Part shown: in pieces, positions 1 through 64,000 of the stretch
Position numbering within the stretch: the stretch's first letter is position 1
Layout: every line of letters starts with the position of its first letter
From: a virus
Length of the DNA stretch: 64,000 nt
Reading direction: 5' to 3' (one strand)
IMG/VR virus record: IMGVR_UViG_3300027852_001277
Position numbers and translations under genes: made by a program
The notes under the pieces: model-generated
Databases searched by the model: none
Seen by the model: only the letters and a program-made list of their open reading frames with translations
What the model was told of the DNA's origin: nothing

Positions 1-197
1 ACCAGAACCTCCAAATTAGTTTCCTTATAGTATATGGGATAAATGGATAAGCCCAAAAAAAAGAAGTAGAAGATTTTGACATATGTTGTATTTAAAAAAC
101 GTGGTCATACTGACTTATCAAAATAGATAGAATCTATTAATGTTGTTAGCTTTTGGTGATTCTTGATAATATAAAAAAAATTCTAATTGGAGATATC

Positions 198-437
198 ATG
201 GAAATGAGAAACGAACACTTAATCCAGGGACTACAAGAAATGTTTGTTGTTGAGCAACAAAACGCGCAGTATCATGTTTTTAATTCTACAACTGGGGATC
301 CTGAACCAAAAGCTGTTGTTGATAATAATGGTATTATATTAGTTTGGAATGATATAATTGGTTGGAGAGAGGCTGAATGTCAAGAGTGCTATAGTATAGC
401 ACTCCATACTACTTTTATTTTAGGTATAAATCAGTGA
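198..437 (+). CDS. hypothetical protein
   Basis: ORF track 153..437; ATG at 198 follows a GGAG RBS. Confidence 0.55.
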   Translation: MEMRNEHLIQGLQEMFVVEQQNAQYHVFNSTTGDPEPKAVVDNNGIILVWNDIIGWREAECQECYSIALHTTFILGINQ

Positions 438-448
438 AGGAGGTTGAC

Positions 449-718
449 ATGAGAAAAACCTTTTTGATTACAATTTTTATTTTTTTACTATCATCAGCAG
501 TTTTCGCTGGTGGTGGGTATACAGAATATGAACAAAAAATTATAATCAAACCACAACAACAAGAGCAAATGATAAATAAAGCTAACAACCCAATTGTTAT
601 TCAAATTAAAAAAGAGGGTTGGAGCAAAGAGGCTATTATTATGTTATTAAGTACAATTGGTACTTTTCTATTAGGTGGTCTGGGATTATTGTTACGAATC
701 AGAAGAAAGAATAGATAG
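449..718 (+). CDS. small secreted/membrane protein
   Basis: Signal-peptide-like N-terminus (MRKTFLITIFIFLLSSAVFA) and C-terminal hydrophobic helix; RBS AAGGAGG. Confidence 0.6.
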   Translation: MRKTFLITIFIFLLSSAVFAGGGYTEYEQKIIIKPQQQEQMINKANNPIVIQIKKEGWSKEAIIMLLSTIGTFLLGGLGLLLRIRRKNR

Positions 719-727
719 GTTAAAAAC

Positions 728-928
728 ATGAAATGTGCATTTTGTAAAAAACTAATAACAGGTTATCCTCAATATATTCTTAATCAAGAAAAAATATGTA
801 ATGTTTGTTTTAATAAAAATTTGGATGAGGTTAGAAGGGGATTTGAAACATTAGAAATATTAAAAGCTAATTTTTTGGGGGATGTAGTGTATGGAAAAAA
901 TTATAAACAAACTAGAAGAGATGTATGA
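728..928 (+). CDS. small CxxC...CxxC protein
   Basis: CAFC and CNVC pairs. Confidence 0.5.
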   Translation: MKCAFCKKLITGYPQYILNQEKICNVCFNKNLDEVRRGFETLEILKANFLGDVVYGKNYKQTRRDV

Positions 929-1721
929 ATTTTCCGAAGCTGGTGCACTTAGAATTATATTTATGGTTAAACCAAATAACAAAATGAATAGTAATATAGA
1001 TAGAATTACTGCTTATCTAGATAAACTAGAAGGTTATGATGTTGTTGACGCAAAATTAAAGGATTCTATGAAAAAACTTTGGTATGCTTTTTCTTTACCA
1101 ATTAAAAAAGGAGTAGAGTTCTTTATAAAAAACTATAAAGAGGATATAGATGATATTTTAGATAAAACTATTGAGGAATTAGCGCCAAAAATAGTAAAGC
1201 AAATAATAAATGAAGAAATTACTGAGGATCTTCACGAGTATGCAAAAAAGAATAAATTAACGATAGAACAAATACCTAAAGCCATAAAGAAGGAAATAAT
1301 AAAAAGAACTCATGATGAAAAAGAACATGAAGTTACGGAGGAATCTATTATACGTGCCGGAAGACTTGTTATTTCTAAATTAAATGTTAAGAGAATGGTA
1401 AAAGAGATTAAACATTTGATAAAAAAGCATGGATGGAAAATAGGTTTATTGGCAGGAATGATAGAAATGGTTGAGCATGTTGTAATTCCAGGTATTATAA
1501 CTGCTATAGGCTATCCTACATTAGGAATTACTTTTGCCAGTCTTCCTTGGGGAGAAACAATAATTTATCCATTGTTATTTGCCAAGTTGCTAAAAGGCGA
1601 GAAAATGCCTTCAATTTTTAAAAAGCCAAGCCAAGATGGCAATATAGATTGGTTTTGTAAACATTTTCCGGAAGAAAGATTGTGTAAGGAATCTTATACT
1701 AAATCTAATACAATTCTATAG
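891..1721 (+). CDS. hypothetical protein with C-terminal hydrophobic segments
   Basis: 276-aa ORF; no family recognised. Confidence 0.7.
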   Translation: MEKIINKLEEMYEFSEAGALRIIFMVKPNNKMNSNIDRITAYLDKLEGYDVVDAKLKDSMKKLWYAFSLPIKKGVEFFIKNYKEDIDDILDKTIEELAPKIVKQIINEEITEDLHEYAKKNKLTIEQIPKAIKKEIIKRTHDEKEHEVTEESIIRAGRLVISKLNVKRMVKEIKHLIKKHGWKIGLLAGMIEMVEHVVIPGIITAIGYPTLGITFASLPWGETIIYPLLFAKLLKGEKMPSIFKKPSQDGNIDWFCKHFPEERLCKESYTKSNTIL

Positions 1722-1769
1722 AAGAAGCTATTGTTATATTATTAAGTACAATCATTGGAGAGGAATGAG

Positions 1770-1904
1770 ATGAAGAGGATAAGGAATAAAGGTATCAAGT
1801 ACAGGATGTACCCTACTGAAAAACAAGAACAACAACTCCTTCAAGAGGTTGGTAACCAGCGGTTCTTTTGGAACACCTTTTTAGCTATACAAATAGAGAC
1901 TTAA
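1770..1904 (+). pseudogene. tnpB: N-terminal remnant of IS200/IS605-family TnpB
   Basis: Translates MKRIRNKGIKYRMYPTEKQEQQLLQEVGNQRFFWN, matching the KYRLYPTxEQ...GxxRFxWN N-terminal motif of IS605 OrfB; stops after 44 aa. Confidence 0.65.
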
Positions 1905-1980
1905 AAGGTTTCGGATGAGTTCATCTTCCAGACTTGGGATTAAAGTAATTAAAAATAACAATAATTTAAAGGGGGAAACT

Positions 1981-2265
1981 ATGATTTGTGAAACTTTGAA
2001 GGAAGGTACTAATTGCGCTTTCCAAACAAAAAATGGTTGTAGTTATGCTGACGGAAAATGTAACACTGTTGTAGATAAATGTGAAAACTGTAAACACATA
2101 AAAGTGTATCCTACTGGCAAATTTTGCAAATTTTATGCTGATCCTTCCTTTAAATGGAAAAACGGTGTATGTAATTCTGCTACGCATATTAAAATCGAAA
2201 CACCTAAAGCAAAAACAATGAATGCTCTAAAAGCTTCTAAAAGAAGGGCTGTTAGTAAGATGTAG
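1981..2265 (+). CDS. PxxKW-family cysteine-rich protein
   Basis: Eight Cys, PSFKW motif, C-terminal NALKASKRR; ATG at 1981 after AGGGGG. Confidence 0.7.
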   Translation: MICETLKEGTNCAFQTKNGCSYADGKCNTVVDKCENCKHIKVYPTGKFCKFYADPSFKWKNGVCNSATHIKIETPKAKTMNALKASKRRAVSKM

Positions 2266-2296
2266 GATTGAAAATTTATTATAAGGGGAAAAGATA

Positions 2297-2497
2297 ATGG
2301 AAACTTTTTTATTAAGAAATACTTCTAAAGATAGGAAAAAACATTTAATTGCAGTTAAAAGCTTTTTCAAAAAGAATAAACAAAAGCGTTTATGGATTTC
2401 ATGTTGTGATTGCGACTGGAATTACTGCCAATCAAGTTGTACAGGAATGCAAATCAAGTTGTACAGGAATGCAATCAAGACCAGTTCAAAAAGTTAA
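2297..2497 (+). CDS. small Cys-rich hypothetical protein, C-terminus altered by a 22-nt duplication
   Basis: ORF track; duplication at 2430-2472. Confidence 0.45.
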   Translation: METFLLRNTSKDRKKHLIAVKSFFKKNKQKRLWISCCDCDWNYCQSSCTGMQIKLYRNAIKTSSKS

Positions 2498-2558
2498 TAA
2501 ACTCTCCTGAAGGATAGTATAGCCTCTGTAAAGAGGAAGGTTATGAAAGGGTAAGAAT

Positions 2559-2999
2559 ATGGAAACATATAAAAAAGATTCAGTTGTGTTTCAAGTATGG
2601 GGAATAAGAGGTGGGGATGATAAAGAACAGTACCCTTCTGTTTTGATAGAAGAATGTTCAAACTACTCTGAAGCTTTTAACTGTTTTAAAACTACAATGG
2701 TTTCTGGTATTACTTGCGCTATCAATTTTTACTCTAAAAATACGGAAACATATAAAAAAGATTCAATTGTGTTTCAAGTATGGGGAATAAGAGGTGAAGA
2801 TGGGAAAGAACAGTATCCTTCTGTTTTGATAGAAGAGTGTACCAACTACTCTGAAGCTTTTAACTGTTTTAAAACTACAATGGTTTCTGGTATTCCTTGT
2901 GCTATTCATTTTCACTATAAAAATAGGGTTTCCATTAATGTAGACTACTATAACCCACTTTTTCAAAACCCTTTAAAAGGTGTGGAAGCAACCACCTGA
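2559..2999 (+). CDS. hypothetical protein with 61-aa internal tandem duplication
   Basis: 183-nt direct repeat starting at 2559 and 2742. Confidence 0.7.
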   Translation: METYKKDSVVFQVWGIRGGDDKEQYPSVLIEECSNYSEAFNCFKTTMVSGITCAINFYSKNTETYKKDSIVFQVWGIRGEDGKEQYPSVLIEECTNYSEAFNCFKTTMVSGIPCAIHFHYKNRVSINVDYYNPLFQNPLKGVEATT

Positions 3000-3011
3000 A
3001 AGGTAATGTAA

Positions 3012-4262
3012 ATGATAATTGTAACAGGACTAGGTAGATGCGGGACAAGTTTTTTGACTTATTTTTTGCAGCAAATAGGAATTAATGTTGGCACACATGG
3101 AACTCTTGATCCTTATATTCGAGCAGGGATGGAATGGAATAAGATGTATTCAATTATAGAACTTATGTATCGAGAGTTCCTCACATATGGCAAAATTAAT
3201 GCTGATACATACAAGGATACTGTAGCAGAAATAAATACTGAAGTTGTTAAGGATCCTAGATTAACCTGGGAACCTGAAATTTTAGAAGCATGGTATAAAC
3301 TCAAAGATTTTAAATTACTGATACTTCATCGTGAACCAATTGAAGATATTATAAAATCTAGACAAAGTTTGCCCATAAGTTATAGGGACCCAAAACGTGC
3401 AAATGATCCAAAGTTATTTAGAAACGATATTTGGAAATTTATGGCTAAAGTAGGTGAACTTGGAATAGACTTTAGAGTACTAATGTTTCCAGATTTCCTT
3501 TTTAACTACAAAGAAGTGTATGATGCTGTTACTTCTTTAGGAATAACATTTGACTTCGAAGAAGGGAATAAAAAGTGGGAAGAGATTATAGATACTGATT
3601 CTGTAACTTCTCTTAAACATAAACCAAAAGGAAATCCATCATATGTAGAATTATTCGAAAAAGTTGCTAGTTGGGAACCTTGCAGCATTCCATTCTCTTC
3701 ATTCTTTGTTTGGGATAGATGGGCTATACTTGGTGTTCTAGGTGACTATGCTTTATTTTTCGTAAAAGGTGATATTGTAGAAATAGGAATAGGAGAATCT
3801 TCTATATTTTTTACAAGGCTTGCTAAAAAGTACAATAGAAAAGCTTATCATTGTAGCGATCAAGCAAACGTTGTTGAATTATGTAAAAATATAGAAGGTT
3901 ACTTTGGGGAAAATGCTATTGTGCATAGCGGATCTTCTAATGATTTCTTTGAAACAATAGATATAAGAACTATAGCAGTTGCTTTGATAGATGTTACTGT
4001 ACATACTTACGAGCAAACCAAGAAAGATTTTGAAAATATTTTTAGCAAATTAAGTGAAAATGGAATTATATTTTTACATGATACTTACCCAATTAACGAA
4101 GATTTCTTAATTGACAATAAATGCGGCGATCTTTATAAATTAAGACAAGAACTAGAAAGAAGAGATGATGTAGATTGTTTTACATTTGTACATTCAGCTT
4201 GGGATGTTGGGTTAACAATGATTAGGAAAAAACCTAAAAATTTGAAATCTTATCAAGAATAA
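3012..4262 (+). CDS. sulfotransferase-like P-loop domain fused to class I SAM methyltransferase (Methyltransf_24-like)
   Basis: N-terminal IIVTGLGRCGTS and KDPRL motifs; C-terminal VEIGIGES, LIDV and GIIFLHD motifs. Confidence 0.65.
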   Translation: MIIVTGLGRCGTSFLTYFLQQIGINVGTHGTLDPYIRAGMEWNKMYSIIELMYREFLTYGKINADTYKDTVAEINTEVVKDPRLTWEPEILEAWYKLKDFKLLILHREPIEDIIKSRQSLPISYRDPKRANDPKLFRNDIWKFMAKVGELGIDFRVLMFPDFLFNYKEVYDAVTSLGITFDFEEGNKKWEEIIDTDSVTSLKHKPKGNPSYVELFEKVASWEPCSIPFSSFFVWDRWAILGVLGDYALFFVKGDIVEIGIGESSIFFTRLAKKYNRKAYHCSDQANVVELCKNIEGYFGENAIVHSGSSNDFFETIDIRTIAVALIDVTVHTYEQTKKDFENIFSKLSENGIIFLHDTYPINEDFLIDNKCGDLYKLRQELERRDDVDCFTFVHSAWDVGLTMIRKKPKNLKSYQE

Positions 4263-4272
4263 GGAGAATAAA

Positions 4273-4536
4273 ATGGATTCTACAATTTGTACACATACTT
4301 CATCATATTTTGAAAATTGGCCAGATGGTGGTATGGTAGAAATATGTAGTATTTGTGGTAAATCACAATACATATGGGAACAAGGTAACTCTCCGTGGAT
4401 AACAGTAAAAAACATCCAAGAAGTAAGACGTAAATTAGAACAAGAAATGAATAATTTTAAATGTAAAAGAGAACAAGAAATTAATAATTTTAAATGTAAA
4501 AGATATAAACCTGTCAAAATAGATAGTGAAATATAA
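4273..4536 (+). CDS. hypothetical protein with Zn-ribbon-like motif and 11-aa tandem repeat
   Basis: CTH...CSICG; EQE(M/I)NNFKCKR twice. Confidence 0.55.
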   Translation: MDSTICTHTSSYFENWPDGGMVEICSICGKSQYIWEQGNSPWITVKNIQEVRRKLEQEMNNFKCKREQEINNFKCKRYKPVKIDSEI

Positions 4537-4595
4537 GAAAGAATTACCAACAGATTTCCGTTTTATGAAAAAGATTACAACTAAATGGAGTCCAT

Positions 4596-4871
4596 ATGGA
4601 TAAAGAAATGAGTAAACTTAAAGACATTGCAAATTTTCTTAGTAAAGCTACTGGTAAAAGTAATGAAGTAATTTTAGGATACTTAGTAAATGAATTTAAT
4701 ACCTTCGATATTTTACCAAAACAAACTTTTTTGTATAAAGTTACAATTCTTTACCAAAAAGCTATAGAAAATAAGTTACCACTAAAACTTTTAAACAATC
4801 AGCTAGCTGCTCAGTTTAATATTTCAGTTAACTCTATAAAAAATTTCCGTTCTGCTTGGGGATTAACTTAA
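4596..4871 (+). CDS. hypothetical protein, possible C-terminal HTH
   Basis: ORF with RBS; LAAQFNISVNSIKNF resembles an HTH. Confidence 0.55.
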   Translation: MDKEMSKLKDIANFLSKATGKSNEVILGYLVNEFNTFDILPKQTFLYKVTILYQKAIENKLPLKLLNNQLAAQFNISVNSIKNFRSAWGLT

Positions 4872-5060
4872 GGTTACAAATAAAGACAATTGAATTTCCC
4901 TTTCCCTAAGATTAGTAAAGGAGGTTATGATGAAAATAATAACTAAAGTGATAGTTGTAAGTTTGTTGTTTCTATTTTGCTGTAGTTGTGAATTAGAACC
5001 AATTCCTGTAGAATCAGAAAATTGTAGCATTCTTTCATTATTTAATGAGGAGTAATTCAA

Positions 5061-5288
5061 ATGAGATTAGATGAAGTTAAGCCTGGGATAAAGGTCCGTG
5101 TAGTTTCCGATGATGGAACAATTGGCATGTTAATTTCAGAAGAGCACTTATCTCTGCGGAAAATCGGGGAGGAAGGAGTTGTAGAAACCTATGTCCCTGG
5201 CCATGGTGGGGATGTGTGGTTTGTTAGACAAAACAATGGCGTAGCTGTTTACTATTTTACTGAAATAGAGTTGTGTGAAGATCAGTAA
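5061..5288 (+). CDS. hypothetical SH3-like phage protein
   Basis: ORF with GAGGAG RBS. Confidence 0.6.
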   Translation: MRLDEVKPGIKVRVVSDDGTIGMLISEEHLSLRKIGEEGVVETYVPGHGGDVWFVRQNNGVAVYYFTEIELCEDQ

Positions 5289-5308
5289 ATATGAACTTTA
5301 ATGTCATC

Positions 5309-5484
5309 GTTAATGGGATGGGAAGTAGCTTTGACCGACAGACGCCCTGTGGGTTACGGGAGCGATTGCTTGCACATTGGAAAAGGGTCCACCATTCTCA
5401 GGAATAGAGTAAACCCACTACCTCTTTGACACCTGAGTTACTGACGCATTATTGAATGCGCAAAAGTGCACCCATCCTATTAAC
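5309..5484 (+). ncRNA. candidate structured ncRNA (~176 nt), 6S-like architecture
   Basis: 14-bp terminal stem 5309-5322/5471-5484 (one G-U); inner helix 5349-5355/5412-5418; hairpin 5445-5460; intergenic and GC-richer than flanks. Confidence 0.55.
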
Positions 5485-5549
5485 ACTACTATACTATTAA
5501 GAGGAGAAGACAGCCAAAACAATTTCTAAAATAGAAAGGAGCCAAGATA

Positions 5550-5723
5550 GTGGGAGAAGCTAAGAGACGAGGGACTTTTGAAGAACGCAAAATGGTTGCA
5601 ATAAAACGAAATGCTGAAATTGAAGGAATCACTAAAATACGAAGTATTGCCCTTTTTAAAGAACAGAAGAAAGAGCGAGATTTTAGATGGAAATCGAATT
5701 GTATCTCATCTATTAAAATGTAA
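5550..5723 (+). CDS. small protein with (M)GEAKRR N-terminus
   Basis: GTG start after AAAGGA; 57 aa; below ORF-track cutoff. Confidence 0.5.
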   Translation: MGEAKRRGTFEERKMVAIKRNAEIEGITKIRSIALFKEQKKERDFRWKSNCISSIKM

Positions 5724-5735
5724 GGAGTAATTCTA

Positions 5736-6449
5736 ATGAAATTAGAAGTAAAAGCAAATTTAAAACCAGTTTACATCGAAGCTTCCACTTTGGATGATGC
5801 TTGGCATCAAGCAGTTTTCGAGTTATTTAAACATGGTTATAAATATAAAATTGACCATGGTAGTTACGAAGGTTCATATCGTTTAGAGTTCGATTGGGCA
5901 ACAATCAGAATAAAATTTCCAGGTGTAGAGCCAACAATTCCAGTTTTCCAAGAAGGTTCTACTCTCCCACCCCCAACAACAATGGAATATGTAAGAGATT
6001 ACTTCGAGCGGTATATCATGTCCGCAAGGAAAGAAATCGGTGAACAATACACGTATGGCGAACGTTTAGTCGCTGCTCCAATTGATGGACTAGAAAGTCC
6101 GATAGATCAGATTAATACAGCCATAAAACGTTATAAGGAGTTTGGTTTTAATTCGAATCAGGTCATCCTTCAAGTCGCACAACCAAAGGATATCACGTTA
6201 GAAGATCCTTCATGTTTGCGGCACATCGATACAAGAGTTCGCTACGGAGCTCTTCATTTATTTCCCTATTTCAGATCATGGGATTTGTGGGGTGGGTTTC
6301 CAGCTAACTTAGGAGCAATTCAACTTTTGAAATCTTACATGGCTGCTGAGTTAGATGTTGAAGATGGGGAGATCATTGCATCATCAAAAGGTCTTCATCT
6401 ATATAAACACGTAGAAGAAATAGCTAAGATGAGGTTTAACATACAATAA
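5736..6449 (+). CDS. thyA: thymidylate synthase (short, archaeal-like ThyA type)
   Basis: PSC catalytic Cys, FRSWD and PAN motifs, GLHLY; Asn at the substrate-specificity position suggests dUMP. Confidence 0.85.
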   Translation: MKLEVKANLKPVYIEASTLDDAWHQAVFELFKHGYKYKIDHGSYEGSYRLEFDWATIRIKFPGVEPTIPVFQEGSTLPPPTTMEYVRDYFERYIMSARKEIGEQYTYGERLVAAPIDGLESPIDQINTAIKRYKEFGFNSNQVILQVAQPKDITLEDPSCLRHIDTRVRYGALHLFPYFRSWDLWGGFPANLGAIQLLKSYMAAELDVEDGEIIASSKGLHLYKHVEEIAKMRFNIQ

Positions 6450-6471
6450 TTATTGAAGGAGATACTACAAA

Positions 6472-6870
6472 ATGGATAGACGACAATTGAAAACTTCGTT
6501 CTTAATTGATGGAGTTGATATAACTAATCTTGATCTTTTTAAGGAGAAGCTTTGGAAGACTGGAAACAAATGTTTGCCTTTAGCAGAAATTGAGAAGAGA
6601 GTACTCCACATCAAACAACTCGTTGATGAGGAACTCGTTCATTATAAAGGTAAACTGAACGACAGGGTGCTCAGATCGGAATTAGCTAGTTCCATAAACT
6701 ACGAACTTTCGGAAATGAAAGCTAATGGGTATATCTTTTGCTATGACATTGTTTGTGATGAACCTAATAACTACTCTCCTAAAGTAATTGATAACCATAA
6801 ATTAACTGTAGACGTTATTACTATAAAACTTTGTGCAAAGATGCCGATTTATAAAATGATTATCTCTTGA
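6472..6870 (+). CDS. hypothetical protein
   Basis: ORF with GAAGGAG RBS. Confidence 0.6.
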   Translation: MDRRQLKTSFLIDGVDITNLDLFKEKLWKTGNKCLPLAEIEKRVLHIKQLVDEELVHYKGKLNDRVLRSELASSINYELSEMKANGYIFCYDIVCDEPNNYSPKVIDNHKLTVDVITIKLCAKMPIYKMIIS

Positions 6871-6895
6871 ATTGACTCGCAAAAGGAGATAAAAA

Positions 6896-8107
6896 ATGAA
6901 TGCTGAACAACAAAAGATATTAACTGAGTTGCAAGATGCTTTAACAACAAACGATACTATAAAAATTGCTGATTCAATTTCTGATTTATTACATGTAGTT
7001 TATGGCACTGATGCTTCTTGTGTAATAGATGTAGAACCAATTTACGATGATGTAAATCGTACGAATATAATCAAAGTAAAACCACGCATCGCATCACTAA
7101 TAAAACAACAACAACCTTTAGTAAAGCCTGAAATTGAGCTACAAAAACTTTCCCAAAAACAAGAAGAAACATTTCACGTGAAATGTTTTTACCATTCAGC
7201 TGATTTAGACGGTTATTGTTCAGGTGCTCTTGTTAAGTTAAAATATCCTCAATGTGAACTAATAGGTATCGATTACATGGATGAGTTTCCCTGGTCCTCT
7301 TTAACTCCTTCGGAAAAGGTCTTCATGGTTGATTTCAGTTTGCCTACCCAGGATATGTTTTCACTCGAAGCTTCAGTAGGAACTGGTAATCTAATTTGGA
7401 TAGATCATCATAAGTCTGCAATCGAGGACTTCCAAAAAACTGGGAAAATGTTACCAGGAATCCAAAAAATCGGTATCGGAGCATGTTCACTTGTTTTCGA
7501 TTACCTTTTTCCTGAAGTATCCCCAACACCTACTTTTGTGAAGCTTCTTGCTGAATACGATGTGTTCAATCATTCAGATCCTCGTACTTTGCCTTTTCAA
7601 TATGGTATGCGTAGTCACAACACAAATCCAGAAAATCAACCCTTTTGGAAAGAATTGTTATCTCTCCAAAAAGTACAACAAATCGTAGAAGATGGTAAAC
7701 CTATTCTTGCTTACAACAGCAAAAGCAACGAGCTTTACGTCAAAAGTTGTTCGTTCGAAATAGAGTTTGATGGTTTAAAATTTATCGCTGCTAACAAATT
7801 GAGAACCAACCACCAACTTTTCGATTCAGTGTGGGATGAAACAAAGTACGATGCTATGCTTTGTTTTGGTTACCAAAAAGGTCAATGGACAGTTTCGATG
7901 TATTCAACTAAACAAGATGTAGATGTTTCTTTAACAGCAAAGAAATGGGGAGGAGGAGGTCATAAGAAAGCAGCAGGATTTTCTTGCAAGGAGTTACCTT
8001 TTTCAATAAAAGCTAGTTTGGCTTATCCGAATTATGGTGATACAGAGTTACGAATTTCCAACACCGAATGCAAGCAAGTTACTAATCGAATACAAAGTTC
8101 TGATTAA
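6896..8107 (+). CDS. DHH/DHHA1 phosphoesterase with N-terminal MazG-like (NTP-PPase) fragment
   Basis: YHSADLDG, VDFS, IDHH, GGGGHKKAAGF; N-terminus ELQDAL...IADSISDLLHVVYGT. Confidence 0.85.
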   Translation: MNAEQQKILTELQDALTTNDTIKIADSISDLLHVVYGTDASCVIDVEPIYDDVNRTNIIKVKPRIASLIKQQQPLVKPEIELQKLSQKQEETFHVKCFYHSADLDGYCSGALVKLKYPQCELIGIDYMDEFPWSSLTPSEKVFMVDFSLPTQDMFSLEASVGTGNLIWIDHHKSAIEDFQKTGKMLPGIQKIGIGACSLVFDYLFPEVSPTPTFVKLLAEYDVFNHSDPRTLPFQYGMRSHNTNPENQPFWKELLSLQKVQQIVEDGKPILAYNSKSNELYVKSCSFEIEFDGLKFIAANKLRTNHQLFDSVWDETKYDAMLCFGYQKGQWTVSMYSTKQDVDVSLTAKKWGGGGHKKAAGFSCKELPFSIKASLAYPNYGDTELRISNTECKQVTNRIQSSD

Positions 8108-8170
8108 ATACAAACAAGGTTTTCCTCTCTTTTATTAGAATCAGTTTAGGAGAATAAACAACAAAACAAA

Positions 8171-8286
8171 GGCAATTTTCCGGTTTTAGGCAGTTTTAGG
8201 CAGGGCTGACGCGAGTGCCTAGAAATTCTGCCTCTATGATGGCAAAAGATGCCTCTATTACATATTCTCAGATGTTAAAAACGGGA
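8171..8286. repeat. non-coding element A, copy 1 (phased GGCA/TGCC sites)
   Basis: 28-bp identity 8181-8208 with 19151-19178; same-offset TGCCT and TAAAAACGGGA motifs. Confidence 0.8.
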
Positions 8287-8359
8287 TTAACCCTTTTAAA
8301 AAAGGGAAGGAAACAAAGAATTGGCGCCGAAGTTGTTCCAGGAACAAAGGAGGACTAAA

Positions 8360-8620
8360 ATGATTTTACAAGAATGGTTGGAAAAGGTAGAATACGAACT
8401 TCCGCTAATAAAAATTGGTGCCTTAACGACAACATCCGATACAACTTTTGTACAAATAGACGGACCACTTTCCTTCAGCGAAAACGTACCATTTTGTAAC
8501 GCATCAAGCGACTTTATCAGCCTCGTTAAAAAACGAATGATCGAACACTTTAAAACGTTATTGATATATCATGAAGGTATGGCAGAAACGATAGCGAAGT
8601 TGTTGACTGATGTTGACTGA
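8360..8620 (+). CDS. hypothetical protein
   Basis: ATG at 8360 after AGGAGG. Confidence 0.55.
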   Translation: MILQEWLEKVEYELPLIKIGALTTTSDTTFVQIDGPLSFSENVPFCNASSDFISLVKKRMIEHFKTLLIYHEGMAETIAKLLTDVD

Positions 8621-8723
8621 TAAAACTTAAGGAAAGATGTTTGGAATTCCGCAAGTGGTCAAACAAACCGCATGATTTTCAACTCTATTTCGAATTACCG
8701 TAAAGCTAGGAGGCCCAAAAGAA

Positions 8724-8972
8724 ATGTCAATGGCATACGAACTAAAAACAAACTGGAAAACAATTCTATATTTAGCCACTATTATTTTAGGATTGATTGC
8801 CCTAGTAACAGGTGAAATCTTTGCAAAAGCAATTGTATTAGGATTAGGTTTGGTTCTTTTCGGAGTTGGGACTATCGTAGGAGTAGTTGTTGAAGCTCGA
8901 TTAAAGAAAGCAGACACAGAGAAATGGGAGGAAGAAAGTTGGGAGAGTTTTAGTTTAAGTAACAAAGAGTAG
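8724..8972 (+). CDS. small membrane protein
   Basis: Two hydrophobic helices; AGGAGG RBS; degenerate copy of its 5' end near 9063-9160. Confidence 0.6.
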   Translation: MSMAYELKTNWKTILYLATIILGLIALVTGEIFAKAIVLGLGLVLFGVGTIVGVVVEARLKKADTEKWEEESWESFSLSNKE

Positions 8973-9730
8973 CAAGAGTACAAGGTAGCTCATCTGTTAG
9001 TTGAGAATATGTGCCGGATTGTGTTGAAGCCGAATTGGTCAAAAAAACAAGCAGCAGGCTTCTCAACTCTATTTCGAATCCTCCTCAATAGGAAGCCCAA
9101 AAGAAATGTTAAGAGCCTACGAACCAAAAAATAGACTGAATAACAATTCTATACTTAGGCAGTAGTTGTTTAACGAAATGTCAACTAATGAAAGCAGACA
9201 ACCGACCACAAGTGGTTGAACAACCCGACTACAAACGGAAAAACAACGAACAACATGTGGGCGAGCGTGTTAAAACTGATCAAAACGTGGAAGAAAAGGT
9301 GGGTTCTTTTAAAGAAGCATGTAGAAGGCCGGCGATCAGGCCATAAACATATGAATTGGTTGTTGTATGTTGTTAGAGGTTGAGGTTTTTGGTACAAAAG
9401 GAACCAAAATGAACAAAGGGAAGGTGGTTTCATTTTAGAAGAGAATTGGGTAATTGAGGTTGTAACGAGACAAAAAATTGGTGGGGCCGAGAAATAAGCC
9501 ACGATTTTCCGACTTTTACTAACTTCCTAACGAGTTTCACCACCCTTCGGGCGAGTTTTACTATGTTTCACTAACCCAAAAACCAACAAAGGGCATTAAT
9601 TCCCCCACCGGCGGGATTGGTTTTCCTAAATGCTAGAATCATGCTAAAGGTATCTCTCTAGCATGAAGTTTATATAAAGAAAGGGGGAAGCAGCAATGTA
9701 GGAAAAACGGGTTGGATTCTTTTTAGAAAA

Positions 9731-9790
9731 AAATGAAGAGTCCTTTAGAAAAATGAAGAGTCCTTTAGAAAAATGAAGAGTCCTTTAGGA
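9731..9790. repeat. 20-bp tandem repeat x3
   Basis: AAATGAAGAGTCCTTTAGAA repeated head-to-tail, last copy with one mismatch. Confidence 0.95.
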
Positions 9791-9810
9791 AAAAAAACAA
9801 AAGGAAAACT

Positions 9811-10035
9811 ATGAAAATTATAATCAGAAAAGCAGATTTGGTTTCACTAAGGAAATTAATAGAAAAAGGGATGAGTTGTTATTCACCTATTAATAGGGAA
9901 GAGGCAAAAATGATAACTAAAGGTGCTAAGTTGCTTAGAAAGATTAGTGGATTTGAAAGAGAAGAAGAGAAAGAGATTAGGAATGGTAACCGAGATAGGA
10001 AGGCTAGGGGGGAAGGGTCATCTTTTCTTAATTGA
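9811..10035 (+). CDS. hypothetical protein (paralogue of 12672..12830)
   Basis: Near-identical first 48 codons. Confidence 0.6.
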   Translation: MKIIIRKADLVSLRKLIEKGMSCYSPINREEAKMITKGAKLLRKISGFEREEEKEIRNGNRDRKARGEGSSFLN

Positions 10036-10077
10036 ATGGTTATTTCTAGCAAACAACCGGCCACAAGGAGTCAGATA

Positions 10078-10323
10078 ATGTTAGTAGTAAACTTAAAAGC
10101 CAAAACAATTAAGATCCGGGGAACTCTTGAAGAGAATTTTCAGAGAATTGCAGATTTCTGGAAAGATAACCCTAGTTTGGTTAACTGGACTGGAGAGTTT
10201 AAGCTGCATAAAGTTTTTTGTCCCCTTCTAGGTCCTACAAAAGGCCGTAATTGGGATAAAACCAATTATGTTGTGAGAGATAGAGATTGGACAATAGTTA
10301 ATATAGACGAAGGAGTGAGATAA
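10078..10323 (+). CDS. hypothetical protein, tandem paralogue 1
   Basis: MLVVNLKAKTIKIRGTLEENF shared with the next ORF. Confidence 0.65.
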   Translation: MLVVNLKAKTIKIRGTLEENFQRIADFWKDNPSLVNWTGEFKLHKVFCPLLGPTKGRNWDKTNYVVRDRDWTIVNIDEGVR

Positions 10324-10577
10324 TGTTAGCAGTAAACTTAAAAGACAAAACAATTAAAATCAGGGGAACTCTTGAAGAGAATTTTCCAAGAATTTCAAAT
10401 TTCTGGAAGAATAATCCTAGTTTGGTTAACTGGGCAGAAGGGTTTAAGTTTAACAGGGTCGTCCTTTGTCCAATTGCAGGTCCTGCAGAAGGTGACAACT
10501 GGAAAAGATCTGGTTATACTGCAAATAAAAATTGGACAATAGTTAATATAGATGAAGAATTAGCCCAAAGTCATTAA
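10323..10577 (+). CDS. hypothetical protein, tandem paralogue 2
   Basis: MLAVNLKDKTIKIRGTLEENF. Confidence 0.65.
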   Translation: MLAVNLKDKTIKIRGTLEENFPRISNFWKNNPSLVNWAEGFKFNRVVLCPIAGPAEGDNWKRSGYTANKNWTIVNIDEELAQSH

Positions 10578-10611
10578 AAGATAATGAGTCAATGTAAGTA
10601 GGAGGAATGTT

Positions 10612-11151
10612 ATGCAACTAAGTAATATAGTAGGTAGGTTGAAGAGGAGAGGTCATATTCTTTTAGCTAAAGAGTTGGAAGGAATTAAAGTTCATGCTCG
10701 TATTCTGTCACCCAAGACTTTAGATAGCTTTATCAAGAAAAATTTTAAAGGTTTTTACAAAACCAGATTTTTGCATGGTGAATGTGGTGTGTTTGCTTTA
10801 GGTCTCTATGATTTCTTAAAAGAAAGAGGCTTGACTGCAGGAATATACCTTTTAGGGTATTCGACGAAAAATAAAAGCAAAAAGGTTAAAACTGTTAGGG
10901 TTAAAAAAGTAGCTCCAAGTCATTTTGCACACGTTCTTGTATCGTATAAAGGAAAATATTTTGACGTTAATGGTATTCAAAATGATCTGGAGGCTCTTGC
11001 TGAAAAGTATTCAGATTTTGATATAGGCTCTAATTCTTTAATTAGAGTAAAGAGGAATGTTCTCGTGCGAAACATGGGAGAATTGAAATCACTGCGGGAA
11101 CTTGATGAAAAAGCTTTGAAATATGTTAAGGATAAGCTAGGAAAATTTTAA
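10612..11151 (+). CDS. hypothetical protein with papain/transglutaminase-like Cys-His-Asp arrangement
   Basis: HGECGVFALGL...HVLV...YFDVNG. Confidence 0.5.
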   Translation: MQLSNIVGRLKRRGHILLAKELEGIKVHARILSPKTLDSFIKKNFKGFYKTRFLHGECGVFALGLYDFLKERGLTAGIYLLGYSTKNKSKKVKTVRVKKVAPSHFAHVLVSYKGKYFDVNGIQNDLEALAEKYSDFDIGSNSLIRVKRNVLVRNMGELKSLRELDEKALKYVKDKLGKF

Positions 11152-11195
11152 CAATGATTGCATAGAGTAGAACCTAAGAAAGCGAGGTAATCGCA

Positions 11196-11456
11196 ATGGA
11201 AGAGATCATAATATCACGAGTGAGAGGTTGTAGTGGTAGACCGTGCAGTGGGGCGCGATGGAAGAGGGGTGTTGGTTGGGTTAAGAAGTTCGAGAATCTA
11301 CTGGAACTTACTCAGTTCGTTCGGAAGGAAGGAGCAATTGTACTTAGTGTAGTTGATTGGGAAAAGTTTGTGACTGATGATAACATTAACGAGTATTGGA
11401 AATTTGCTGGAGGTGCTCAACTGAAGCTTGACATTTATAATACTTATATGGAATAA
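11196..11456 (+). CDS. hypothetical protein
   Basis: ORF with GAGG RBS. Confidence 0.55.
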   Translation: MEEIIISRVRGCSGRPCSGARWKRGVGWVKKFENLLELTQFVRKEGAIVLSVVDWEKFVTDDNINEYWKFAGGAQLKLDIYNTYME

Positions 11457-11475
11457 GCTGGAAGGAGATATCCTA

Positions 11476-12096
11476 ATGACAACAAATACAATAATAGCTG
11501 AAGATTTCGAGTCGTCATTTAAGGTAACTGGGACTTATATAGTAAGAAACGGAGTTTATGATGTTGAAGGCGACGTCCTTTTGATTAAGAAGGTGGAAAC
11601 TTTACCATTCAAGTTTGGTGTAGTTACTAGAAATTTTCGATGCAGTGACAACAACCTCGTATCTCTTGAAGGTGCCCCTGTTAAAGTAGGAGGAACTTTT
11701 GATTGTATGTTTAACAAGCTCGTCTCTCTTGAAGGTGCACCTAAAGAAGTAGGAGGAGGTTTTTGGTGCAGTGATAATAACCTAACTTCCCTTGAAGGTA
11801 CTCCTGTTAAAGTAGAAGGAGGTTTTGATTGTAGCTTTAATAAGCTTATCTCTGTTAAAGGTGCTCCCAAAGAAGTAGTAAGAACTTTTTGGTGTCACAA
11901 CAATGAGCTTGTATCTCTCAAAGGTGCACCTGTTAAAGTAGGAGGAAGTTTTGATTGTAGCTTTAATAAGCTCATCTCCCTTGAATATGCTCCTAAAGAA
12001 GTAGAAAGAGATTTTTGGTGTAATGATAATGTAAAATTGTTTATTAAGGAAGAAGTAGAAGCAGTATCTAATGTTGGGAGAAGCATTTATGTTTGA
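11476..12096 (+). CDS. LRR-solenoid protein #1 (6 x 21-aa units, N- and C-cap)
   Basis: 63-nt periodic units LxSLxGAPxxVGGxFxCxxNx; ATG at 11476 after AGGAGA. Confidence 0.9.
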   Translation: MTTNTIIAEDFESSFKVTGTYIVRNGVYDVEGDVLLIKKVETLPFKFGVVTRNFRCSDNNLVSLEGAPVKVGGTFDCMFNKLVSLEGAPKEVGGGFWCSDNNLTSLEGTPVKVEGGFDCSFNKLISVKGAPKEVVRTFWCHNNELVSLKGAPVKVGGSFDCSFNKLISLEYAPKEVERDFWCNDNVKLFIKEEVEAVSNVGRSIYV

Positions 12097-12143
12097 AGAC
12101 TAACTAGGAGAAGTTTAACGTCAGTAAAAAGGAGTCAAAGCTA

Positions 12144-12656
12144 ATGTTTAAAATTTTTGTTGATATGGATGGAGTGCTCACTGACTTTATGGGAGGTGTT
12201 CAAAAACTTTACAAGAAAAATCTGGATGTAAGAAAATTGATAGAGGAAGAAGAGGTCAAGCTTTGGGATGCTATTAATTCAGAGGGAATGGCATTCTGGT
12301 CCGGTCTTAGTTGGATGAGGGACGGAAAGAAGTTGTGGAATCACGTAAAAAAGTACAGACCAATCTTGTTGACAGCATTACCAGAAAAAAGTATATGTGA
12401 AAAAAGTGTGCATGTAGAAAAAGGTAAACTTGAATGGGTAAAAAGAGAACTTGGGGAAGTTGCTACTATTATGTGTAGGAGGGAAGAGAAGAAATGCTTT
12501 GCAGGTCCGTCTCATATTTTAATAGACGACGATTTTAGGAATATTAGAGAGTGGAAAGCGGAAAATGGTATAGCAATTTGGCATAACAATAGTAATACGA
12601 CCATTGTGGAACTGGAACTGGGGTTGATGGAACTAGAATTGAAGTTAATAAATTAA
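12144..12656 (+). CDS. 5'(3')-deoxyribonucleotidase, HAD family
   Basis: IFVDMDGVLTDF and LIDD motifs. Confidence 0.85.
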   Translation: MFKIFVDMDGVLTDFMGGVQKLYKKNLDVRKLIEEEEVKLWDAINSEGMAFWSGLSWMRDGKKLWNHVKKYRPILLTALPEKSICEKSVHVEKGKLEWVKRELGEVATIMCRREEKKCFAGPSHILIDDDFRNIREWKAENGIAIWHNNSNTTIVELELGLMELELKLIN

Positions 12657-12671
12657 AAATAAAGGAAAATT

Positions 12672-12830
12672 ATGAAAATTATAATCGCAAAATCAGATTT
12701 AGTTCCACTAAGGGAATTAATAGAGAAAGGGATGAGTTGTTACTCGCCAATTAATAGGGAGGAAACAAAAATGATAACTAAAGGTGCTAAGTTGCTTAAG
12801 AAAATTAATTGGTTTATAAGAAAAGGATAA
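12672..12830 (+). CDS. small protein, paralogue of 9811..10035
   Basis: MKIIIAKSDLVPLRELIEKGMSCYSPINREE. Confidence 0.55.
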   Translation: MKIIIAKSDLVPLRELIEKGMSCYSPINREETKMITKGAKLLKKINWFIRKG

Positions 12831-12854
12831 CAAATTAATAGGAGGTAATTGAAA

Positions 12855-13178
12855 ATGACGCCTAGAGAGAAATACCACAACGACAATCATTACTGTAAGT
12901 TGGTTGATATGATGGTTGCACATATAGAATCCTGTAATTACACACCATCAGAAATGAGAGAAGCGGCTATTTTAGCTTCCATTTTATATGAAGAACATCA
13001 TATGAGATCTTTTACTATAAATACTCCCTACCCTGTAGGTGTTATTTCTGCATTAAAAACTATTCATGAGTATGTTACAGATGAAACTTTAAGCAAGGAA
13101 AAGAATGTCGCCCAAAAGGAACTAAAATTTTCAGTTCAAAAGCTCGAAGAACCTTGTGTAGTAAAAGGGCGCGCCTAA
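12855..13178 (+). CDS. hypothetical protein
   Basis: ORF with GGAGG RBS; 3' end overlaps an LRR remnant. Confidence 0.6.
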   Translation: MTPREKYHNDNHYCKLVDMMVAHIESCNYTPSEMREAAILASILYEEHHMRSFTINTPYPVGVISALKTIHEYVTDETLSKEKNVAQKELKFSVQKLEEPCVVKGRA

Positions 13179-13299
13179 AGAAGTAGGATGGGATTTTTGG
13201 TGTGGTGGTAATCCAAAATCGTTTACTATAGAGGAAGTAAAAGCAGTATCTAGAGTTGGGAAAAATATTATACTTGAAATAGATAAATACAAAGTATGA
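13165..13299 (+). pseudogene. LRR remnant (partial unit plus C-cap, no start)
   Basis: KGAPKEVGWDFWCGGNPKSFTIEEVKAVSRVGKNII, immediately preceded in frame by TAA. Confidence 0.85.
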
Positions 13300-13334
13300 G
13301 TAAGTTTTATATAAATTAATAAAAGGAAAAGTGT

Positions 13335-13517
13335 ATGGATACAAAAGAGTTTTGGGGGACCAAGAAAAGATGGACTGGAGTAGATTGCACAAAGCAAGCT
13401 TTTATAGCTAGTAAACAAATGTTGGAAGAGCGAAAGACGCTGCTGGAAGCGCAAAAGAAAGGTGAGATTGACATTGAATGGTTGCAAGACAATGCTTTTA
13501 TCACTCCGAAGATATAG
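13335..13517 (+). CDS. hypothetical protein
   Basis: ORF with AAGGA RBS. Confidence 0.5.
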   Translation: MDTKEFWGTKKRWTGVDCTKQAFIASKQMLEERKTLLEAQKKGEIDIEWLQDNAFITPKI

Positions 13518-13533
13518 TAAATGGAGGAAAAGT

Positions 13534-13791
13534 ATGGAAAAGAATATGTTAAAGATTCTAAAAGACTTACAATCTGAAAATGAATATTTTCGTAGGCAAT
13601 TATCCGCCATAAATACTCCACAAAAACTTGCGAGATATTCATTGTTTTTTTGCTTTTTGGCTTTCTTGTCTTTAAGTTTTACAAAATTCTTGGGTATAGA
13701 CTTGTTACATCCAATCTTGGCTTACTTTGTTTTCGGGATAAGTACTGTCTTTTACCTGATGGCGTTTATTATGAAGAGACAAGGCAAATGA
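13534..13791 (+). CDS. small membrane protein
   Basis: ATG at 13534 after GGAGG; two hydrophobic helices. Confidence 0.55.
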   Translation: MEKNMLKILKDLQSENEYFRRQLSAINTPQKLARYSLFFCFLAFLSLSFTKFLGIDLLHPILAYFVFGISTVFYLMAFIMKRQGK

Positions 13792-13830
13792 ACAAAATTA
13801 TTTATTATCAGAACAAAAAAGGAAAAACTT

Positions 13831-14856
13831 ATGGATGAAAAAAAGCTTAAAAAAGAAATGAAAGATCTTTTTGTACGTTTCGATTTAGATAACGACGTTA
13901 AATATGATGGGATACAATGGGGTATGGGGCAGAATCCATTTTTCGCATTTACTGATTTAGGGACTGGTAGTTCGTTCCTTATGCCGTATATAGACTGTAC
14001 TAGAAAAAATTATAGAAAGATAGTGAAGGATATAAAAGAGAAAATAAATAACATTAGGAAAAAGTTCGGATTAAAGAATATATTATCTAAGTTGGAGAGG
14101 CGAAATGAATTTGTTTTAGCAGCAATGCTTAGGGAAGCTTATGGCATCGAAAGTCGAACTGGTGCTCGGACTATGTCATTTAAGAAACCTGTATTAGCGA
14201 AACTCGTAACCGATAGAGGTATTGTGACCGCACTCTTGGGAAAGGATCCTTCTCCTTTATTCAAGACTAAATATATTACAATAGATCCTAAGAAGTTGCG
14301 GACTCTTTGGTATGAAAATGAGGGTGGAAAGAAATGGGATAGTCCTCCTGACATTTTTAAGGAACCACCAGATGGCTTCATCTATCAGCATAGCACCTTC
14401 CCTAATGTAATAAGGCATAATGTATTGCGTATTGTACAAAGGAGTGAGGTTGATAAATGTAATCATCCTTCCCAGTACATTGTAAAAACTGGAGGTTGGA
14501 TTGATGGAGTTAAAGGTAGAGAGTGTACGAAGTGTCGAGGTACTCAGGTTGTTGAAGAGAAAGACTATCCTGGAGATAAGTGGCCGGATAAGTGGGATGC
14601 TGAAGGTAGTAGGGATTTTATGACTATGGAAAGTTCTTGGCAGGAAGATTTAGTTTTGGCTATAGCAAATAGCGGAAACTTTACGTTGGGCGAGGCTATT
14701 CTGATAACTTCGAGTGCTTGTGAAAGATGTATGAACGCTCTTGCTAACTACTATGGGCTATCTTGGGGGTATGCAGAAGGTTCGAAGGAATGGGGGAAGT
14801 CTAATACTAAATGTGACTTTTGTAGCAAATCTAAAAAAAATAATGTGAGGAAATAA
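13831..14856 (+). CDS. hypothetical protein with several CxxC motifs
   Basis: CTKC, CERC, CDFC. Confidence 0.75.
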   Translation: MDEKKLKKEMKDLFVRFDLDNDVKYDGIQWGMGQNPFFAFTDLGTGSSFLMPYIDCTRKNYRKIVKDIKEKINNIRKKFGLKNILSKLERRNEFVLAAMLREAYGIESRTGARTMSFKKPVLAKLVTDRGIVTALLGKDPSPLFKTKYITIDPKKLRTLWYENEGGKKWDSPPDIFKEPPDGFIYQHSTFPNVIRHNVLRIVQRSEVDKCNHPSQYIVKTGGWIDGVKGRECTKCRGTQVVEEKDYPGDKWPDKWDAEGSRDFMTMESSWQEDLVLAIANSGNFTLGEAILITSSACERCMNALANYYGLSWGYAEGSKEWGKSNTKCDFCSKSKKNNVRK

Positions 14857-14860
14857 CATA

Positions 14861-15610
14861 ATGACAACAATAGAATGCAGTAATGAAAATGATTTTGAAA
14901 GTTGCTTTAAGATAAAAGGGACTTACACAGTAAGAGACGGAGTTTATGATGTTGATGGTAATATCCTTCTGATTAAGAAGGTGGAAACTTTACCGTTTAA
15001 ATTTGGTATAGTTACTGGGAATTTTCTGTGTAACGACAACAAGCTCCGTTCTCTTGAAGGCGTTCCTACTAAAGTAGGAGGAAATTTTGATTGTTGTAGA
15101 AATAACCTAACTTCTTTAGAAGGTGTTCCTGTTAAAGTAGGGAAAAATTTTTGGTGTAACGATAACAAGCTTACCACCCTGAAAGGCGCCCCTGAAGAAA
15201 TAGAAGGAATTTTTAATTGTAGGTTTAACAAACTTACCTCTCTCGAAGGTGCTCCTGTCAAAATAGGAGAAGATTTTTTATGTATGTTTAATAACCTTCA
15301 CTCCCTTGAAGGTGCTCCTAAAGAAGTAGGAACAGGTTTTTGGTGTTGCTGTAACAACCTCACCTCCCTCAAAGGTGCTCCCCTTAAAGTAGGTGGAGAT
15401 TTTGATTGTGGTGATAATGAACTTGCCTCCCTTGAAGGTGCTCCTGAAGAAATAGGAGGAACTTTTTGGTGCAATAGAAACAAGCTTCGATCTCTTAAAG
15501 GTGCGCCTAAAGAAGTAGGAGGAGATTTTTTGTGTAACAATAATGAAAAATTGTTTACTATAGAGGAAGTAAAAGCAGTATCCAAAGTTGGAAAAGGGTA
15601 TTTATGTTGA
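14861..15610 (+). CDS. LRR-solenoid protein #2 (8 units)
   Basis: Same N-cap, 21-aa units and C-cap. Confidence 0.9.
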   Translation: MTTIECSNENDFESCFKIKGTYTVRDGVYDVDGNILLIKKVETLPFKFGIVTGNFLCNDNKLRSLEGVPTKVGGNFDCCRNNLTSLEGVPVKVGKNFWCNDNKLTTLKGAPEEIEGIFNCRFNKLTSLEGAPVKIGEDFLCMFNNLHSLEGAPKEVGTGFWCCCNNLTSLKGAPLKVGGDFDCGDNELASLEGAPEEIGGTFWCNRNKLRSLKGAPKEVGGDFLCNNNEKLFTIEEVKAVSKVGKGYLC

Positions 15611-15634
15611 AGACTAAATAGGAGAAATAACATA

Positions 15635-15808
15635 ATGACAATTATGCGAAGACTTCAGAATAGCATTTGGACAAGATGGATTTGGAGCTGTTGGCAACAT
15701 GAAGAGACTGGTATGGTTTGTATGTTGCCCTTTTAGAAATCACCAGGACGGCGTTGGTATAAATATTGCTGTGAAAGTATAAGGAAGGTAAAGAATGAAA
15801 ATCATTAA
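15635..15808 (+). pseudogene. small Trp-rich ORF interrupted by in-frame TAG at 15734
   Basis: Strong RBS; frame continues past the TAG and overlaps the next start. Confidence 0.4.
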
Positions 15809-16244
15809 ACAGCCTAATACATATTCATGTATTGCTTGTGTAGCTGCCATGATCGCCGGCGAGGAACTTAAAGACGTTATTGATTTTGTAGGTCATGATG
15901 GTTCAGACTTCGATTCATGTACTGCCCATCCATTCCACTATACTGGTTTTTATTTAGAAGAGATCATGCTTTACCTCTTAGACAGAGGTTATTCGCTTGG
16001 TACATTTCTTATTTTAAATTCTGATTTTAACGATTTTGAAACTAAAGATAGTATTAATTTTATTATTAAAATCCAAAACCCAGCAATGCTTACAGTTAAG
16101 AGTAAGGTATTCCCTGAACATACAAAACATGTTGTTTACTGGAATGGCGAACACGTGCTAGACCCAAATCCTAGTATTAGTGGAGTAAAAAAGTTAAATT
16201 ATTACGACATATTAGAATGGTGGCCTATACTTAGAATAGTTTAG
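15795..16244 (+). CDS. peptidase C39-like cysteine protease domain
   Basis: IKQPNTYSCIACVAAM...HVVYW...VLDP. Confidence 0.7.
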   Translation: MKIIKQPNTYSCIACVAAMIAGEELKDVIDFVGHDGSDFDSCTAHPFHYTGFYLEEIMLYLLDRGYSLGTFLILNSDFNDFETKDSINFIIKIQNPAMLTVKSKVFPEHTKHVVYWNGEHVLDPNPSISGVKKLNYYDILEWWPILRIV

Positions 16245-16426
16245 CTGTCTTGCGGTGGCTTTTGGCTATCAGAGTCAAGTGGCTTGTTAGTTTTCGGTTT
16301 AGCATCTATTTCATTTATGCACTCTTGAGCGAGATTTATGGCTGCTTGATAGTTACCATTCTTAATACCAACAATTACATATCCTAAAACTTGTTTCATC
16401 GTTAATTGTATTTTCGCCATTAACAT
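16241..16426 (-). CDS. hypothetical protein
   Basis: RBS GAAAGGA on -; isolated reverse-oriented gene. Confidence 0.5.
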   Translation of the reverse strand: MLMAKIQLTMKQVLGYVIVGIKNGNYQAAINLAQECINEIDAKPKTNKPLDSDSQKPPQDS

Positions 16427-16448
16427 ATCCTTTCTACTAGAGGTTATT

Positions 16449-16694
16449 ATGATGAAAAAATATATTGTTTATCCTGGTTATGTTGTCTCTCGCAGAGACA
16501 GAGATAGTCACTATATCACATCGGAGCAATTGATGCGGTTACATGGTGTCAGTCCACGTGATTGCATCATTGTGCGAATAGAAGAAGATTACCGCAGATT
16601 AAAAGTGGTGGACACATCGAAAATGATCGCGCTGTATCCGAGAAGTGATGGTAACTATAAATCATATTTGGAGTGCGCACATTCTCCAAAATAA
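16449..16694 (+). CDS. hypothetical phage protein
   Basis: Last + strand gene before the strand switch. Confidence 0.6.
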   Translation: MMKKYIVYPGYVVSRRDRDSHYITSEQLMRLHGVSPRDCIIVRIEEDYRRLKVVDTSKMIALYPRSDGNYKSYLECAHSPK

Positions 16695-16768
16695 CTTTCG
16701 TGATGTTGCTAGTGCTAATCCCAGAATGAAGGCAGCACTAGCAACATCCAAAATACTTCGCGTTTCTT

Positions 16769-17215
16769 TTAATCTCCAACCTCTTCTTTTTCAGGAATGG
16801 GTTTTTCATTTACTCTCCGACTTTCAACCTCTTGTTCGGGAATTGGTTGTTCATGTACTTTCCAAAATGAAGACTGGTAGTCCCCCTCTCTAATAATCCT
16901 TTTAGGTGGTAGAGGTTGTAAGAGAGGAAGTAGCGGTGGAGGAAGCTGGTCGTTTTCTTTTTTACCATATTCCATAATGTTTTTCATCACTTCATCTTTT
17001 GCAGTATCTGAATCGTATTTCTCTAAGTGAGACTGGATAACATTAGCCATCGCTCTAACAATTTCCATATGTGGCAATACAGTATGAATGTGACCATCCT
17101 TAAATTGAATTGCTATCATTATATCAGCAGGCTCCCTTCGTACAACATCCGTATTACTTTTCAAAAGTGATGCTTCCTTTGTTATCATTTCTACAAGCTT
17201 CTGTATGTTTTCCAT
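16769..17215 (-). CDS. hypothetical protein (paralogue of 57534..57965)
   Basis: Shared PxDIMIxIQFxDGHxHxVLPH motif. Confidence 0.7.
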   Translation of the reverse strand: MENIQKLVEMITKEASLLKSNTDVVRREPADIMIAIQFKDGHIHTVLPHMEIVRAMANVIQSHLEKYDSDTAKDEVMKNIMEYGKKENDQLPPPLLPLLQPLPPKRIIREGDYQSSFWKVHEQPIPEQEVESRRVNEKPIPEKEEVGD

Positions 17216-17228
17216 TATAACTTTCCTC

Positions 17229-17735
17229 CTATTTTAAAATTGAAATTATAAAACTAGGTATACTAACCTTCTCATAGATAATCCCGACTTCTTTAAAAAG
17301 CTTTTTATATTCAATGTCTTTATAGTCAATAGCATAGACAAACTTTGATATTTTTGAGCCAGCTACCATTTTGGCACAAATTACACAAGGAGTATGTGTG
17401 CAATAAATAGTAGCTCCCTTTATGCTGATTCCATGGAGAGACGCTTGTAGTATAGCATTCTCCTCACCGTGCAAGGCTCTACATATTTCGTGTCTCTCAC
17501 CAGAAGGTATATTAAGTTCATTTCTTAAACAACCAAGTTCGAGACAATCTTTCGTATCGGAAGGCGCGCCATTATAACCTGTAGTAAGTATTCTGTGATC
17601 CCTTACAGCTATCGCCCCAACATGATGGCGTTTACAAGTAGATCGTTCAGCTACAAGAAATGCTATCTTCATAAAATACTGATCCCAAGATAATCTAGTG
17701 TAACCTTTTGTGTTTCCTTCAGTTGTTAACTTCAT
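17229..17735 (-). CDS. dCMP deaminase (ComEB-like)
   Basis: WDQYFM, STC, TTGYNG, HGEEN, PCVIC; ATG at 17735 after GGAGGA. Confidence 0.9.
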   Translation of the reverse strand: MKLTTEGNTKGYTRLSWDQYFMKIAFLVAERSTCKRHHVGAIAVRDHRILTTGYNGAPSDTKDCLELGCLRNELNIPSGERHEICRALHGEENAILQASLHGISIKGATIYCTHTPCVICAKMVAGSKISKFVYAIDYKDIEYKKLFKEVGIIYEKVSIPSFIISILK

Positions 17736-18001
17736 AGTAATCCTCCAATAAGACAAATAACAAGGTAAATAGAAAGAATTATAACAACAGCCATTCCAAT
17801 GCTTGCCATAATATCTTCTGTTCTCCATTTAGCTTTAAATCAGGAACAGTCATTGTTTTTATTTATTGATTCTTTCCCTTCTTTGAAAAATTTACATTCA
17901 CTACAATAAACCTTTCTCTTTTTCTCAAAACCTTTCTCTACTAGCACATCTACATCTCTCTGGTATGGGTCAGGTATTACCATAATCGTTTCTCCCATAG
18001 T

Positions 18002-18412
18002 TTAAAACTGGTAATTTTGATAATTTGTTCCCGAAGAAATATGGTTTCTTGCTCCTTCCAACATTGCTTGAACAAGCCCTCCAAACATAGAAGCTATCAT
18101 ATCTGGACTAATTTCTTTGATTAAGTCAATCACTGCTTTACCTGCTTTTTCCCTCCCATCTATTCCGTATTGTTTTTGCCATTCCGCACCATTCAGAAAA
18201 TCTGAAATTTCCCTGATTAACCTTTCTTTAGCAAAATTCTTTACTATTTTTTGAATGTCATTTTCCTTAAACTCTTCAAGAATTTGTTTTATCATCGAAT
18301 CCCACATTTCATCTGGGATTACTTCAATCATCTGTCTTTTCATCTTTTCTTTCAGCAATTCTTTCAGATCGTTATCTAACAACTGCTTCTTTGCTGCAAT
18401 TTCTTCATTCAT
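18002..18412 (-). CDS. hypothetical protein
   Basis: ORF track; GAGG RBS. Confidence 0.6.
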   Translation of the reverse strand: MNEEIAAKKQLLDNDLKELLKEKMKRQMIEVIPDEMWDSMIKQILEEFKENDIQKIVKNFAKERLIREISDFLNGAEWQKQYGIDGREKAGKAVIDLIKEISPDMIASMFGGLVQAMLEGARNHISSGTNYQNYQF

Positions 18413-18662
18413 AATCTATTACCTCTTCATTTTCATTAATCGGATAGCTCTTTAGTTTGTATGACGACTCAGAATGTAAAGCACATCCAAATTTGTCTGG
18501 ATTGTTAATAATTAATATTGCATATTGACCACCTTCGTCATCGTAAGCAGTCACATCTTCACCAAGGTCACAATTAGCTATTTTAGTACAATAAGGTCTT
18601 TCTTCATTAGTCAACTCTGTTATACCTAAGAAACAACATGTATTACATTTTTTATATGTCAT
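18405..18662 (-). CDS. small Cys-rich hypothetical protein
   Basis: CNTC...C...C...C. Confidence 0.5.
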   Translation of the reverse strand: MTYKKCNTCCFLGITELTNEERPYCTKIANCDLGEDVTAYDDEGGQYAILIINNPDKFGCALHSESSYKLKSYPINENEEVIDYE

Positions 18663-18699
18663 CACGTTTTCCTTTCTTAGTAAAAAACACAATTGTTAG

Positions 18700-19074
18700 T
18701 TAGTTACATCGTGAATCTATATATCGTGAACCTGTATATGGGAATTTTTTTTCGTGACAGTCATAAGATTTTATATCTTGGTTTCCCAAATGTTCTTCAT
18801 TAAAACTCTCAATATCATGGAATTGAATTATATCATCTCCGCACCATTCAATAATCATTTTAGCTAAATCATCAAAATACCCGAGAGTAATTTTATGATC
18901 AAATCTAGATGCTATTCCCTCTAATAACTTACAATACAAATCGTAATTACTATTAAAGAGATCCGTAATCCTAAAATCTGTACTTTTACTATCAAAGATG
19001 CTGCACCACATGCCCTTTCCTAAATCAAACCTTTCCTTTCTTTCCGGTTTAAATAAATCATATTTCATTCCCAT
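18700..19074 (-). CDS. hypothetical protein
   Basis: AAGGAG RBS. Confidence 0.6.
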   Translation of the reverse strand: MGMKYDLFKPERKERFDLGKGMWCSIFDSKSTDFRITDLFNSNYDLYCKLLEGIASRFDHKITLGYFDDLAKMIIEWCGDDIIQFHDIESFNEEHLGNQDIKSYDCHEKKFPYTGSRYIDSRCN

Positions 19075-19139
19075 ATCAAATCATCTCCTTTCATCTAGTA
19101 AAGCACCTTAAAACGTTGTTGTTTTCGAGGCAGTGAAAT

Positions 19140-19256
19140 TGCCTAAAATGCGGTTTTAGGCAGTTTTAGGCAGGGCTGGAAAAGTTTGCCCTAAAATCTG
19201 CCTTAAACCTACCAATAGTTGCCTTATTCCTGCCTCCCAGTTGTTTAAAAACGGGA
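19140..19256. repeat. non-coding element A, copy 2
   Basis: See 8171..8286; includes perfect inverted repeat TGCCTAAAA-5-TTTTAGGCA. Confidence 0.8.
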
Positions 19257-19345
19257 GTTCTAAAAGAAAATTCGTTTAAAAACTGACTCGGAGTGCAACG
19301 AAATAGTAAACGAATCACTATTCTTCACACATTCCTCACTATTAT

Positions 19346-19452
19346 TAGTAAACGAAATTAGTATACGCAAATATTCTGCTTACTATAAAAAGAAAATGAA
19401 ATTAGCTAACAGCTTTTTGCCGCACCGAACTTTGGTTTACCCCCGTCTGTTG
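19346..19452 (-). promoter_or_regulatory. repeated promoter-like element B, copy 1
   Basis: ~107-bp near-identical repeat; TATACT on -; internal GCAGA-N3-TCTGC palindrome (one mismatch here). Confidence 0.65.
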
Positions 19453-19659
19453 TTTGTTTTTATTTTTGTTTTTGTGTCAACAACCAAAAACCGTTTTTAC
19501 CCCCCGTCTGTTGGTTGTTTTTCGTTTGTTTTTGTGTTAACCACCCGATTTACAACATAAACCCATTTTCCTTTCATTTTTGATCTATCCTTATGTTAAT
19601 CTTTGTTTTCCTAGGAAGAGCGAAGAGCATTTAAAGAAATTCAAAAACTACTTTAATTC

Positions 19660-19947
19660 TTAAATAGTCGCAACTCTATATAGTTCGAATAATCCTAATA
19701 TACAACCATCAGTTTTTGCATAGGAATATGCTTCCATTTCTGTTCTGAAAAATTTGGTGTCATTATTCTTATAGTCTTCTCCGTTAAGGCCAAGCAAACA
19801 CAGAATATATGCCATTAGAAGTGATCCGATACCAGAAGCTGAAGGGTCTTCTAAGTCCTTCAAAAGAGTCATAGCACTCTTCTCTTGTAATGGTGTATTA
19901 TACCAGTATTCTACATATTCTTTTAGTTCCCCAACACTTACCTTCAT
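19660..19947 (-). CDS. hypothetical protein
   Basis: GGAGG RBS. Confidence 0.55.
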   Translation of the reverse strand: MKVSVGELKEYVEYWYNTPLQEKSAMTLLKDLEDPSASGIGSLLMAYILCLLGLNGEDYKNNDTKFFRTEMEAYSYAKTDGCILGLFELYRVATI

Positions 19948-20142
19948 AATATGACCCTCCTTAATGATTTTATCCTCAAAGTCTCTCGTTTCGTCTACCC
20001 TTATTTTCTTAATTCCCGCTTGTTGTTTGTTTTTTCACCACCAAACTCAAACCAATCCGTACACCGCTTGTTTTTGTAGTAACAACCCAATTTTATTAAC
20101 AACCTATTTTTACCACCGCCTGTTGATTGTTTCTGTTTTATA

Positions 20143-21087
20143 TCAACAACACGTTTTCAACAATCCGTTTTGTCCTCCTATCATCAACATAGATACTGCT
20201 CTTATTTCTTCTATAGTAAACAACATTACATTATTGTCACACCGAAAACCTCTTCCTACTTTTTTAGGTGCACCTTTTAAAGAAATAAGTTTGTTAAACC
20301 TACAACAAAAATCTTCTCCTACTTTGATAGGAGCGCCTTTGAGGGAAGTTAGTTCGTTATTGTTACAATTAAAATCACCTCCTACTTCTTTAGGTGACCC
20401 TTCGAGAGATACAAGCTTGTTAAAGCTACAATCAAAGCTTTCTCCCACTTCTTTAGGAGCGCCTTCGAGGGAACGGATATTGTTGTCATTACACAAAAAA
20501 GTTCCTCCTACTTTTGTAGGGGCGCCTTCAATGGAGTGAAGTTCGTTAAACATACAATTAAAATCTCCTCCTACTTTTGTAGGGGCATTATCGAGAGATG
20601 TGAGCTTGTTTCCACTACAATCAAAATCACCTCTTGTTTCTTTGGGTGCACCTTTAAGGGAACGGATATTGTTGTCGTTGCACCAGAAATTTCCTTTTGT
20701 TTCTTTAGGAGCGCCTTCGAGAGAAACAAGCTTGTTTCTGCTGCACCAAAAATCACCTTTTGTTTCTTTAGGTGCCCCTTTGAGAGAGACGAGCTTGTTG
20801 TCATTACACAAAAAAGTTCCTCCTACTTTTGTAGGGGCGCCTTCGAGGGAGGTGAGGTTATTTCTATTACAATAAAAACCTCCACCTACTTCTTTAGGAG
20901 CACCTTTTAAAGAGGTGAGGTTATTTTTGACACACCAAAAAGTTCCAGTAACTATACCAAACTTGAAGGGGAAAGACTCCACGTTTCTAAGTAGAATGAC
21001 GTCACCATTGACGTCATAAATGTTATTTTTTACTGAATAAATTCCTATTATCTTAAAGTACGATTTAAAATCTTCAGCTATTGTCAT
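20143..21087 (-). CDS. LRR-solenoid protein #3 (11 units; C-cap diverges after RAVS)
   Basis: N-cap and repeats; tail runs into a low-complexity tract. Confidence 0.9.
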   Translation of the reverse strand: MTIAEDFKSYFKIIGIYSVKNNIYDVNGDVILLRNVESFPFKFGIVTGTFWCVKNNLTSLKGAPKEVGGGFYCNRNNLTSLEGAPTKVGGTFLCNDNKLVSLKGAPKETKGDFWCSRNKLVSLEGAPKETKGNFWCNDNNIRSLKGAPKETRGDFDCSGNKLTSLDNAPTKVGGDFNCMFNELHSIEGAPTKVGGTFLCNDNNIRSLEGAPKEVGESFDCSFNKLVSLEGSPKEVGGDFNCNNNELTSLKGAPIKVGEDFCCRFNKLISLKGAPKKVGRGFRCDNNVMLFTIEEIRAVSMLMIGGQNGLLKTCC

Positions 21088-21613
21088 TGTATTATTCCCT
21101 TCTTTTTACCCAACAACCAAACTCTGCCAACCAATTCAGTTTTTACCCCACTGTAAGTTCGTACCTTTCACTAGGTATTGACTTTCTTCTCTTTCTTTCC
21201 CCAAGTAAGTAAAGTTCTTAGATTCTTCTACACAAGAAGGGTTATCGTTGCAATACTTACCGCAAAATTATGTTTTCTGACACGAATTGAAATCTTTGCA
21301 TCTGGTCTTACTTTCTTACAGATCGCACATTCCCACTCTAACAATAGCTCTTTACTGGTCAATTTTTTCATCGATGTTCTCCCATTCGCAATTGTTTCCC
21401 TTTGTATCAACCTACATTAGGAACTCGTGGTCAGCTTTTATTTTTTCTTATCAACATTAGTTATCATCCCTTCTAACATTTTTGTAATCACTGCCTCTTT
21501 ACAAAATGCAGCGAACTCCTCATCTGTCATATCTCTACCCAGGCACTTCTTAACTGCTGTACTCTCCATTGTTAACACACACTTCAATTTCACTGGGCTC
21601 CCTCCTTTCGTTA

Positions 21614-21949
21614 CTATTTTTCTACTCGGTATCGCTCCCGCAGTTCGTACTGCAAATCGAACGCCGCTACCTTAATCTTCCTAATCATCTCATCCCGCAA
21701 TGCTACCTCCTCACGCAAACACCTCACTTGGTAATTAGCAGCACTCAAATCACTACTACGTTCTTGCAGCCTCTTGTTCTCCGTGACAAGACGATCTTTG
21801 TGATCCTGAACCTTCTTGAGAGACTTAGTACACTGCGCCAAGATCTTATTAGACTCCTCAGCATTGGTTTCGAGCACTATGATATTACTCATCAGATCCT
21901 CTTTAGTCCACTTGTCTAGGATCGGCATTCTTTTCAGTCTATCTACCAT
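21614..21949 (-). CDS. coiled-coil hypothetical protein
   Basis: Heptad-like charged sequence; GGAGG RBS. Confidence 0.55.
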   Translation of the reverse strand: MVDRLKRMPILDKWTKEDLMSNIIVLETNAEESNKILAQCTKSLKKVQDHKDRLVTENKRLQERSSDLSAANYQVRCLREEVALRDEMIRKIKVAAFDLQYELRERYRVEK

Positions 21950-22041
21950 CTTTCACCTCCTATTCGTGGTATCACCACTCCTATAAATAATATTAATATG
22001 AATATAATTAATTTTAGTATTTCCATTGTGTTCTCCATCCT

Positions 22042-22147
22042 TAGTAAACGAAATTAGTATACGCAGATATTCTGCTTACTATAAAAGAGAAACGAAATAG
22101 TTTAATGCTTTTTCCTGCACCGAACCTTGGTTTACCCCCGTTTGTTG
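22042..22147 (-). promoter_or_regulatory. repeated promoter-like element B, copy 2
   Basis: Directly upstream of RBS and ATG at 22026. Confidence 0.7.
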
Positions 22148-22389
22148 TTTGTTCTTGTTTAAAAGTTCTTAAAGTTCTAGGTATGTGATGAAAGCTTCTT
22201 GTATTCAATATCTTCTACTTTGATACAGCAAATATCATAAAAGGAAACTCCTCTAGGATCTGACATTGGTAACTCATCAATCCTAATATCGAAATCATCT
22301 GATAATGTTTTAGCTTTTATATTTTCCACAATACGTCTCCTTTGTTTTTGTTTTTACTCAACAACCGAACTTCAACAACCTTTCCCCAT

Positions 22390-22800
22390 CTACTTTTCCA
22401 GATTTTCTTCGTATAATTTTGCAAGTTTTTCCCTCTCCGATTTTTTTATCGAAACATCCATTGTAGCTGATTTTTTCTCGAATTCTAATTGGTCAATAGT
22501 CATGGCTATATCAATATAATAGGTGAAGGAGTCGGGATCTTCTAATATAGATTGGACACATTTTTTATGATAATAATAATGATGACTATTGCTATATCCC
22601 GGTTGACATATATAATTTATTTTCCCTTTAGATTTTCCGCAAAATAAACAAAATGGCCAAAAAACCATCATAGAAAATTGGTGTAAAAACTTGTGCACCA
22701 ATCTTTCTACTGCTGCAAAAAATAGAAAACAACATGATACTCCTATAAATAATATTAATATGAATATAATCAATTTTATTATTTCCATTGGTATTTCCAT
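22390..22800 (-). CDS. membrane-anchored hypothetical protein
   Basis: N-terminal hydrophobic helices; 5' end duplicated near 21990-22030. Confidence 0.6.
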   Translation of the reverse strand: MEIPMEIIKLIIFILILFIGVSCCFLFFAAVERLVHKFLHQFSMMVFWPFCLFCGKSKGKINYICQPGYSNSHHYYYHKKCVQSILEDPDSFTYYIDIAMTIDQLEFEKKSATMDVSIKKSEREKLAKLYEENLEK

Positions 22801-22906
22801 TGTGTTCCCCTCTCGAAGTCTTTTTCACGAATCATTCAATGCCTCCTTATCATTTCTGCGTATCATACTTAGCTAATCATTAATCTATTAGTTTAGAGTT
22901 CCGCTT

Positions 22907-23140
22907 TTATTTTCGTTCATCTCCCTTCTTGTCTTTCATCACCATAGATTTATTCCATTTGTCTATGACTCTTTTACATAACTGTACTTTTGTAGTACCA
23001 AACCCAACCGAAGAACTGTATTCTTCTATCTTCAATCCACAATCACAAACAATAAATGCTACAAAAGTATAGTCATACACATTCTTGCACGAAACGTCTA
23101 CACTTCTACCGCAAATACATTTATGTATATCGAATTCCAT
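22907..23140 (-). CDS. Lar-like Zn-ribbon small protein
   Basis: CICG...CDCG...KWNK; partial copy at 27065-27181. Confidence 0.5.
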   Translation of the reverse strand: MEFDIHKCICGRSVDVSCKNVYDYTFVAFIVCDCGLKIEEYSSSVGFGTTKVQLCKRVIDKWNKSMVMKDKKGDERK

Positions 23141-23157
23141 TGTGTTCCCCTAATTCT

Positions 23158-23264
23158 TAGTAAACCAAATTAGTATACGCAGATATTCTGCTTACTATAA
23201 AAAGAAAACGAAATTAGCTTGATGCTTTTTCCTGCACCGAACCTTGGTTTACCCCCGTTTGTTG
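23158..23264 (-). promoter_or_regulatory. repeated promoter-like element B, copy 3
   Basis: Ends 18 nt upstream of ATG 23140. Confidence 0.7.
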
Positions 23265-23525
23265 GTTGTTGGAAACGTTGTTATCCGGCACGCAAAATCT
23301 TGTAACTATCACACAATAAATCTATTGATAATAAATGATCGCTTCTATTCTTATTTTTGCAAAACTCGGGAAATGCTTTATGGTTATTTGTCTTAGGACA
23401 ATTAACGCATGTTCCCCATACACCATTTCTTCGGAACTGCTCAAACCGGTCTAAAGAATATTCGGAAATATCTGAATGATCTATCATTTTAGCCTCCAAT
23501 CTTCATAGATAATGGGTGTGTATAT

Positions 23526-23975
23526 TTATTTTCCATCGGCTAAAATACCGATGCTTTCTGTAAACCACGTAAACACAACTAAGAGTAACATTGTTTGTCT
23601 CATTGAGTCTATGTTATGTGGAGCAAGACACTTCCCTCCACCAATAGGTGCTCCTATCCCACCCGTAATGTCCAAACCGCAAGCGTTTCCAGGAACTGTG
23701 ATATGCTCCAGTCCCCATTCTCCCCAAGAAACTCTTAAATCCTGATTTGGTGTGTAGAGCCACTTCTCTTCGCCATCAATCTCATATTTTTCCTCAAACC
23801 CACAACCGTCTAACCACGATCTACCTAATTTACTGATAGTTTCACGAGCGTTATCCGCAGTCAATTCCGATTGTGATACCTGATTTTTAAACTCAGGGTA
23901 TAGTTTAATACTAAAACCCCATGCGCCTATAGATAAGTCTGATCGTGGACATAATCCAACAATGTCATAATTCAT
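23526..23975 (-). CDS. hypothetical phage protein
   Basis: 149-aa ORF with RBS. Confidence 0.65.
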   Translation of the reverse strand: MNYDIVGLCPRSDLSIGAWGFSIKLYPEFKNQVSQSELTADNARETISKLGRSWLDGCGFEEKYEIDGEEKWLYTPNQDLRVSWGEWGLEHITVPGNACGLDITGGIGAPIGGGKCLAPHNIDSMRQTMLLLVVFTWFTESIGILADGK

Positions 23976-24104
23976 CTTCTCTTTCCTTTCTTAATCTATA
24001 TACTGGTTTGCCATAAAACATCACTTTCAGTTTAAAATAGAATCCACCAAACGCTTTGTTCCCTCTTAATTCAACAGTTGCTGAACCAATGTAGAAATTG
24101 ACTG

Positions 24105-24347
24105 TCATTGAGCCTTCTTGAATGGTTTGTGTGCTGACATCTTTAGTGGTTGGAGTGGTTTGTTGAATGTTAATGTTGTGAGCCATATTTTTCCTGTGAA
24201 TAGAATCTTTAAACGATCTAGGAAAGAGGGACCCCAACAAGTGATCGCGCTATCTCCATTTTCCGGAACCAAAGCATGAAGTTGTCGATATTGTGGTTGG
24301 TTCTTAGCGAAGGTGATGTTGCACTCTGGGAATTGAATGATTCTCAT
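24105..24347 (-). CDS. small conserved-looking phage protein
   Basis: FPECN...KNQPQY...CW...FTGKIWL...FNKPLQP. Confidence 0.65.
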   Translation of the reverse strand: MRIIQFPECNITFAKNQPQYRQLHALVPENGDSAITCWGPSFLDRLKILFTGKIWLTTLTFNKPLQPLKMSAHKPFKKAQ

Positions 24348-24577
24348 TGGCTTCCTTTCGATTTTGTTATTGTATTTAATTGTTCTATCGATTTGCGTAG
24401 TTGGTAGCCATACATATACGCAGTGAAAAGGATGTTTATGTGTCCATTGTGATAAAAGACATCAACCGGGACTTTATCATCTTTTGACACTCGTTGAACT
24501 TCGTGACCGTATATTATTTGTTTGAAGTCTTTCTCAAATTGTGTCATCAAATCTTCAAATTCTTTCGTACCTTTCAT
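24344..24577 (-). CDS. hypothetical protein
   Basis: Overlaps next start (ATGA coupling). Confidence 0.55.
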   Translation of the reverse strand: MKGTKEFEDLMTQFEKDFKQIIYGHEVQRVSKDDKVPVDVFYHNGHINILFTAYMYGYQLRKSIEQLNTITKSKGSQ

Positions 24578-24643
24578 TATTTTAACCTCTTTGGTTTATT
24601 TTACTTTCCTGTCGATCCTCATGGAGTTCCTTCTTGCGGTGTG

Positions 24644-24958
24644 TCATTCCTCCAGTGAGTTTGCCTCAAACACTGAAAGTGGAGCAAAACCAAACCCATC
24701 TTTGATCAATTGTACAACCACCATGATTGAATCGGGAGCTTTAATTTGTAATGTTATTACACCTCTCCCAAAATCATCTTGTGTCAGACCAATGTCACAC
24801 TGAGATGGAACCATCTCGGTGAATGTTTTAAACACCTTTCCATCCTTTATGCTTACACACTCGACAGTGCAATCCTCTTTTGAATGATTGTATAAACCAA
24901 CCATACAACTACAAGTCCCTTTTATGTTAGTTATAAACGGTATCACTTTAATTTTCAT
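24644..24958 (-). CDS. hypothetical protein
   Basis: GGGGGG RBS. Confidence 0.55.
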   Translation of the reverse strand: MKIKVIPFITNIKGTCSCMVGLYNHSKEDCTVECVSIKDGKVFKTFTEMVPSQCDIGLTQDDFGRGVITLQIKAPDSIMVVVQLIKDGFGFAPLSVFEANSLEE

Positions 24959-25376
24959 TTCCCCCCCCGATGAAAGTTCGTTTACTTATAATACACAGAA
25001 CCTCTCTGGTTCTTCCTTCACTTTAATGTCATTCAAGCCTATCTTTTGATCCTTTCTGATTTGCTTTGGTATGGTTTTCAATACAACCATCTTTGCACCT
25101 CGTATCGTTGTGGCCATTCCCAGCGAATTTATGACGCTGTCAAACCAAACTGGTTTGGTTCTTTGCTTCTCTCTTTGTTTAACTTTAATTATCATTTCCT
25201 CTCCTGAGCTGTGACCTGATCCTTTAAATTAGATGATTCTTCCCCAATGAGGTTTATAAGTTTCTGATTCGTTTCTACATTTCATTCCTCCTTTGGTGAC
25301 ATTTGTATGTTTCCCCATGATGAACCATCCATACTCATCATTACGACCAATGCCAATGACATCGCCGCTGTGGTAA

Positions 25377-25577
25377 TCAGCCCTCCATTATATATTCCAT
25401 CCACTCCTTAATTTTTTTGTGGTCATCATCTGTCCATTCTTGAGTATCGGGGAATGTGCAGTACTTTGTTACATCCGGGTGCATATTCGCAATCTGTTCT
25501 CTTTCGCCTTTCGACAAAATAACCATTACTGGTTCTTTTTCTCCATCATATATTTTGTCACCAACTTTTACTTTCAT
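25377..25577 (-). CDS. hypothetical protein
   Basis: ORF track. Confidence 0.55.
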   Translation of the reverse strand: MKVKVGDKIYDGEKEPVMVILSKGEREQIANMHPDVTKYCTFPDTQEWTDDDHKKIKEWMEYIMEG

Positions 25578-25617
25578 AAAAACCTTACCTTTCTCCCTCG
25601 TTCAGGCATAATTCCTC

Positions 25618-26070
25618 CTAAGAACTTATCAACGCTTCTGCATTGTTGTTTAAGAACTTTCTCCTATGTCTTTCACTCAGTTCTATTCCACCTAAATCAA
25701 GGATGCAAATTTTGCCTTTCACCACTTCTCGCAGAGTATGAGGCCTGGATAGTATACTAACTCCTGCGAATGAATCTTTCAATACCTCTCGTCCTAATCC
25801 TAATGTTGATCCAACGAGCACAAACTGTTCAGGAAATGTAGCTTGGATTACCTTCCACAAAGTTGTATGCCCCGCTCTTTCTCCAACATACATCTTCATG
25901 ACTCTGCAACAATGGTTGTTATTCTCGAAGTTAATCCACCAATACAGGAATGCTCGTAATAGTACCAGCTGAACAGGCATCATCAACCAACCAGTATGGT
26001 ATTTAGCCCAAGCTTTCTTAATTTCGTGTTCCCTTTTTGTCTGTTGCACCTCCATCTCTAATCTATTCAT
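25618..26070 (-). CDS. hypothetical protein
   Basis: GGAGG RBS. Confidence 0.55.
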   Translation of the reverse strand: MNRLEMEVQQTKREHEIKKAWAKYHTGWLMMPVQLVLLRAFLYWWINFENNNHCCRVMKMYVGERAGHTTLWKVIQATFPEQFVLVGSTLGLGREVLKDSFAGVSILSRPHTLREVVKGKICILDLGGIELSERHRRKFLNNNAEALISS

Positions 26071-26396
26071 TTTTTAATCCTCCATATATATAAATGTTAT
26101 CTGAAATCGATCACTTGCTATTACTATCTATACTATACTATTAACTATTACTAACTATTGTTATGTCGAGTAATAACTAGTAACAGTAACGACAGCATGT
26201 CCCAAAAATTCGCCTGCCAAAACGCCCATTTCCGATACCAAGAATTGTCCCTCTTCCTAGTAAGCTTACCAGCTTCTATTGAGTGTTGGGTCTGATCGGA
26301 ACATAAATAAGTCCTTGACTTCCGCCGATTTTACCTTATCAGTGATATTCACTTTAACGATTTTCATTGCATTTTCCTCTTAAGTTATTTTGGCTG

Positions 26397-26714
26397 TCAA
26401 ACCAAACTGGCTTGGCTCTTTACTTCTTTCTTTTCTAGTAGTGCTCCACAAATTGAGCACCTGTCCTCAAAACTTCCTTCTTCAACTTCATCTGTAAAAT
26501 ACATCACCTTACGATGGATTACTCTGAGTCCGCTTCCTATTCTGTCGCAGTCTATTCGCATTCTTTTTACTTTCCTCAAAGCCATTTTTTCGTTCTCATA
26601 GACGGAGTTTGTTCCACTTATTAAGATAAGTCTTTCTAACAGTCTTTTAAAAAAACTAACCTTCACCTGTTTTGGTTTTATGAAATTGACAACATAAACC
26701 CATTTTCCTTTCAT
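26397..26714 (-). CDS. hypothetical protein
   Basis: 5' end duplicated at 19552-19650. Confidence 0.55.
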   Translation of the reverse strand: MKGKWVYVVNFIKPKQVKVSFFKRLLERLILISGTNSVYENEKMALRKVKRMRIDCDRIGSGLRVIHRKVMYFTDEVEEGSFEDRCSICGALLEKKEVKSQASLV

Positions 26715-26727
26715 TTTTTATCTCTCC

Positions 26728-26988
26728 TTAATCTTTGTTTTCTCTGGAAAGGCATTTAAAGAAATTCAAACTACATTCCTCAAATATTATCCGTTCGTTT
26801 ACACATATGTGTTTGTCATTATGTTTGCATTGTACTACGTTACACAACACTTTTGGGGTACTATTTTGAAAGGAAATACCAAATGCTTTTTGTAACACTT
26901 CTCCCATATCTACCCCTTTGTCTTTCTCACAATTAATCAGTTTGCTTATCGCGTTGGCTAGATTCGGCCCAATATCCATTTTTTCCAT
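26728..26988 (-). CDS. hypothetical protein
   Basis: ORF with RBS. Confidence 0.5.
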   Translation of the reverse strand: MEKMDIGPNLANAISKLINCEKDKGVDMGEVLQKAFGISFQNSTPKVLCNVVQCKHNDKHICVNERIIFEECSLNFFKCLSRENKD

Positions 26989-27235
26989 CGTTGTACTCCT
27001 TCTTTTCTATTATTCAATATAAGTTTAGCTAAGCTTCGGTTTTTTCATCTTGTCGTTCCTCCCAATAGATTTATTCCATTTGTTTACGGCTCTTTTACAT
27101 AACTGCACTTTTGAAAGACCAAACCCAACCGATGAACTGTATTCTTCCATCTTCAAACCACAATCACAAACAATAAATGTTACCAAATTTTAGCTAAATT
27201 CATTATGTTAATTAAGGTGTATTTGTATCCACTTC

Positions 27236-27601
27236 CTATGATTTCACTTCTACCATATCCATCTCTCGAGCTAAAGCACGGCATGCATCAGCTTCGTCAC
27301 CTACCACATCAAACTTAAATTGTAGACCTCCTTGATCTGGCTTCGGAATCACTACGATTCCGCTACTCATTTGACGTGCTCTTAGCTCGCCAACCAGAAT
27401 ATGTAATCTCTCCAGATCTTTCTTCTCTTCCTTAGAAAAAAGATCTTCTAGGAAGGTCTCGAACGCATTTACCTTAGCTGTTCTATCTAAATGTGATTCA
27501 CCCTTGTGTGTTTTACAACACGTATATAGATTCCACTGCTTTATACACTCTTTCCATTTGTCTATGACTATTTCAGGTTTTTTTAACATTGTTTTCCTCA
27601 C
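27236..27601 (-). CDS. hypothetical protein sharing a C-terminal 60 aa with 27842..28198
   Basis: KKDLERLHILVGELRARQMSSG...EMDMVEV near-identical at DNA level. Confidence 0.6.
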   Translation of the reverse strand: MRKTMLKKPEIVIDKWKECIKQWNLYTCCKTHKGESHLDRTAKVNAFETFLEDLFSKEEKKDLERLHILVGELRARQMSSGIVVIPKPDQGGLQFKFDVVGDEADACRALAREMDMVEVKS

Positions 27602-27841
27602 TTTATGGTCTCACTGAATCCGTAAAATCGTCCGTCTCCAGCATTACACGATCGAAAGATACAATACCTTCCCAGAATCTCTGCTCTAGCATAGTCAACT
27701 ATCGCCTTTACATCTAACACCCAAACACATTAAGGAATTCTCACTACAAGCTTTTTTTGAGAACCAATGTATCTTCTATAAAACATATATCTGGTTCAGA
27801 CTCTGGTAAAATCTCTATTCCTGTACGGTAAAGTTCTATTT

Positions 27842-28198
27842 TCATTTTTTGTTTCCTCCCACTTCTACCATATCCATCTCTTGAGCTAAAGCACGGCATG
27901 CATCAGCCTCCTCACCTGCCACATCGAACTTGAATTGTAGACCTCCTTGATCTGGCTTCGGAATCACTACGATTCCGCTACTCATTTGACGTGCTCTTAG
28001 CTCGCCAACCAGAATATGTAATCTCTCCAGATCTTTCTTATCAATGTATTCCAATGTCATTTTATTTTCCCTTCTTTTAGAGTATGGGATTTGTTTTGTT
28101 ACTATCTCCTTCACTGTTTTGTGTTTAAAATTTATAATTAAAGAGATTGGAACTCTCCAATTTCTTGTCTTTTGCAAACTTACAGTAATCATGTTCAA
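27842..28198 (-). CDS. hypothetical protein sharing a C-terminus with 27236..27601
   Basis: As above; different N-terminus. Confidence 0.55.
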   Translation of the reverse strand: MNMITVSLQKTRNWRVPISLIINFKHKTVKEIVTKQIPYSKRRENKMTLEYIDKKDLERLHILVGELRARQMSSGIVVIPKPDQGGLQFKFDVAGEEADACRALAQEMDMVEVGGNKK

Positions 28199-28647
28199 TT
28201 ATTCTCCTTTTTTCTAAGGGGAAGTATTAACATTTCTTTTGCAACTACAATTGGTATACCTTGTTGGTAACCAGTTTGTACTATATTCCTGAACTTTACT
28301 GCTCTTTTTATTACATTAATATAGAATAATTCTAGCCTCTTAGCATCCTTTTCATGCACGTATATATGAAATCCAATTGTGTACTTCTTCCTTTTATGTG
28401 GGTAATAAAAACATGTTGTATTTTTAGTCGGGAAAGGTCTCAAATCATTTTCATGAATCCACTTCCCTATTGGAATTGGTTTACTTGGTATTATTTGTCC
28501 AAATAATTTTTTGTTCCTAAAGTTACTACCATGCGGTAGTTTGGAATATTTAAAAAGTTTAAATCCTATAAATGAGCCATCATTGGACTTAGTGTACTGG
28601 AAGTTCATTATTCGCTCTGATTTCGTGGCTGGTCTATCTAAGCACAT
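28195..28647 (-). CDS. hypothetical protein, tandem paralogue
   Basis: MCLDRPAT...GYQQGIPIVVAKEMLILPL. Confidence 0.65.
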   Translation of the reverse strand: MCLDRPATKSERIMNFQYTKSNDGSFIGFKLFKYSKLPHGSNFRNKKLFGQIIPSKPIPIGKWIHENDLRPFPTKNTTCFYYPHKRKKYTIGFHIYVHEKDAKRLELFYINVIKRAVKFRNIVQTGYQQGIPIVVAKEMLILPLRKKENN

Positions 28648-29099
28648 GATTTTTTCTCCTTTTTTCTAAGGGGAAGTATTAACATTTCTTTTGCAACTAC
28701 AATTGGTATACCTTGTTGGTAACCAGTCTGTACTATGTTCCTGAACTTTACCGTTCTCCTTACATTTCCATAAAAGGATCCTAGCATATTAATATCCTTT
28801 TCACGCACGTATATATGAAATCCTATTGTATACTGCTGCCTTTCGTAGTGGTAATAAAAACGTGTTGAATTCTTATTAGGGAAAGATCTCCAACCATTTT
28901 CATGAATCCACTTTCCAACTGGGAATGGTCCATTCTCCATTTTTTCTCCCAATAGTCTTTTGGTTTTGAAGTTACGACCACATGAAGAGCGTTTAGAATA
29001 TTTGAAAAATTTAAATCCTATGAAAGATCCATCGTTGGACTTAGTATATTGGAAGTTCCTTCTTCGCTCTACTTTCGTAGCTGCTCTTTCTAAGCACAT
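28638..29099 (-). CDS. hypothetical protein, tandem paralogue
   Basis: MCLERAAT...; tail of a third copy at ~29100-29190. Confidence 0.65.
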   Translation of the reverse strand: MCLERAATKVERRRNFQYTKSNDGSFIGFKFFKYSKRSSCGRNFKTKRLLGEKMENGPFPVGKWIHENGWRSFPNKNSTRFYYHYERQQYTIGFHIYVREKDINMLGSFYGNVRRTVKFRNIVQTGYQQGIPIVVAKEMLILPLRKKEKKSCA

Positions 29100-29220
29100 A
29101 GTATTCTCCTTATCTAAGGGAAGTATTAATATCTCTTTCGCAACTACCACTGGTAACCCTAATTGGTAACCAGTTTGGATTATGTTTCTTTCAGCTCTTC
29201 ATTGCCAAAAAGAAAAAAGA

Positions 29221-29324
29221 AGATATTGGAGGCTGAGATATAGCAAACGGTATTATGGCCCCTCGAATTTCATCTCAGCTGATCCGTTGTTCATTGCCAT
29301 ACAGCACTAAGGCCTCCAACATCT
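29221..29324 (-). ncRNA. candidate structured RNA or terminator-like element
   Basis: 13-bp stem 29221-29233/29312-29324 (G-U on -), followed on - by a U-rich run; alternative 8-bp helix 29232-29239/29272-29279. Confidence 0.4.
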
Positions 29325-29350
29325 ACTTTTAATTTCCTTACATTATAATG

Positions 29351-29610
29351 TTATATCTTTTTTACTGAGCAGTGTTTGATTTCCCAGCCGAAACTTCTCC
29401 ATCGGGCTTCAGTTGGTCCTTGAAACTTAAATTCTGTATCCATTCCAAGTTCGACTTCTAGACTCTCTGATGTAGGCTCACATGCACTACATGTTATTAT
29501 GCTGGCTAAGTTACAAGAGTTTACAGGGTATGCTCTATCATGCCTAAGTATATCTATGGGAAGCTAGACTTACCTATAATTGTAAAGGTGTGGTGATACT
29601 TAAGTGCCGT
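29351..29610 (-). pseudogene. frameshifted small phage gene (FPxDxLRxD...PTxARWxSFGW family)
   Basis: RBS followed by ACG; one-base deletion near 29560; restoring it gives an 86-aa ORF. Confidence 0.6.
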
Positions 29611-29658
29611 AATTAAATCTCCTTGTGCGTATTTTTCGCTATTCTGCACAAACGATTT

Positions 29659-31320
29659 TCAAATTCGAGTATGTACTTGCTTTGTTGGACGCTTCGTTGA
29701 TTTATTCTCTCTGGTCAGGTCACGTATATTTACTCTATTTTTAAACACCTTTAGCATTATTTTTTCACTGCTCAATATAAATGATTCGTTATGGTATGAA
29801 TGACCCATAAAGTGAGCCCACTCATGACATGCTGTAAATAGCATCCTAATTGCCATTTCTTTCCAGGTTAGACTTTCGAATACTGATGGGTTAACAAGGA
29901 AATATCCATCTTTTACTTCTGCTTCTTTATCAGGAATGTCAACCAACCCGTAGCCAAAAACTTTGTCCTCTTTGTGTAAACAATTCGCGACCTTTCGGAT
30001 AGCCATTTTCCATAGCATAGCTGTCTTGTAAGTTTTATGTGTGGTAAACCTTCGCATAATCTTGTTGTTAGGTTCTCTATCTGTTATAATGATGAAGCCT
30101 TCTGGGAACCCTTGCTTATACATCTGGATGCACTTATCCATGTACCAAGTGTTGTGTTTTATAGTCACGAGCCTTTTCACCACTTTATCTGTACTCTTAG
30201 CACAGAATTTTTCTAGCTGCACGGATCGGCCATTTATAAACTTATCTATATCTTCTTCAGTTACATCGTTAAGGTTTTTGTTAAAGAATGTTTCTAGGCT
30301 TTCGCTAAATTGTTTCCTGATTGTTTCGTACCCTTCGATCTCTTTTTCTCTGGTCAACAGTTGAACCTCAATGACATATTCCTTTGTTACGTTGAGCGAC
30401 TCCGATTCAACCGATAGAGTACTTATCATTTTCTGTACTTTATCGTTCCAATCCCCTATAAAGCCATCACGATTGGCTGTAAGACAATCGTAGGACTTAG
30501 TAGCTATATTAAAGATGTACGATTTGTCAAGTACAGTATAGATGTTAAACATATAAAGACCACGAGTTTGGATTATTACTAAACCAGATGGATACGTATC
30601 CTCTCGTTCATAAAGACTACCCAAACCATCGATGTTATAAATGCATTTCCCTTTTCGAGCCTGGTTTATATCAATTAACTTCTTCTCCAGTTTGTCAGAA
30701 GAGGATTTGATCTCTATAGAAGGGAAACTACAGTTCTCACAAAAGCCGACTAAACCATCGATGGTATAACTGTATTTCCCTTTCTGAGCCTGGTTCCTAT
30801 TAATGAACTTCTTCTCTGAGTTGTCGGAAGAGAATTGGATCTCTATAGAAGGGAGACTACAGTTCTTACAAAAGTCAACTAACTTATCCAAGATGTAGGT
30901 AACTTTTCCGTTGGTACGGATAATACTTCTTGTACCAACTCTCTTAATTGTCTTCTCAATCTTATAGCTTCCTCCTTTACCATGGACTAAATTGTCTCTA
31001 CTATGAATATTCCATTCAGGCCATGAGAAGTACAGGATTTCTTTGGCCTTCCCCAAGCCGCCAACAGCATCCTTATTATTTTTAAAGGAACCACCAAGAG
31101 TTAGTAAACTCCCTTCGATAATATCTTGGCTCATACCTTGACCATCATCTTCAAACACCAGGTAGTCACCATTTAGATGGACTTTGATTTGTTTCGCACC
31201 TGCATCAACAGAGTTTTGAATGAACTCTCGAACAAGTGCTTTTCCCCAGTTTGTGTATTCTTTGATAGCCATCCGCAAGAAATAATCGATTGGTATGTTA
31301 ACCTGTTTGAAGTCTTTCAC
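29659..31320 (-). CDS. GHKL (HATPase_c/Hsp90-like) ATPase with C-terminal HExxH motif
   Basis: REFIQNSVDA, EDDGQGM, GGLGKAK; CHEWAH...HNESF. Confidence 0.85.
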   Translation of the reverse strand: MKDFKQVNIPIDYFLRMAIKEYTNWGKALVREFIQNSVDAGAKQIKVHLNGDYLVFEDDGQGMSQDIIEGSLLTLGGSFKNNKDAVGGLGKAKEILYFSWPEWNIHSRDNLVHGKGGSYKIEKTIKRVGTRSIIRTNGKVTYILDKLVDFCKNCSLPSIEIQFSSDNSEKKFINRNQAQKGKYSYTIDGLVGFCENCSFPSIEIKSSSDKLEKKLIDINQARKGKCIYNIDGLGSLYEREDTYPSGLVIIQTRGLYMFNIYTVLDKSYIFNIATKSYDCLTANRDGFIGDWNDKVQKMISTLSVESESLNVTKEYVIEVQLLTREKEIEGYETIRKQFSESLETFFNKNLNDVTEEDIDKFINGRSVQLEKFCAKSTDKVVKRLVTIKHNTWYMDKCIQMYKQGFPEGFIIITDREPNNKIMRRFTTHKTYKTAMLWKMAIRKVANCLHKEDKVFGYGLVDIPDKEAEVKDGYFLVNPSVFESLTWKEMAIRMLFTACHEWAHFMGHSYHNESFILSSEKIMLKVFKNRVNIRDLTRENKSTKRPTKQVHTRI

Positions 31321-31328
31321 GAACCCTC

Positions 31329-32243
31329 CTAACTTTTATTTTTTTCCTTCTCCAGAGTATCTTTTGCAATTTCCGTATCTCGCTTTACTTTAATAGGTGT
31401 ATCCTTAAGAGAAGTAAGTTTGTTATATTTACACCAAAAACTTCCCGCTACTTTTGTAAGAGTGCCTTTGATGAAGTGTAGATTGTCAAACCTACACCAA
31501 AAACTTTCTCCTACTTCTTTAGGAGCTCCTTCGAGGGAGTAAAGCTCGTTACTGCTGCACCAAAAATCTCCTCCTATTTCTTTAGGAGCGCCTTCAATGG
31601 AGTGGAGCTTGTTACCGTTACATTCAAAATTTCCTCCTACTTTAACAGGTGCACCTTCGAGAGAGGTGAGATCGTTATAGCTACACCAGAAATTTCCTCC
31701 TACTTCTTTAGGAGCTCCTTCGAGGGAGCAAAGCTCGTTACTGCTGCACCAAAAATCTCCTCCTACTTTTATAGGGGAACCCTTAAGAGAAGTAAGCTTA
31801 TTATAGCTGCACCAAAAACCTCCTACTATTTCTTTAGGTGCGTCTTTGAGAGAAACAAGCTTGTTGTTACTGCACCAAAAATCTCCTCCTACTTTTACAG
31901 GAGCACCTTTGAGAGAAGTAAGCTCGTTGTTACTATTACAATAAAAACTTCCTCCTACTTTAACAGGTGCATCCTTGAGAGAAGTAAGCTCGTTATCCCT
32001 ACAATCAAAATTTTCCCCTATTTTTGTAGGAGTGTTTTTTAGCGAAGTGAGTTTGTTTTTACTACAATCAAAACTTCCAGTAACTGTACCGAACTTAAAA
32101 GGGAGAGACTCCGTATTCCTAATAAGAAAGACGTTACCTTCTACATAATAAATGTTATCTTTTAATGTGTAAGTTCCATCTATCTGAAAGTATGATTCGA
32201 AATCATCTTCATTTTTACATTTTAGTTCATTAACTATTTGCAT
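31329..32243 (-). CDS. LRR-solenoid protein #4 (10 units plus partial, no canonical C-cap)
   Basis: N-cap and repeats. Confidence 0.9.
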   Translation of the reverse strand: MQIVNELKCKNEDDFESYFQIDGTYTLKDNIYYVEGNVFLIRNTESLPFKFGTVTGSFDCSKNKLTSLKNTPTKIGENFDCRDNELTSLKDAPVKVGGSFYCNSNNELTSLKGAPVKVGGDFWCSNNKLVSLKDAPKEIVGGFWCSYNKLTSLKGSPIKVGGDFWCSSNELCSLEGAPKEVGGNFWCSYNDLTSLEGAPVKVGGNFECNGNKLHSIEGAPKEIGGDFWCSSNELYSLEGAPKEVGESFWCRFDNLHFIKGTLTKVAGSFWCKYNKLTSLKDTPIKVKRDTEIAKDTLEKEKNKS

Positions 32244-32523
32244 ACTTTTACTTTCTTACAAATGTGGTGGTTTTGAATGAACTCTCGAATGATTGTATAT
32301 CAAATAAAAAATTATTTAACATTTAACTATTGATCTCCTTCAGGACTAATTTGGAATTGACACAAAGATTTGATATTTGCCGTTCCTCAACTATGTCGCA
32401 AATTGTCATACAACAATCATTACACTTTAAGAAAAATGTTTTTCCGCCATCGACACTATCGATAGTTAAACGATGGTGGTAGTGTTTTATGAGCTCCGAT
32501 AACTTCATTTTTTTCGCCCTCCT

Positions 32524-32772
32524 TCAATGTGAATGATACTTCCGTCTTTTTAATTCATCTCTTGCGTAGTGTGCATCTAAACTCTTCATAGAAGAAACGT
32601 AATCGGAATAAAGAAAAAGACAACCAATAAAATTGGAAAATTTTTTAAAAAATCCCCAAGTAGATTCCTTTCCCTCTTTTTCAGCTTTATACCTCTCGTA
32701 TTGTGCTACAATTTCTCTTAATTCTTCAATAGATTTATTTCTAATATCAACTATAGTTATGGCTCTTATCAT
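32524..32772 (-). CDS. hypothetical protein
   Basis: ORF between LRR genes. Confidence 0.5.
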   Translation of the reverse strand: MIRAITIVDIRNKSIEELREIVAQYERYKAEKEGKESTWGFFKKFSNFIGCLFLYSDYVSSMKSLDAHYARDELKRRKYHSH

Positions 32773-32833
32773 TCCATCAATGTTCGCTTCATGATCATCT
32801 ACTGATGGTGGAATTATGACCTTCCTTTCAAGG

Positions 32834-33571
32834 CTACGCTATCTTATAGGAGCGTTTATTTTCTTGCTTCGTCAAGTTATTCCCATTACAATAAAAATTT
32901 CCCCCTACTTTAACAGGTGCACCTTCAAGAGAGGTGAGATTGTTATAGCTACACCAAAAATTTCCTCCTACTTCTTTAGGAGCACCTTTTAGGGAAACAA
33001 GGTTATTTCTATAACACCAAAAAGCTCTTCCTACTTTTATAGGAGCGCCTTCGAGGGAAGTAAGCTTATTAAACCTACAATCAAAACTTCCTCCTACTTC
33101 TTCAGGAGCGCCTTTCAGTGTGGTGATCTTGTTGTCGTCACACCAAAAACTTCCTCCTACTTCAACAGGTGAACCTTTAAGTGAGACGAGTTCATTTTCA
33201 CTACACCAAAAATGCCCCCCTACTTTTTTCGGAGCTCCTTCAAGAAAGGTAAGGCTATTTTCACTGCAATCAAAATCCCTTCCTACTTCTTTAGGAGCGC
33301 CCTCAAGGGAGATTAGGTTATTTTCACTGCAATCAAAATCTTTTCCTACTTTAACAGGTGCACCTTTAAGTGAGGTGAGCCTTTTGTTACTACAATCAAA
33401 ACTTCCAGTAACTGTACCGAACTTAAATGGGAAAGACTCTACTTTCCTGATGAGGAAGACGTTACCCTTAACATCATAAACTTCATCTCTTACTGAGTAA
33501 GTTCCCTCTACCTTGAAGTACGATTCGAAATCATCTTCGTTAGGCGTTATCTCCGGTTCATTTTCACGCAT
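32834..33571 (-). CDS. LRR-solenoid protein #5 (8 units, no canonical C-cap)
   Basis: N-cap and repeats. Confidence 0.9.
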   Translation of the reverse strand: MRENEPEITPNEDDFESYFKVEGTYSVRDEVYDVKGNVFLIRKVESFPFKFGTVTGSFDCSNKRLTSLKGAPVKVGKDFDCSENNLISLEGAPKEVGRDFDCSENSLTFLEGAPKKVGGHFWCSENELVSLKGSPVEVGGSFWCDDNKITTLKGAPEEVGGSFDCRFNKLTSLEGAPIKVGRAFWCYRNNLVSLKGAPKEVGGNFWCSYNNLTSLEGAPVKVGGNFYCNGNNLTKQENKRSYKIA

Positions 33572-33615
33572 TTGATACCTCCTAATAATTGCGTTTTCTC
33601 TATTCCCTTCTTAAG

Positions 33616-34611
33616 TTATAAGTTTACCTTAAACTTTCGAGGAAATCTCTTTTTTACCTCTTCTATAGTAAACACTTTTTTATTACCAGTACAATCAAAA
33701 GTTCCCACTACTTCTTCAGGAGCACCTTCAAGGGAAGTTAGTTCGTTATAGCTACACCAAAAATTCCCCATTACTTCTTTAGGTGCATATTTTAGGGAAG
33801 TGAGCTTATTAAACCTACAATCAAAACTTCCTTCTATTTTAACAGGGGCGCCTTTCAGTGTTGTGAGCTTGTTGTCGTTACACCAAAAAGTTCCCCCTAC
33901 TTCTTCGGGAGCACCTTCAAGAGAGGTTAGTTCGTTTTCACTACACCAAAAAGTCCCACCTACTTTTTTAGTAGCGATTTCGAGCGAGATAAGGTTATTT
34001 CTGATACACCTAAAATCTCTTCCTACTTTAGCAGGTGCTCCTTTCAGAGAGGTGAGGTTATTTTCGCGACAATCAAAATCTCTTCCGACTTCTTCGGGAG
34101 CACCTTCAAGAGAAACAAGCTTATTTTCGTTACACCAAAAATCTTCTCCTACTTTTTCGGGAGCGCCTTCAAGGGAGATGAGGTTATTTTCGCTACAACC
34201 AAAATCTCTTCCTACTTCTTTAGGTGCGCCCTCAAGAGAGGTAAGGCTATTTTCACTGCAATCAAAATCTTTTCCTACTTTAGTAGGTGCTCCTTTCAGA
34301 GAGGTGAGGTTATTTTCGCGGCAATTAAAATCCCTTCCTACTTCCTTAGGGACGCCTATGAGGGATGTAAGGCTATTTTCACTGCAATCAAAATCTATTC
34401 CTACTTTAACAGGTGCGCCTTTAAGTGAGGTGAGCCCTTTGTTACTACAATCAAAAGTTCCCGTAACTATACCAAACTTAAAAGGGAGAGACTCCATATT
34501 CCTAAGAAGAAGGACGCCACCTTCTACATCATAAACGTTATCTTTTACTGTGTAAGTTCCCTCTATCTTGAAATACGATTCGAAAGTTCCTTGATTATTA
34601 ACTTCTTTCAT
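33616..34611 (-). CDS. LRR-solenoid protein #6 (12 units)
   Basis: N-cap, repeats, KVFTIEEV. Confidence 0.9.
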   Translation of the reverse strand: MKEVNNQGTFESYFKIEGTYTVKDNVYDVEGGVLLLRNMESLPFKFGIVTGTFDCSNKGLTSLKGAPVKVGIDFDCSENSLTSLIGVPKEVGRDFNCRENNLTSLKGAPTKVGKDFDCSENSLTSLEGAPKEVGRDFGCSENNLISLEGAPEKVGEDFWCNENKLVSLEGAPEEVGRDFDCRENNLTSLKGAPAKVGRDFRCIRNNLISLEIATKKVGGTFWCSENELTSLEGAPEEVGGTFWCNDNKLTTLKGAPVKIEGSFDCRFNKLTSLKYAPKEVMGNFWCSYNELTSLEGAPEEVVGTFDCTGNKKVFTIEEVKKRFPRKFKVNL

Positions 34612-34698
34612 TTTCCCATCTCCTCTATAGATTGTATAGCGACTACGCTTTCTTTTTTGATACCTATTTTTTAAATTTCTATAAGTTATAAGTTTCTA

Positions 34699-35388
34699 CT
34701 AAACTTTCGAGGAAATCTCTTTTCTTACTTCTTCTATAGTAAACACTTTTTTATTACCAGTACAATTAAAAACTCCTCCTACTTCTTTAGGAGCGCCTTT
34801 AAGAGAGCGTAGCTTGTTTCTATTGCAATAAAAAGTTTCTCCTACTTTTACAGGCGCACCTTTGAGAGAGCGGAGCTTGTTATGGCTACAATCAAAATCT
34901 CCTCCTACTTCTGTAGGAGCGCCTTCGAGAGAGCGGAGCTTGTTATTTCTACTACACCAAAAAGTTTTTCCTATTTTTACAGGTGCACCTTTGAGAGAGC
35001 GGAGCTTGTTAAACCTACAATCAAAGCTTCCTTTCTCTTCTTTAGGAGCGCCTTTAAGAGAGATAAGTCTATTTTTGCTGCAATCAAAATCTCCTCCTAC
35101 TTTTACAGGTGCACCTTCAAGAGATGTAAGCTTGTTATCGTTACATAAAAAATCTCCTCCTACTTCTTTAGGAGCGCCTTCGAGAGAAGTAAGGCTATTC
35201 CCATCACACCGAAAATCCATAGTAACCGTACCAAATTTAAAGAGAAGGGTTTTAACCTTCTTCTTAAGAATGATGTCACCATCGACATCATAAACTCCGT
35301 CTCTTACTTTATAAGTTCCTTTTATTTCGAAATACTTTTCGAAATTATCTTCGGTAGGCAATGCCTTTAATTTACTTTTACATTCCAT
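34699..35388 (-). CDS. LRR-solenoid protein #7 (7 units)
   Basis: N-cap, repeats, KVFTIEEV. Confidence 0.9.
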   Translation of the reverse strand: MECKSKLKALPTEDNFEKYFEIKGTYKVRDGVYDVDGDIILKKKVKTLLFKFGTVTMDFRCDGNSLTSLEGAPKEVGGDFLCNDNKLTSLEGAPVKVGGDFDCSKNRLISLKGAPKEEKGSFDCRFNKLRSLKGAPVKIGKTFWCSRNNKLRSLEGAPTEVGGDFDCSHNKLRSLKGAPVKVGETFYCNRNKLRSLKGAPKEVGGVFNCTGNKKVFTIEEVRKEISSKV

Positions 35389-35597
35389 TGTATTTTCTCC
35401 ACTTATGCTATACTAATTTGCGGCCAAAACTCTTTCAATTGTGTTTTGGCTCTATGACCATTGGTGGTAATTTGGTCAACAGATCCTATACTTCTTGAAT
35501 GACTCATAAATGATGAGCAAACTGCATCATTTGTTTTAAAATTTCAATATCCATCTTTCCTTGTGCCTTAAAGTTTGGTTCAAAATATTACTTACAC

Positions 35598-35930
35598 TTA
35601 CTTACAATTTTTTGCATCATTAGTTGATGCTGATGGGCTACAGAGTGTCGAATCTTTGGTAACAACTAAGTTGAAGTTAATAAATTCGATTGGTTTTTTC
35701 AGTGTGCAAAGTATTGTTCCCCCCTTTTCATCAAATTTAAAATATCCTATATACTTTCCTTTATAGTAACACTTATTATCCTTTAAAGAGTACAAATGAG
35801 AATTGTGAAGATTGTTACATACGAAAGCTATACATAGAGCAGGATGATTCTCGAATAATGTTTTAGTAAACATTTTATTTATAGCATCTTGAAAAGAGCT
35901 ATAAATAATATCTCGTATTGGGTAGACCAT
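35598..35930 (-). CDS. hypothetical protein
   Basis: 3' end duplicated at 38871-38930. Confidence 0.5.
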   Translation of the reverse strand: MVYPIRDIIYSSFQDAINKMFTKTLFENHPALCIAFVCNNLHNSHLYSLKDNKCYYKGKYIGYFKFDEKGGTILCTLKKPIEFINFNLVVTKDSTLCSPSASTNDAKNCK

Positions 35931-36017
35931 TTGATTTCTCCTTTAGATTATAGTTCTTTTTTCATTCTTTTGAAGACTTTATCTATGCCACGAAAAGCAG
36001 AATCTTTTTGCAGCTAC

Positions 36018-36363
36018 TTAGAAACCATTCTAGTCATTTGAATCATTCAGGTAGTTGTAGTTAGCAAGGAACTTTTCTAGGGTAGATACTGTTTGCCCTT
36101 CGATACGACAATTTTTTCCGTCGTGCTCTAGCACTGTGACTTCAATCATTGTTCTGAACCAACAAGCAAACATTTTCTTTCACCATTCTTATAAGTCTTC
36201 GTATGCTTATACGATTGTTATTACGTTGCGTGTTACCTTTATTAAAGAGAGATACTCCCCACTCATAGTTCTGGTTTTGAACCTTTCTCCTACTTTGTCT
36301 GCAGAAAGTTTGAACGACTCTTGCACTGCTTGTAGTTCCGTATATTTTAAAATATTCTTCTAA
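36018..36363 (-). repeat. mosaic of three copied fragments
   Basis: 36018-36137 = 53887-54006; 36223-36333 ~ 56431-56541; 36334-36363 = 40670-40699. Confidence 0.85.
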
Positions 36364-36573
36364 ATCATCTAATCCTACGTTATAAAGTACATAAGTATTG
36401 GTTCTCTAGATTAGGACACATTCCCAAAAGTGTAAAAACATGATTACAAGCATTAAACGGATTTTTAGAAAATTCTTTAAATTCAACAACATGGTCTTTT
36501 CCACATCTAGCACAATTGGTGACTTTTAATTCCATCTTCTTTCTCCTTTGTCTTGTAAGGGCAACATGGAAAG

Positions 36574-36942
36574 TCAGATATTTTTTAATCGACATCGCTG
36601 CTTCTTACCTCTTTTTTTCCTTATCAACTCTACTAACACATCCCCATGACAAGGATTAGGTTTACACCAACATATTAAATCCTTGCCTCTCAACTCTCTC
36701 AATTTATTCAACTTATCCTGGTCACCTTCAAGATCTACTTTATACAGCCTTATTGCTTCTTTCCTTCCATAAGTAGTAACATTGTAATTGTTAGCCAAAG
36801 GAGACTCCTCTAAGTTGTAGGAAGCATTAAAGCGACCAATATATATAGCTTTACCACTGTCTATCAGTTCGTGAACTATCCTCTTTCTTTCTTTTGGGGT
36901 TTTAGCGAGATTCATTATATTAATTACTTTCATTATCTTCAT
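36574..36942 (-). CDS. DUF4326-like protein
   Basis: IYIGR, SPLANNY, LRGKDLICWCKPNPCHGDVL. Confidence 0.8.
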   Translation of the reverse strand: MKIMKVINIMNLAKTPKERKRIVHELIDSGKAIYIGRFNASYNLEESPLANNYNVTTYGRKEAIRLYKVDLEGDQDKLNKLRELRGKDLICWCKPNPCHGDVLVELIRKKRGKKQRCRLKNI

Positions 36943-36981
36943 CTTCTCCTTCCACTATTGTCCTTGTATTATCTCCTATCT

Positions 36982-37432
36982 TCAAACATAAATACTTTTT
37001 TCAACTCTGGATACTGCTTCTACTTCCTCTATAGTAAACAACTTTTTATTATTGTTACACCAAAAATCTTCTCCTACTTTTTTAGGAGCACCTTCAAGAG
37101 ATGTGAGGTTATTGAACCTACAACCAAAGTTTCTTCCTACTTCTATAGGAGCGCCTTCTAGCGAGGTGAGCTCGTTACCATCGCACCCAAAATCTTCTCC
37201 TACTTCTTTAGGTGCCCATTTCAGAGAGGTGAGGTTATTTTTACTGCAATCAAAAGTTCCCGTAACTATACCAAACCTAAAAGGCAAAGTTTCCATTTTT
37301 AATTAGTGTTACATTACCATTGACGTCATAAACTTCGTCTCTTACTGTATAAGTTCCGTCTACTTCGAAGTAGAGTTTGAAATCATCTTCGGCTGTCTTT
37401 AGTTTACTAGGCTCATCTTTTTTGGTATTCAT
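36982..37432 (-). pseudogene. LRR-solenoid gene #8, frameshifted in the N-cap (3 units plus C-cap)
   Basis: ORFs 37277..37468 and 36982..37296 join at an A5 run (37296-37300). Confidence 0.85.
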
Positions 37433-37490
37433 TTTAAACCTTCTCTTTAAGTTTAACATTGTAGACATATCTGGATAGTCATTGCCTTTC

Positions 37491-37805
37491 CTACATTCGT
37501 TGTATCTGTTTGCACATATCGAGAATCATCTCCTCATACTTGTCCTGTGGTAGTACATCTTCATCTATAAACCTTCCATCTAAAAATAACAATGATGAAA
37601 AAAATTTATCACCTAACCGCTTCTTGATTTTTTCGACTGTTTCAGCGCACTCCTCGGTAGTTCCCGTAACTCTACAAAATATTATGGCAGGTTTTTCTTC
37701 TGCTTCCGCCAAGTCTTCAAGTGTTGGGTCTGACCGGAACATAACCAAGTCCTTAATTGCTGGTTGTGCTTCTCCAAGTACATCCTTTAAATTTTTTTCA
37801 ACCAT
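37491..37805 (-). CDS. hypothetical protein
   Basis: KDLxMFRSDPTL also found in a fragment near 26280-26367. Confidence 0.55.
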   Translation of the reverse strand: MVEKNLKDVLGEAQPAIKDLVMFRSDPTLEDLAEAEEKPAIIFCRVTGTTEECAETVEKIKKRLGDKFFSSLLFLDGRFIDEDVLPQDKYEEMILDMCKQIQRM

Positions 37806-37921
37806 GATTGTACCTTCCTTGTAATTTGATTCTTGTAGCTGTTAATGATTTTCCCTTTTATTTTGGTTTCTTTCTACAAAGACTGTTAGCATGTGCTGCT
37901 AAAGCTTCCCACAATATTCCA

Positions 37922-38290
37922 TCACAATCTTTTCGTGATGGTATTTTTTTTAATATCTAAACCCTCAAATGGCTTAAACTTATTATAATTTAAATCGAGT
38001 TTACGACATAACTCTGCATGGATTTCTGATCTATGAAAAGAGTCCATTTGATCAGCTATTGAGTAGGCATACTGCTTAATAAGATGAGCATTTTCGTGTA
38101 AGTTTCTTATAAAGTGTCCGAGTGGATGCCCACTCTTATCATTACCAATCCATAAATTAACAATAAATGGAAGCATGTGAAATGCAGCGGAACAATCTTT
38201 TAAGTGTTTGTTTAGATCATCCATACTCTCAAAATTTGTCATACATGCACCACAATGTAATTGATGTAATTGACCAAGTTTCTTTGACAT
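37922..38290 (-). CDS. hypothetical protein with C2HC/C2H2-like zinc finger
   Basis: CGACMTNFESMDDLNKHLKDC. Confidence 0.6.
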   Translation of the reverse strand: MSKKLGQLHQLHCGACMTNFESMDDLNKHLKDCSAAFHMLPFIVNLWIGNDKSGHPLGHFIRNLHENAHLIKQYAYSIADQMDSFHRSEIHAELCRKLDLNYNKFKPFEGLDIKKNTITKRL

Positions 38291-38355
38291 ATCTTTACCT
38301 AACTATTTAATTATTTAATTATATCTAAAGTTTTCTTTAATCTATCAGGCTTGTA

Positions 38356-38862
38356 TTATTTTAATGCTTTTATTCTTTTAATGAGATCAGATGTAGAAAC
38401 ACCTTTCACTAAAGGAACCTGTAAAACTTTTCCTCCCTCACTTTCCACCACTTCCTGACCAATCACTGTTCCGCTGACCCAATCTGCTCCTTTTACTAGA
38501 AGATGAGGTTTAATAGCGACTATGAGTGTTAATGGATCTGGTTCGTCGAAAAGGATCACATAATCAACATCCGTAATAGCAGTGAGCATTTCTGCTCTCT
38601 GACCCTCAGGGATAATAGGTCTATTCTGTCCCTTAATAGATCGCACTGAATTATCGCTGTTTATGGCTACTATTAGTATATCACCATTTCTTTTTGCTTC
38701 TCGGAAAGACTGAATGTGTCCCACATGGAGAATATCAAAGCAGCCATTTGTAAAGACAATTTTTTCCCCATTTTCTTTCAACTCTTCGACTACTGAGATA
38801 AGCTCTGTTCGTAACTTAATTTTTGTAGCTGCCAATGATTTTCCCTCACTAATTTGGTTCAA
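38356..38862 (-). CDS. rfaE2: D-glycero-beta-D-manno-heptose 1-phosphate adenylyltransferase (RfaE/HldE domain II)
   Basis: VFTNGCFDILHVGH, AINSD, KGQNRPI, LVKGADW, STSDLI. Confidence 0.9.
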   Translation of the reverse strand: MNQISEGKSLAATKIKLRTELISVVEELKENGEKIVFTNGCFDILHVGHIQSFREAKRNGDILIVAINSDNSVRSIKGQNRPIIPEGQRAEMLTAITDVDYVILFDEPDPLTLIVAIKPHLLVKGADWVSGTVIGQEVVESEGGKVLQVPLVKGVSTSDLIKRIKALK

Positions 38863-39158
38863 AACATTTTTTACACTTACTTACAATTTTTGCATCATTA
38901 GTTGATGCTGATGGGCTACAGAGTGTCGAACCACAACCTTTACAAATTTGAAGTAAAAAACATCCGTTAGCAATTTCCCATTAGCAATACTTTTGATTTT
39001 TTCATCAGACAAATCCTTAATACGATCTGGAATTAATTTTGTAGCTAACATATGATCTCCTTTTATAATTTTCCAAATATACGTTTTCTGTTACAAGTAC
39101 ATAAGATTTAATTATTTTCATTTCTTCCTCTATTTGGTTGTTATCATTGTATTGTTTC

Positions 39159-40091
39159 CTACCATTTAACATAAATACTTTTTCCAACTTTAGATATTGC
39201 TCTTATTTCCTCTATAGTAAACAATGTTACATTGCCATTACATCGAAAACCTCCTCCTACTTCTTTAGGAGCACCTTTCAAAGATGTAAGCTTATTGAAC
39301 CTGCAATAAAAGTTTCCTCCTACTTTGATGGGGGCATATTCAAGAGAGATGAGCTTGTTATTATTGCAATCAAAATCTCTTCCTACTTTAATAGGAGCAC
39401 CTTTAAGAGAAGTGAGTTCGTTGTCCCTACACCAAAAATCCTCACTTACTTCAATAGGTGCGCATTCAAGAGAAATGAGCTTATTTCCACTACAATCAAA
39501 ATTTCCTTCTACTTTTTTAGGCGCGCCTTTCAGAGAAAGGAGCTTGTTATCACTACAATCAAAATCTTCTCCTACTTCTACAGAAGCACCTTTGAGAGAG
39601 TGGAGCTTGTTGTTACTACAGTCAAAAGTTACTCCTACTTCTTTAGGAGCACCTTCTAGAGAGGTAAGTTCGTTTCTGCTACACCAAAAACTCCCACCTA
39701 CTTTTGTAGGAGCACCTTCTAAAGAGGTGAGCTTATTATAACCACACCAAAAATTTCCTCCTACTTCTTTAGGTGCGCCTTTGAGAGAAACAAGCTTGTT
39801 GTCGTTACACCAAAGAAATCCTCCTACTTTAACAGGAGCTCCTATGAGAGATGTGAGCTTGTTTTTGCTACACCAAAAATTTCCTCCTACTTCTTCCGGA
39901 GCGCCTTCAAGAGAGGTAAGTTTATTTTCGGAGCACCAAAAATTCCCAGTAACTACACCAAACCTAAATGGTAAAGTTTCCACTTTCTTAAGTAGAGTTA
40001 TGTCGCCATTTATGTTATAAATTTTATTTTTTACTATGTAAGTTCCGTTTATCCGGAAGTACGATTCGAAACCATCTTCAGCTGTTGTCAT
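39159..40091 (-). CDS. LRR-solenoid protein #9 (11 units)
   Basis: N-cap, repeats, C-cap. Confidence 0.9.
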   Translation of the reverse strand: MTTAEDGFESYFRINGTYIVKNKIYNINGDITLLKKVETLPFRFGVVTGNFWCSENKLTSLEGAPEEVGGNFWCSKNKLTSLIGAPVKVGGFLWCNDNKLVSLKGAPKEVGGNFWCGYNKLTSLEGAPTKVGGSFWCSRNELTSLEGAPKEVGVTFDCSNNKLHSLKGASVEVGEDFDCSDNKLLSLKGAPKKVEGNFDCSGNKLISLECAPIEVSEDFWCRDNELTSLKGAPIKVGRDFDCNNNKLISLEYAPIKVGGNFYCRFNKLTSLKGAPKEVGGGFRCNGNVTLFTIEEIRAISKVGKSIYVKW

Positions 40092-40153
40092 TATACTATC
40101 TCCTATCTTCTGGTATAAATATTTTTTCCAACTCTGGTTACTGCTTCCACTTC

Positions 40154-40708
40154 CTATTTAGTAAACAATTTAATATTATCACCGCAATCAAAATCTCTTC
40201 CTACTTTTTTAGGTGCACCTTTAAGAGTGACGAGTTTGTTTCCACTACACCAAAAACCTCTTCCTACTTCTTTGGGTGCACCTTTAAGTGAAGTGAGGTT
40301 GTTATTGTGACACCAAAAATCACCTTTTATTCTAGTGGGGGACCCTTTAAGAGATATAAGCTTGTTGTTACTACATTCAAAAGCTCTTCCTACTTTAGTA
40401 GGTGCACCTTCGAGAGAGGTAAGTTTGTTGTTACCACAATAAAAAGCTCCTTCTACTTTAATAGGTGCACCTTTCAAGGTAGTGAGCTTGTTGTTACAGC
40501 AATAAAAACCTCCTCCTACTTCTTTAGGTGCGCCTTTAAGAGAAGTAAGCTCCATGCTACCGCAATTAAAAGCTCCTGTAATTACACTAAACCTAAATGG
40601 TAAGGTTCCGACTTTCTTAATCAATATTACATCACCATCGACGTAATACATTTTATTTTTTATCTCATAAGTTCCGTATATTTTAAAATATTCTTCTAAT
40701 TCTATCAT
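40154..40708 (-). CDS. LRR-solenoid protein #10 (6 units; amber stop inside the C-cap)
   Basis: TAG at 40154-40156 followed in frame by EVEAVTRVGKNIYTRR to 40103. Confidence 0.85.
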   Translation of the reverse strand: MIELEEYFKIYGTYEIKNKMYYVDGDVILIKKVGTLPFRFSVITGAFNCGSMELTSLKGAPKEVGGGFYCCNNKLTTLKGAPIKVEGAFYCGNNKLTSLEGAPTKVGRAFECSNNKLISLKGSPTRIKGDFWCHNNNLTSLKGAPKEVGRGFWCSGNKLVTLKGAPKKVGRDFDCGDNIKLFTK

Positions 40709-40750
40709 TATATTATCTCCTTTTTGAACAACTGATAGGTGCACTGGGAT

Positions 40751-41206
40751 CTAACATCCGGATCCTCGTTCGAGTGTTTGAAGCAACAAGTCCATCTCTG
40801 TAAGCTCGTAAATGCCATCCGCGAGGTTATGCATAATATCCAGTTCCTCTTTGAATTCTCCTAACACAAACAAGCTTTTTCCACAACCCTTAGCGTAACC
40901 TGCTTTCATGTGAGATAATCTTCCTGAAGGAATGGTAAGAATACAACAGTCTGCCCAATCGAGCCACTTCTTGTCCTTTTGAAACGCTCGCTGTATGTTT
41001 TCTTTCTTTAGAAGGATCTTGATGTCGTAATTCTCAAGATCTGCTTCTCCTTCAACGAGTAGTCTAGGCCAGTAAAACATTGGTCTACCAAGCAATTCTT
41101 CGCAAGGATTGAATACCTGGTGACCTTGTGAATGTAGTTTAGCTGTTATTAGTTGTGCCGTTTCCTTTAATTTACTTGTCGTTGCAATATAAATTTTCAT
41201 GACCAT
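40751..41206 (-). CDS. nucleoside 2-deoxyribosyltransferase-like protein (conserved Glu replaced by Lys)
   Basis: KIYIAT, GHQVFNP, DKKWLDWADCCIL, SGRLSHMKAGYA. Confidence 0.65.
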   Translation of the reverse strand: MVMKIYIATTSKLKETAQLITAKLHSQGHQVFNPCEELLGRPMFYWPRLLVEGEADLENYDIKILLKKENIQRAFQKDKKWLDWADCCILTIPSGRLSHMKAGYAKGCGKSLFVLGEFKEELDIMHNLADGIYELTEMDLLLQTLERGSGC

Positions 41207-41771
41207 CCACCTTTCTGGCTAACTGGTTAGGTGCACTTGGCTCTAGCATCCAGTGTGTTACAGGCCAATTCGTTTCACCAAGATTCATATCATGCCAAAG
41301 TTCACTCTTATCGGAAAAAACATGCTTTCTTTGATCCAAACGATATTTAAGATAATATAAAAGACGTGTATCCTTTAAAATTGTGCCATCATATCTTTTC
41401 ATAACAAAATAACAATACACTTTTTGACCTATTTTAGGTTTGCGTGTATTAACCGATATCCATTTCATGGAATCCTCGGTGGTCTCGACATCTTCACCTC
41501 CCTGATCTTCGACATCTCCAGCCTCAATTTGGCCATACACACGATCCACAAATTCTAAGTTATTGGTTCCTACTCTACCAAGGTGCGGCACCCATGACTT
41601 ATCATCTACACCATTGATATCTCTCCATTTGTACAGATTATGCTTGTCTACCCCATCGGTATCCCCATCTATGAGAAGCAGATCAACAGGTCCATTAGCC
41701 ATACTCCACTGCACTATGCCTCCCGTCATGTACATAACAACCTTCGGAACTTTCGGTCTATTCATCTCCAC
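41172..41771 (-). CDS. two-domain protein with C-terminal DUF551-like domain
   Basis: WISVNTRKP...VTHWMLEP. Confidence 0.6.
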   Translation of the reverse strand: MEMNRPKVPKVVMYMTGGIVQWSMANGPVDLLLIDGDTDGVDKHNLYKWRDINGVDDKSWVPHLGRVGTNNLEFVDRVYGQIEAGDVEDQGGEDVETTEDSMKWISVNTRKPKIGQKVYCYFVMKRYDGTILKDTRLLYYLKYRLDQRKHVFSDKSELWHDMNLGETNWPVTHWMLEPSAPNQLARKVDGHENLYCNDK

Positions 41772-42045
41772 ATTCCTCCCCTAGTTTTCTAGTTGTGCAT
41801 ATCTCGTGATCCCAAAACCAGTCCTGTATCTCAAATTTATCCACTGTATCGAGGCAGTTATTCAAGCACCCGCAGGCATAGATCTTGCCTGATGGATCTA
41901 TTATTACGTCATCACGCATGTAGTGGAAATCGGAAGCAAGTGAGGGATCGATCTTGACCTCGTGTCCTTTATCTGACAATTCCTTCACAACCGATGCCAT
42001 CTTTATGATTTCTGGTCTCATTCCGATTATTACTAATGCTTCCAT
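41758..42045 (-). CDS. chimeric ORF: WecB-like (UDP-GlcNAc 2-epimerase) first ~25 aa fused to an unrelated tail
   Basis: LVIIGMRPEIIKMASVVKEL resembles GTRPEIIKMAP. Confidence 0.5.
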   Translation of the reverse strand: MEALVIIGMRPEIIKMASVVKELSDKGHEVKIDPSLASDFHYMRDDVIIDPSGKIYACGCLNNCLDTVDKFEIQDWFWDHEICTTRKLGEECGDE

Positions 42046-42149
42046 GTAGCCTCCTCTATTGTCTTCTTAGTTCCATCCATAATGCCAGTCCATACCAGCT
42101 TTTTGTTATCATGATTCAACATCTTTGCTTTCATATCCCTCATTGTTCT

Positions 42150-42988
42150 CTAATATCCAATGAAATCAATAGGATACTCTTTTACTTTACGACATTTTTT
42201 TGCTCGCAGCTTCATGGGATACTGATGCTGACTCTGGAAGCAAACACAATCATTAATATTAGCAGAAACTTTAAAAAGTTTCGCTTGTTTTTTGGTCACA
42301 AAAAAAAACGCGCCGCCGATGGGGAGTTAGCCAAGTGCAGCCCTGCTCCACATTCTTCTTTATATTTATTATCCCAATCAGGACAGACTATTTCTTTATT
42401 AGAATCATAATTGATTGTTCCAGAATAAAAATCAGTTCCATTTGTATTTGTGCATTTCCATAATTGTATTCTATTATTTTTAATTTTTATCCCTTTTAGT
42501 GCGCACCAATCTATAATGTTGTTAGGATAGATTGGTGTAATAATTGTGGACTTAGCATTCTTTTTATATGTAGAATACATTGAATTGATATAAGCAATAC
42601 TAAAATCCAAAAGCTCGGCATGGCTGTTTCCCCAAAGCTCGGCATGGCTGTTTTCCCAAAGCTCGGCATGACTACCTCCACGAAGAACGGCATGACTACC
42701 TCCACGAAGAACGGCATGGCTACTTTCCCTAAGCACGGCATGGCTCTTTCCATGAAGCTCAGCACGGCTATTTCCATGAAGCTCAGCATGGCTATTTCCC
42801 CAAAGATCGACATGGCTATTTTCCCAAAGCATGACACGGCTGTTTTCCCAAAGCACAGCATGGCTGTTCCCACAAAGCACGGCATTGCTGTTTCCATAAA
42901 GCACTGCATTGCTGTTTCTACAAAGCACGGCATTGCTTTTTCTATGAAGCACGACACAAAATCCAATAATTTCAAATTTTTTGTTCAC
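42150..42988 (-). CDS. 8-aa-repeat solenoid protein (14 x SHAxLxxN) with DUF7666-like C-domain, split by a T9 frameshift
   Basis: 24-nt repeats; CPDWD...ECGAGLHL; a T10 run extends the ORF from 42296 to 42150. Confidence 0.75.
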
Positions 42989-43225
42989 CCATTTTTAGTG
43001 CTTTATCGAATTCTTCTTGCGAATAAACTTTTATAGACATATTGTTTCCTTATTTTCTATTGTTTAAAGAGTTATCCTTTAAAACTGTGCCATTATACTT
43101 TTTCAAAACAAAATAGAAACCCAAAGTCCTAATAATTTGTTCTAAATCTTTGTTATCACGATTAAACATCTCATTAGTTTTCCTTTTCCAGTCCACTTTT
43201 CATATCACACATTTGTTATCACGAT

Positions 43226-43504
43226 TTAACGACTGTTATTTTGTAAATAGATTAAAGCTTCCGATTCTGTCATTCTCTTTATTTTTTTTGATCCAGTAAC
43301 AATAACTTGAACAAAAAAACAAAATATTATTAATAGTTTAACTAATACTGAGTCGCCCAAATAATTATAATTAATAAATAGAGCTATAAGTAGAGTTCCA
43401 AAAGTGAATATATCAGATATAATAGATTGAAATACAGTTCTATTTTGTACTATAACTGTTATATTGTCAGACATATTATCCTCCTCTTTAGTTATTATTT
43501 CCAT
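43226..43504 (-). CDS. small membrane protein
   Basis: Two hydrophobic helices. Confidence 0.55.
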   Translation of the reverse strand: MEIITKEEDNMSDNITVIVQNRTVFQSIISDIFTFGTLLIALFINYNYLGDSVLVKLLIIFCFFVQVIVTGSKKIKRMTESEALIYLQNNSR

Positions 43505-43518
43505 TCCACATTAAAGGT

Positions 43519-43818
43519 TTACACGTTTATTTTATGCAGCACTTTTAGATTATTCATAAGTTCCCTTCTAAGGAATTTTTCAATAGATTCGTATGTGTCT
43601 TCTTCGGGAGAAGAATATTCTCTCATATCGTTTTCAGACGACCACAACTCTATTCCAATAAAATCAACTATCTGACAAAACCCATTAGTCCTAACTGTTA
43701 GATTAAAATAGTCAATACCTGTTTGTTCAAAAATACCTTCTTCTATTGCTTGAACAGCTTGTTCTAGTTGTTCTATTGTAACCGTTTTTTGTTCTTTATT
43801 TAAAGTCTCTTGACTCAT
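43519..43818 (-). CDS. hypothetical protein
   Basis: AGGAG RBS. Confidence 0.55.
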   Translation of the reverse strand: MSQETLNKEQKTVTIEQLEQAVQAIEEGIFEQTGIDYFNLTVRTNGFCQIVDFIGIELWSSENDMREYSSPEEDTYESIEKFLRRELMNNLKVLHKINV

Positions 43819-44199
43819 AGATTGACTCCTATTCTATTAAAGCATGGTTTTATTTCGACACCAAAAAAACTATCAAATCGCCATGAGCATAATTTTTTCA
43901 TGTATTTCCTTATCTCACCATCCTTTCTTTTAAAGAACATCTGACATGTTAATGAACACCGCTACGCTCAATCATAAGTGGTTGAAAAGTATTATGCGCA
44001 TCTTCTTCGCCACTAAATCTGTTGGTTGATGGACAATGGGTAAATGATTTTCTGCCCACTTTCGTTACAGGCCCGCTTTTTTGGCTCACGAAACTATAAA
44101 CGTCGAGTATAGCACCATACGATGTTAATCCCCTTAGGGATTGCTCTTCTTTTTTTATCATTGACGACTCCTTTGTTTTCTTTTTAAATTGCGTACTCA

Positions 44200-45135
44200 T
44201 TAGCCTTTTAAAGCTTTTTCGAATATAGCCTTAGGAACAGTAGATGTATCAGGTTGAGTCACAACATAACGAGAGCATTCGTTGGCAATCTTTGCTGCTT
44301 CGCTAAGATTCATTCCCATTCCGATACAAATTGCAATTACCGACGTGACTGTATCCCCAGCACCACTAACATTATAAACTTCCACAGGGGATTGAGGGAT
44401 ATAATAAATTTCTTCGAGATTTTCTCCGTGATAGATCTGCATTCCATCCTTCCCTAAAGTTTTTACAATATAGTTCGCGTAATTCGGATAAGGTTGAGCA
44501 GACTCGAGTTCTTTGCTGTTTGGTGTTACTATAAGAGTATTCTTGTAACGAACCCGAGAATACAAAGAAAAGTGTTCAGGTGCGGGGTCTATAATAATAG
44601 GCACGTTCATGTTGCTAATAATGGTCATCAATTGTTCCGACACGACTCCTTTTGCGTAATCAGATACCACTATTATATCTATAGATTCGTATTTCAACTT
44701 AGTACACTCTTCGCAAAGTGCATTAGTAGTATTGACGGGTACATACTTTAACTCTTTATCTATTCTTATCATTTGCATTAATCTATACTCGGCCACTATC
44801 CTCGTCTTTTGTGTTGTAACGATTTCTTTTGATTGTATGATATGGCTATCAGCAAGTATTTTTTCTTGGTTATCAACAAGTATTTTATTCAGTTTTTGGA
44901 TTATAGAAAGGCCAGCTTCATCTTCCCCCACTATACCTAAATATATTACATTGGGACCAAGCTCTCGGATATTACTAACTACATTCCCTGCTCCACCTAA
45001 TTTAGAATACTCTCTGTTTGCTAGAAGTATCGGAACAGGGGCTTCTGGGGAAATCCGTTCAACGCTGCCTACTATATATTTATCAAGCATTATATCGCCA
45101 ACTACTAGAATATTCACATCTTTAATATTTTTCAT
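44200..45135 (-). CDS. rfaE1: D-glycero-beta-D-manno-heptose 7-phosphate kinase (RfaE/HldE domain I, PfkB family)
   Basis: VVGDIMLDKY, RISPEAPVP, GGAGNV, SDYAKG, TPNSKE, SGAGDT. Confidence 0.9.
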   Translation of the reverse strand: MKNIKDVNILVVGDIMLDKYIVGSVERISPEAPVPILLANREYSKLGGAGNVVSNIRELGPNVIYLGIVGEDEAGLSIIQKLNKILVDNQEKILADSHIIQSKEIVTTQKTRIVAEYRLMQMIRIDKELKYVPVNTTNALCEECTKLKYESIDIIVVSDYAKGVVSEQLMTIISNMNVPIIIDPAPEHFSLYSRVRYKNTLIVTPNSKELESAQPYPNYANYIVKTLGKDGMQIYHGENLEEIYYIPQSPVEVYNVSGAGDTVTSVIAICIGMGMNLSEAAKIANECSRYVVTQPDTSTVPKAIFEKALKG

Positions 45136-45180
45136 GACCTTCCTCCTTTTGCTCCCATAGCTTATACAAAAATTTCTGTA

Positions 45181-45795
45181 TTAAAATCGGTGCAGCCAGT
45201 TATGCCATACCCATCTATATATCGTTCTTTGTAAAGCGTCTTCTCTATAGGTACTTTTGATATAACTCTTAACTCCACTAGCAATTGCCTTTGCAAGCAA
45301 AACTTGATTTATAACTGCATTAAAGAATTTCTTCTCTTTCGGATAAGTGATGGGCCCACACTTGATAAGAACTGATGGCATCCTTGTATTTTGCAATACA
45401 TAGAATTCCGAACTTTTAATTCCTCTATTTGTATGATCAGGGAATTTGTGTGTCAACTGACTATGAATTATGTTAGCAAGGAGCTTCGTTCTTTCACCAG
45501 ATCCATACTTGTGGGTAGATATTCCGTCCTCATTAGTATTATGCCAAGCGTCTGCATGAATAGAGATAAATATGTCAGCATCGAATTTATCAGCTAGTAG
45601 AGTCCTTTCTTTTAAACCAACATATATATCATTATATCTCGATAAGGTAACTTTGTGATTAAGCAAATCCAATTCGTATTTCAGATAATAAGATATAGAA
45701 AGATTCAAATCATTTTCTTCTCTACAACCATATTTTTCTTTCCATTTAGCTCCAGCATCTATTCCGCCATGCCCTGGATCGACAACAATTTTCAT
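45181..45795 (-). CDS. N-acetylmuramoyl-L-alanine amidase (Amidase_3), catalytic Glu replaced by Lys
   Basis: VVDPGHGG, EENDLNL, ISIHAD, MPSVLIKCG. Confidence 0.85.
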   Translation of the reverse strand: MKIVVDPGHGGIDAGAKWKEKYGCREENDLNLSISYYLKYELDLLNHKVTLSRYNDIYVGLKERTLLADKFDADIFISIHADAWHNTNEDGISTHKYGSGERTKLLANIIHSQLTHKFPDHTNRGIKSSEFYVLQNTRMPSVLIKCGPITYPKEKKFFNAVINQVLLAKAIASGVKSYIKSTYREDALQRTIYRWVWHNWLHRF

Positions 45796-45838
45796 AATAC
45801 ACTCCTTTCGAAACTAAACAGCTGTAGTAAAAAACTAT

Positions 45839-46060
45839 CTAAAATTTCAATTGTGATGTAATAACACTTCCGCTTTGTACTCTAAAAGTTACCAAATCAT
45901 CTTTCGAAGCTTTTCTGATCAAAGAACATTTGGTGCAGTCAAAATTTACCCATCTACATCTGACAGCAGTTTCCATACATTCCACATAGTGCAGGCAATT
46001 ATAATACTTAGTACAAATTTGATTAGTTTTCTTTCGCCTTGGATCTTTTATAATATTCAT
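45839..46060 (-). CDS. small Cys-rich protein (paralogue of 57221..57496)
   Basis: CTKYYNCL...NFDCTKC. Confidence 0.6.
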   Translation of the reverse strand: MNIIKDPRRKKTNQICTKYYNCLHYVECMETAVRCRWVNFDCTKCSLIRKASKDDLVTFRVQSGSVITSQLKF

Positions 46061-46196
46061 AATGTATACCTATTCCCTTCTCCCTCCTTCCTAAAACTGG
46101 AATTCTTTTTAACCTAACACAAGCTAACCTATAGCCACCTAGAGAATTTTTGCTAACCAAACTGATTCTCTCTATTTTCAGTAAATTGGATTTAAG

Positions 46197-46814
46197 TTAA
46201 TATAAGTTTGTAGTCAAACAGTCTTCAATGAAGTATATAATGCGCTCCATTGACTCTCTAATAGTACCATTATTATCGATTGTAGCAACACTTCCTCCGT
46301 GTTCCTTGAAACGTTCGAGTGCTAGTTGATAATTTTGTTTAATTATATCTAATTTGTGAATCACGTGTGTCAACTCAAAAGGATTCTTATCTCTATTCTT
46401 TACTCTTTCTAAACTATTGTCCGAATTTGTTATAATGTAGAGTACGAGAGGCTTTAGTGCTATAAATCTTAAAAAATGTTTATCCCTGTATATATTCAGT
46501 TCTCTTTGCGGACGATAAGCGTAATCACTCAAGATAGATCTATCACTAACCACCCATTTGTTCTTCTTTAATGCAGGTTCTACAACTTTATTAAGATGTT
46601 CTTCTCTATCTGCTGAAAAAAGTAGCGTATATGTTGTAGGAGAGAGATCAGGAGTATTGAGAATCACTTTTCTGATTCCCATACAAAAGTCCAACCCAGG
46701 TGTGCCTGGCTCTTTAGTAAACACTTTATTCTCAGGTAGAATATCAAACAACTTTTTTGCTAAGAACGTCTTTCCTGACCAATCTGCACCTTCAATCACA
46801 ATGTATTTATACAT
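46197..46814 (-). CDS. tmk: thymidylate kinase
   Basis: IEGADWSGKT, KEPG, LFSADR, SDRS. Confidence 0.85.
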   Translation of the reverse strand: MYKYIVIEGADWSGKTFLAKKLFDILPENKVFTKEPGTPGLDFCMGIRKVILNTPDLSPTTYTLLFSADREEHLNKVVEPALKKNKWVVSDRSILSDYAYRPQRELNIYRDKHFLRFIALKPLVLYIITNSDNSLERVKNRDKNPFELTHVIHKLDIIKQNYQLALERFKEHGGSVATIDNNGTIRESMERIIYFIEDCLTTNLY

Positions 46815-46906
46815 TAGCTACCTCCTTCTCTATTAGGTTTATTAACATTACAGTACCAATTTGAATTTATCCCCTTATTTATTAAGGGGAGCCGTAAAAT
46901 CGAAAA

Positions 46907-46979
46907 TGAGTCGCACAGGGATCGAACCTGTGACCACCTGATTAAAAGTCAGATGCTCTACCAACTGAGCTAGCGACTC
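46907..46979 (-). tRNA. trnK: tRNA-Lys (UUU), no encoded CCA
   Basis: GAGTCGC acceptor stem, AGCTCAGTTGGTAGAGC D arm, CTGAC-TTTTAAT-CAG region with TTT anticodon, GGTTCGATCC T arm. Confidence 0.95.
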
Positions 46980-46994
46980 ATTTTATAACGTCTT

Positions 46995-47675
46995 TCACCC
47001 AAGTAGTTCCTTCCAGTGAGACTTTGGACGATACCTTGGGGAACCTGCTTTACAGAGAGGGCATTTGTCCGGTTCGGCTGTCCAGATCTCTTTTTCGATC
47101 AAAGTTATTATTTTATAGTCTGTATAGTCAGTACGCTTATGTGGTCTATGGACAATAGTTCCAATAATTGGCAAAAAATTTACTGGTTCGGAGTTGCCTT
47201 CTTCTATAGCCCTCCTAACCTCTTTGAATGTTTCACTGGTAGTAATAAGTTCCTCTACCTGAAGAACTGTAGCCTCAGCTGGAATAGTCATCCTTCTCCA
47301 CACCATTTTTTTGATTCCAGATGGGTCTTTCTCTGTAAAAGCATGTATAGCATTTAATTTCTTAGCGACCTCGTAAGAGAGTGTAATAGCAGCATAGGAA
47401 GATCCGATCACCCAATCTACATTCCTTATTCCGTTGACACTTAATTTCCATACTAGTTCCTGAGCAAGTTTCTCGCAAAATTGAGGATATTTGAGAACTT
47501 CAGGACAATTAAAATAGCCATTACTACATAAACCAGAATGTAATTCAGCATGAGGCTTATTCGTATAACCATCATGAATCCAGACAGCATTGCAGCTGCT
47601 AAATAAATCAAGAATATCTTTCTCTATTAATAAACTTTTAGAATTCATAATTATTTTCCTCTTTTTATAGTCCAT
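46995..47675 (-). CDS. pyrE: orotate phosphoribosyltransferase (divergent)
   Basis: HAELHSGLCSNGYF, VLQVEELITT PRPP-loop variant, C-terminal CPLC; adjacent to pyrF. Confidence 0.7.
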   Translation of the reverse strand: MDYKKRKIIMNSKSLLIEKDILDLFSSCNAVWIHDGYTNKPHAELHSGLCSNGYFNCPEVLKYPQFCEKLAQELVWKLSVNGIRNVDWVIGSSYAAITLSYEVAKKLNAIHAFTEKDPSGIKKMVWRRMTIPAEATVLQVEELITTSETFKEVRRAIEEGNSEPVNFLPIIGTIVHRPHKRTDYTDYKIITLIEKEIWTAEPDKCPLCKAGSPRYRPKSHWKELLG

Positions 47676-47725
47676 AAATTATGTATTTAATCTAATAATG
47701 ATATTTTCATCTATCGTTTACATGT

Positions 47726-48421
47726 TTATCTATGATGACTTCGCTGCTCAATTTCTTCCAATGTCCTTTCTATAGCATCAATCTGATATTTGGCTTTTGT
47801 AATAGGACGCCCTATGACAAGATAAGTTGATCCAAACCCAATTGCCTCAGCTGGCGTAGCAGTTCTCTTTTGATCGTCGCCAGCGTCTTGAAACCATCTG
47901 GGACGAATCCCAGGTGTGACTTTAATAAGGTTTTTAAAATTCTTATATAGGCTTAACTCTTGAGCAGAACATACAATCCCATACACAGCAGCCCGAGAAG
48001 CATCCTGTACAAATTCCAGAACTTTTGTACTAACAGACGTATGAAAAATGTTGTTTGCATCGTGGTCACTAAGAGATGTTAGAACAGTTACAGCCAAGAT
48101 TTTACTTTCCCCTGCTACAGCTATTGCTCTGGTCATCATTTCTATACCTCCTGAAGCATGAACTGTTATCAGGTCTGGCTTTGCTCTGACAATTTTTTTA
48201 ATTCGATTTTCCACAGTTTGCGGAATATCGTGAAATTTACAGTCGGCAAAGACTTTTCCATATTTCTTCAATTCTTTAATTATGGCAATACTTCCTACAT
48301 CCGCATCTAGGAGGTCGTTGACTTTAAAACCCCAGACTTTCCCGGATAGTTTTTCTGCCATTTCAAAAGCTTCCGTCCTCTCCATCCCATCTAAAGCAAT
48401 TATGATCGGATTTTTTTCCAT
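47726..48421 (-). CDS. pyrF: orotidine 5'-phosphate decarboxylase
   Basis: IIALD, DCKFHDIP, TVHASGG, AVTVLTS, TPGIRP, QKR, VIGRPIT. Confidence 0.92.
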   Translation of the reverse strand: MEKNPIIIALDGMERTEAFEMAEKLSGKVWGFKVNDLLDADVGSIAIIKELKKYGKVFADCKFHDIPQTVENRIKKIVRAKPDLITVHASGGIEMMTRAIAVAGESKILAVTVLTSLSDHDANNIFHTSVSTKVLEFVQDASRAAVYGIVCSAQELSLYKNFKNLIKVTPGIRPRWFQDAGDDQKRTATPAEAIGFGSTYLVIGRPITKAKYQIDAIERTLEEIEQRSHHR

Positions 48422-48503
48422 TTACCACCCTCCAATTCTTTGTTGAAGTAAACTGTATAAAATATTACAAATTGAATTTCTATGTTACAGCACGCAGAAA
48501 TTT

Positions 48504-48803
48504 TCATGACCCAACAATCTTTCCACAATGACTACACTTCCAAACAATCTTGTACATGTCTCCGTAGCCTTTATACTCGTTACATCCCGGATTTTTTATA
48601 ACAATAACTGGGCTTAAAATTGGTAAGAGTTTTGCTCCTATTTTACATGTGCAGTCAGTCGGTGTAGGCATCGTGATGTTGTGCTTATGGATTATTTTGT
48701 TAAACATTTTCCCCCCAAAGCTTCGATAATTTTTATCATTTAGGCACTTTGCGCAGACTTCAATCCTCGGATCTGTAGGCTCTTCCCTGCAGATGGTACA
48801 CAA
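48504..48803 (-). CDS. Cys-rich hypothetical protein
   Basis: Several CxxC pairs. Confidence 0.55.
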   Translation of the reverse strand: MCTICREEPTDPRIEVCAKCLNDKNYRSFGGKMFNKIIHKHNITMPTPTDCTCKIGAKLLPILSPVIVIKNPGCNEYKGYGDMYKIVWKCSHCGKIVGS

Positions 48804-48817
48804 TTTACAACAATCGT

Positions 48818-49690
48818 TTAACCCGTAATTAAAATCTCTCCTGCTCTAACATAGGAACCATTTAGAAAAGTGAGCTTGTTTTTACCACACCAAAAACCTC
48901 TTCCTACTTTTATAGGAGCGCCTTCGAATGAGATGAGGTTGTTATTGTCGCACCAAAAATCTCCTCCTACTTCTTTAGGCGCACCTTCGAGGGAGACGAG
49001 CTTGTTGTTAATACAACCAAAATTACCTTTTACTTTAACAGGAGCACCTTTGAGGAAGTGGAGCTTGTTATAACCACACCAAAAACTTCCTCCTACTTCT
49101 TTAGGAGCGCCTTTGAGGGAGGTTAGTTCATTGTCACCGCACCCAAAATCTCCTCTTACTTCTTTAGGAGCACCTTCAAGGGAAGTTAGTTTATTATCGT
49201 TACAATCAAAATCTCCCCCTACTTTTGTAGGAGCGTCTTTAAGGGAATGGAGATTATTACCATCACACCAAAAGCCTCTTCCTACTTCTTCGGGAGCGCC
49301 TTTGAGAGATACAAGCTTGTTTCTAGTACAATCAAAACCACCTTCTACTTTTACAGGTGCACCTTCAAGAGAAGTGAGGTTGTTTTCGCTACACCAAAAA
49401 TCTCCTCCTACTTTCATAGGAGCACCTTTGAGAGAGGTGAGTTTATTTTCCCCACACCAAAAATCTCCCACTACTTCTTCCGGAGCGCCTTTAAGAGAGG
49501 TAAGGTTATTTTCACTGCAATTAAAATTTCCAGTGACTACACCAAACTTGAACGGCAGAGACTCTACTTTCCTAAGAAGAAGGACGTCGCCTTTGACGTC
49601 GTAAACTTTATCTCTTATTGTGTAAGTCCCTTTTACTTCGAAGTACGATTCGAAGTTATCTTCGATAGGCGCTACTTCATTTTTATACAT
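48818..49690 (-). CDS. LRR-solenoid protein #11 (10 units plus partial)
   Basis: N-cap and repeats; sits between pyrF and pyrD. Confidence 0.9.
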   Translation of the reverse strand: MYKNEVAPIEDNFESYFEVKGTYTIRDKVYDVKGDVLLLRKVESLPFKFGVVTGNFNCSENNLTSLKGAPEEVVGDFWCGENKLTSLKGAPMKVGGDFWCSENNLTSLEGAPVKVEGGFDCTRNKLVSLKGAPEEVGRGFWCDGNNLHSLKDAPTKVGGDFDCNDNKLTSLEGAPKEVRGDFGCGDNELTSLKGAPKEVGGSFWCGYNKLHFLKGAPVKVKGNFGCINNKLVSLEGAPKEVGGDFWCDNNNLISFEGAPIKVGRGFWCGKNKLTFLNGSYVRAGEILITG

Positions 49691-49809
49691 TCTATACCTC
49701 CTAATAATTAGTTGCGTTAACTAAATATTGCTATTCCAACTCTGGATACAGTTTTTACTATTACATTTTGTAGTTATCTCATCTTTATCCCCGATTTACA
49801 AGCTTAAAA

Positions 49810-50523
49810 TTAGTCGTCTGTTTCCCTTTCGAGGTAAAAAAGATCCTTCTCTACTAATTTTGGGTTTATTAACATTACAGTACCAATTTGAAATCTTACG
49901 ACCCCTATATCCATCAATCTTTTCATATCCTGAAAGGAAATCCAAGATGCTCCTGCGACAGGCAACCCTTCTTTTATGAATTTACCAATGAATGTCCAAT
50001 TATCATGTTGTGCTAGCTTACCAGAAATTCCACCTTTCCATTTTGGTATGCTATTAACTGAAATCCCTTCTATTTTATTAAGATCGTATCTGTATGGGTC
50101 TTGCGTATGATTCAATTTAAGATAAAGCTTATGGTTCGATTTAGGAATCTTTTTATTTTTGTAATCTTCAACATTAGGACAAGAGAAATTAAGCTCGATT
50201 CCTTTTACTTTATAGTATTCTAATGTAGCTACCATAGTTTCTATCTCGTAGTCACTCCCAGCAATTGAAATGATTATGTTATCTGGTTGAATAACTTTAT
50301 AATATTTTTTGAGCCATTTAGTTAGCCCAATATTGTGAAGGCCCAAATGATTCCAAATAGAATTTCCTAAAGGAACGATAGCGTATGGATAGCCTATATT
50401 CTCAAAGGCAGTCAGGGTTCTAGTTACGATAGGAAATTTAGGAAACTTGAATAGTTTGTGCCACCACCAGCCTTTCCCGTACTTCATTGCTCCCGATGTA
50501 TAATAGAATTTTTCTTCCGCGAT
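49810..50523 (-). CDS. pyrD: dihydroorotate dehydrogenase-like protein (class 1, compact)
   Basis: NHLGLHNIG, ISIAG, IELNFSCPNV, GGISG, QIGT; in-frame extension to ATC at 50523 after AGGAGG restores TSGAMKYG. Confidence 0.7.
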   Translation of the reverse strand: MAEEKFYYTSGAMKYGKGWWWHKLFKFPKFPIVTRTLTAFENIGYPYAIVPLGNSIWNHLGLHNIGLTKWLKKYYKVIQPDNIIISIAGSDYEIETMVATLEYYKVKGIELNFSCPNVEDYKNKKIPKSNHKLYLKLNHTQDPYRYDLNKIEGISVNSIPKWKGGISGKLAQHDNWTFIGKFIKEGLPVAGASWISFQDMKRLMDIGVVRFQIGTVMLINPKLVEKDLFYLERETDD

Positions 50524-50582
50524 GACGTCCTCCTTTCTAGGCTTCGCTCTTCATGTTAATATTCTCATCAAGCCAAGTAGCA

Positions 50583-51065
50583 TCACTCCACGCAAATATT
50601 ACATGTCCACAGTCTATGTATCCTGAGAATCCGATTTAGATGATATCTTGACACATTTACTACATCTCCATGATTACCACCAAGCAAATACACGTATTCA
50701 GCATTCCTGCCAGCATAGAATCCGACATGTCCTGGTGCATCGGTGATATCCTGTCCTGGTGGACTCTTCCCTCCGATTTGTCTGTTTAGGATTACTACGT
50801 CAAACCCTACCTTTGCATCAGTGTAGTGGTGTAGTGGCTCTCCAACCTGCAACCAAGATCTCGCCATCAAACTCTTAGATCTCGGAAGCCTAAGCAACCA
50901 ACAAATGTAATTCACAAATGATGAGCACCACGGTACTTCGTCATGCATAGGCCACTGAGCATCCCGTGTTGACAGGGCAAGAATCTGCGGACTTTCTACC
51001 AATCCCTTAACTCCCTTCATTCCCACGAATCGTTGGGCTAAATCAAATGGTGTTATCTTTATCAT
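50583..51065 (-). CDS. TIGR02594-like (NlpC/P60/CHAP-like) protein
   Basis: DEVPWCSSFV, ARSW, GHVGFY, LLGGN. Confidence 0.8.
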   Translation of the reverse strand: MIKITPFDLAQRFVGMKGVKGLVESPQILALSTRDAQWPMHDEVPWCSSFVNYICWLLRLPRSKSLMARSWLQVGEPLHHYTDAKVGFDVVILNRQIGGKSPPGQDITDAPGHVGFYAGRNAEYVYLLGGNHGDVVNVSRYHLNRILRIHRLWTCNICVE

Positions 51066-51181
51066 ATGTTATCACCTCCTTTCCTACTTCTCGATTCTTT
51101 ATCTTCTCAAAATTACCACTAATTCCTACCTCCTGAGCTATTAATATAACATCGTTTTATATCCTAGATAAATATTTAAAA

Positions 51182-51409
51182 TTAGTCGTCTGTCTCTCTT
51201 TTGGGGTAAATACCTTTTCCAACTATAGATACTGCTTCTACTTCTTCTACAGTAAATACTTTTATATTATTATTACACCAAAAACCTCCTTTCACTTCTT
51301 TAGGTGCGCCTTTGAGTGAAGTTAGCTCATTGTAGTCGCACAAAAAACCTCTTTCTACTTTTTTAGGCGCGCCTTCTATGGAGATGAGCTCGTTATTACT
51401 ACAATCCAA
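51182..51409 (-). pseudogene. LRR remnant (2 units plus C-cap, N-cap lost)
   Basis: No RBS or N-cap; 3' end shares sequence with the pyrD 3' end (RETDD). Confidence 0.8.
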
Positions 51410-51440
51410 ACCATCCTTTCAAAGTATAAAGAATATGTTA

Positions 51441-51917
51441 TCATAATTTCTTCTTCATGAATAATATTTTTAAATAACGTAATGCTTTTCCGTAAATATC
51501 AAATTTACCTGTAAGTGGTTGTCTATTCCCTGCTACATTTAAAATAGCAACTTTGTTTTCTTCCAACCATGTGATGACTTCGCTATGTCTTGGTGGCTTA
51601 TACAAATTTATATCGAAATGAGGCTTTCCATACGCAGTGATTGCATTCATGGTACATTTTTCACCCGGAGAATTAAAATCGATTGCCAACCTCAATGTTG
51701 CATCCGAGTCTCTAACGTTAGCCCAGGTTCTTTCCTTGTAGCCACCATTATACTCTTTTAATCCATACCTAGTTTTCAGTTTTATAGTGGGTCCTTCTGC
51801 TGTTCTCCAGTCTTTCGGGGCCCAACCACCCGTTTTTATTTTGCAGATTTTTGCTGCTTTGAGTGCAGCCTGGTCGGCACCTGTTTGTCCTCCAGAAATA
51901 ACTTTTTTAAGTATCAT
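51441..51917 (-). CDS. putative molybdenum-carrier-like (SLOG family) protein
   Basis: VISGGQTGADQAAL, RTWANVRDSDATL, LNVAGNR. Confidence 0.8.
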   Translation of the reverse strand: MILKKVISGGQTGADQAALKAAKICKIKTGGWAPKDWRTAEGPTIKLKTRYGLKEYNGGYKERTWANVRDSDATLRLAIDFNSPGEKCTMNAITAYGKPHFDINLYKPPRHSEVITWLEENKVAILNVAGNRQPLTGKFDIYGKALRYLKILFMKKKL

Positions 51918-51947
51918 TGTCTCCCATCCCTTCCATGTTAGCTATAA

Positions 51948-52259
51948 TTATATCTCCTTTTTATGGGCTATCTTATCTGGAACTATTTTATTAATCTTCT
52001 TTATTCTAGATTTCAGTGCTTTAATTTCAGCTTTCACCTCTTTCTTATTTTTGCATTGTCTTCCCATCAAGTGTAGAATACTAGAATATTCCTCATGTAA
52101 AGAGGCAACTTTTTTAGCATTGGCCGAAAGAACAATACCTTTCTTTTTAAGGACGGAAAGATGTTTTTTAAAATACCTCATCATCTTTCGGCGGTGTTCT
52201 CCTTGCTCTTCCAGTCCTTGTGCTAAGATAGCTAAATCATTGTTTTCCTTAGGCATCAT
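51948..52259 (-). CDS. coiled-coil hypothetical protein
   Basis: ORF with RBS. Confidence 0.5.
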   Translation of the reverse strand: MMPKENNDLAILAQGLEEQGEHRRKMMRYFKKHLSVLKKKGIVLSANAKKVASLHEEYSSILHLMGRQCKNKKEVKAEIKALKSRIKKINKIVPDKIAHKKEI

Positions 52260-52792
52260 TCTAAAACCTCCCTTGTTAGCTTTACTAAATACTTTCCAGG
52301 AATAAAATTAATATTTACAAGAAAAGAAACGTATGGTTGAGATGCATGGCTCATGTAGAACGAATATAGATTGCCTTTTTCCTGGTTTTCATCTGTTTTT
52401 ATATAAGGCCATACACTATCTGTATAATGTCCTAAGTCACCACTTTTTATCCATAATGTGTCCATTCTATGGACTAATAAAGCTTTAACCAGTTCTCCGA
52501 AATTATAAGGATTAAATTTTTTTTCATCCTTATGATCTCGAAACATAATAAACGGAGTTACTTTTGGATTATGATAATTGTTAGATTCCAATACCCAATA
52601 AGTATGTTGCCAATCCATTCCATCAACCCATACTTCTGAATAATACTGACTTCCCACGATTCCGTATTTATACTCTGTTGGGTATGGCCAAGTCTCAGAC
52701 GGAATTTCATACTTACTTCTAGCCTGTTTGATTAACTCAACTGCAGCTAGAAAATGAGTTGGATTAGTAGTTATTGCATTACAGTTAATCAT
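52256..52792 (-). CDS. hypothetical protein
   Basis: GAGGAG RBS; 3' end duplicated at 53341-53445. Confidence 0.6.
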   Translation of the reverse strand: MINCNAITTNPTHFLAAVELIKQARSKYEIPSETWPYPTEYKYGIVGSQYYSEVWVDGMDWQHTYWVLESNNYHNPKVTPFIMFRDHKDEKKFNPYNFGELVKALLVHRMDTLWIKSGDLGHYTDSVWPYIKTDENQEKGNLYSFYMSHASQPYVSFLVNINFIPGKYLVKLTREVLE

Positions 52793-52826
52793 ATCAGCTT
52801 CTCCTCAGCATTTATTTTAAATGATT

Positions 52827-53288
52827 TTACTCGGAAGAATTTTTAGGGAGCCTACCTTTCTTCTCTTTTTTGAAGTAATCCTGCCATTTAAATGAGATTA
52901 CTTGAAACTTATCACAAAATATAAAAGAATGCTTTCCGCCATACTTGGATGTAATAAGTCTCCCAATATAACGATCTAGTGAAGAGGTACTATTGTCGAC
53001 AACTTGCATAATTAAATCGGTGTTAACACACCATTTGTGATTGATAGCTTCATAATCAAGTAGTCTACAGAGTAAGTAGCCTTCGATCTCTCGAATACGT
53101 ATTTTTTCCTCTTCATCTTTATGTACTCTAACAACTACCCGTTTATTAAAAACTAAATCAGGTAGATTGTCGGGCTCACTTTTGTGTCTTTGCTTATATT
53201 GTACAGATGATGGTATACACAATGTAACGAGTTCATTGGCACCATCAAGTGCTTTGATGTATAAATCTCTTTTTATTTTTTCTTTCGC
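52827..53288 (-). CDS. hypothetical protein
   Basis: ATG at 53288 after AGGAGG. Confidence 0.6.
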   Translation of the reverse strand, partial: AKEKIKRDLYIKALDGANELVTLCIPSSVQYKQRHKSEPDNLPDLVFNKRVVVRVHKDEEEKIRIREIEGYLLCRLLDYEAINHKWCVNTDLIMQVVDNSTSSLDRYIGRLITSKYGGKHSFIFCDKFQVISFKWQDYFKKEKKGRLPKNSSE

Positions 53289-53472
53289 CATCTTTGCCTC
53301 CTTTTTGCGCCACAAGTCTATACAAAACCACTTTTTTTATTAGGCATCATTCTAAAACCTCCATTGTTGACTTTACTAAATACTTTCCGTAATAAAATTA
53401 TTATTTAATAATAAAAGAAACGTATGGTTGAGATGCATTGTTCATCCTGCCATTTAAATGAGATTAATACAT

Positions 53473-53817
53473 TTATTTGTTATGTAATGTTTTAACCAAT
53501 CGTTCGATTAACGACTCTACATCTTGCCGTTCCCACACTGCAAATAATTGTTCGGCATCAAAACAATCGTCACGGCTCGTACAATAAAAATCCATCGGTA
53601 TTGATTCGCCTGTTTTCTCAGCGCGACATAACACCTCTCCGAATTCGTTTGAATCATGTACATCAATAGCCGCAATTATGTCTTGGTATATCCAATCATC
53701 GGTTATGGTTGACGATCGTTCTTTTATGCAGATATCACCAAAAATACATGGCTCAAATTTCGCATAGATTGTGCCAGCTGGCATCGTTAAAAATGTTTTC
53801 CTATTAATAATTTTCAT
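53473..53817 (-). CDS. hypothetical phage protein
   Basis: AAGGAG RBS. Confidence 0.65.
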   Translation of the reverse strand: MKIINRKTFLTMPAGTIYAKFEPCIFGDICIKERSSTITDDWIYQDIIAAIDVHDSNEFGEVLCRAEKTGESIPMDFYCTSRDDCFDAEQLFAVWERQDVESLIERLVKTLHNK

Positions 53818-53898
53818 GTTTATACTCCTTTCAGTCCTTGTGTTAAGATAACAAAATCATTGTTTTCCTTAGGTTTTCACTTTTTATTAGAAACAATT

Positions 53899-54585
53899 CT
53901 AGTCATTTGAATCATTCAGGTAGTTGTAGTTAGCAAGGAACTTTTCTAGGGTAGATACTGTTTGCCCTTCGATACGACAATTTTTTCCGTCGTGCTCTAG
54001 CACTGTCTGCCAATCTTCGTTTCGTTCTGCTTCGTCATCCCAATCGTCAGGGTTTACTGACTTGGGGTGTTTACCATTGATCTTACCGGCTATACCTGCC
54101 ATAGCAACAGCCTGAGCCCATAGCTGAGAACAGTAAGGGAGTGGTGTGATCGAGAAGCAACGGGTAAACTTGTCCGTACGGAAGACACAGTCGAGCCCTT
54201 GGAGGAGGAAGACCTTGAGATAACCATATGGCATTCCTGTATACTTCTTAGCTTGAAACAAGATAGCAGCCCGTTGCCGTTGGTTCCATGCTCTGTTACG
54301 TATTATCTTGAGTTTGTTGCTACTACGGAAGTATGGCTTCCCTAAGCGTTCTGTTACCATGTGAAGAGCTTCTAAGATATTGCCAGAACCTGTGTAGCCA
54401 GCTATGTGGTTGTAGGTAACTGGATCTCCATGCCAACTCGTTACCCTTCTGATTAGCTTTCCAAATTGACTATCTTTCGAGGACGTGAGCCAGATGTCAC
54501 CGATGCGGAGGTGGTCAAAACTGTGATCCTCTAGAAACTTCCAAGCAAGATTAGTTTTGATTACAGTTGCAGGGTACTTAAACAT
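53899..54585 (-). CDS. permuted papain-like (YiiX/YebB, NlpC/P60) hydrolase
   Basis: IGDIWL, YNHIAGY, LEA, YTGMPYGY, YCSQL (His before Cys). Confidence 0.7.
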   Translation of the reverse strand: MFKYPATVIKTNLAWKFLEDHSFDHLRIGDIWLTSSKDSQFGKLIRRVTSWHGDPVTYNHIAGYTGSGNILEALHMVTERLGKPYFRSSNKLKIIRNRAWNQRQRAAILFQAKKYTGMPYGYLKVFLLQGLDCVFRTDKFTRCFSITPLPYCSQLWAQAVAMAGIAGKINGKHPKSVNPDDWDDEAERNEDWQTVLEHDGKNCRIEGQTVSTLEKFLANYNYLNDSND

Positions 54586-54759
54586 TGTATTAATTCCTCT
54601 TTTTCTAAAGTTGTATAAGCCTATCCTTTGTTAATTGTAATAATGTATTTGGTAACGTTCTGTTAGAGGCTTCTTTAATTCTTATCAATATTTACTATCA
54701 TTATTTGCATTCTTTCCTCTGATAGTCCTAGCTACATTTATCTTTATCTTTTTCATAAC

Positions 54760-54993
54760 TTACCTTTTCCAACCTGCTATTTTTCCTATTGCATCATGCA
54801 CTTCTTGGGGTAGCTCCTCCAAACTGACTCTCATACTTGCAGGCATAATAAATTTTTCTCGTTCACCAAAAAACTGATTCATCCCTTGGGGCGACTCAAC
54901 ATTCTCAGACATTGCATACGCAACATCTCCAATAAAAACAATGTAACGGTCAAACGTCTTTTCTCCTTTATCATACACTTCGACATACGCCAT
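54760..54993 (-). CDS. small phage protein
   Basis: YDKGEKTFDRY...MSEN...PQG. Confidence 0.6.
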   Translation of the reverse strand: MAYVEVYDKGEKTFDRYIVFIGDVAYAMSENVESPQGMNQFFGEREKFIMPASMRVSLEELPQEVHDAIGKIAGWKR

Positions 54994-55073
54994 TTATTCA
55001 CTCCATCATTAGGTTATCAATCCAACTAAAACCTCGCTTTATCATATGGTAAGTCGTCCTACTAAATAAACTT

Positions 55074-55541
55074 TCATACGTCTTCCTCTAACACCCGACA
55101 TTTTTCAGGCTTAGGATAATCTCCCACTTCATTTCTTTTAAGTGCGCCGAGTCCTAATTCGCAACGACCATGCCCTCCTTCGTTATCGAAGTATTCACAA
55201 ATCCTTTTACTATCCCAACAATAATCCCCTCTGGGCACTTGAATAGGTAACAAGACCTTTTTACTATATTCCACATCCTTGTCCTTTCCGGCTAATCCCA
55301 TTGTTTTGCCATCCTTCCTAGGATAGTCCTCGCTGCACTTATCTTTTACTTCTAAGCAATCTGACCACAACCTCTGATAATTCGGACAATTAACATTACC
55401 AGAATTACCAATACATGGACTAGGCGTCTTAAAATCAACTAGAAGGCTCTCTCCAGTAACACAGGTCTTATACGGACATTTTACATTAATTTCAAAATAT
55501 TCTTTCATTTGGTAATACTCGTGCGCATCTATAACAAACAT
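55074..55541 (-). CDS. Cys-rich hypothetical protein
   Basis: GGAGG RBS. Confidence 0.55.
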   Translation of the reverse strand: MFVIDAHEYYQMKEYFEINVKCPYKTCVTGESLLVDFKTPSPCIGNSGNVNCPNYQRLWSDCLEVKDKCSEDYPRKDGKTMGLAGKDKDVEYSKKVLLPIQVPRGDYCWDSKRICEYFDNEGGHGRCELGLGALKRNEVGDYPKPEKCRVLEEDV

Positions 55542-56288
55542 AATTTCCTCCTATAAGTAACCAAGTTTCTTACTCGTTTAATCTTTTCCTATCCCAAGTG
55601 CTTCGCGGATAACATGCCTAACTGCTTGCTTGGTATCAGCTATGTTTTCGTACATCACCTGAGATCCACAAAAATGCGTACCCAAATAATAGGCTAACGC
55701 CTTCGGTATTAACATAGTATCCGATTTATCCTTTGAATTTTAAGACACTCAATCCCTACATTCTTCTTGTGTTCAACAACGTACTTAAAATAATCCCAGT
55801 ACATGACCATCCTTACTCTATATTTCCTTACATATACTACCTTATCGATCATTTCCATTCTCTCTAGTTCCAGTTTTTTTGTTTATTTTTGTTTCTTTTT
55901 TGCTGCTCCGATTTTTTTGCATCTTTTTGTTTTTGCTTATTCTGTTTTTGCTTCTTTCCTTTGTCTTTATCCTTCTTACCTTTATCTCCCATTGTACATA
56001 CCTCCTTTTTTAAAAAAAGTTTTTTTGGAGTTTATCGTCTTTGTCCTTTATATAATTATAACGCCATGGGACGTTTTGTTCTGTGTCACCAACTCTACAA
56101 AATCCATCATGCGGTGCTTTTATACACCTAAAAGTCATTATGTCCCCACCACACCCTATACTTATAATTTTATGCTCGTCAGTTCCGATTCTGGTTACGA
56201 TATCACCCACTTTAAATTGTCTCCATTGCTCCATCGTCGCACCTCCTCCAAACCAATTCTTTTTTTGTACTCATGCTTTGGTCAGCTT

Positions 56289-56627
56289 TCATTCTTTTGG
56301 GGAGAAACTTTTGCTACATTTGAAACACGTGACGTACCCTTCTACCTTTGCTCCCCATGAATGGCCGCATTCTGGACACGTAACCTTTGTTTCTTCATTG
56401 TGAGTCTTAATTCTGTTAAGAAAAACTTTAACGTTGCGTGTTACCTTTATTAAGGATAGGTATTCCCCACTCATAGTTCTGGTTTTGAACCTTTCTCCTA
56501 CTTTGTCTGCAGCAAGTTTGAACGACTCTTGCACTGCTTGTTCTAGGTTATCAGAAATAATAAGGAACGTGAACGAACTGCCTTCTACGTTGTGTGTTAT
56601 CTCATACAATACATTTATCTTTGTCAT
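56289..56627 (-). CDS. hypothetical protein with C-terminal Zn ribbon
   Basis: CPECG...CFKC. Confidence 0.6.
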   Translation of the reverse strand: MTKINVLYEITHNVEGSSFTFLIISDNLEQAVQESFKLAADKVGERFKTRTMSGEYLSLIKVTRNVKVFLNRIKTHNEETKVTCPECGHSWGAKVEGYVTCFKCSKSFSPKE

Positions 56628-56973
56628 TTAGAACATCTCCTGTGTTATTACTATAGATTCAACTTTATTTTGTTGTTCGCGTATTCTTTTTAAGAAAAGA
56701 TTCCAATTCATCCATTGTTATAACAAGACCATCTTCTTCGCATTCCATCCACTTTTGTTCGTAGTAATCTACTTTCCATTTTAATGTAGCAATCTCCTTC
56801 TCGATTTTTTGTTTATAAGAAAGAATATCTTTTATTTCGAAACCTATACTATGCCAATAAATAACAATAGCTGCACATTGCAAACACGTAAAGCATAAAA
56901 TAATCATGACTAACTTTTTCAATCTTTTCATTTATCCCCCCACTACTATTAAGGTCTCGGTGATGTTAGTATT

Positions 56974-57264
56974 TCAAAAATCGTACATTTCTTCTATACT
57001 TGCATCAACAGCTTCGTTCTCGTATATCTGCATTTTTAAAAACTCTAATAGACCTATCATAGAAACAACATCAGTTTCCCCTAATAAGGAATAGTGAATT
57101 GTACTATTTTTTTCTTTATTTTTTATTTTGCTAACTACCAGTAAATCTTCCAAAATATTATCATCTATATCTTTTACGAGTTGATTAAAGATTTCTTCTA
57201 TCGCGTTAAAAGATTTTCTTTTATCTATGTAAGTGGTTACTCCTTTGAGATTTTTGTGTATCAT
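56974..57264 (-). CDS. hypothetical protein
   Basis: ORF track. Confidence 0.55.
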   Translation of the reverse strand: MIHKNLKGVTTYIDKRKSFNAIEEIFNQLVKDIDDNILEDLLVVSKIKNKEKNSTIHYSLLGETDVVSMIGLLEFLKMQIYENEAVDASIEEMYDF

Positions 57265-57496
57265 TATTTATGACCACCTTTTTATAGTTAGAAATTTTAT
57301 TATTTCTTGTTACTATGAAAGTTACCAAATCTTTTTCTTGAGCAAGAACGAATAAAGGACATTTTGTACAATCGAAATTCATCCATGTGATGGCAATATC
57401 GATACATTTTGTGTATAACAAACAATTGTAGTATTTAGTACACAAACATCCTCTTTCTTTTTTTGTTGGGTTTTGTTTTACTTGTATGTTACACAT
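57221..57496 (-). CDS. small Cys-rich protein (paralogue of 45839..46060)
   Basis: CTKYYNCL...NFDCTKC. Confidence 0.6.
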   Translation of the reverse strand: MCNIQVKQNPTKKERGCLCTKYYNCLLYTKCIDIAITWMNFDCTKCPLFVLAQEKDLVTFIVTRNNKISNYKKVVINNDTQKSQRSNHLHR

Positions 57497-57533
57497 GATA
57501 TATCCTTTATATTGTACTTTTAAATTTTAGATT

Positions 57534-57965
57534 TTATTCCTTGTCTTTAGTATCTTCAGCTTGAGTAGTTTCAGATTTGATTTTTTCTTCCTGATCAACA
57601 TCTATTGCAGATGAATTTATCTTAGATACGCTTGTTGGGAACACTTTATTATCCTGTTTACGTACTTCTCCAATAATAGCTTGAATCATATGTTCAACAA
57701 CGTCTATATGTGGAAGTACACTATGTGTATGGCCATCTTCAAACTGAATACAAATCATTATATCTACTGGTTTTCTTATAAAAACTTCTCTATTCATAGT
57801 TTCCATGGTAGAAAATTCTTCATTAAGGATCGCTCTAAACGCACTTAAATTTTCTTTAATTTGGTTAATCCCTAAAGGTACCACAACTGGCTGCCTTGTT
57901 TCTTTATTTTCATTAACTTGTGGTACGATTTCTTCTTTATTTTTGCCATTATCATTATTTTCCAT
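57534..57965 (-). CDS. hypothetical protein (paralogue of 16769..17215)
   Basis: Shared core motif. Confidence 0.7.
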   Translation of the reverse strand: MENNDNGKNKEEIVPQVNENKETRQPVVVPLGINQIKENLSAFRAILNEEFSTMETMNREVFIRKPVDIMICIQFEDGHTHSVLPHIDVVEHMIQAIIGEVRKQDNKVFPTSVSKINSSAIDVDQEEKIKSETTQAEDTKDKE

Positions 57966-58130
57966 TTTTACCTCCCAATTACTTTAAGATTTTTTAAAAG
58001 ATTTTAGATATCAAAAATTAAATTATTTCAATCTAACTTTATGTTACCTACCAATTTTTCCCAATTATATTTTGTTCTCCTTTCTTATTTAATGTCAGAG
58101 ATTTTAGTAAAAATAAATCATTTTCAGAAG

Positions 58131-58349
58131 CTATAATAGACCTATCATAGAAACAACATTAGTTTCAGCTATAGCTTTTTCTATTGCAATTAATAACCTT
58201 CTTACATTTATTCTATCGGTTGCACTTGGTTTAGTTTGTAAAGTTTTTTGTCCCCAAACAACTATGCCACCTGGCTTCCTAGTTTCTTTATTCCCGTTAA
58301 CTTGTGGTACGATTTCTTCTTTATTTTTGTCGTTATCATTGTTTTCCAT
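58131..58349 (-). CDS. chimeric ORF built from copied fragments
   Basis: N-terminus copies 57534..57965; C-terminus copies 57046-57071; followed by a 43-bp copy of 58607-58649. Confidence 0.55.
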   Translation of the reverse strand: MENNDNDKNKEEIVPQVNGNKETRKPGGIVVWGQKTLQTKPSATDRINVRRLLIAIEKAIAETNVVSMIGLL

Positions 58350-58540
58350 TTTTATTCCTAAATTGTTTTAAGGATTTACTTTATGTTATCTGTCAATTTT
58401 TCTCTATTATATTCTGACCACTTTCTGTTAAATGACCGCAATACGTTAATCGTTGAGGCACTGCTATTGTAGAATTGTCAGAATATGAAGGAAAAGATTT
58501 GAGCCTACGACGCATATCATCGGATATCATTATTTGATTA

Positions 58541-59551
58541 TCAATCCAGTGGAGTTATCATCGACTCGATGCTACCTCGGAATTGTTTTATCTGTTTTTC
58601 ACAGTCCTTATTTAATGTCAGAGATTTTAGTAAAAATAAATCATTTTCATTTATTTTAAAAAAAGTTCTTGTCTTATTTATTAATTCTAAAAAAGTTCTT
58701 GGTTCATGATCTAATGAAGCTTCGAATTCGTGGTTGACTTTTGAATCTGTAACAACATTAAGATATGCAGCTTGTTTTTTACTACAATTATTAATAATTT
58801 TTTGATAATTTATAACAGGTACCATTGGTGTAACTGCCTCAATATTTTCTACAGTATCTGTTCCTGCTACAGTATTTTCCCATCCATTATTACCTGAAAT
58901 AATACGAGACCTGCTTTGGGTAGTAAACTTGCGTAACTTTGTTAAAGCTGAATTTTTCATAGAAGTTTTTGCGGACCTTATTAATTTGTCTTTAAATTCC
59001 CAATCTCTTTTATAAAGAAAGCTTAAAGCTGATATTTGCATTTCAGTAACAAAATCACCTTTACTTAGGTTATTACTTTCATAAATAAATCTTAATTTAT
59101 TTTTGACCAAATAATTAATATAATCATATATATGATTATTTGCTATTATGAACAATTCGTCTTTGCTGTAAAGTCTTGGTTTAATAAGCCCCATTTTTAA
59201 GGTTGAAACTTCTTTTTTACTTAAATCAACTTCATCTAAAACAAACCTTATATCCCTTTCTGATATGTTAAATTCTTCTGACGCTTCTTTTATTTTACCA
59301 GTTATTATTGACTTTAAAACCGATCTCCAATAACTACTCAATACATAGTATGAGTGATCTGCAAAGAATTTTATCTCAAGCAATTCAGGTAAATCATGTC
59401 TTTTTGCCTGTATTTTTATATGAGATCGTTGTTTTGAAAGCCCTAACGCATACCGGAATATGTTAATACTAAGTTCTTTTATAATAACTGGATCTTTGAT
59501 TTTATAAAGTGCAGCATAAAGTTTACCACAAATCATAATATTAATCCTCAT
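58541..59551 (-). CDS. hypothetical protein, possibly a divergent sigma-factor-like regulator
   Basis: 336 aa; central segment loosely follows sigma region-2 spacing. Confidence 0.35.
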   Translation of the reverse strand: MRINIMICGKLYAALYKIKDPVIIKELSINIFRYALGLSKQRSHIKIQAKRHDLPELLEIKFFADHSYYVLSSYWRSVLKSIITGKIKEASEEFNISERDIRFVLDEVDLSKKEVSTLKMGLIKPRLYSKDELFIIANNHIYDYINYLVKNKLRFIYESNNLSKGDFVTEMQISALSFLYKRDWEFKDKLIRSAKTSMKNSALTKLRKFTTQSRSRIISGNNGWENTVAGTDTVENIEAVTPMVPVINYQKIINNCSKKQAAYLNVVTDSKVNHEFEASLDHEPRTFLELINKTRTFFKINENDLFLLKSLTLNKDCEKQIKQFRGSIESMITPLD

Positions 59552-60311
59552 ATTCTATACGTTTCGAGCAGGACTCAAAAAATAATTTTGTTTCGTTATT
59601 AATTAAAGCATAATGCATACGCCATACTTGTCGTTTTGGGACTAACCATAAACTATTATCTCTTCTCCAAATCATTAATTTATGCGTATTCTTTCTTATA
59701 GCAGCAATGTCAAAGTGAGATAATCTAATTGTAACTTTTTCTTCTTTAATTATAGTAAATTTTCTTTTTAAAGAAAATTCAATATCTTTGTATTCCTTTT
59801 TTGATTCATTGATTCTTTCAGCTTTTTTTGCTAATTCTAGTTTTATTTTTGCTTTTTTATTTTCTATATCAGCATCTGATTGTATTGTTAAATCATACAT
59901 TTCAATTGGGGATTTTATAAATTCATCCTTAACTTTTATAAGAGCTTTCCCATCTAAAATATTAATAACTTCTACCCATTTTTCGTTTTCTTTGTGCCAT
60001 AATTTCCATGTTATTCCTGCCTCAGATAAGAGTTTTATAATTATGTCGCGAAGCAATTCTTCAAATTTTGTTTTAGCCCATTTATATTCTTTACGGAGTA
60101 GTAATGTACCCCATGAAATTCTTATTCTGCTATGGTATTGTTTAAGACAACGTATCATTTCTTCTTTACTACATTTTTCACATTTTAATTTTTTAGCGCA
60201 TTCCATATTCAATACAGACATCAATAGAGACATCGTTTTTGGATTTATAGTTCTTTCAAGCTTTCTGATATCTTTTAATTGTGCAATTATTTCATCGTAA
60301 TCTATTTCCAT
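59541..60311 (-). CDS. hypothetical protein
   Basis: 256-aa ORF, AGGAGG RBS. Confidence 0.7.
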   Translation of the reverse strand: MEIDYDEIIAQLKDIRKLERTINPKTMSLLMSVLNMECAKKLKCEKCSKEEMIRCLKQYHSRIRISWGTLLLRKEYKWAKTKFEELLRDIIIKLLSEAGITWKLWHKENEKWVEVINILDGKALIKVKDEFIKSPIEMYDLTIQSDADIENKKAKIKLELAKKAERINESKKEYKDIEFSLKRKFTIIKEEKVTIRLSHFDIAAIRKNTHKLMIWRRDNSLWLVPKRQVWRMHYALINNETKLFFESCSKRIEYED

Positions 60312-60344
60312 TTATTTCCTCCTGAAGGTTTGGTTATTTTGACA

Positions 60345-60851
60345 TTAACTTCCCCTAACTCTTGTAGCTATAATTCTCTTATTTGTTTTTAGTCGTACTT
60401 TTAGTTTAGTTTTTAAAAAAACTCTAGTCTTATTCTTTTTATCTACAGATGTAATTGGTAGGGTGAACGTTGTTTCACTATCTTCAGGTCTTCCTTGTAT
60501 AAAATAAGTATCATCTATTTTTATTATATTTTCTACAAATATTGTAAACCATCTACCTTTAAATTGATAAAGAACTATACTACCAATTTTATGTGGTAAT
60601 TTACTTTTTATAAAAACATTTTGTATTTTTATTATCCTTTCTATAATATCTAAATCTTTTTTATACAGCCCATCTAGATGGGCTAGAAACTTATTCAAAG
60701 ATTTTCTTTTCTCTATAAAAAGGAAGTTTGGCCTCCAATTTCTACAAGCCTTATACTCTTCATGGAAGCCAAGATCGTAGCAAAATTTGTATTTCCCATT
60801 TTTTAATTTTGGTTTTGATTTTAAATAAATACATGATTCGCATTTTAGCAT
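60345..60851 (-). CDS. hypothetical protein
   Basis: CESC...C...C motif. Confidence 0.65.
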   Translation of the reverse strand: MLKCESCIYLKSKPKLKNGKYKFCYDLGFHEEYKACRNWRPNFLFIEKRKSLNKFLAHLDGLYKKDLDIIERIIKIQNVFIKSKLPHKIGSIVLYQFKGRWFTIFVENIIKIDDTYFIQGRPEDSETTFTLPITSVDKKNKTRVFLKTKLKVRLKTNKRIIATRVRGS

Positions 60852-60942
60852 TTCTCACCCCATTTATTTATACAGGAACTGTTCAGCTATTTTAGAAAAT
60901 CAGGTTCGGCGAATCATAATCTTTTAAACCGAATTTTCTACA

Positions 60943-62340
60943 TTATTTTTTATCGTCCCTTATTCTTAATGATCCAAATCTCATTTTAGCTACTTTATCA
61001 TCTTGTCTTCTAACTTCGATATATTTTATAGATTTTCTTTTCTTCCACAACTCATCTCTTTTTTTGTCTGTCATACCTATACCTACACGAACCTCTTTAC
61101 CATTTTTTAAGATTGTTAGCGAACCTAACGTTCCTTTTAACCTTCCGGTGCCCTCGCGATATCCTACTACTTTAAAATCATCAGTTTTAAACTTTTTCCT
61201 TTTCCACCAATAATCAGATCTATCTATAGTGTACGGTGAATCAGGGGATTTTGCCATTATCCCTTCATAACCTTTTTTAAGGTAATACTTGAATAATAAA
61301 TTAAGTTCTTTTTTAGAATTTACTGTATGTTGTTTAGGATACCGGAATTCCTTTGGCAGTTTTTTTATTAGCTTTACTAACCTTTTTCTCCTTTTGCGTA
61401 AAGGGTTTTTATCAGTAAAACATTTACTTTCCATAAAAACTGATTTTGATGGTAAGTCAAAAGAATAGAATATTAGGTTATTTCGTACATAGGATAACCA
61501 TTCTTCTGAAGCTACATATTCACCGGATTTTTTTACACCTCTTTTTAGAAGAGCTCGTGTTTTACCCCATTTACTCTTAAAAGAATATGGTGTTTTTGTA
61601 CCATTTTTTAATAAAGCTTTTCTGAGTTTTTCGTCCTTTTTAGACCATTTACAATAGAATTCACCATCTAGTAAACCACTTTTTACCATCTTTTTATTTA
61701 ATGATTTAATCATATGTGGCACTACCTGAGATAGTTTAAAACCTCCTCTGCTATATACTGATATCCTATCAATCTTTTCTTTTTTTACAAAAACACCTCT
61801 TGTTCCGTCTATCTTTTTTTCAACAAAAACTGGAAATTTAATCTTTAATCCTTTTGCTATAAAATCATCGTATTCAATACCTGTTTGTACACCAAACTTA
61901 GGTATAAGATCTTTCCATACAACGTTAAAAGTCTTACCGGAACATCCTATTTTTAAATTTCTGTTAATAATTCGTGAATACCATTTCTTTTCTAAGGAAG
62001 AGCATAACTTAAAAAACTTACTTAGTTCTTCTTTAGCTGCATTCCCCGATAAGACACCATTAGTGAAATTTTTTAATATTTTGCAAAAGGATTTATAATT
62101 TGATTTTTTTACTGTTTTACTATTTATTTTATTCGAAGAAGAAGTATATGATTCACAACGTACCCAATAACAAATACGCCAATCATATGTCATAGTTATT
62201 ATATTTTTAAGTATCTTGTTATTAAAAGCAGACGAGAATACAGATATTTTTTTATTCCTACCATTTTCTTTTTCTGCGTTTCTAAGTGCTATAAATGCTC
62301 GTTCTAATTCTGGTATTTTTTGTGTGTATGCAAATTTCAT
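60943..62340 (-). CDS. ATP-dependent DNA ligase
   Basis: EKKIDG (KxDG), SRGG, LDGEF, FDL, EGIMAK, WKRK, OB-fold EGTGRLKGTLGSL. Confidence 0.92.
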   Translation of the reverse strand: MKFAYTQKIPELERAFIALRNAEKENGRNKKISVFSSAFNNKILKNIITMTYDWRICYWVRCESYTSSSNKINSKTVKKSNYKSFCKILKNFTNGVLSGNAAKEELSKFFKLCSSLEKKWYSRIINRNLKIGCSGKTFNVVWKDLIPKFGVQTGIEYDDFIAKGLKIKFPVFVEKKIDGTRGVFVKKEKIDRISVYSRGGFKLSQVVPHMIKSLNKKMVKSGLLDGEFYCKWSKKDEKLRKALLKNGTKTPYSFKSKWGKTRALLKRGVKKSGEYVASEEWLSYVRNNLIFYSFDLPSKSVFMESKCFTDKNPLRKRRKRLVKLIKKLPKEFRYPKQHTVNSKKELNLLFKYYLKKGYEGIMAKSPDSPYTIDRSDYWWKRKKFKTDDFKVVGYREGTGRLKGTLGSLTILKNGKEVRVGIGMTDKKRDELWKKRKSIKYIEVRRQDDKVAKMRFGSLRIRDDKK

Positions 62341-62429
62341 ACTTTTCCCTTTTTATCATGTTACACCCAAGACCAAGAAAAACAACGTTAGTATCAGAGA
62401 ACGATTCGCTGCTTCTCTGGATGCGTGAG

Positions 62430-62729
62430 TTATATCCCTAGTACCTGTTTTATCTCATCACGCAATTGTTGCCTAGCATTACTATCTATTATTTCGTGCA
62501 TATAAGCAGACCCACAGTGATGCATAGATAGATAATATGCCAACGATTTAGGAACTGGAAGCTTCTTTTCTTCAGTGGAAGTTGAATTGCTTATCTTAAC
62601 ATAAGGCTCCACTGTGTCGAAATTCGCTCCACATACGTTCCACTCATCCGGTATTTCAAGCACTCCACCAGATTCTTGCCACTCTGCATTTGCTGCTGTT
62701 TTGCATATACTCATTTTGAGTCCTTTCAT
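62430..62729 (-). CDS. hypothetical protein
   Basis: PKSLAYYL..HHCGS; a paralogous fragment lies near 55580-55725. Confidence 0.6.
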   Translation of the reverse strand: MKGLKMSICKTAANAEWQESGGVLEIPDEWNVCGANFDTVEPYVKISNSTSTEEKKLPVPKSLAYYLSMHHCGSAYMHEIIDSNARQQLRDEIKQVLGI

Positions 62730-62739
62730 GTTGTAAATA

Positions 62740-62922
62740 TTATTGATTCAACGGCCACGTAAAGGCTTCTGCCCGACAAGTAAAAACAGCCCACGCAAAC
62801 TTCACCCTTTTCCAAAATGACAAATACTCTTTTTGATAATTTAACGGTCGAGCAGGCACCCATTGGTTATTGATGCAAGCTTTCGTAATGTTCGTATCTT
62901 GTAATTGTTTTAATGACCACAT
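62740..62922 (-). CDS. small phage protein
   Basis: WVPARPLNY...AWAVFTCRAEAFTWP. Confidence 0.6.
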   Translation of the reverse strand: MWSLKQLQDTNITKACINNQWVPARPLNYQKEYLSFWKRVKFAWAVFTCRAEAFTWPLNQ

Positions 62923-62962
62923 AATACACTCCTTTGATTAGTAATTTTCAGATAACCTTTAT

Positions 62963-63442
62963 TTACAAAGTCCCTTTTCTATTTTTTTGTATACCTATAT
63001 TTTCTTTGATTATTTGTTTTAACCAAAAAAGCTTTTTGTCTTCTGACGTTTCTTTTGCCTCTTGAGAAAGAAGATTAGATATTTTATTTAAACTTTTATT
63101 CAAAACACCAGTCCCGGATTTAACTTTTTTTAAGTTCTTTTTCAAACTTTTTATTTCTTTTTTTAGAGATCTTATTTCAGCATCTTTTTCGGCCATTAAC
63201 TCACGGAATGATTTATATTCCTTTATCCGTATTTTTTTATTTTTTATTAAATTAGAAATATCGAGTCTGCTAATAAATTTTTCAATGTCTTCTGTTATAG
63301 GTTTTGTTTCGTGCGGTTTAATAAATACCCCAGAAGATAATGACAGATTTTTGTTTGTTATATTTTCTACATAAGTTTTCATGTTTATTATTTCCTCTAA
63401 TATTGTTTTAACCTTGTTTGTTTCCGCTATTTTTCTTTTCAT
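62963..63442 (-). CDS. coiled-coil hypothetical protein
   Basis: ORF track. Confidence 0.6.
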   Translation of the reverse strand: MKRKIAETNKVKTILEEIINMKTYVENITNKNLSLSSGVFIKPHETKPITEDIEKFISRLDISNLIKNKKIRIKEYKSFRELMAEKDAEIRSLKKEIKSLKKNLKKVKSGTGVLNKSLNKISNLLSQEAKETSEDKKLFWLKQIIKENIGIQKNRKGTL

Positions 63443-63998
63443 TAAATTGATAATTTTTATTAACTCCGAATTTATAAATAATGAACTTTCCTATTTCCTC
63501 TTTTATATTAGACACAAGTTCTTCATTTCCCGTGTATAATAGTAAACCATTAGTTATGTCTCCACCATTCTTTTTAAGTTTAGCTTTTAATATTTCTATA
63601 CCTTTACTTATGTTATAATCTATATTATGGATATTATTTCTATCTACTTGAATATCACCATAGCCGCATACTCGCATTAAACCTCTTTTACCAGCTTCGG
63701 AAATGTAAGTCGGGTCGAATATTGATTGTGACGCTATTATACCAATTAATAATTCTACAGGAATTCCTTGTTTTTTGCTTTGTTTAATAGTTTCGCGACC
63801 AATTGCATTACATATTATTTTCGGGAGTTTATCATTTCTATAATATGCATAATCAGCTACGAGTTTTACTTCTGGTAAAAAAATCTCTTTATTAAAGGAA
63901 AGAATCGAGAAATAACGAGAAAAATTATAAATGTTTGCTGCCATAGAAAGTAAACAAATAACCATTACCAAGATGATTTTAATATTTTTTGTTTTTTT
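63408..63998 (-). CDS. lytic transglycosylase (SLT)-like protein, catalytic Glu replaced by Gln; start probably outside the window
   Basis: IIASQSIFDP, AGKRGLMRV, NISKGIEIL; frame open to the window edge. Confidence 0.7.
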   Translation of the reverse strand, partial: KKTKNIKIILVMVICLLSMAANIYNFSRYFSILSFNKEIFLPEVKLVADYAYYRNDKLPKIICNAIGRETIKQSKKQGIPVELLIGIIASQSIFDPTYISEAGKRGLMRVCGYGDIQVDRNNIHNIDYNISKGIEILKAKLKKNGGDITNGLLLYTGNEELVSNIKEEIGKFIIYKFGVNKNYQFNEKKNSGNKQG

Positions 63999-64000
63999 CT

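Follow-up and report, generated by a model that had tools for sequence, protein, structure and literature searches.

The intercistronic stems that RNase III processes in phage transcripts, for example the early and late sites of T7 and the N-leader and sib sites of lambda, are simple hairpins of about 50–60 nt that carry an internal loop and a helix of roughly 20 bp. 6S RNA (SsrS; RF00013) is about 180 nt long, and a long helix connects its 5′ end with its 3′ end. At the DNA level, bacterial MITEs and structured intergenic repeats include the Correia, ERIC and REP-type elements. A candidate structured RNA element of an uncultured large phage, located on the + strand at positions 5309–5484 of the analysed stretch of 64,000 nucleotides (hereafter, the window), can be compared with each of these systems. 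Like the RNase III stems of phages, this element lies between co-directional cistrons, lacks both its own promoter and its own terminator, and contains a stable duplex that by analogy could be cleaved or could protect an end. Unlike them, it extends over 176 nt, its interior is complex, and only 14 pairs (about 18 at most) are contiguous or stacked; its uninterrupted helix of 14 bp, plus three or four stacked pairs, has to be set against the approximately two helical turns of a classical RNase III site. The likeness to 6S RNA lies in the size and in the long helix that holds both ends. On the other hand, the element has no covariance-model match, its predicted fold is multi-branched, the strands that should form a bubble are paired in that fold, and there is no sign of an independent transcription unit or of conservation. 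Finally, the element resembles MITEs in falling within the range of about 100–200 bp, in its terminal inverted repeats (13/14 positions complementary at the DNA level), in its intergenic position and in being foldable if transcribed. It differs from them in being single-copy, with no clear target-site duplication and with no multiple dispersed copies in the collections searched, which were scanned for exact patterns only.

Position and predicted fold of the element

The element lies in a gap of 261 nt (5289–5549) between two small ORFs of the + strand. The upstream one encodes 75 aa (P0122, 5061–5288) and, judging from its 13 homologues at 44–66% identity, is a real gene. The downstream one encodes 57 aa (P0121, 5550–5723), has a GTG start after AAAGGAG, 65 nt downstream of the element, and matches phrog_35223 with its N-terminus. 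The same + strand block continues with a gene of the thymidylate-synthase family (5736–6449, +; PF00303 at 2e-11; phrog_160) and, after it, a MazG/DHH phosphoesterase fusion (6896–8107, +). Between about 900 and about 8100, the gap that contains the element is the only one longer than 120 nt in this tightly packed block, and among all gaps above that length it has the highest GC content, tied with one gap that is probably coding. The element itself has a GC fraction of 0.477, compared with 0.27 and 0.33 in its 60-nt flanks, and only 1.2% of the 176-nt windows along the 64 kb match or exceed this value. The contrast with the 150-nt flanks places the element in the top 2.6% of positions, hence other positions are comparable. 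Stop codons interrupt every frame across the element, and none of its ATG ORFs is preceded by a strong ribosome-binding site of the kind found at real genes here; a small protein gene was therefore rejected. When the 42-aa frame that crosses the element was compared with 1.84 billion proteins, only long repetitive proteins were retrieved.

A scan for promoters and terminators listed no such sites flanking the element. In fact, the TTTAAT at 5297–5302 (+), which the original prediction had offered as a −10 box, does exist 6 nt upstream of the element, but it has no credible −35 partner and is absent from the scan. On the other side, 15 nt past the element, the sequence reads as a strong Shine-Dalgarno-like AAGAGGAG (5499–5506, +) with no start codon in reach. 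This motif is complementary to CCUCUU (5421–5426) within the element.

According to thermodynamic prediction, the best fold is multi-branched, with a minimum free energy of −61.2 kcal/mol, and comprises a terminal helix, one long hairpin and a four-way junction with three hairpins. The 14-bp closing stem previously described was recovered as the terminal helix, in which the 5′ arm GUUAAUGGGAUGGG (5309–5322) pairs with the 3′ arm CCCAUCCUAUUAAC (5471–5484) at probabilities of 0.95–1.0. Thirteen of these pairs are Watson-Crick and the remaining one, G5315–U5478, is a wobble on the + strand and a C–A mismatch on the − strand; three or four further stacked pairs are possible, for a total of up to about 18. 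Four G–U pairs are possible on the + strand alone. The long hairpin (hairpin A, 5328–5363) has a core at 5332–5356 with an ACGCC loop and core pairs at probabilities of 0.95–1.0. The four-way-junction domain (5372–5469), closed by GCAC/GUGC (5372–5375/5466–5469; probability 0.67), contains a small UGGA/UCCA hairpin with an AAAGGG loop (5378–5391; 0.6–0.78), a CUCAGG/CCUGAG hairpin with a 12-nt apical loop, UAAACCCACUAC (5397–5437; 0.89–0.94), and a side hairpin (5442–5462) whose CGCAUU/AAUGCG stem (5445–5450/5455–5460; 0.78–0.95) had also been anticipated. None of the hairpin loops belongs to the usual stable tetraloop types. The domain boundaries are unchanged when the 176 nt are folded alone, within the 261-nt gap or within 676 nt of transcript context, and in the last two folds the ribosome-binding site at 5538–5543 stays outside the folded domain.

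Other parts of the structure first proposed are not reproduced by the ensemble. For example, AGUAGC and GUUACU (5324–5329/5437–5442), as well as GUGGGUU and AACCCAC (5349–5355/5412–5418), are indeed complementary, but as helices they reach probabilities of only 0.035 and about 0, respectively. CUCAGG (5397–5402) and CCUGAG (5432–5437) are also complementary as stated; instead of forming a pseudoknot, they pair in the best fold as a regular, nested helix (probability about 0.9). The strands of 18–19 nt that were thought to be unpaired are mostly paired in local hairpins, the one at 5332–5356 with a probability of at least 0.95. Over 5330–5348, which would be the 5′ strand of the bubble and is the stem of hairpin A, the unpaired probability is near 0 except in the loop.

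The comparison with shuffled controls came out in favour of the element, since none of 200 dinucleotide shuffles was as stable as the + strand (z −4.2). The − strand folds more weakly (z −2.6), and the interior without the terminal helix gives a z of −1.8, with 10 of the 200 shuffles as good. When the 20 gaps longer than 120 nt were folded against their shuffles, three were clearly better, namely those of the element, of a tRNA-Lys that served as positive control, and of positions 8108–8320. Inverted repeats with at least 13/14 matches within 300 nt number about 12 in the window, compared with about 8 expected by chance in a rough estimate. The GC-adjusted fold energy lies about 2.9 SD under expectation, a value that a handful of the 2,900 scanned windows, several of them coding, equal. 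Taken together, the evidence for structure goes moderately beyond chance, as several moderate signals coincide, judged post hoc. Composition, the stability of the fold, the asymmetry between the strands and the location give moderate support to the notion that the + strand holds a candidate for a structured non-coding RNA, but not to its 6S particulars.

Searches for relatives

The only further copy found, on a Logan contig (L051), is 100% identical to the element. Blastn searches with the element gave nothing in GenBank phages, plasmids or E. coli genomes, and blastn and nhmmer gave nothing in 50 IMG/VR loci around relatives of the thymidylate-synthase gene. A covariance model built on the element (R1), which was run on all gathered loci, likewise found nothing in these 50, and it detected no relative in 37 whole IMG/VR records or in 156 genomes of Thermodesulfobacteriota (5, then 151). 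This phylum contains the closest cellular thymidylate synthases, with 61–65% identity. The sole R1 match, of 17 bits, falls within a 485-aa ORF, shows many broken pairs and was discarded as noise. BLAST against 401 Thermodesulfobacteriota genomes returned only chance matches of 17–27 nt, and three clustered matches proved to be unrelated coding motifs. The large collections were scanned for the DNA of the element with exact patterns only: six exact or loop-only patterns had no match in IMG/VR, one pattern (the repeat pair) had none in the GTDB species genomes, and two patterns had a single, unrelated match in the JGI metagenomes. The latter, in a soil metagenome (L059, 1989–2210), is an inverted repeat with perfect arms of about 35 bp around some 107 nt of high GC; R1 does not recognise it, and the only sequence that it shares with the element, the 15-mer TAATGGGATGGGAAG, is probably a chance match.

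The neighbouring genes were also used as guides. None of three loci with homologues of the 75-aa gene (L056–L058) carries the element. Upstream of the single distant homologue of the 57-aa gene, the corresponding gap is occupied by a small ORF, with no element. The nearest phage relatives, whose thymidylate-synthase gene is 65% identical, have no gap at the position of the element, and nothing similar was found in the gaps upstream of the thymidylate-synthase gene in two bacterial relatives (L148, L061). Because these searches found no diverged homologue, there is no covariation support for the fold.

The comparison with Rfam that had been suggested, against RF00013 and all other families, was negative. 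There was no match at the element at the gathering threshold in a search of the whole window, and searches of 601 nt and 206 nt with lax filters and E ≤ 10 produced only noise (HIV-1 SL4, a CRISPR repeat, snoRNAs). Since nothing relevant appeared at E ≤ 10, a 6S model would score below about 15 bits here. The element cannot be assigned to any catalogued RNA family and is a candidate among the orphan structured RNAs of large phages.

Competing readings of the element

Our preferred reading, which we hold tentatively and with somewhat less than an even chance of being right, is that the element may be an orphan, lineage-specific structured RNA domain of the + strand, co-transcribed with its neighbours and acting via its terminal helix as a processing or stability module. 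Since it lacks its own promoter and terminator, we infer that the element would be transcribed together with the surrounding small ORFs and nucleotide-metabolism genes. The very stable 14-bp end helix would then close the compact multi-branched interior and might serve as a double-strand-specific module, of the RNase III-site or protective-end type, that separates the upstream small-ORF message from the downstream message for the 57-aa protein and thymidylate synthase. A compact RNA product of about 176 nt could possibly result from processing. This RNA reading is favoured by the GC contrast, by the lone large gap, by the difference between the two strands in z score, by the four G–U pairs available on the + strand alone, by the stable domain boundaries, by the rank of the gap among the 20 compared, and by the lack of an open frame and of a promoter or terminator. 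On the other hand, it is weakened by the absence of homologues, by the marginal interior, by the chance-level number of 13/14 repeats, by a GC contrast that other positions share, by loops that are not common stable tetraloops and by a helix that, at 14 bp, is short for a classical RNase III site. A bolder proposal, to which we give little credence, is that the element might be the first representative of a new class of phage trans-acting RNAs, which would be cut from an early or middle polycistronic transcript, would divert a host protein (RNA polymerase, a nuclease or a defence sensor) and would appear orphan since the lineage is nearly unsampled. If real, the element would extend the growing list of uncatalogued structured RNAs from large uncultured phages, with a nucleotide-metabolism block as its setting; its present worth is that of a flagged candidate, pending closer relatives or transcriptomes.

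A phage mimic of 6S RNA would be notable, and such a decoy, with a central bubble resembling an open promoter and sequestering the sigma-70 RNA polymerase of the host, was the original prediction. The evidence speaks against it, and we regard it as very improbable. The 176 nt and the long closing helix are compatible with 6S RNA, the helices named in its support are all truly complementary, and a rod-like alternative is separated from the best fold by 5.9 kcal/mol (−55.3 kcal/mol for the rod with the rest free to pair; −36.9 for the bare rod helices). The energy model is not accurate enough for a difference of this size to exclude the rod by itself. However, the internal helices of the rod are nearly absent from the ensemble, keeping both bubble strands single-stranded is predicted to cost 13.9 kcal/mol, and the apical domain is branched. 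Together with the lack of any RF00013 or related-model match, of a promoter and terminator in the scan, and of homologues, this leaves no positive 6S feature besides the size and the closing stem. Another possibility is a cis-acting leader, either riboswitch-like or a protein-binding operator, for the 57-aa ORF and the thymidylate-synthase gene. The 65-nt distance to the next start codon and the nucleotide-metabolism context would suit such a role, as would the pairing potential of the Shine-Dalgarno-like motif with the element. We nevertheless consider it improbable, given that no known aptamer class was matched in Rfam, that there is no terminator, that the real ribosome-binding site is not sequestered by a helix, that the 14-bp terminal helix is far stabler than typical switching P1 helices, and that the corresponding gaps of the bacterial relatives hold nothing similar.

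Two further explanations dispense with RNA function, and both are unlikely in our estimation. The element could be inserted DNA, either a MITE-like unit with 14-bp terminal inverted repeats or a higher-GC foreign relic. Its inverted repeats mark precisely where the GC-rich block starts and stops, TA/TTAA occurs at both ends and could hide a palindromic target duplication, the neighbourhoods of the nearest relatives of the upstream gene, the downstream gene and the thymidylate-synthase gene lack the element, and the interior only marginally beats its shuffles. Against this, there is one copy in 64 kb, the repeat-pair pattern has no match in IMG/VR or in the GTDB species genomes and only the unrelated high-GC one in JGI, no transposase was seen nearby, and the G–U pairs and strand asymmetry point to constraint at the RNA level. 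Nor is there an unambiguous direct-repeat target duplication: outside the inverted repeats no direct repeat occurs, and the inner palindromic TA or TTAA is indistinguishable from the repeat itself. Alternatively, the locus might be a non-functional spacer in which a 14-bp inverted repeat and a GC-richer sequence coincide by chance, as the repeat count close to expectation, the fold energy matched elsewhere in the window and the z score of the interior would allow. The triple coincidence, estimated post hoc as about 12 × 0.012 × the gap fraction, is nonetheless expected well under 0.1 times, and a spacer of 261 nt is unusual for such a compact block. Other ideas were rejected. An antisense cassette was set aside, as complementarity to the rest of the window never extends beyond 12 nt and the 401 genomes yielded just the short chance matches described above. 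A retron-like element, an idea prompted by an 11-nt resemblance, was dismissed as no reverse transcriptase was seen in the vicinity and no match turned up in the E. coli genomes.

Other observations on the phage

The proteins of the window occur on a contig as long as 131,952 bp, and no close relative was found among GenBank phages. The phage also encodes a dCMP deaminase, a 5′-3′ deoxyribonucleotidase and an ATP-dependent DNA ligase. Among cellular genes, the nearest relatives of its thymidylate-synthase-family gene are chromosomal and belong to metagenome-assembled genomes of Thermodesulfobacteriota/'Deltaproteobacteria' (loci L065 and L060–L063), including ORM2a (CP113000). Their similarity may be a clue to the lineage of the host or to where the gene came from. 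DUF6811 is encoded at two of these loci (L062 and L063) and in the phage at 1915–2265.

The gap at 8108–8320 (+), a second strong folder with a z of −3.1, contains a tandem TTTTAGGCAG and a long hairpin. The tRNA-Lys (anticodon UUU; 46906–46980, −) is the sole match of both Rfam and ARAGORN in the window. At least eight paralogues matching phrog_7816/phrog_21719 are spread along the window, at 11428–12096, 14861–15610, 20143–21087 (−), 31329–32243 (−), 32834–33571 (−), 33616–34611 (−), 39159–40091 (−) and 48818–49690 (−), and two strongly self-complementary stretches (20637–20988 and 40349–40568) fall within genes of this family. Finally, the gene at 3012–4262 (+) encodes a 416-aa protein with a weak N-terminal sulfotransferase-like match and a Methyltransf_24 domain, and two related phage contigs (L052, L053) carry a similar protein of 435 aa close to their thymidylate-synthase gene.

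Follow-up and report, generated by a model that had tools for sequence, protein, structure and literature searches.

Eleven paralogous LRR genes and decayed remnants are spread, on both strands, over positions 11476–51409 of the window, that is, the whole 64,000-nt stretch analyzed here, whose source is a large uncultured marine tailed phage. In an ORF check all eleven ORFs matched the earlier note in coordinates and strand, and remnants were recovered as well, three in number as stated there. A six-frame scan of the window with an HMM of the repeat unit yielded, outside the eleven genes, comparable matches in the remnants only.

11476..12096, + strand: LRR paralogue 1; 206 aa, N-cap, 6 full units and a terminal unit, full C-cap
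13165..13296, + strand: remnant; 1 unit and C-cap, without start codon and N-cap
14861..15610, + strand: LRR paralogue 2; 249 aa, 8 units, full C-cap
20143..21087, – strand: LRR paralogue 3; 314 aa, 11 units, C-cap helix, tail diverged; the protein modelled
31329..32243, – strand: LRR paralogue 4; 304 aa, about 10–11 units, without canonical C-cap
32834..33571, – strand: LRR paralogue 5; 245 aa, 8 units, without canonical C-cap
33616..34611, – strand: LRR paralogue 6; 331 aa, 12 units, C-cap helix present
34699..35388, – strand: LRR paralogue 7; 229 aa, 7 units, C-cap helix present
36982..37432, – strand: LRR paralogue 8, frameshifted; N-cap, 3 units, full C-cap
39159..40091, – strand: LRR paralogue 9; 310 aa, 11 units, full C-cap; the search query
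40103..40708, – strand: LRR paralogue 10; 6 units, C-cap interrupted by TAG
48818..49690, – strand: LRR paralogue 11; 290 aa, 10 units, without canonical C-cap
about 49717..49752, – strand: remnant, a short piece of C-cap located upstream of paralogue 11; positions are approximate
51185..51418, – strand: remnant; 3 units and C-cap in a stop-bounded frame, without start codon

When the proteins are cut at F-x-C, the repeat unit is FxCxxNxLxSLxGAPxxVGGx, and its length is strictly 21 aa, as had been claimed, apart from two 22-aa exceptions. The previous count of ~95 units holds approximately: the F-x-C cutting gives 90 clean internal units across the eleven genes, and the unit HMM, with terminal units counted in, gives 101. 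The fit of the clean units to the pattern F1-x-C3-x-x-N6-x-L8 is close (F in 89/90, C in 90/90, N in 86/90, L in 87/90), and this pattern corresponds to the canonical L4-x-L6-x-x-N9-x-L11, with Gly at canonical L1 and Val one residue upstream. The proteins range from about 200 to 330 aa in size, consist of the LRR and caps only, and have isoelectric points from 4.9 to 9.4.

The N-cap, previously described as common to each paralogue, is found in ten of the eleven genes, while in paralogue 8 (36982) it is encoded in another frame. There, the N-cap and the units are separated by a +1 frameshift within an A-run close to 37300: the N-cap ORF, with its ATG at about 37432, stops after the A-run, and the units and C-cap resume from 37296. 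The statement that most genes end in a shared C-cap proved generous, since only four of the eleven genes have it in full (FTIEEVxAVSxVGKxIY); three have a partial or frameshifted version, in the gene at 40154 it is cut by a TAG, and three lack it. The TAG of this gene (paralogue 10) occupies 40154–40156 inside the C-cap, and the remaining cap is in frame downstream, at about 40103–40153. The tail of paralogue 6 uses a reading frame other than that of the tail of paralogue 7. In total, nine of the eleven ORFs are intact, one gene has a frameshift and one a premature stop; together with the several remnants, these demonstrate birth-and-death decay in the LRR family of the window. As several copies are decaying, not all of them need to have a function.

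Between the LRR genes lie genes of nucleotide metabolism and other accessory genes, and Shine-Dalgarno motifs are observed upstream of the LRR start codons. No structural, head or protease genes have been identified among the window ORFs scanned, and no structural-type Pfam family among the genes called in the 24.9-kb ENA contig containing the ligase. Among the neighbours scanned no anti-defence genes were recognised, and PADLOC yielded no match for the LRR proteins.

The AlphaFold (AF2) model of paralogue 3 is an LRR solenoid (mean pLDDT 91.4, pTM 0.87) in which every unit regularly contributes two short strands, and the top Foldseek matches to it in PDB are all LRR proteins (SDS22, YopM, LRRTM2, InlJ, IpaH, SspH1), with TM up to 0.58. 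An ESM Atlas model of a member of the LRR family has pLDDT of 0.91. The LRR-solenoid structure had been set beforehand as a check, and the LRR fold is borne out by both the AF2 model and the Foldseek matches. As modelled, the proteins are capped LRR solenoids, curved, with a concave parallel beta-sheet.

By sequence, the closest solved structure is InlJ (PDB 3bz5; E 8e-15 over 241 aligned residues), and in the HMMER alignment to 3bz5 the Cys columns are in register. In NCBIfam, too, InlJ is the best match, its model NF033187 giving E down to 3e-22, the scores being 50–79 bits vs. the curated cutoff of 1700. In Listeria monocytogenes InlJ, as in the phage proteins, the unit has 21 residues with Cys at canonical position 6 of each unit, and both retain the canonical N9 and L11. 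The previously proposed assignment to the YopM/IpaH type does not agree with these data: the match to IpaH7.8 is weak (E 0.004, compared to 8e-15 for InlJ), and the unit has 21 residues with SLxGAP and lacks LPxLP. Judged by sequence, the repeat class is the InlJ-type 21-residue cysteine-ladder LRR. Still, InlJ is an adhesin that is secreted and attached to the surface by an LPXTG anchor, and it carries an internalin cap, an IR domain and MucBP repeats, whereas in the phage proteins both signal peptide and anchor are absent and the caps are different; the phage unit also differs from that of InlJ in the substitution at canonical L1, with the shifted Val, and in the variable segment, SLxGAP. 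The LRRs of YopM, IpaH, SspH and SlrP resemble the phage ones in being short bacterial LRRs, with a good match in fold and a weak one in sequence, and the SspH2 model matches one relative at E 7e-13. The LRRs of these T3SS effectors act as protein-binding modules inside another cell; however, the effectors have 20- or 22-residue units with LPxLP, secretion signals and often the NEL ubiquitin-ligase domain, all absent here.

The claim that the proteins have no signal peptide or catalytic domain agrees with the hydropathy and Pfam scans. No signal peptide or membrane segment was detected, the maximum Kyte-Doolittle value being 1.28 over 10 N-terminal residues and 1.37 over 19 residues overall, and the Pfam scan found no domain at the gathering score in any paralogue. 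LRR_4 of Pfam scores 11 bits vs. the 27-bit cutoff, the LRRNT matches are 11–12-residue fragments within the repeats, and some relatives carry precomputed PF12799 matches. From the hydropathy scan, the proteins are predicted to be cytoplasmic.

The variation among units is concentrated at few positions. Entropy is 2.3–3.1 bits at unit positions 2, 4, 5 and 21, corresponding to canonical LRR positions 5, 7, 8 and 3, and the scaffold residues F1, C3, N6, L8, S10, L11, G13, A14, P15 and V18 are nearly invariant (seven of these ten positions have entropy below 0.4 bits, and the other three do not exceed 0.83). Variability is hence located at canonical positions 3, 5, 7 and 8, that is, at the concave face, and, with 3–12 units per gene, the family is variable in both length and surface, as had been suggested.

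The paralogues are about 70% identical in nucleotides, with third-codon-position identity of 0.59, and the mean identity of units, 69%, is equal within and between genes. Retention of the conserved scaffold at this level of divergence indicates selection for maintenance. Shuffling of cassettes or gene conversion among the window genes was considered and rejected, as the longest exact tract common to two paralogues is 41 nt; shared runs of 30 nt are about as frequent as expected from 70% identity over a conserved scaffold. The repertoire is an old and inherited one and is not being reshuffled. The analogy with VLRs of jawless vertebrates, drawn in the earlier note, is therefore a loose one. It holds for capped LRR arrays of variable length with diversity at the concave face, but VLRs arise by somatic assembly of cassettes and their LRRNT and LRRCT caps are disulfide-bonded, whereas the phage genes are germline, ~70% identical, have unrelated caps and contain no near-identical cassette-like tracts.

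According to the earlier note, other phages have single genes of this kind, and an expansion on such a scale looked undescribed. This is contradicted by IMG/VR: large-phage contigs there have 13–32 family matches each, five contigs have 8–32 each, and 12–14 LRR ORFs are found inside stretches of 13–21 kb; the expansion is real, yet not special to this genome. When clustered at 50% identity (E ≤ 1e-10), the family comprises about 11,000 clusters (about 11,300), the majority labelled viral, and in ESM Atlas the nearest clusters are 98–100% Uroviricota. Profile matches (E down to 5e-18) were obtained with PHROG families 7816 and 21719, both of unknown function. The large-phage contigs from IMG/VR have the same N-cap and unit as the window genes, and some of their lineages have other constant C-terminal domains. 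Many relatives have an extra N-terminal peptide and C-terminal domains of roughly 100 aa, while the window genes have neither. Among cultured phages, Vibrio phage VB_VaC_SRILMA has a single homologue, at positions 3330–3965 of its record. No publication on this LRR family was found in the literature search, the viral-LRR survey of Matsushima et al. (2021, Arch Virol 166:43) being outside the scope.

Bacteria also encode members of the family. Capless homologues are chromosomal genes in Chlorobiaceae and other MAGs, and homologues with the same unit and C-cap motif, lacking signal peptides, are found in Chlorobiaceae, Victivallales, Lentisphaerota, Ignavibacteria and gut Alphaproteobacteria. 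As the homologues without the N-cap in Chlorobium and Victivallales reside in housekeeping chromosomal contexts, the family is not intrinsically a phage weapon. The plasmid search yielded only distant InlJ-like LRRs.

Megablast of 8 kb of the window against isolate phages produced no match, the DNA ligase of the window is at most 27% identical to that of any isolate, and in the flanks of 70 related loci the LRR genes are the sole content shared with the window. As no close relative was found, comparisons of orthologues were drawn from other phages and metagenome assemblies, the latter being error-prone in repeats. In one pair of related phages (L010 and L015), an LRR fusion protein has a 290-aa N-terminal domain that hardly differs between the two, while positions 2, 4, 5, 7, 16 and 21 of its LRR array differ in 7–10 of 12 units; nine of the ten scaffold positions differ in none of the 12 units, and A14 differs in two. 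The arrays of this pair also differ by two whole units, and omega in the LRR comparison is 0.44 vs. 0.04–0.26 in neighbouring genes. A 63-nt unit indel and divergence limited to the LRR array are observed in related phages. On the other hand, the arrays of near-identical pairs are almost fixed: seven of eight LRR genes are identical between L031 and L051, and where two phages are 99.3% identical, differences are concentrated only about 2-fold in the LRR gene. L003 and L006 share 7.4 kb that is identical over seven LRR genes, all 147 differences being located at one mosaic boundary, which may reflect recombination or assembly chimerism. The possibility raised earlier, that related phages carry fixed orthologous arrays, hence applies to near-identical pairs of these other phages, while elsewhere among them the arrays vary. 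The window sequence is listed in one DNA sequencing run, a marine metagenome that is probably its source, and in no RNA run; the contigs of the former are fragmented unitigs with repeat-induced joints and yielded no usable information on the population.

We propose that the window encodes a birth-and-death family of capped LRR solenoids serving as cytoplasmic binders of putative host targets. Each protein consists, as modelled, of an N-terminal helix and beta-hairpin cap, 3–12 cysteine-ladder units and a short C-terminal capping helix. As the concave-face residues differ between units and paralogues on a nearly constant scaffold, each paralogue would have a distinct binding surface. The proteins would be made inside the infected cell, and each paralogue would bind a separate macromolecular target, most likely a host protein, in takeover or counter-defence. 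The structural and evolutionary part of this explanation is very probably correct. Intracellular binding of host proteins is plausible, at slightly below an even chance; a specifically anti-defence role is putative and rather doubtful; the explanation as a whole has, in our opinion, equal chances of being right and wrong.

Several features of the family could be read in other ways. The LRR proteins might enter the capsid, as T4 internal proteins do, and be injected with the DNA, and would then meet host defences ahead of phage gene expression. Many relatives indeed begin with a conserved MKxLKxFE-like peptide preceding the N-cap, and I-A-E is present near the N-terminus in two window genes, resembling the motif at which the T4 prohead protease cleaves. 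However, T4-type internal proteins have a conserved N-terminal targeting peptide ending in L/I-x-E, whereas the eleven window genes lack both the MKxLKxFE-like peptide and any conserved N-terminus before the N-cap: their N-termini are short and differ in sequence as well as in length, and conservation begins with the modelled N-cap helix. We consider packaging improbable; neither a prohead protease nor a head gene is present among the scanned window ORFs. Given the bacterial homologues with the same unit and C-cap motif and no signal peptides, the phage proteins might also be mimics or decoys of a family member in the host cytoplasm, competing for its partner instead of binding many separate targets. 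In a mimic one would expect the binding face to be conserved, while here the concave face is the most variable part, and eleven diverged copies are at odds with a single target; this reading is less probable than packaging.

Association with the virion surface or fibres, where the proteins would be adhesins serving as host-recognition modules, has parallels in the LRR or beta-helix domains that chimalliviruses carry on putative host-recognition fibres (bioRxiv 10.64898/2026.04.21.720040) and in a vibriophage tail-module protein annotated as LRR-like (PMC10945359), and InlJ is itself an adhesin. The window proteins, however, are small and lack a fibre-anchoring or trimerisation domain, their genes are scattered among nucleotide-metabolism genes instead of being in a structural module, and eleven diverged copies with isoelectric points from 4.9 to 9.4 would be unusual for receptor-binding proteins, so that such a role is more improbable still. 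Finally, the expansion could be largely neutral, as repeat genes duplicate easily in large, loosely packed genomes, with most copies decaying. The frameshifted gene, the premature stop, the three copies without the C-cap, at least three remnants and some tails in alternative frames are consistent with that. On the contrary, nine of the eleven ORFs are intact despite ~30% nucleotide divergence and near-saturated third positions, the scaffold residues are strictly conserved, and comparable repertoires are kept in many unrelated large phages; we regard largely neutral expansion as the least probable of these possibilities.

Returning to the cytoplasmic binders, one could generalize that large phages of many lineages keep heritable, slowly diversifying repertoires of LRR binders against host proteins, e.g., defence systems, which would change by gain and loss of units and by concave-face substitutions. 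We offer this tentatively, as it is more likely to be wrong than right by a wide measure. If true, such repertoires would be the phage-side counterpart of the LRR sensors of cellular immunity, the eleven genes of the window constituting one repertoire. LRR solenoids are a standard evolvable recognition scaffold in cellular immunity and bacterial effectors, and their use by phages is almost unstudied; the present family, with thousands of mostly viral-labelled clusters and, repeatedly, 10–30 copies in large phages, has neither a Pfam model nor a named function. Were its members to bind host proteins, they would constitute a large and so far unused supply of natural inhibitors or adaptors and provide insight into the spare coding capacity of big phage genomes. 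The window is one good example, not a unique case.

In giant eukaryotic viruses, according to two studies, large families of capped-solenoid repeats scale with the viral genome size (PMC9525666, PMC5753266). The FNIP/IP22 LRRs of CroV and mimiviruses, and the ankyrin families, resemble the phage family in being large paralogous sets of solenoid binders. The FNIP/IP22 LRRs have a 22-residue FGxxFN repeat, belong to other viruses and hosts, and have no detectable sequence relationship to the phage family.

Scanning for regulatory signals yielded 25 sigma-70-like promoter sites vs. 32 expected, and 19 terminator-like sites vs. 6.8 expected, the latter excess being caused by a palindrome in the sequence coding for APKEVGG.

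The ORF check of the window reproduced all eleven LRR genes proposed in the earlier note, with the same coordinates (starts at 11476, 14861, 20143, 31329, 32834, 33616, 34699, 36982, 39159, 40154, and 48818). When the proteins were cut at F-x-C, the proposed unit length of 21 residues was observed throughout, bar two 22-residue exceptions. The 90 clean internal units obtained in this way were used to train a unit HMM, which identifies 101 units in the eleven genes, terminal ones included, and in the six-frame translation of the window finds only remnants outside these genes. The remnants in the window are:

13165-13296, plus strand, LRR gene remnant
51185-51418, minus strand, LRR gene remnant
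about 49717-49752, minus strand, LRR gene remnant

The shared caps are less uniform than had been described. The N-terminal module of approximately 50 residues (N-cap) is present in ten of the eleven genes, while in the gene at 36982 it lies in another frame because an A-run near 37300 has changed by one base. The C-terminal motif FTIEEVxAVSxVGKxIY (C-cap) is complete in just four genes: three retain its helix alone, and their tails are in different reading frames; in the gene at 40154 it is interrupted by TAG, the remaining cap still being in frame downstream, and three genes lack it. At their 3' ends (33616-33680 and 34699-34760, minus strand), paralogues 6 and 7 have nearly the same nucleotides in different frames, yielding the tails KKRFPRKFKVNL and RKEISSKV, respectively, and hence the extreme C-terminal tail is drifting via A-run indels. 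As noted earlier for signal peptides, none of the eleven proteins has a hydrophobic N-terminus; no membrane segments were found in them either, and their pI ranges from 4.9 to 9.4.

A Pfam scan of the LRR proteins gave no match above gathering scores, and the PHROG families matched, 7816 and 21719, are both of unknown function. Among named families and structures, Listeria InlJ is matched best, with E-values down to 3e-22 for the NCBIfam InlJ model and 8e-15 for PDB 3bz5 (InlJ; 241 residues, cysteine columns in register), compared to only 0.004 for IpaH7.8, so that the initial assignment to the YopM/IpaH class is not retained. InlJ is the prototype of 21-residue LRRs with Cys in place of a core hydrophobic residue (“cysteine ladder”), and the title of the 3bz5 record likewise indicates a cysteine-ladder LRR. 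The AlphaFold2 model of a 314-residue paralogue (mean pLDDT 91.4, pTM 0.87) opens at the N-terminus with a helix and a beta-hairpin cap, each unit then contributes two short strands, and after the C-terminal capping helix the chain ends in a disordered tail; the leading Foldseek matches in PDB are all LRR proteins. An independent ESM Atlas model of another window paralogue has pLDDT 0.91. The InlJ matches, together with the AlphaFold2 and Foldseek results, indicate that the window proteins are, as predicted from sequence and models, capped LRR solenoids of the InlJ-like class. Identity with internalins was rejected, as the scores fall well short of the family cutoff and the window LRR proteins lack all accessory features of internalins.

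Across the 90 units, F1, C3, N6, L8, S10, L11, G13, A14, P15, and V18 are near-invariant, while the entropy reaches 2.3-3.1 bits at positions 2 (mostly Trp or Asp), 4, 5, and 21, and about 2 bits at positions 7, 9, and 16. Positions 21, 2, 4, and 5 are equivalent to positions 3, 5, 7, and 8 of the canonical LRR, which face outward from the concave sheet and contact ligands in LRR proteins. The mean nucleotide identity between units is 69%, the same within and between genes (59% at third codon positions); whole paralogues are 69-72% identical, and the longest exact tract common to two of them is 41 nt. This level of divergence points to an old repertoire with the scaffold under purifying selection. 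Recent amplification or homogenisation was rejected on the same grounds, and the identity and exact-tract comparison gave no evidence of cassette shuffling among the window paralogues.

Comparison of related phages, all of them represented by metagenome assemblies, where repeats are fragile, gives a mixed picture. Fixed arrays, which the earlier note held to be at odds with a variable repertoire, are observed for most genes of L031 and L051, loci of essentially one phage: six of eight LRR genes are identical and the seventh is 99.8% identical. In the remaining gene, the difference is a single 63-nt unit that has been perfectly duplicated in tandem. In the L010/L015 pair (approximately 90% identical), the N-terminal 290 residues of the PcfJ-like-LRR protein are nearly identical, while the array differs in length by two whole units, and substitutions at positions 2, 4, 5, 7, 16, and 21 affect 7-10 of 12 units; the scaffold is unchanged at nine of its ten positions, and A14 differs in two of 12 units. 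Omega is 0.44, compared to 0.04-0.26 in the neighbours. Such a pattern could have arisen through diversifying selection or because a paralogous array replaced the original one. In L035/L038 (99.3% identical), the enrichment is modest, the LRR gene containing 12% of differences in 6.6% of the length. On balance, these sequence comparisons lean against array fixity.

The LRR family is widespread. A word-indexed search was saturated, with at least 7,849 matches (7,849 of 8,000 scored candidates), and exhaustive searching across 1.84 billion representatives matched 22,407 clusters (E<=1e-3), of which 11,294 remain at the E<=1e-10 threshold and 1,837 at E<=1e-30. The IMG/VR search retrieved 68 loci, mostly on contigs of 80-413 kb, where the unit HMM counted as many as 14 LRR ORFs over 21 kb, and 12 over 12.9 kb. 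Whole-record searches of nine contigs of 184-413 kb gave 32, 29, 19, 19, 13, 10, 8, 6, and 2 matches; thus, contrary to the earlier proposal, the scale of the expansion is not unusual, and the window is one representative example. In the uncultured 735-kb phages LR756501 and LR756503, the family matches at 19 places; Vibrio phage isolates SRILMA and TDDLMA have one clear copy, and Lak phages have distant copies. Flanks of all these loci have nothing in common with the window beyond LRR genes, and therefore the family appears repeatedly among large phages that are unrelated. Giant eukaryotic viruses are likewise known to have large families of repeat proteins (PMC9525666, PMC5753266). The LRR fold and the repeat class are already known. 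The searched literature appears to contain no description of the capped phage-type subfamily or of its repeated expansion in large phages.

A search of GTDB genomes retrieved 76 loci, in many Chlorobiaceae, uncultured gut and rumen Alphaproteobacteria, Victivallales, Lentisphaerota, Ignavibacteria, Paludibacteraceae, and others. Among these and related contigs are:

L124:5956-7062, Chlorobium MAG homologue with 14 units, single-copy and chromosomal, on a 921-kb contig
L080:1-13083, 13 tandem LRR genes in a ‘Candidatus Muiribacterium’ MAG
L077:5041-6120, L099:4981-6080, L135:5245-6300, and L010:9071-9950, PcfJ-like-LRR fusions

The Chlorobium gene lies between pstA/pstB-phoU and CHAD-ppk, and one or two such chromosomal genes are present in many Chlorobiaceae MAGs. 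The Victivallales copy is located on a 3.08-Mb chromosome between glucanotransferase and ATP-grasp genes, and further downstream lies the gene for arginyl-tRNA synthetase. The number of units in these chromosomal homologues is 11-21; they have neither a signal peptide nor the beta-hairpin N-cap, and they do have a motif, FTEEEVRxxCxVxGKV, homologous to the window C-cap. The tandem genes of L080 combine the phage-type N-cap with a C-terminal domain that is conserved and roughly 100 aa long; MAG contigs with 10-13 tandem copies (L080 and the Paludibacteraceae locus L079, with ten) possibly represent phage DNA assigned to bacterial MAGs by mis-binning. Fusions in which a PcfJ-like domain (PF14284), a domain found in conjugative elements, precedes an array of the LRR unit described here occur in several MAG and phage contigs, and in one ESM Atlas cluster PcfJ membership is 89%.

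The phage origin of the window is indicated by gene content, gene density, PHROG matches, and viral labels of the nearest relatives. No head or tail structural family was matched among the scanned ORFs, the sole tail-category match being a lysozyme-like domain. LRR genes occupy both arms of a strand switch at ~16500-17200, where GC skew changes sign along with transcription direction. Nucleotide-metabolism genes are dense in the window, and genes interleaved with LRR genes also encode a DHH phosphoesterase, Amidase_3, a DUF551 protein, and an ATP-dependent DNA ligase:

5736-6449, thymidylate-synthase-like gene
12144-12656, NT5C nucleotidase gene
17229-17828, dCMP deaminase gene
46197-46814, thymidylate kinase gene
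47726-48421, OMP decarboxylase gene
44200-45135, PfkB kinase gene, interleaved with LRR genes
38356-38862, cytidylyltransferase gene, interleaved with LRR genes
29659-31320, minus strand, 553-aa protein with an N-terminal GHKL (HATPase_c_3) ATPase domain

The latter gene is directly downstream of LRR paralogue 4, its product weakly matching TmtA in PADLOC (E 4e-5). The window has one tRNA gene, tRNA-Lys, and its DNA is present in only one public sequencing run, a marine metagenome.

The conserved scaffold, the variable concave face, the lack of an export signal, and the accessory-gene setting suggest that the window LRR proteins would be intracellular binding proteins with different targets. 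Host proteins would be the most plausible targets, with counter-defence as one attractive subset. Capsid targeting is suggested by relatives (P0005, P0006, P0027, L031:8773-9020, and L080), in which the N-cap is preceded by a conserved MKxLKxFE-like peptide, resembling the T4 capsid-targeting sequence; however, the peptide is absent from the window LRR genes, and so this role is ranked lower for this phage than binding of host proteins.

The sequence coding for A-P-K-E-V-G-G inside LRR units is a palindrome (CTCCTAAAGAAGTAGGAG), often followed by a T-run and containing the Shine-Dalgarno-like string AGGAGG; AGGAG-type ribosome-binding sites are observed upstream of start codons. Examples of the palindrome are:

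31508-31525, minus strand, APKEVGG palindrome
32965-32982, minus strand, APKEVGG palindrome
34776-34793, minus strand, APKEVGG palindrome
35157-35174, minus strand, APKEVGG palindrome

The excess of terminator-like structures in the window (19 vs. 6.8 expected) is due to this coding palindrome.

Follow-up and report, generated by a model that had tools for sequence, protein, structure and literature searches.

Among proteins of solved structure, the closest by sequence to the family described here is InlJ of Listeria monocytogenes (3bz5), a secreted bacterial surface protein that is anchored in the cell wall and carries further domains. The top structural matches are the leucine-rich repeat (LRR) proteins YopM, IpaH, SspH and SlrP; YopM is LRR-only and acts within the target cell as a scaffold for binding; IpaH binds its substrates via the concave face. 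Ribonuclease inhibitor and the lamprey VLRs may offer a functional analogy, in that their specificity is set by x positions in the strand and in the loop next to it. Among big dsDNA viruses, the giant virus CroV encodes ∼70 FNIP/FGxxFN LRR proteins, whose most variable residues are located at the concave face or next to it and for which binding of host factors has been proposed (PMC9525666). LRRs in dsDNA viruses have been surveyed by Matsushima et al. (Arch Virol 2021), as cited by PMC10945359.

The window, by which we mean the whole 64,000-nt stretch of viral DNA that was analysed, is part of a large phage-like genome of low GC content and contains 12 paralogs of a small LRR protein with a 21-residue repeat: 10 intact genes, one frameshifted gene and one fragment. 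In the paralogs a beta-hairpin N-cap precedes 6-12 repeats, and a short helical C-cap closes the protein, which ends 20-30 residues past the last repeat. They are 196-331 aa long and LRR-only, lack an anchoring or fibre domain, and have hydrophilic N-termini. In total, 94 canonical units of 21 residues (63 nt) were parsed from the 12 genes:

g01, 11476..12096, plus strand: cap and 6 units; the reading frame opens with TTG at 11428, and the likely start is the ATG at 11476
g02, 14861..15610, plus strand: cap and 8 units
g03, 20143..21087, minus strand: cap and 11 units, with a 50-nt exact tract common to units 2 and 7
g04, 31329..32243, minus strand: cap and 10 units, including a 22-residue one; 7 Trp at concave positions
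g05, 32834..33571, minus strand: cap and 8 units
g06, 33616..34611, minus strand: cap and 12 units; the modelled protein (pLDDT 94.3)
g07, 34699..35388, minus strand: cap and 7 units, one of 22 residues
g08, 36982..37468, minus strand: cap and 3 units in two overlapping frames, 37277-37468 and 36982-37296
g09, 39159..40091, minus strand: cap and 11 units
g10, 40154..40744, minus strand: degenerate cap and 6 units
g11, 48818..49690, minus strand: cap and 10 units, between PyrF-like and PyrD-like genes; the query for homolog searches
g12, 51182..51409, minus strand: C-terminal fragment, 2 units and C-cap

The two frames of g08 reflect either a frameshifted copy or a sequencing error. The first-pass annotation had placed the family at 11476-49690; paralogs do occupy this span, but the family reaches further, to the g12 fragment at 51182-51409.

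With InlJ the window proteins share the 21-residue period, a Cys in place of the second core Leu of LxxLxLxxN, and the Asn ladder. They differ from it in being short, LRR-only, phage-borne, present as 12 paralogs and devoid of a hydrophobic N-terminus, and the loop half of their repeat reads SLxGAPxxVGG. The window paralogs do not show the set that marks the Listeria internalins (signal peptide, internalin N-cap, inter-repeat region and cell-wall anchor): their N-termini are hydrophilic, little sequence follows the last repeat, and Pfam finds no further domain. The type III effectors have repeats of similar length (20-22 residues), but the window proteins lack their NEL ligase domain, LPX motif and cysteine-free Leu/Val core, the sequence similarity is weak (E 0.004), and the setting is a phage rather than a bacterium; no C-terminal NEL (novel E3 ligase) domain is present in the 196-331 aa, LRR-only paralogs. 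With CroV they have in common a large family of paralogous, LRR-only proteins encoded by a big dsDNA virus, whereas the CroV repeat is 22 residues long, with a double-Phe FGxxFN spine and a repositioned Asn, and its host is a eukaryote (PMC9525666). The FGxxFN motif does not occur in the window consensus, LTSLxGAPxxVGGxFxCxxNx, and no sequence relation to CroV was seen. Ribonuclease inhibitor and VLRs have repeat classes and lengths unlike those of the window.

The 21-residue unit separates sharply into a fixed framework and a few variable positions. Counted over the 94 units, the consensus residue is kept at L1 in 91, S3 in 86, L4 in 88, G6 in 83, A7 in 84, P8 in 91, V11 in 81, F15 in 93, C17 in all 94 and N20 in 93, so that these framework positions are 86-100% conserved. 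The eight of them that had been called nearly invariant on first reading (L1, L4, G6, P8, V11, F15, C17 and N20) are indeed so, in 81-94 units each. The anchors are spaced 21 residues apart in all but the two 22-residue units, and F15-x-C17-x-x-N20-x-L1 is kept at 97-100%, as expected of an LRR core. Entropy peaks at positions 14 (2.52 bits), 16 (2.37), 18 (2.80) and 19 (3.10). With ten positions at or below 0.8 bits and four above 2.3 bits over 94 units, the division cannot be chance. The residue sets first listed for these four positions were recovered almost exactly, the only addition being F at position 14. Position 21 had been grouped with them; its entropy (2.02 bits) is matched by position 2 (2.14) and position 9 (2.26), and the focus of diversity narrows to 14, 16, 18 and 19.

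The variable positions were described as rich in aromatic and charged residues, which holds with a skew: acidic residues make up 26% and basic ones 8%, within a composition of D 23%, N 15%, S 12%, W 10%, G 10% and R 7%. Position 16 is W in 39 and D in 26 of the 94 units (69% W or D), and position 14 is mostly D, N, G, T or S. The most acidic paralog at these positions is g06, with 20 D/E against 5 K/R. Pfam repeat models miss the unit (LRR_4 reaches 11.2 bits, where the cut-off is 27), and a Pfam scan of the paralogs returned no domain beyond LRR-type sequence; the LRRNT cap model scored 34.8 bits in one paralog against a whole-protein cut-off of 25.8, with no single stretch above the cut-off. 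The restricted residue alphabets at positions 14 and 16 suggest that the variability pattern may be partly structural.

A fold was assigned from sequence register and from a predicted structure. The best match to a solved structure was InlJ (3bz5_A; phmmer E 8.2e-15 over 240 residues), with g06 residues 73-313 aligned to 46-288, followed by the IpaH7.8 LRR. The HMMER register places F15, C17 and N20 on the LxC/VxxN core of both. The AF2 model of g06 (pLDDT 94.3, pTM 0.89) has strands at unit positions 10-11 and 14-16, the latter in every repeat. Searched with Foldseek, this model retrieves YopM (4ow2, E 8e-7) and SspH2 (3g06, TMq 0.60), as well as SspH1, Leptospira LRRs, SDS22, IpaH and InlJ; every match listed is an LRR protein, and 17 have E ≤0.001. 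On register and model, then, the repeat is an InlJ-type cysteine-ladder LRR. Since the LxLxxN core is matched by F15, C17 and N20, positions 14 and 16 are predicted to fall within the concave strand, with 18-19 at its edge or in its exit loop; the assignment draws on register and homology. The register, the 14-16 strand and the LRR solenoids retrieved all agree with the earlier placement of 14, 16, 18 and 19 on the concave face. Position 21 drops out here as well: the residue after the Asn ladder sits on the flank of an LRR, off the concave strand. The first-pass term 'paratope' may suit the variable face of the remaining four. Variable x positions are generic to every LRR family, and their pattern alone is no proof of a diversified binding site.

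The paralogs of the window are old. Their full-length nucleotide identity is 70-76% (blastn), and the units have a mean identity of 69%, with 95% in the closest pair. Concave positions mismatch between paralogs at 0.78-0.81, against ∼0.80 expected at random, and the 94 units carry 82 distinct four-residue concave signatures. Positions 14, 16, 18 and 19 thus differ almost at random between paralogs, and the predicted binding face is distinct in each copy. Exact tracts shared between repeats span 36-50 nt, and long identical modules are absent. Recent gene conversion among the window paralogs was considered and rejected, given full-length identities of only 70-76% and exact tracts of at most 50 nt. 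Over all unit pairs in the window, pN at concave sites is 0.46-0.62, about equal to a saturated pS that depends strongly on position. Because the paralogs are old (∼70% nucleotide identity), their synonymous sites near-saturated and no close relatives were found, the window itself is unsuited to dN/dS analysis. A search of viral contigs with the PyrF-like query found no close relative of the window phage, and an RfaE-II-like query against metagenome contigs retrieved no relative above 59% identity, and those retrieved are of another phage lineage.

Selection was therefore examined in homologs from other phages. Across 27 independent homolog pairs (60-90% identity), positions 14, 16, 18 and 19 differ at 65-71%, whereas the non-LRR parts differ at 22% and the framework positions at <12%. 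In five independent ortholog pairs, all from phages other than that of the window, the concave-site omega, scaled to the dS of the LRR framework, is 2.28 (p 0.009), 1.98 (p 0.03), 1.2, 0.65 and 0, while the framework omega is 0.04-0.12. The non-synonymous excess at concave sites that first-pass annotation had anticipated is thus present in two of these pairs and absent from three. The P0001/P0016 pair has no concave difference in 36 codons although its N-terminal domain differs at 21% of residues, which argues for selection on these residues rather than neutrality.

These values bear on whether the pattern reflects relaxed constraint only, with exposed solenoid residues free to drift and the paralogs serving as redundant scaffolds or structural proteins without specificity. 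The generic character of the LRR pattern agrees with this, as do the equality of pN and saturated pS in the window, an omega of ∼1 at saturating distance and values of ≤1.2 in three of the five close pairs. However, drift alone does not sit well with an omega of ∼2 in two independent pairs, with 0 of 36 concave changes in a pair whose N-terminal domains have diverged, with the strongly biased composition (acidic 26%, basic 8%, W 10%), or with the retention of ten intact, diverged paralogs, and we regard it as unlikely.

In the relatives, point substitution and the within-gene copying of blocks of one or two repeats give rise to new surfaces. One relative carries a two-repeat block copied four repeats downstream, which matches at 99 of 102 nt, against 79 of 102 at the allelic place. 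The surfaces are at times favoured by selection (omega ∼2) and at times conserved: some lineages keep them, and others replace them rapidly. The ortholog data indicate episodic diversification with repeat-block conversion, not steady hypervariation. Such a block copy, the 36-50 nt exact tracts between some repeats and the focus of diversity on the predicted binding face could each be read as traces of programmed hypervariation, in which a diversity-generating retroelement (DGR), or somatic cassette assembly like that of the lamprey VLRs, rewrites concave codons. But a scan of 30 non-LRR ORFs of the window revealed no reverse transcriptase, the units are too diverged (mean identity 69%, best pair 95%), as are the full-length paralogs (only 70-76%), and every copy is called as a complete gene. 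When close relatives are compared, codons have changed at all four bases and not at adenines alone, and a changed codon often carries two or three substitutions. VLR diversity is somatic and made by cassette copying, whereas that of the window is germline and old. A DGR or cassette mechanism is largely refuted by the missing reverse transcriptase (30 ORFs), the age of the paralogs and the all-base substitutions, and we consider it very improbable.

The window LRR genes are set among nucleotide-metabolism and small accessory genes. Neighbours include an ATP-dependent DNA ligase whose nearest counterparts are from SPO1-like phages, a dCMP deaminase, a thymidylate kinase, Amidase_3 and DUF551; beside g11, the PyrD-like gene matches DHO_dh and the PyrF-like gene was called from its translation only. 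This setting speaks against a role as virion or surface adhesins, which would be displayed on the particle or help in binding to a receptor or to mucus, and would diversify with host range. InlJ itself is described as a surface adhesin, and a report on a Vibrio phage tail module mentions a highly variable, weakly LRR-like ORF (PMC10945359); yet none of the 30 non-LRR ORFs of the window matched a structural or virion protein family in Pfam, the proteins are small, consist of LRRs only and lack a domain of the anchoring or fibre type, and orthologs in other phages adjoin SbcCD-like and helicase genes. We judge the adhesin role to be rather improbable.

We favour, with moderate confidence, the reading that the window holds a germline set of 12 small LRR-only proteins with a fixed framework and concave grooves diversified for binding. 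F15, the cysteine ladder of C17 and the asparagine ladder of N20 would build the core; L1, S3, L4, G6, A7, P8 and V11 would fix the remaining coil; and the concave face would be lined by side chains from the inner strand (14 and 16) and from the exit loop (18-19), which are free to vary. Each paralog would then present its own acidic, Trp/Tyr-studded groove. Acidic, aromatic-rich LRR grooves suit basic partners. Stoichiometric binding of differing partner molecules is the most likely function, and the favoured partners are host proteins inside the infected cell, bound for takeover or to block defence. LRR-only YopM and ribonuclease inhibitor provide the parallel of intracellular binders. The groove would be the binding site, and the proteins would probably act in the cytoplasm.

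Variable concave residues are ordinary for any LRR family; the phage setting and the copy number are less so. If the proteins are specific binders of host proteins, they would add a new class to the factors with which phages take over the host or counter its defences, and would offer a small natural scaffold, built on a cysteine ladder, from which binders could be engineered. More tentatively, large phages may possess an inherited repertoire of LRR binders, resembling an innate-immune receptor set in reverse, in which each paralog neutralises or recruits a host protein of its own (basic nucleic-acid-binding defence enzymes being one example), block conversion makes and positive selection fixes new specificities, and the module, when fused, acts as a portable targeting device; we hold this wider proposal to be possible but doubtful.

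The family is widespread. A single search matched >7,900 database proteins, and among the matches listed nearly all are unnamed or 'hypothetical'; the matching PHROGs, 7816 and 21719, are groups of unknown function. The records examined place the family in phage genomes, often in many copies: tblastn found 9 places in Vibrio phages and 17 in 735-kb phages. In 489-aa relatives, an N-terminal domain of ∼260 residues is fused to the LRR. A Pfam scan of three other fused relatives, P0066, P0068 and P0001, identified no domain in their N-terminal parts, and the AF2 model of the ∼260-residue domain reached a pLDDT of 70 only and retrieved nothing from the PDB better than E 0.38 with Foldseek. In other mobile elements the LRR module is also fused to PcfJ-like and other domains.

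The LRR family of the window numbers 12 members, dispersed over 11.4-51.4 kb. Ten of the 12 paralogs are intact and encode proteins of 196-331 aa, which begin with a conserved segment of ∼50 residues (…DFESYFKIxGTYTVRDxVYDVxGDVxLIKKVETLPFKFG…), continue with 6-12 tandem units, all of 21 residues (63 nt) except for two of 22, and end in a short tail (…KLFTIEEVxAVSKVGK…). In these genes Tandem Repeats Finder detects periods of 63, 126 and 189 nt. The two remaining members are:

36982-37468, minus strand: paralog g08, in two overlapping frames, with the N-cap in 37277-37468 and the repeats in 36982-37296
51182-51409, minus strand: fragment g12, C-terminal part only, lying past the end coordinate of the family in the first-pass annotation

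The split of g08 means either that the gene is a frameshifted pseudogene or that the assembly is wrong there.

We computed conservation and entropy over the 94 canonical units of the window.

Conserved residues and Shannon entropy by unit position (94 units)
Conserved: L1, 91/94; S3, 86/94; L4, 88/94; G6, 83/94; A7, 84/94; P8, 91/94; V11, 81/94; F15, 93/94; C17, 94/94; N20, 93/94
Entropy (bits): position 14, 2.52; 16, 2.37; 18, 2.80; 19, 3.10; 9, 2.26; 2, 2.14; 21, 2.02

The first-pass annotation had placed the diversity at positions 14, 16, 18, 19 and 21. Its residue sets are reproduced in the 94 units, and the pattern it described is real and correctly located, with a peak at 14, 16, 18 and 19; position 21 falls outside this peak, and positions 2 and 9 had been omitted from the list. 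Position 16 is bimodal (W in 39 units, D in 26). Positions 9 and 10 co-vary strongly, as KE versus V/T/I-K (mutual information z = 16), and in 62 of 82 pairs of neighbouring units one has E and the other K at position 10 (p < 0.0005). Two unit types thus alternate in a two-unit super-repeat, which explains the 126-nt period. This alternation probably reflects an inter-repeat charge pattern away from the concave strand.

Synonymous codon choice in the units also depends on the position within the repeat: V11 is encoded by GTA in 78 of 81 units (across all units, e.g. 33679-34434, minus strand), G12 and G13 mostly by GGA, and G6 by GGT or GGC in 74 of 83. As a result, GTAGGAGGA, which resembles a Shine-Dalgarno sequence, recurs every 63 nt. 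GTA and GTT are used equally in the other genes of the window, and homologs from other phages always have GTT at V11 (47/47). This bias points to within-genome homogenisation or nucleotide-level selection.

The Pfam LRR repeat models miss the unit (LRR_4 scores 11 bits versus a cut-off of 27). The LRRNT cap model places one paralog above the whole-protein cut-off, with no single stretch above it, and in PHROGs the paralogs fall in two families without assigned function. The best sequence match among solved structures is Listeria InlJ (3bz5; E 8.2e-15 over ∼240 residues), followed by the IpaH7.8 LRR; in these alignments F15, C17 and N20 match the L-x-C/V-x-x-N core. InlJ, whose 21-residue LRRs are described as forming a cysteine ladder (Bublitz et al. 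2008, as cited in PMC9525666), shares both fold and repeat class with the window proteins. An AlphaFold2 model of the 331-aa paralog g06, built on aligned sequences of the window paralogs and 22 homologs, has a mean pLDDT of 94.3 and a pTM of 0.89. Its N-cap is a helix and a beta-hairpin, its C-terminus is a helix, and each unit contributes two short strands, at positions 10-11 and 14-16. A Foldseek search against the PDB returned YopM, SspH2 (TMq 0.60), Leptospira LRR proteins, SDS22, SspH1, IpaH and InlJ. F15, C17 and N20 correspond to positions 4, 6 and 9 of canonical LRR numbering; positions 14, 16, 18 and 19 are therefore the x positions 3, 5, 7 and 8, which in LRRs are known to lie exposed on the inner strand and the loop leaving it. 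Register, DSSP and homology thus predict that these four positions face the inner side, as the first-pass annotation had proposed. Position 21, which it had included, follows the Asn ladder and, as in LRRs generally, would lie on the flank.

Units of the window share a mean nucleotide identity of 69% (best pair 95%), full-length paralogs are 70-76% identical, and N-cap pS between paralogs averages 0.54. The divergence of the paralogs is ancient. Mismatch between paralogs at the concave positions (14, 16, 18 and 19) is 0.78-0.81 under every pairing of units, against a random expectation of ∼0.80, and the 94 units show 82 distinct four-residue signatures, so the surface differs from paralog to paralog. 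The variable positions carry mainly D (23%), N (15%), S (12%), W (10%), G (10%) and R (7%), with 26% acidic versus 8% basic residues; an acidic groove dotted with Trp and Tyr is predicted. A few exact shared tracts are longer than chance predicts at 69% identity (50 nt inside paralog g03, 36-41 nt elsewhere), which suggests that units have occasionally been duplicated or converted. Programmed diversification can be all but excluded for the window, where no reverse transcriptase was matched among the 30 non-LRR ORFs scanned.

Plain relaxed constraint is a possible explanation of the variation. For site-wise pN/pS, synonymous sites in the window units are saturated and uneven, and no close relative of the phage was found in the viral or metagenome contigs searched; we therefore moved the selection test to the family as a whole. 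A single search with E <= 0.001 matched more than 7,900 database proteins; among the matches listed, nearly all are unnamed or 'hypothetical', with many on contigs of 100-340 kb. In 27 independent homolog pairs of 60-90% identity, positions 14, 16, 18 and 19 differ at 65-71%, positions 9, 10, 13 and 21 at 42-51%, framework positions at less than 12% and non-LRR parts at 22%. We obtained DNA of ten homologs, forming five independent pairs, and estimated Nei-Gojobori rates per site class. Four of the tested homologs are true orthologs, from one phage locus between SbcCD-like and helicase genes.

Concave omega in five homolog pairs, relative to LRR-framework synonymous divergence
P0006/P0073: 2.28 (Fisher p 0.009)
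P0052/P0116: 1.98 (Fisher p 0.03; p 7e-6 versus all synonymous sites)
P0026/P0039: 1.16 (not significant)
P0088/P0109: 0.65
P0001/P0016: 0 (none of 36 codons changed; 21% of residues differ in the N-terminal domain)

Across all five pairs, omega of the framework is 0.04-0.12. The omega pattern across the pairs therefore shows that concave residues are not neutral: some lineages keep them, and in others they change faster than synonymous sites. The first 275 codons of P0052 and P0116 (the phage alleles at L082:82-1551 and L083:9138-10607) have 9 synonymous and 0 non-synonymous differences. Their LRR parts differ synonymously at 22 codons and non-synonymously at 34; these differences cluster within units and frequently involve two or three bases of a codon. 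Codons 359-392 of P0052, a two-unit block, agree with P0116 codons 275-308 at 99/102 nt and with the allelic place at 79/102 nt; the block is a two-repeat copy placed four repeats downstream. Repeat-block copying therefore adds to point change. Since omega tends to 1.0 at saturating distance, random-donor conversion alone would not yield an omega of 2.

Relatives are multicopy in both cultured Vibrio phages (9 places) and uncultured phages of 735 kb (17 places), where they are annotated as hypothetical. In longer homologs the array is fused to other domains, most often PcfJ-like (PF14284), a domain known from conjugative plasmids for which we know of no function; in P0129, P0153 and P0211, from outside the window, the 21-residue LRR array is fused C-terminally to it. 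Another partner is an unassigned domain of ∼260 residues, whose AlphaFold2 model (pLDDT 70) gave no fold match. The fusions point to the array as a portable module for targeting. The window proteins are LRR-only, lack a hydrophobic N-terminus and are encoded among metabolic and accessory genes. It is possible that they are virion or adhesin components; because of the fusions, we favour stoichiometric binders of host molecules inside the infected cell. An acidic, aromatic groove would suit basic partners.

Variable strand positions are a general rule for LRRs. LRR-only genes are likewise expanded in giant viruses, as in the FNIP proteins of CroV (PMC9525666). What makes the window family of interest is that it occurs in a phage, that the unannotated family is so large and that relatives give evidence of episodic selection.

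We interpret the window as part of a large phage genome given over to accessory and metabolic functions. It is densely coding and low in G+C (28-39%), and no virion-protein family or reverse transcriptase was matched by Pfam among the 30 non-LRR ORFs scanned. The nearest relatives of its ATP-dependent DNA ligase are ligases of SPO1-like Bacillus phages. Nucleotide-metabolism genes are thymidylate-synthase-like, dCMP deaminase, NT5C-type nucleotidase, thymidylate kinase and PyrD-like (Pfam DHO_dh); from their translations two more may be read as PyrE-like, with no Pfam match, and PyrF-like. Amidase_3, an SLT transglycosylase domain, DUF551 and one tRNA-Lys are also present. Further features are:

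38356-38862 and 44200-45135, both minus strand: cytidylyltransferase-like and PfkB-type kinase genes, respectively, 5 kb apart with LRR genes in between
42296-42988, minus strand: ORF in which a 24-nt (8-residue) repeat, approximately (G/E)NSHA(V/E)L(W/R/H), takes up most of the length with 14.5 copies
28195-29150 and 27236-28198, both minus strand: adjacent paralogous genes, a 452-nt tandem duplication of 81% identity

Together, the cytidylyltransferase-like and kinase genes look like the two halves of RfaE, an enzyme of heptose activation. The ORF at 42296-42988, for which Pfam gives a faint match only, to an antifreeze beta-roll, is a second repeat protein unrelated to the LRR family. Directly upstream of the duplicated pair, two ORFs share a near-identical C-terminal segment of ∼60 residues (…DLERLHILVGELRARQMSSGIVVIPKPDQGGLQFKFDV…).

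What the first reader, a model, noticed from the sequence alone, without database searches (positions are those of the whole stretch)
14861..40091. Identical nucleotide modules recur in different LRR genes at different array positions (cassette shuffling or gene conversion)
Seen: 31626-31715 (gene #4) matches 32894-32983 (gene #5) at 86/90 nt. 33054-33092 (#5) matches 33794-33832 (#6) at 38/39 nt, continuing into the adjacent unit. The rare codon string CTGAAAGGCGCCCCTG is in #2 (15179-15194, unit 3) and #6 (33843-33858, unit 10) on opposite strands. The LHSIEGAP variant shares 17 nt between #3 (20522-20538) and #4 (31588-31604). LISLEYAP is shared by #1 and #9, and LTSLIG by #6 and #9, while the N-caps of these pairs are far more diverged. 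Inference: ongoing intergenic recombination or copy-choice assembles new arrays from a common pool, analogous to VLR assembly. The mismatches I checked are not adenine-restricted, so this is not DGR-like.
Basis: partly seen in the sequence, partly recalled or inferred. Interest (0 to 1): 0.86.

Follow-up and report, generated by a model that had tools for sequence, protein, structure and literature searches.

The report
Recombining LRR gene family in phage
A marine phage carries about a dozen related leucine-rich-repeat genes; neighbouring copies have occasionally swapped or duplicated short stretches by ordinary recombination, and nothing points to a programmed cassette-assembly system.

Summary
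Only part of the list exceeds chance.

Across 93 units of 63 nt, any two units share 43/63 bases on average. Shared 16- and 17-mers are therefore expected: 16.5 and 2.6 pairs, with 1,640 such pair-windows seen. The LISLEYAP and LTSLIG pairs are below-average matches.

The real signals are g4/g5 (90/95), three g5/g6 blocks (about 85%), and intragenic copies in g3, g4, g6 and g7. Their 5th-largest score is 69, against a null maximum of 55 (p<0.002).

These partners are tandem neighbours that also have the closest N-caps (81-85%). The "different positions" are whole-unit indels within collinear blocks.

Mosaicism is nevertheless real:
- Site patterns among g4/g5/g6 switch between segments (chi2=33.9, p=8e-7).
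- g6 has a g4/g5-like head and a g7-like tail.

Best reading: a birth-and-death LRR family evolving by tandem duplication, in-register unequal crossing-over and occasional gene conversion. A VLR-like assembly system is not supported: the copies are intact genes with their own start sites, there is no silent cassette bank, and no population variation was seen. The scan has reported similar recombining LRR families on other DNA.

The parts
11428..12096 (+). g1: LRR gene, 6 units, perfectly alternating VK/KE and D/W unit types, canonical C-cap
13165..13263 (+). Remnant: last half-unit plus C-cap only; 84% identical to the g2 3' end
14861..15610 (+). g2: LRR gene, 8 units. Its 3' end (15490-15595) matches the g8 3' end at 96/106, while their N-caps are 72% identical
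20143..21087 (-). g3: LRR gene, 11 units. Units 2 and 7 share a 50/50 exact run (20795-20844 = 20480-20529), the longest in the family
31329..32243 (-). g4: LRR gene, 11 units, no canonical C-cap. It has an internal copy (31681-31765 vs 31492-31576, 81/85). A 'CNGN' unit, which elsewhere is terminal, lies mid-array
31626..31720 (-). g4 units 6-7 patch, 90/95 identical to g5 units 7-8 (32894-32988).
32834..33571 (-). g5: LRR gene, 8 units; ends just after a 'CNGN' unit without a C-cap. Collinear with g6 at about 85% apart from whole-unit indels
33616..34611 (-). g6: LRR gene, 12 units. Inferred hybrid: N-cap like g4/g5 (83-85%), C-terminus like g7 (78/93). It also has internal two-unit duplications (206/256)
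33054..33229 (-). g5 block matching g6 33794-33969 at 150/176, five units out of register.
34699..35388 (-). g7: LRR gene, 7 units, with an internal two-unit-offset copy (score 72)
36334..36366 (-). N-cap fragment, 97% identical to the g10 N-cap (40670-40702). It abuts two other copied fragments: 36018-36137 = 53887-54006 (99%) and 36223-36333 = 56431-56541 (95%)
36982..37431 (-). g8: LRR gene with 3 units. The frame breaks at an A5 run near 37300, between the N-cap and the repeats
39159..40091 (-). g9: LRR gene, 11 units, canonical caps. This is the copy that was modelled
40154..40744 (-). g10: LRR gene, 6 units. An in-frame TAG cuts the C-cap, and the C-cap reading continues after it
48818..49690 (-). 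g11: LRR gene, 10 units, atypical tail. A C-cap-like remnant lies just upstream at about 49716-49765
51175..51402 (-). g12: remnant with two units plus C-cap, no N-cap

Best explanation
The window comes from an uncultured marine phage. It carries a birth-and-death family of 10-11 intact and about 5 broken genes for short leucine-rich-repeat proteins with a cysteine ladder (21-aa, 63-nt units). The shared nucleotide modules are footprints of ordinary homologous recombination between paralogs. Four processes account for them: tandem gene duplication; in-register unequal crossing-over that adds or removes whole units and fuses neighbouring genes; intragenic duplication of 1-3 units; and a few short gene-conversion tracts (about 60-180 nt) between adjacent copies. 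Shown: the patches exist. As a set they exceed chance. They run over several units collinearly. They concentrate in the tandem block g7-g6-g5-g4 and within single genes. Phylogenetic signal switches along g4/g5/g6. Inferred: g6 arose by unequal crossing-over between a g5-like and a g7-like gene, and the g4/g5 patch and g5/g6 unit 1 are conversion tracts. Most units are old and about equally diverged (roughly 69% identity). Exchange is therefore sporadic on an evolutionary timescale, not a dedicated diversification machine.
For: Family and fold: NCBIfam internalin J hit at 3e-22; AlphaFold model with pLDDT 94; Foldseek matches to YopM, SspH2 and InlJ. Excess similarity: the top segment scores of 75, 74, 72, 72 and 69 compare with a column-permutation 95% limit of 67; the 5th-largest score exceeds all 500 nulls; 35 diagonals score >=40 against 10.5 expected; 11 exact runs of >=30 nt against 2.2 expected; the longest run is 50 nt against a null maximum of 42. 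Collinear multi-unit blocks: 8 diagonals score >=60 against 2.05 under unit permutation, p<0.002. Congruence with the gene tree: the g4/g5/g6 N-caps are 81-85% identical, against 62-77% for most other pairs (g1/g2: 79%). Mosaicism: chi2=33.9, p=8e-7 for the triplet site patterns, and g6-g7 C-terminus against N-cap gives p=0.0013. g6 lies between g7 and g5, as unequal crossing-over predicts, and the two flanking spacers share short strings. Remnants and broken copies are seen. Non-LRR duplications in the same window are as similar or more so (95-99% over 111-183 nt; one tandem pair 91%), which shows a generally recombination-prone genome. In two related 286- and 377-kb T4-like phages, the orthologous LRR genes differ by exactly one 21-aa unit. 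Their repeat region looks clearly more diverged than the rest of the protein in the alignment (overall identity 77%), while the major capsid protein is 92% identical. Assembly support.
Against: A scan restricted to synonymous codons at amino-acid-identical positions found no individually significant tract (best LLR 8.7 against a null family-wise median of 9.1). Part of the signal could therefore reflect shared amino-acid subtypes under selection. Each single patch is only marginally significant (p=0.02-0.06). With one genome and no close relative, the direction, age and mechanism of each event (conversion, crossover or segmental duplication) cannot be told apart. Long-range linkage across g4 rests on short contigs only.
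Confidence: 0.75

Rival explanations
1. Duplication and divergence only. Whole genes and units duplicated, units were gained and lost, and the uneven similarity along gene pairs reflects uneven selective constraint or diversifying selection, with no gene conversion or hybrid-gene formation.
For: The synonymous-only scan is not significant. g5/g6 are about 84-85% identical in all three collinear blocks, as simple duplication plus unit indels predicts. Units fall into amino-acid subtypes such as FWCSYN and CRFNK that could be maintained by selection.
Against: The triplet site pattern switches sharply: the N-cap is a trichotomy (15/16/12), but unit 1 is 2/1/20 and the C-terminal units are 19/3/10 (p=8e-7). 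The g6 tail matches g7 although their heads are the most diverged in the block. The g4/g5 patch is 95% identical against 82% for the N-cap, and its four mismatches are all transitions.
Confidence: 0.15
2. Programmed or high-frequency cassette shuffling, like VLR, vls or pilS systems. Arrays are actively reassembled from a common pool of units during phage replication, giving population-level diversity.
For: Each unit has a nearly invariant nucleotide core (unit nt 22-45, wobble bases included) that could guide in-register template switching. Several gene remnants and one three-way patchwork of copied fragments are present. Logan contigs show many short junction-like joins between arrays, but these cannot be interpreted.
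Against: There is no expression-site and silent-cassette architecture: the copies are complete ORFs with their own ATG and, for most, a GGAG-type motif upstream. Most units have no closer-than-chance relative. There is no within-gene or positional homogenisation (43.36 vs 43.34 mean matches). Shared blocks are multi-unit and collinear. The independent assembly of g5-g7 is identical to the window. The only deaminase in the window is an ordinary dCMP deaminase, and no reverse transcriptase was found among the ORFs scanned.
Confidence: 0.05
3. Assembly artefact. The shared patches are chimeric joins made by a short-read assembler threading reads of one paralog into another.
For: Other assemblies break inside the arrays: the JGI contig ends at 31903 in g4, by my coordinate arithmetic the ENA contig ends inside g11, and Logan contigs are fragmented.
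Against: The g4 and g5 versions of the patch both exist as separate contigs that differ at the expected bases. The g4 version is joined to g4-specific flanks (contigs 31547-31726 and 31697-31765). g5-g7 are reproduced at 100% identity. The longest exact inter-unit repeat is only 50 nt.
Confidence: 0.03

Closest known systems
Tandem LRR gene clusters evolving by unequal crossing-over and gene conversion (plant R-gene/NLR clusters; Listeria internalin loci, where to my recollection inlH is a recombinant of inlC2 and inlD; both recalled from background knowledge, not checked here)
   Same: Paralogous LRR genes lie in tandem. Whole-repeat indels keep the register. A hybrid gene sits between its two parents. 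Short conversion tracts and pseudogene remnants are present (birth-and-death evolution).
   Different: The host genome is a phage, the proteins are small (about 200-330 aa) with family-specific N- and C-caps, and no function is known. I found no published description of such a family in phages.
Lamprey and hagfish VLR assembly (copy-choice insertion of flanking LRR cassettes into an incomplete germline gene)
   Same: LRR modules share short stretches of identity, and diversity is concentrated at a few positions of each unit.
   Different: There is no incomplete recipient gene, no bank of partial cassettes, no evidence of within-population rearrangement and no AID/APOBEC-type partner. Exchanges are few, old (95% identical, not 100%) and between neighbouring complete genes.
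Bacterial antigenic-variation cassettes (Borrelia vlsE/vls, Neisseria pilE/pilS, Anaplasma msp2)
   Same: Segmental gene conversion between paralogous sequences.
   Different: Those systems have one expressed locus plus silent donors and show high-frequency switching. Here every copy looks expressible and no switching is shown.
Listeria InlJ and the YopM / IpaH-SspH LRR domains (short bacterial LRRs)
   Same: 21-residue units. Cys replaces a core hydrophobic residue (92/93 units), Asn is conserved (91/93), and the model is a curved solenoid.
   Different: Sequence identity is only about 17-23%. The caps differ, and there is no signal peptide, anchor or E3-ligase domain. The genes are phage-encoded.
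Multigene-family expansions in large DNA viruses ('genomic accordions': poxvirus, and mimivirus ankyrin/FNIP/LRR families; from background knowledge)
   Same: A large virus genome carries many recombining paralogs of a repeat-protein binder, with remnants and copy-number flux.
   Different: This is a bacteriophage, not a eukaryotic virus, and no selective driver has been identified.

Membership tests
Leucine-rich repeat proteins, short bacterial type with cysteine ladder (InlJ-like) | Tandem units of 20-22 residues carrying an LxxLxLxxNxL-like core with an invariant Asn | tested here: met
   93 units of 21 aa (two have 22). Asn at position 20 in 91/93 units and Leu at position 1 in 90/93.
Leucine-rich repeat proteins, short bacterial type with cysteine ladder (InlJ-like) | Cys replaces one core hydrophobic residue in every unit | tested here: met
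   Cys at position 17 in 92/93 units. NCBIfam internalin_J is the only meaningful hit, at 3e-22, far below its full-length cut-off.
Leucine-rich repeat proteins, short bacterial type with cysteine ladder (InlJ-like) | Curved beta-solenoid fold | tested here: met
   AlphaFold2 model of g9: pLDDT 94.3, pTM 0.89, two short strands per unit. Foldseek top hits are YopM, SspH2, APL1B and InlJ 3bz5.
VLR-type or cassette-based programmed assembly | One incomplete or single expression locus that receives donor sequence | tested here: not met
   Ten or eleven complete ORFs, each with an ATG; a GGAG-type ribosome-binding motif is evident upstream of most.
VLR-type or cassette-based programmed assembly | A bank of promoterless partial cassettes | tested here: not met
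   Only about 5 short remnants or broken copies are scattered through the window. Most units have no donor-like close relative.
VLR-type or cassette-based programmed assembly | Alternative arrays at one locus within a population | not testable with these tools
   Only contigs of one run were available. A second assembly is identical over g5-g7. The metagenome scans found nothing.
Diversity-generating retroelement | Reverse transcriptase plus a template/variable repeat pair that differs at adenines | tested here: not met
   The g4/g5 mismatches are four transitions, two at positions with no adenine in either copy on either strand. No RT domain in the 20 ORFs scanned; most ORFs of the window were not scanned.
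Gene conversion / unequal crossing-over in a tandem multigene family | Phylogenetic signal changes significantly along aligned paralogs | tested here: met
   Triplet patterns 15/16/12, 2/1/20 and 19/3/10 give chi2=33.9, p=8e-7. g6-g7 head against tail gives p=0.0013.
Gene conversion / unequal crossing-over in a tandem multigene family | High-identity tracts beyond chance, also at silent sites | tested here: inconclusive
   Significant as a set on all sites, but not on synonymous codons alone.
Gene conversion / unequal crossing-over in a tandem multigene family | Whole-unit, register-preserving indels between homologous arrays | tested here: met
   g5 and g6 are collinear blocks offset by 0, 2 and 5 units. 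The orthologs in L005 and L006 differ by exactly 21 aa.

The most novel reading that the evidence does not exclude
Recombination among the paralogs is itself the selected trait. The nearly invariant 24-nt core of every unit (wobble bases fixed far beyond the genome's codon bias) serves as an in-register homology anchor. During recombination-dependent replication the phage population would then continually generate new LRR arrays, a phage-side repertoire of binding proteins that keeps pace with host targets or defences.
Probability: 0.08. Interest if true: 0.75.

Novelty: new member of a known kind. Interest (0 to 1): 0.3.

Why it matters
The shared modules are a clean but ordinary example of how repeat-protein gene families evolve: duplication, unit gain and loss, hybrid genes and short conversion tracts. 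What is less ordinary is the setting. A phage devotes a dozen loci in 40 kb to an unnamed family of cysteine-ladder LRR binders. That family has thousands of metagenomic relatives, including members in T4-like jumbo phages and a cultured Vibrio phage. If the targets of these proteins were found, the recombining arrays would show how phages diversify protein-recognition modules without a dedicated mutagenesis system. The specific claim of VLR-like assembly should be dropped unless long reads show population heterogeneity.

Tried and rejected
1. Synonymous-codon-only tract scan: no tract was family-wise significant. It has low power because only about 8 of 21 codons per unit are informative.
2. 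Positional homology and within-gene homogenisation: none found (same N-index 43.7, same C-index 43.2, within-gene 43.36 against 43.34 between genes).
3. An antisense gene as the cause of the codon constraint: rejected. The long antisense ORFs (for example 33800-34534) lie in the frame whose third positions coincide with the sense third positions, so they cannot constrain sense wobble bases. They stay open simply because the repeat unit has no stop in that frame.
4. mRNA structure as the cause: z-scores of -0.5 and -2.0 for two 315-nt array segments, not convincing.
5. A universal nucleotide-level signal in the unit core: rejected. Other genomes use other codons at the same positions, for example Val GTT/GTC and Gly GGT in L005 and L006.
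6. Close relatives for population comparison: none found. IMG/VR scans gave one distant locus or nothing. Both metagenome scans were empty. Exact cluster look-ups were empty. The phage database has only distant relatives at 55% identity or less.
7. Logan contig 'joints' between arrays: short contigs with about 30-nt anchors, probably other paralogs or strains. They are not usable as evidence for alternative arrays.
8. No whole genome is held for this window.
9. Three literature searches found no description of a phage LRR multigene family.


Full report
WHAT IS THERE

The window has about 35% GC, no genome is held for it, and it occurs in one public marine metagenome run. It looks like part of a large phage. 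It encodes thymidylate synthase, dCMP deaminase, ATP-dependent DNA ligase, a DHH phosphoesterase, an amidase and one tRNA-Lys.

Scattered over 11.4-51.4 kb are 11 genes (g1-g11) and several remnants of one family. Each intact gene has three parts:
- an N-cap of about 55 aa (FESYF..GTY..YDV..G);
- 3-12 units of 21 aa with consensus LTSLxGAPxxVGGxFxCxxNx;
- usually a C-cap (LFTIEEV.AVS.VGK).

The repeats are genuine short LRRs with a cysteine ladder. The only meaningful family hit is internalin J (3e-22). An AlphaFold model of g9 has pLDDT 94. Its best structural matches are YopM, SspH2 and InlJ.

The family is very large in metagenomes, with more than 7,500 hits, none of them named. Members occur in 286- and 377-kb T4-like phages near the gp23 and portal genes and in Vibrio phage VB_VaC_SRILMA.

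CHECKING THE OBSERVATION

To judge significance I cut the arrays into 93 phased 63-nt units.

Any two units share 43.3 ± 4.2 of 63 bases. This holds whether they come from the same gene or not (43.36 vs 43.34) and whether or not they hold the same rank in the array.

Against that background the shorter matches are not informative:
- A shared 16- or 17-mer is uninformative. 16.5 and 2.6 unit pairs are expected to match over those exact windows. 1,640 and 1,261 exact pair-windows of those lengths exist. Exact runs of 20 nt or more number 115 against 74 under column permutation.
- The LISLEYAP pair (42/63) and the LTSLIG pair (40/63) are below-average matches overall.
- Their rare residues sit at conserved ranks: the last or penultimate unit, and unit 2. 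That is the opposite of shuffling.

The larger matches are real:
- g4/g5: 90/95.
- g5/g6: 250/297, 152/178 and 150/176.
- g4/g4: 81/85; g6/g6: 75/81; g3/g3: 50/50.
- g2/g8 3' ends: 96/106.

Under a null that shuffles codons within each unit column, the top score of 75 has a family-wise p of 0.024. The fifth-largest observed score (69) exceeds all 500 null values (maximum 55). Eleven exact runs of 30 nt or more occur against 2.2 expected, and the 50-nt run exceeds the null maximum of 42.

Under a null that shuffles whole units, there are still too many high-scoring diagonals (8 against 2.05, p<0.002). The homology therefore runs collinearly over several units. It does not come as single cassettes.

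A stricter scan that uses only synonymous codon identity found nothing individually significant. The evidence is solid for the set and modest for any single patch.

WHO SHARES WITH WHOM

N-cap identities define a g4/g5/g6 clade (81-85%) and a g1/g2 pair (79%). All other pairs are 62-77%. The significant intergenic patches are exactly between g4, g5 and g6, which sit next to each other.

g5 and g6 are about 85% identical throughout. They differ by whole-unit indels, with blocks offset by 0, 2 and 5 units. The g4/g5 patch is offset by one unit.

Painting every 63-nt window of each gene with its best match elsewhere gives mostly 50-55/63, to ever-changing partners. That is what an extreme value of the background predicts. 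Most units are old and about equally diverged.

MOSAICISM IS NEVERTHELESS REAL

Informative sites were counted among g4, g5 and g6, as sites where only g4=g5, only g4=g6, or only g5=g6:

| Segment | g4=g5 | g4=g6 | g5=g6 |
|---|---|---|---|
| N-cap | 15 | 16 | 12 |
| Unit 1 | 2 | 1 | 20 |
| Last two shared units | 19 | 3 | 10 |

The heterogeneity gives chi2=33.9, p=8e-7.

Three further observations point the same way:
- g6 and g7 have the most different N-caps of the block (103/159) but similar C-termini (78/93; p=0.0013).
- g6 lies between g7 and g5, and its two flanking spacers share short strings. This is the arrangement expected if unequal crossing-over between a g5-like and a g7-like gene created a hybrid. 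That origin is an inference.
- g4 carries a 'CNGN' unit, which elsewhere is terminal, in mid-array. It is followed by a three-unit-offset internal copy.

Broken or partial copies fit birth-and-death evolution:
- g8 has a frame break at an A5 run.
- g10 has an in-frame TAG inside the C-cap.
- g12 is a remnant, and a C-cap remnant lies at 13165-13263.
- A C-cap-like remnant lies just upstream of g11.
- An N-cap fragment lies at 36334-36366.

Recombination is not special to the LRR genes. Non-LRR segments of 111-183 nt recur at 95-99% identity (one tandem pair at 91%), including a three-piece patchwork at 36018-36366.

In two related jumbo phages the orthologous LRR genes differ by exactly one 21-aa unit. 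In the alignment their repeat region looks clearly more diverged than the non-LRR N-terminal domain (overall identity 77%). Their capsid proteins are 92% identical.

ASSEMBLY

A JGI contig from an independent assembly equals window 31903-36119 at 100%. The g4 and g5 versions of the 95-nt patch exist as distinct Logan contigs. The g4 version is joined to g4-specific flanks.

Other assemblies break inside arrays, and no raw reads could be laid. Long-range linkage is therefore plausible but not proven.

INTERPRETATION

The data fit an ordinary recombining tandem gene family, like plant R-gene clusters or internalin loci. Nothing supports VLR-like programmed assembly:
- There is no recipient locus and no silent cassette bank. 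The copies are complete genes with their own ATG, and most show a GGAG-type motif upstream.
- The exchanges are few, local and not very recent (95% identity).
- The assemblies recovered match the window: L009 and L008 are identical and L007 differs at one base in 13 kb.

A DGR is also excluded as far as tested. The mismatches are transitions, two of them at positions without adenine, and no RT was found among the ORFs scanned.

The scan has reported comparable recombining LRR families on other DNA. I did not test those reports.

SIDE OBSERVATION

Within the unit, the third codon positions of nt 13-15 and 22-45 (CCT AAA GAA GTA GGA GGA GAT TTT) are almost invariant. Examples: A in 93/93, A in 90/93, T in 90/93. 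The window's other genes use AAA 71%, GTA 36% and GGA 32%. By contrast, the wobble bases of LTSLxGA are close to random and unusually C-rich.

Other genomes fix different codons at the same positions. An antisense gene and RNA structure do not explain it. It remains unexplained and is the only feature that keeps a 'recombination anchor' reading alive.

Noticed in passing
all 93 LRR units, unit nt 13-15 and 22-45 (e.g. window 33679-34434): Third codon positions of P-K/E-V-G-G-D-F are nearly invariant (AAA/GAA 92/92, GTA 78/80, TTT 90/91), far beyond the genome's codon bias. Wobble bases of L-T-S-L-x-G-A are near random and C-rich, and Gly uses GGT/GGC at position 6 but GGA at positions 12-13. 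Related phages fix different codons. Unexplained.
   Followed up: partly
window 36018-36366: Three-piece patchwork in a spacer: 120 nt at 99% to 53887-54006, 111 nt at 95% to 56431-56541, then 33 nt at 97% to the g10 N-cap (40670-40702). Two other assemblies break at or near it.
   Followed up: partly
window 37290-37310 (- strand): g8 changes reading frame at an A5 run between the N-cap and the repeats. An internal ATG could still give a 104-aa protein without an N-cap. This could be a pseudogene, a slippage site or a sequencing error.
   Followed up: partly
window 40100-40160 (- strand): g10 has an in-frame TAG inside its C-cap (KLFTK*EVEAVTRVGKNIY...). The canonical C-cap continues in frame after the stop and runs up to the g9 ribosome-binding site.
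   Followed up: no
window 49716-49765 (- strand): C-cap-like remnant (..VKTVSRVGIAIFS*) between the pyrD-like ORF and g11. It suggests that an LRR gene once preceded g11 and was largely deleted.
   Followed up: no
window 27236-29150 (- strand): Two further pairs of tandem paralogous small genes with 94-96% identical stretches (27245-27427 = 27860-28042; 28199-28310 = 28651-28762), so paralog duplication is common outside the LRR family too.
   Followed up: no
window 19431-19533, 20004-20134, 22126-22167, 23243-23284: Repeated intergenic motif (TTTACCCCCGTCTGTTGTTTGTTTTT and variants) in six copies, on the strand opposite to the genes. Possibly a terminator or promoter element.
   Followed up: no
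N-termini of g1, g2, g3, g9 (e.g. window 40077-40091, 21073-21087): Short leaders of the type MT(T)IAE/MTTAE precede the N-cap. They share a conserved upstream junction (GGAGATA..ATAATGACAAC) that also follows the C-caps.
   Followed up: no
L005:10001-11716 and L006:10001-11734: In 286- and 377-kb T4-like phages the same LRR type is fused to a conserved non-LRR N-terminal domain of about 350 aa and sits near the gp23, protease and portal genes. This is a different architecture from the small capped proteins of this window.
   Followed up: partly
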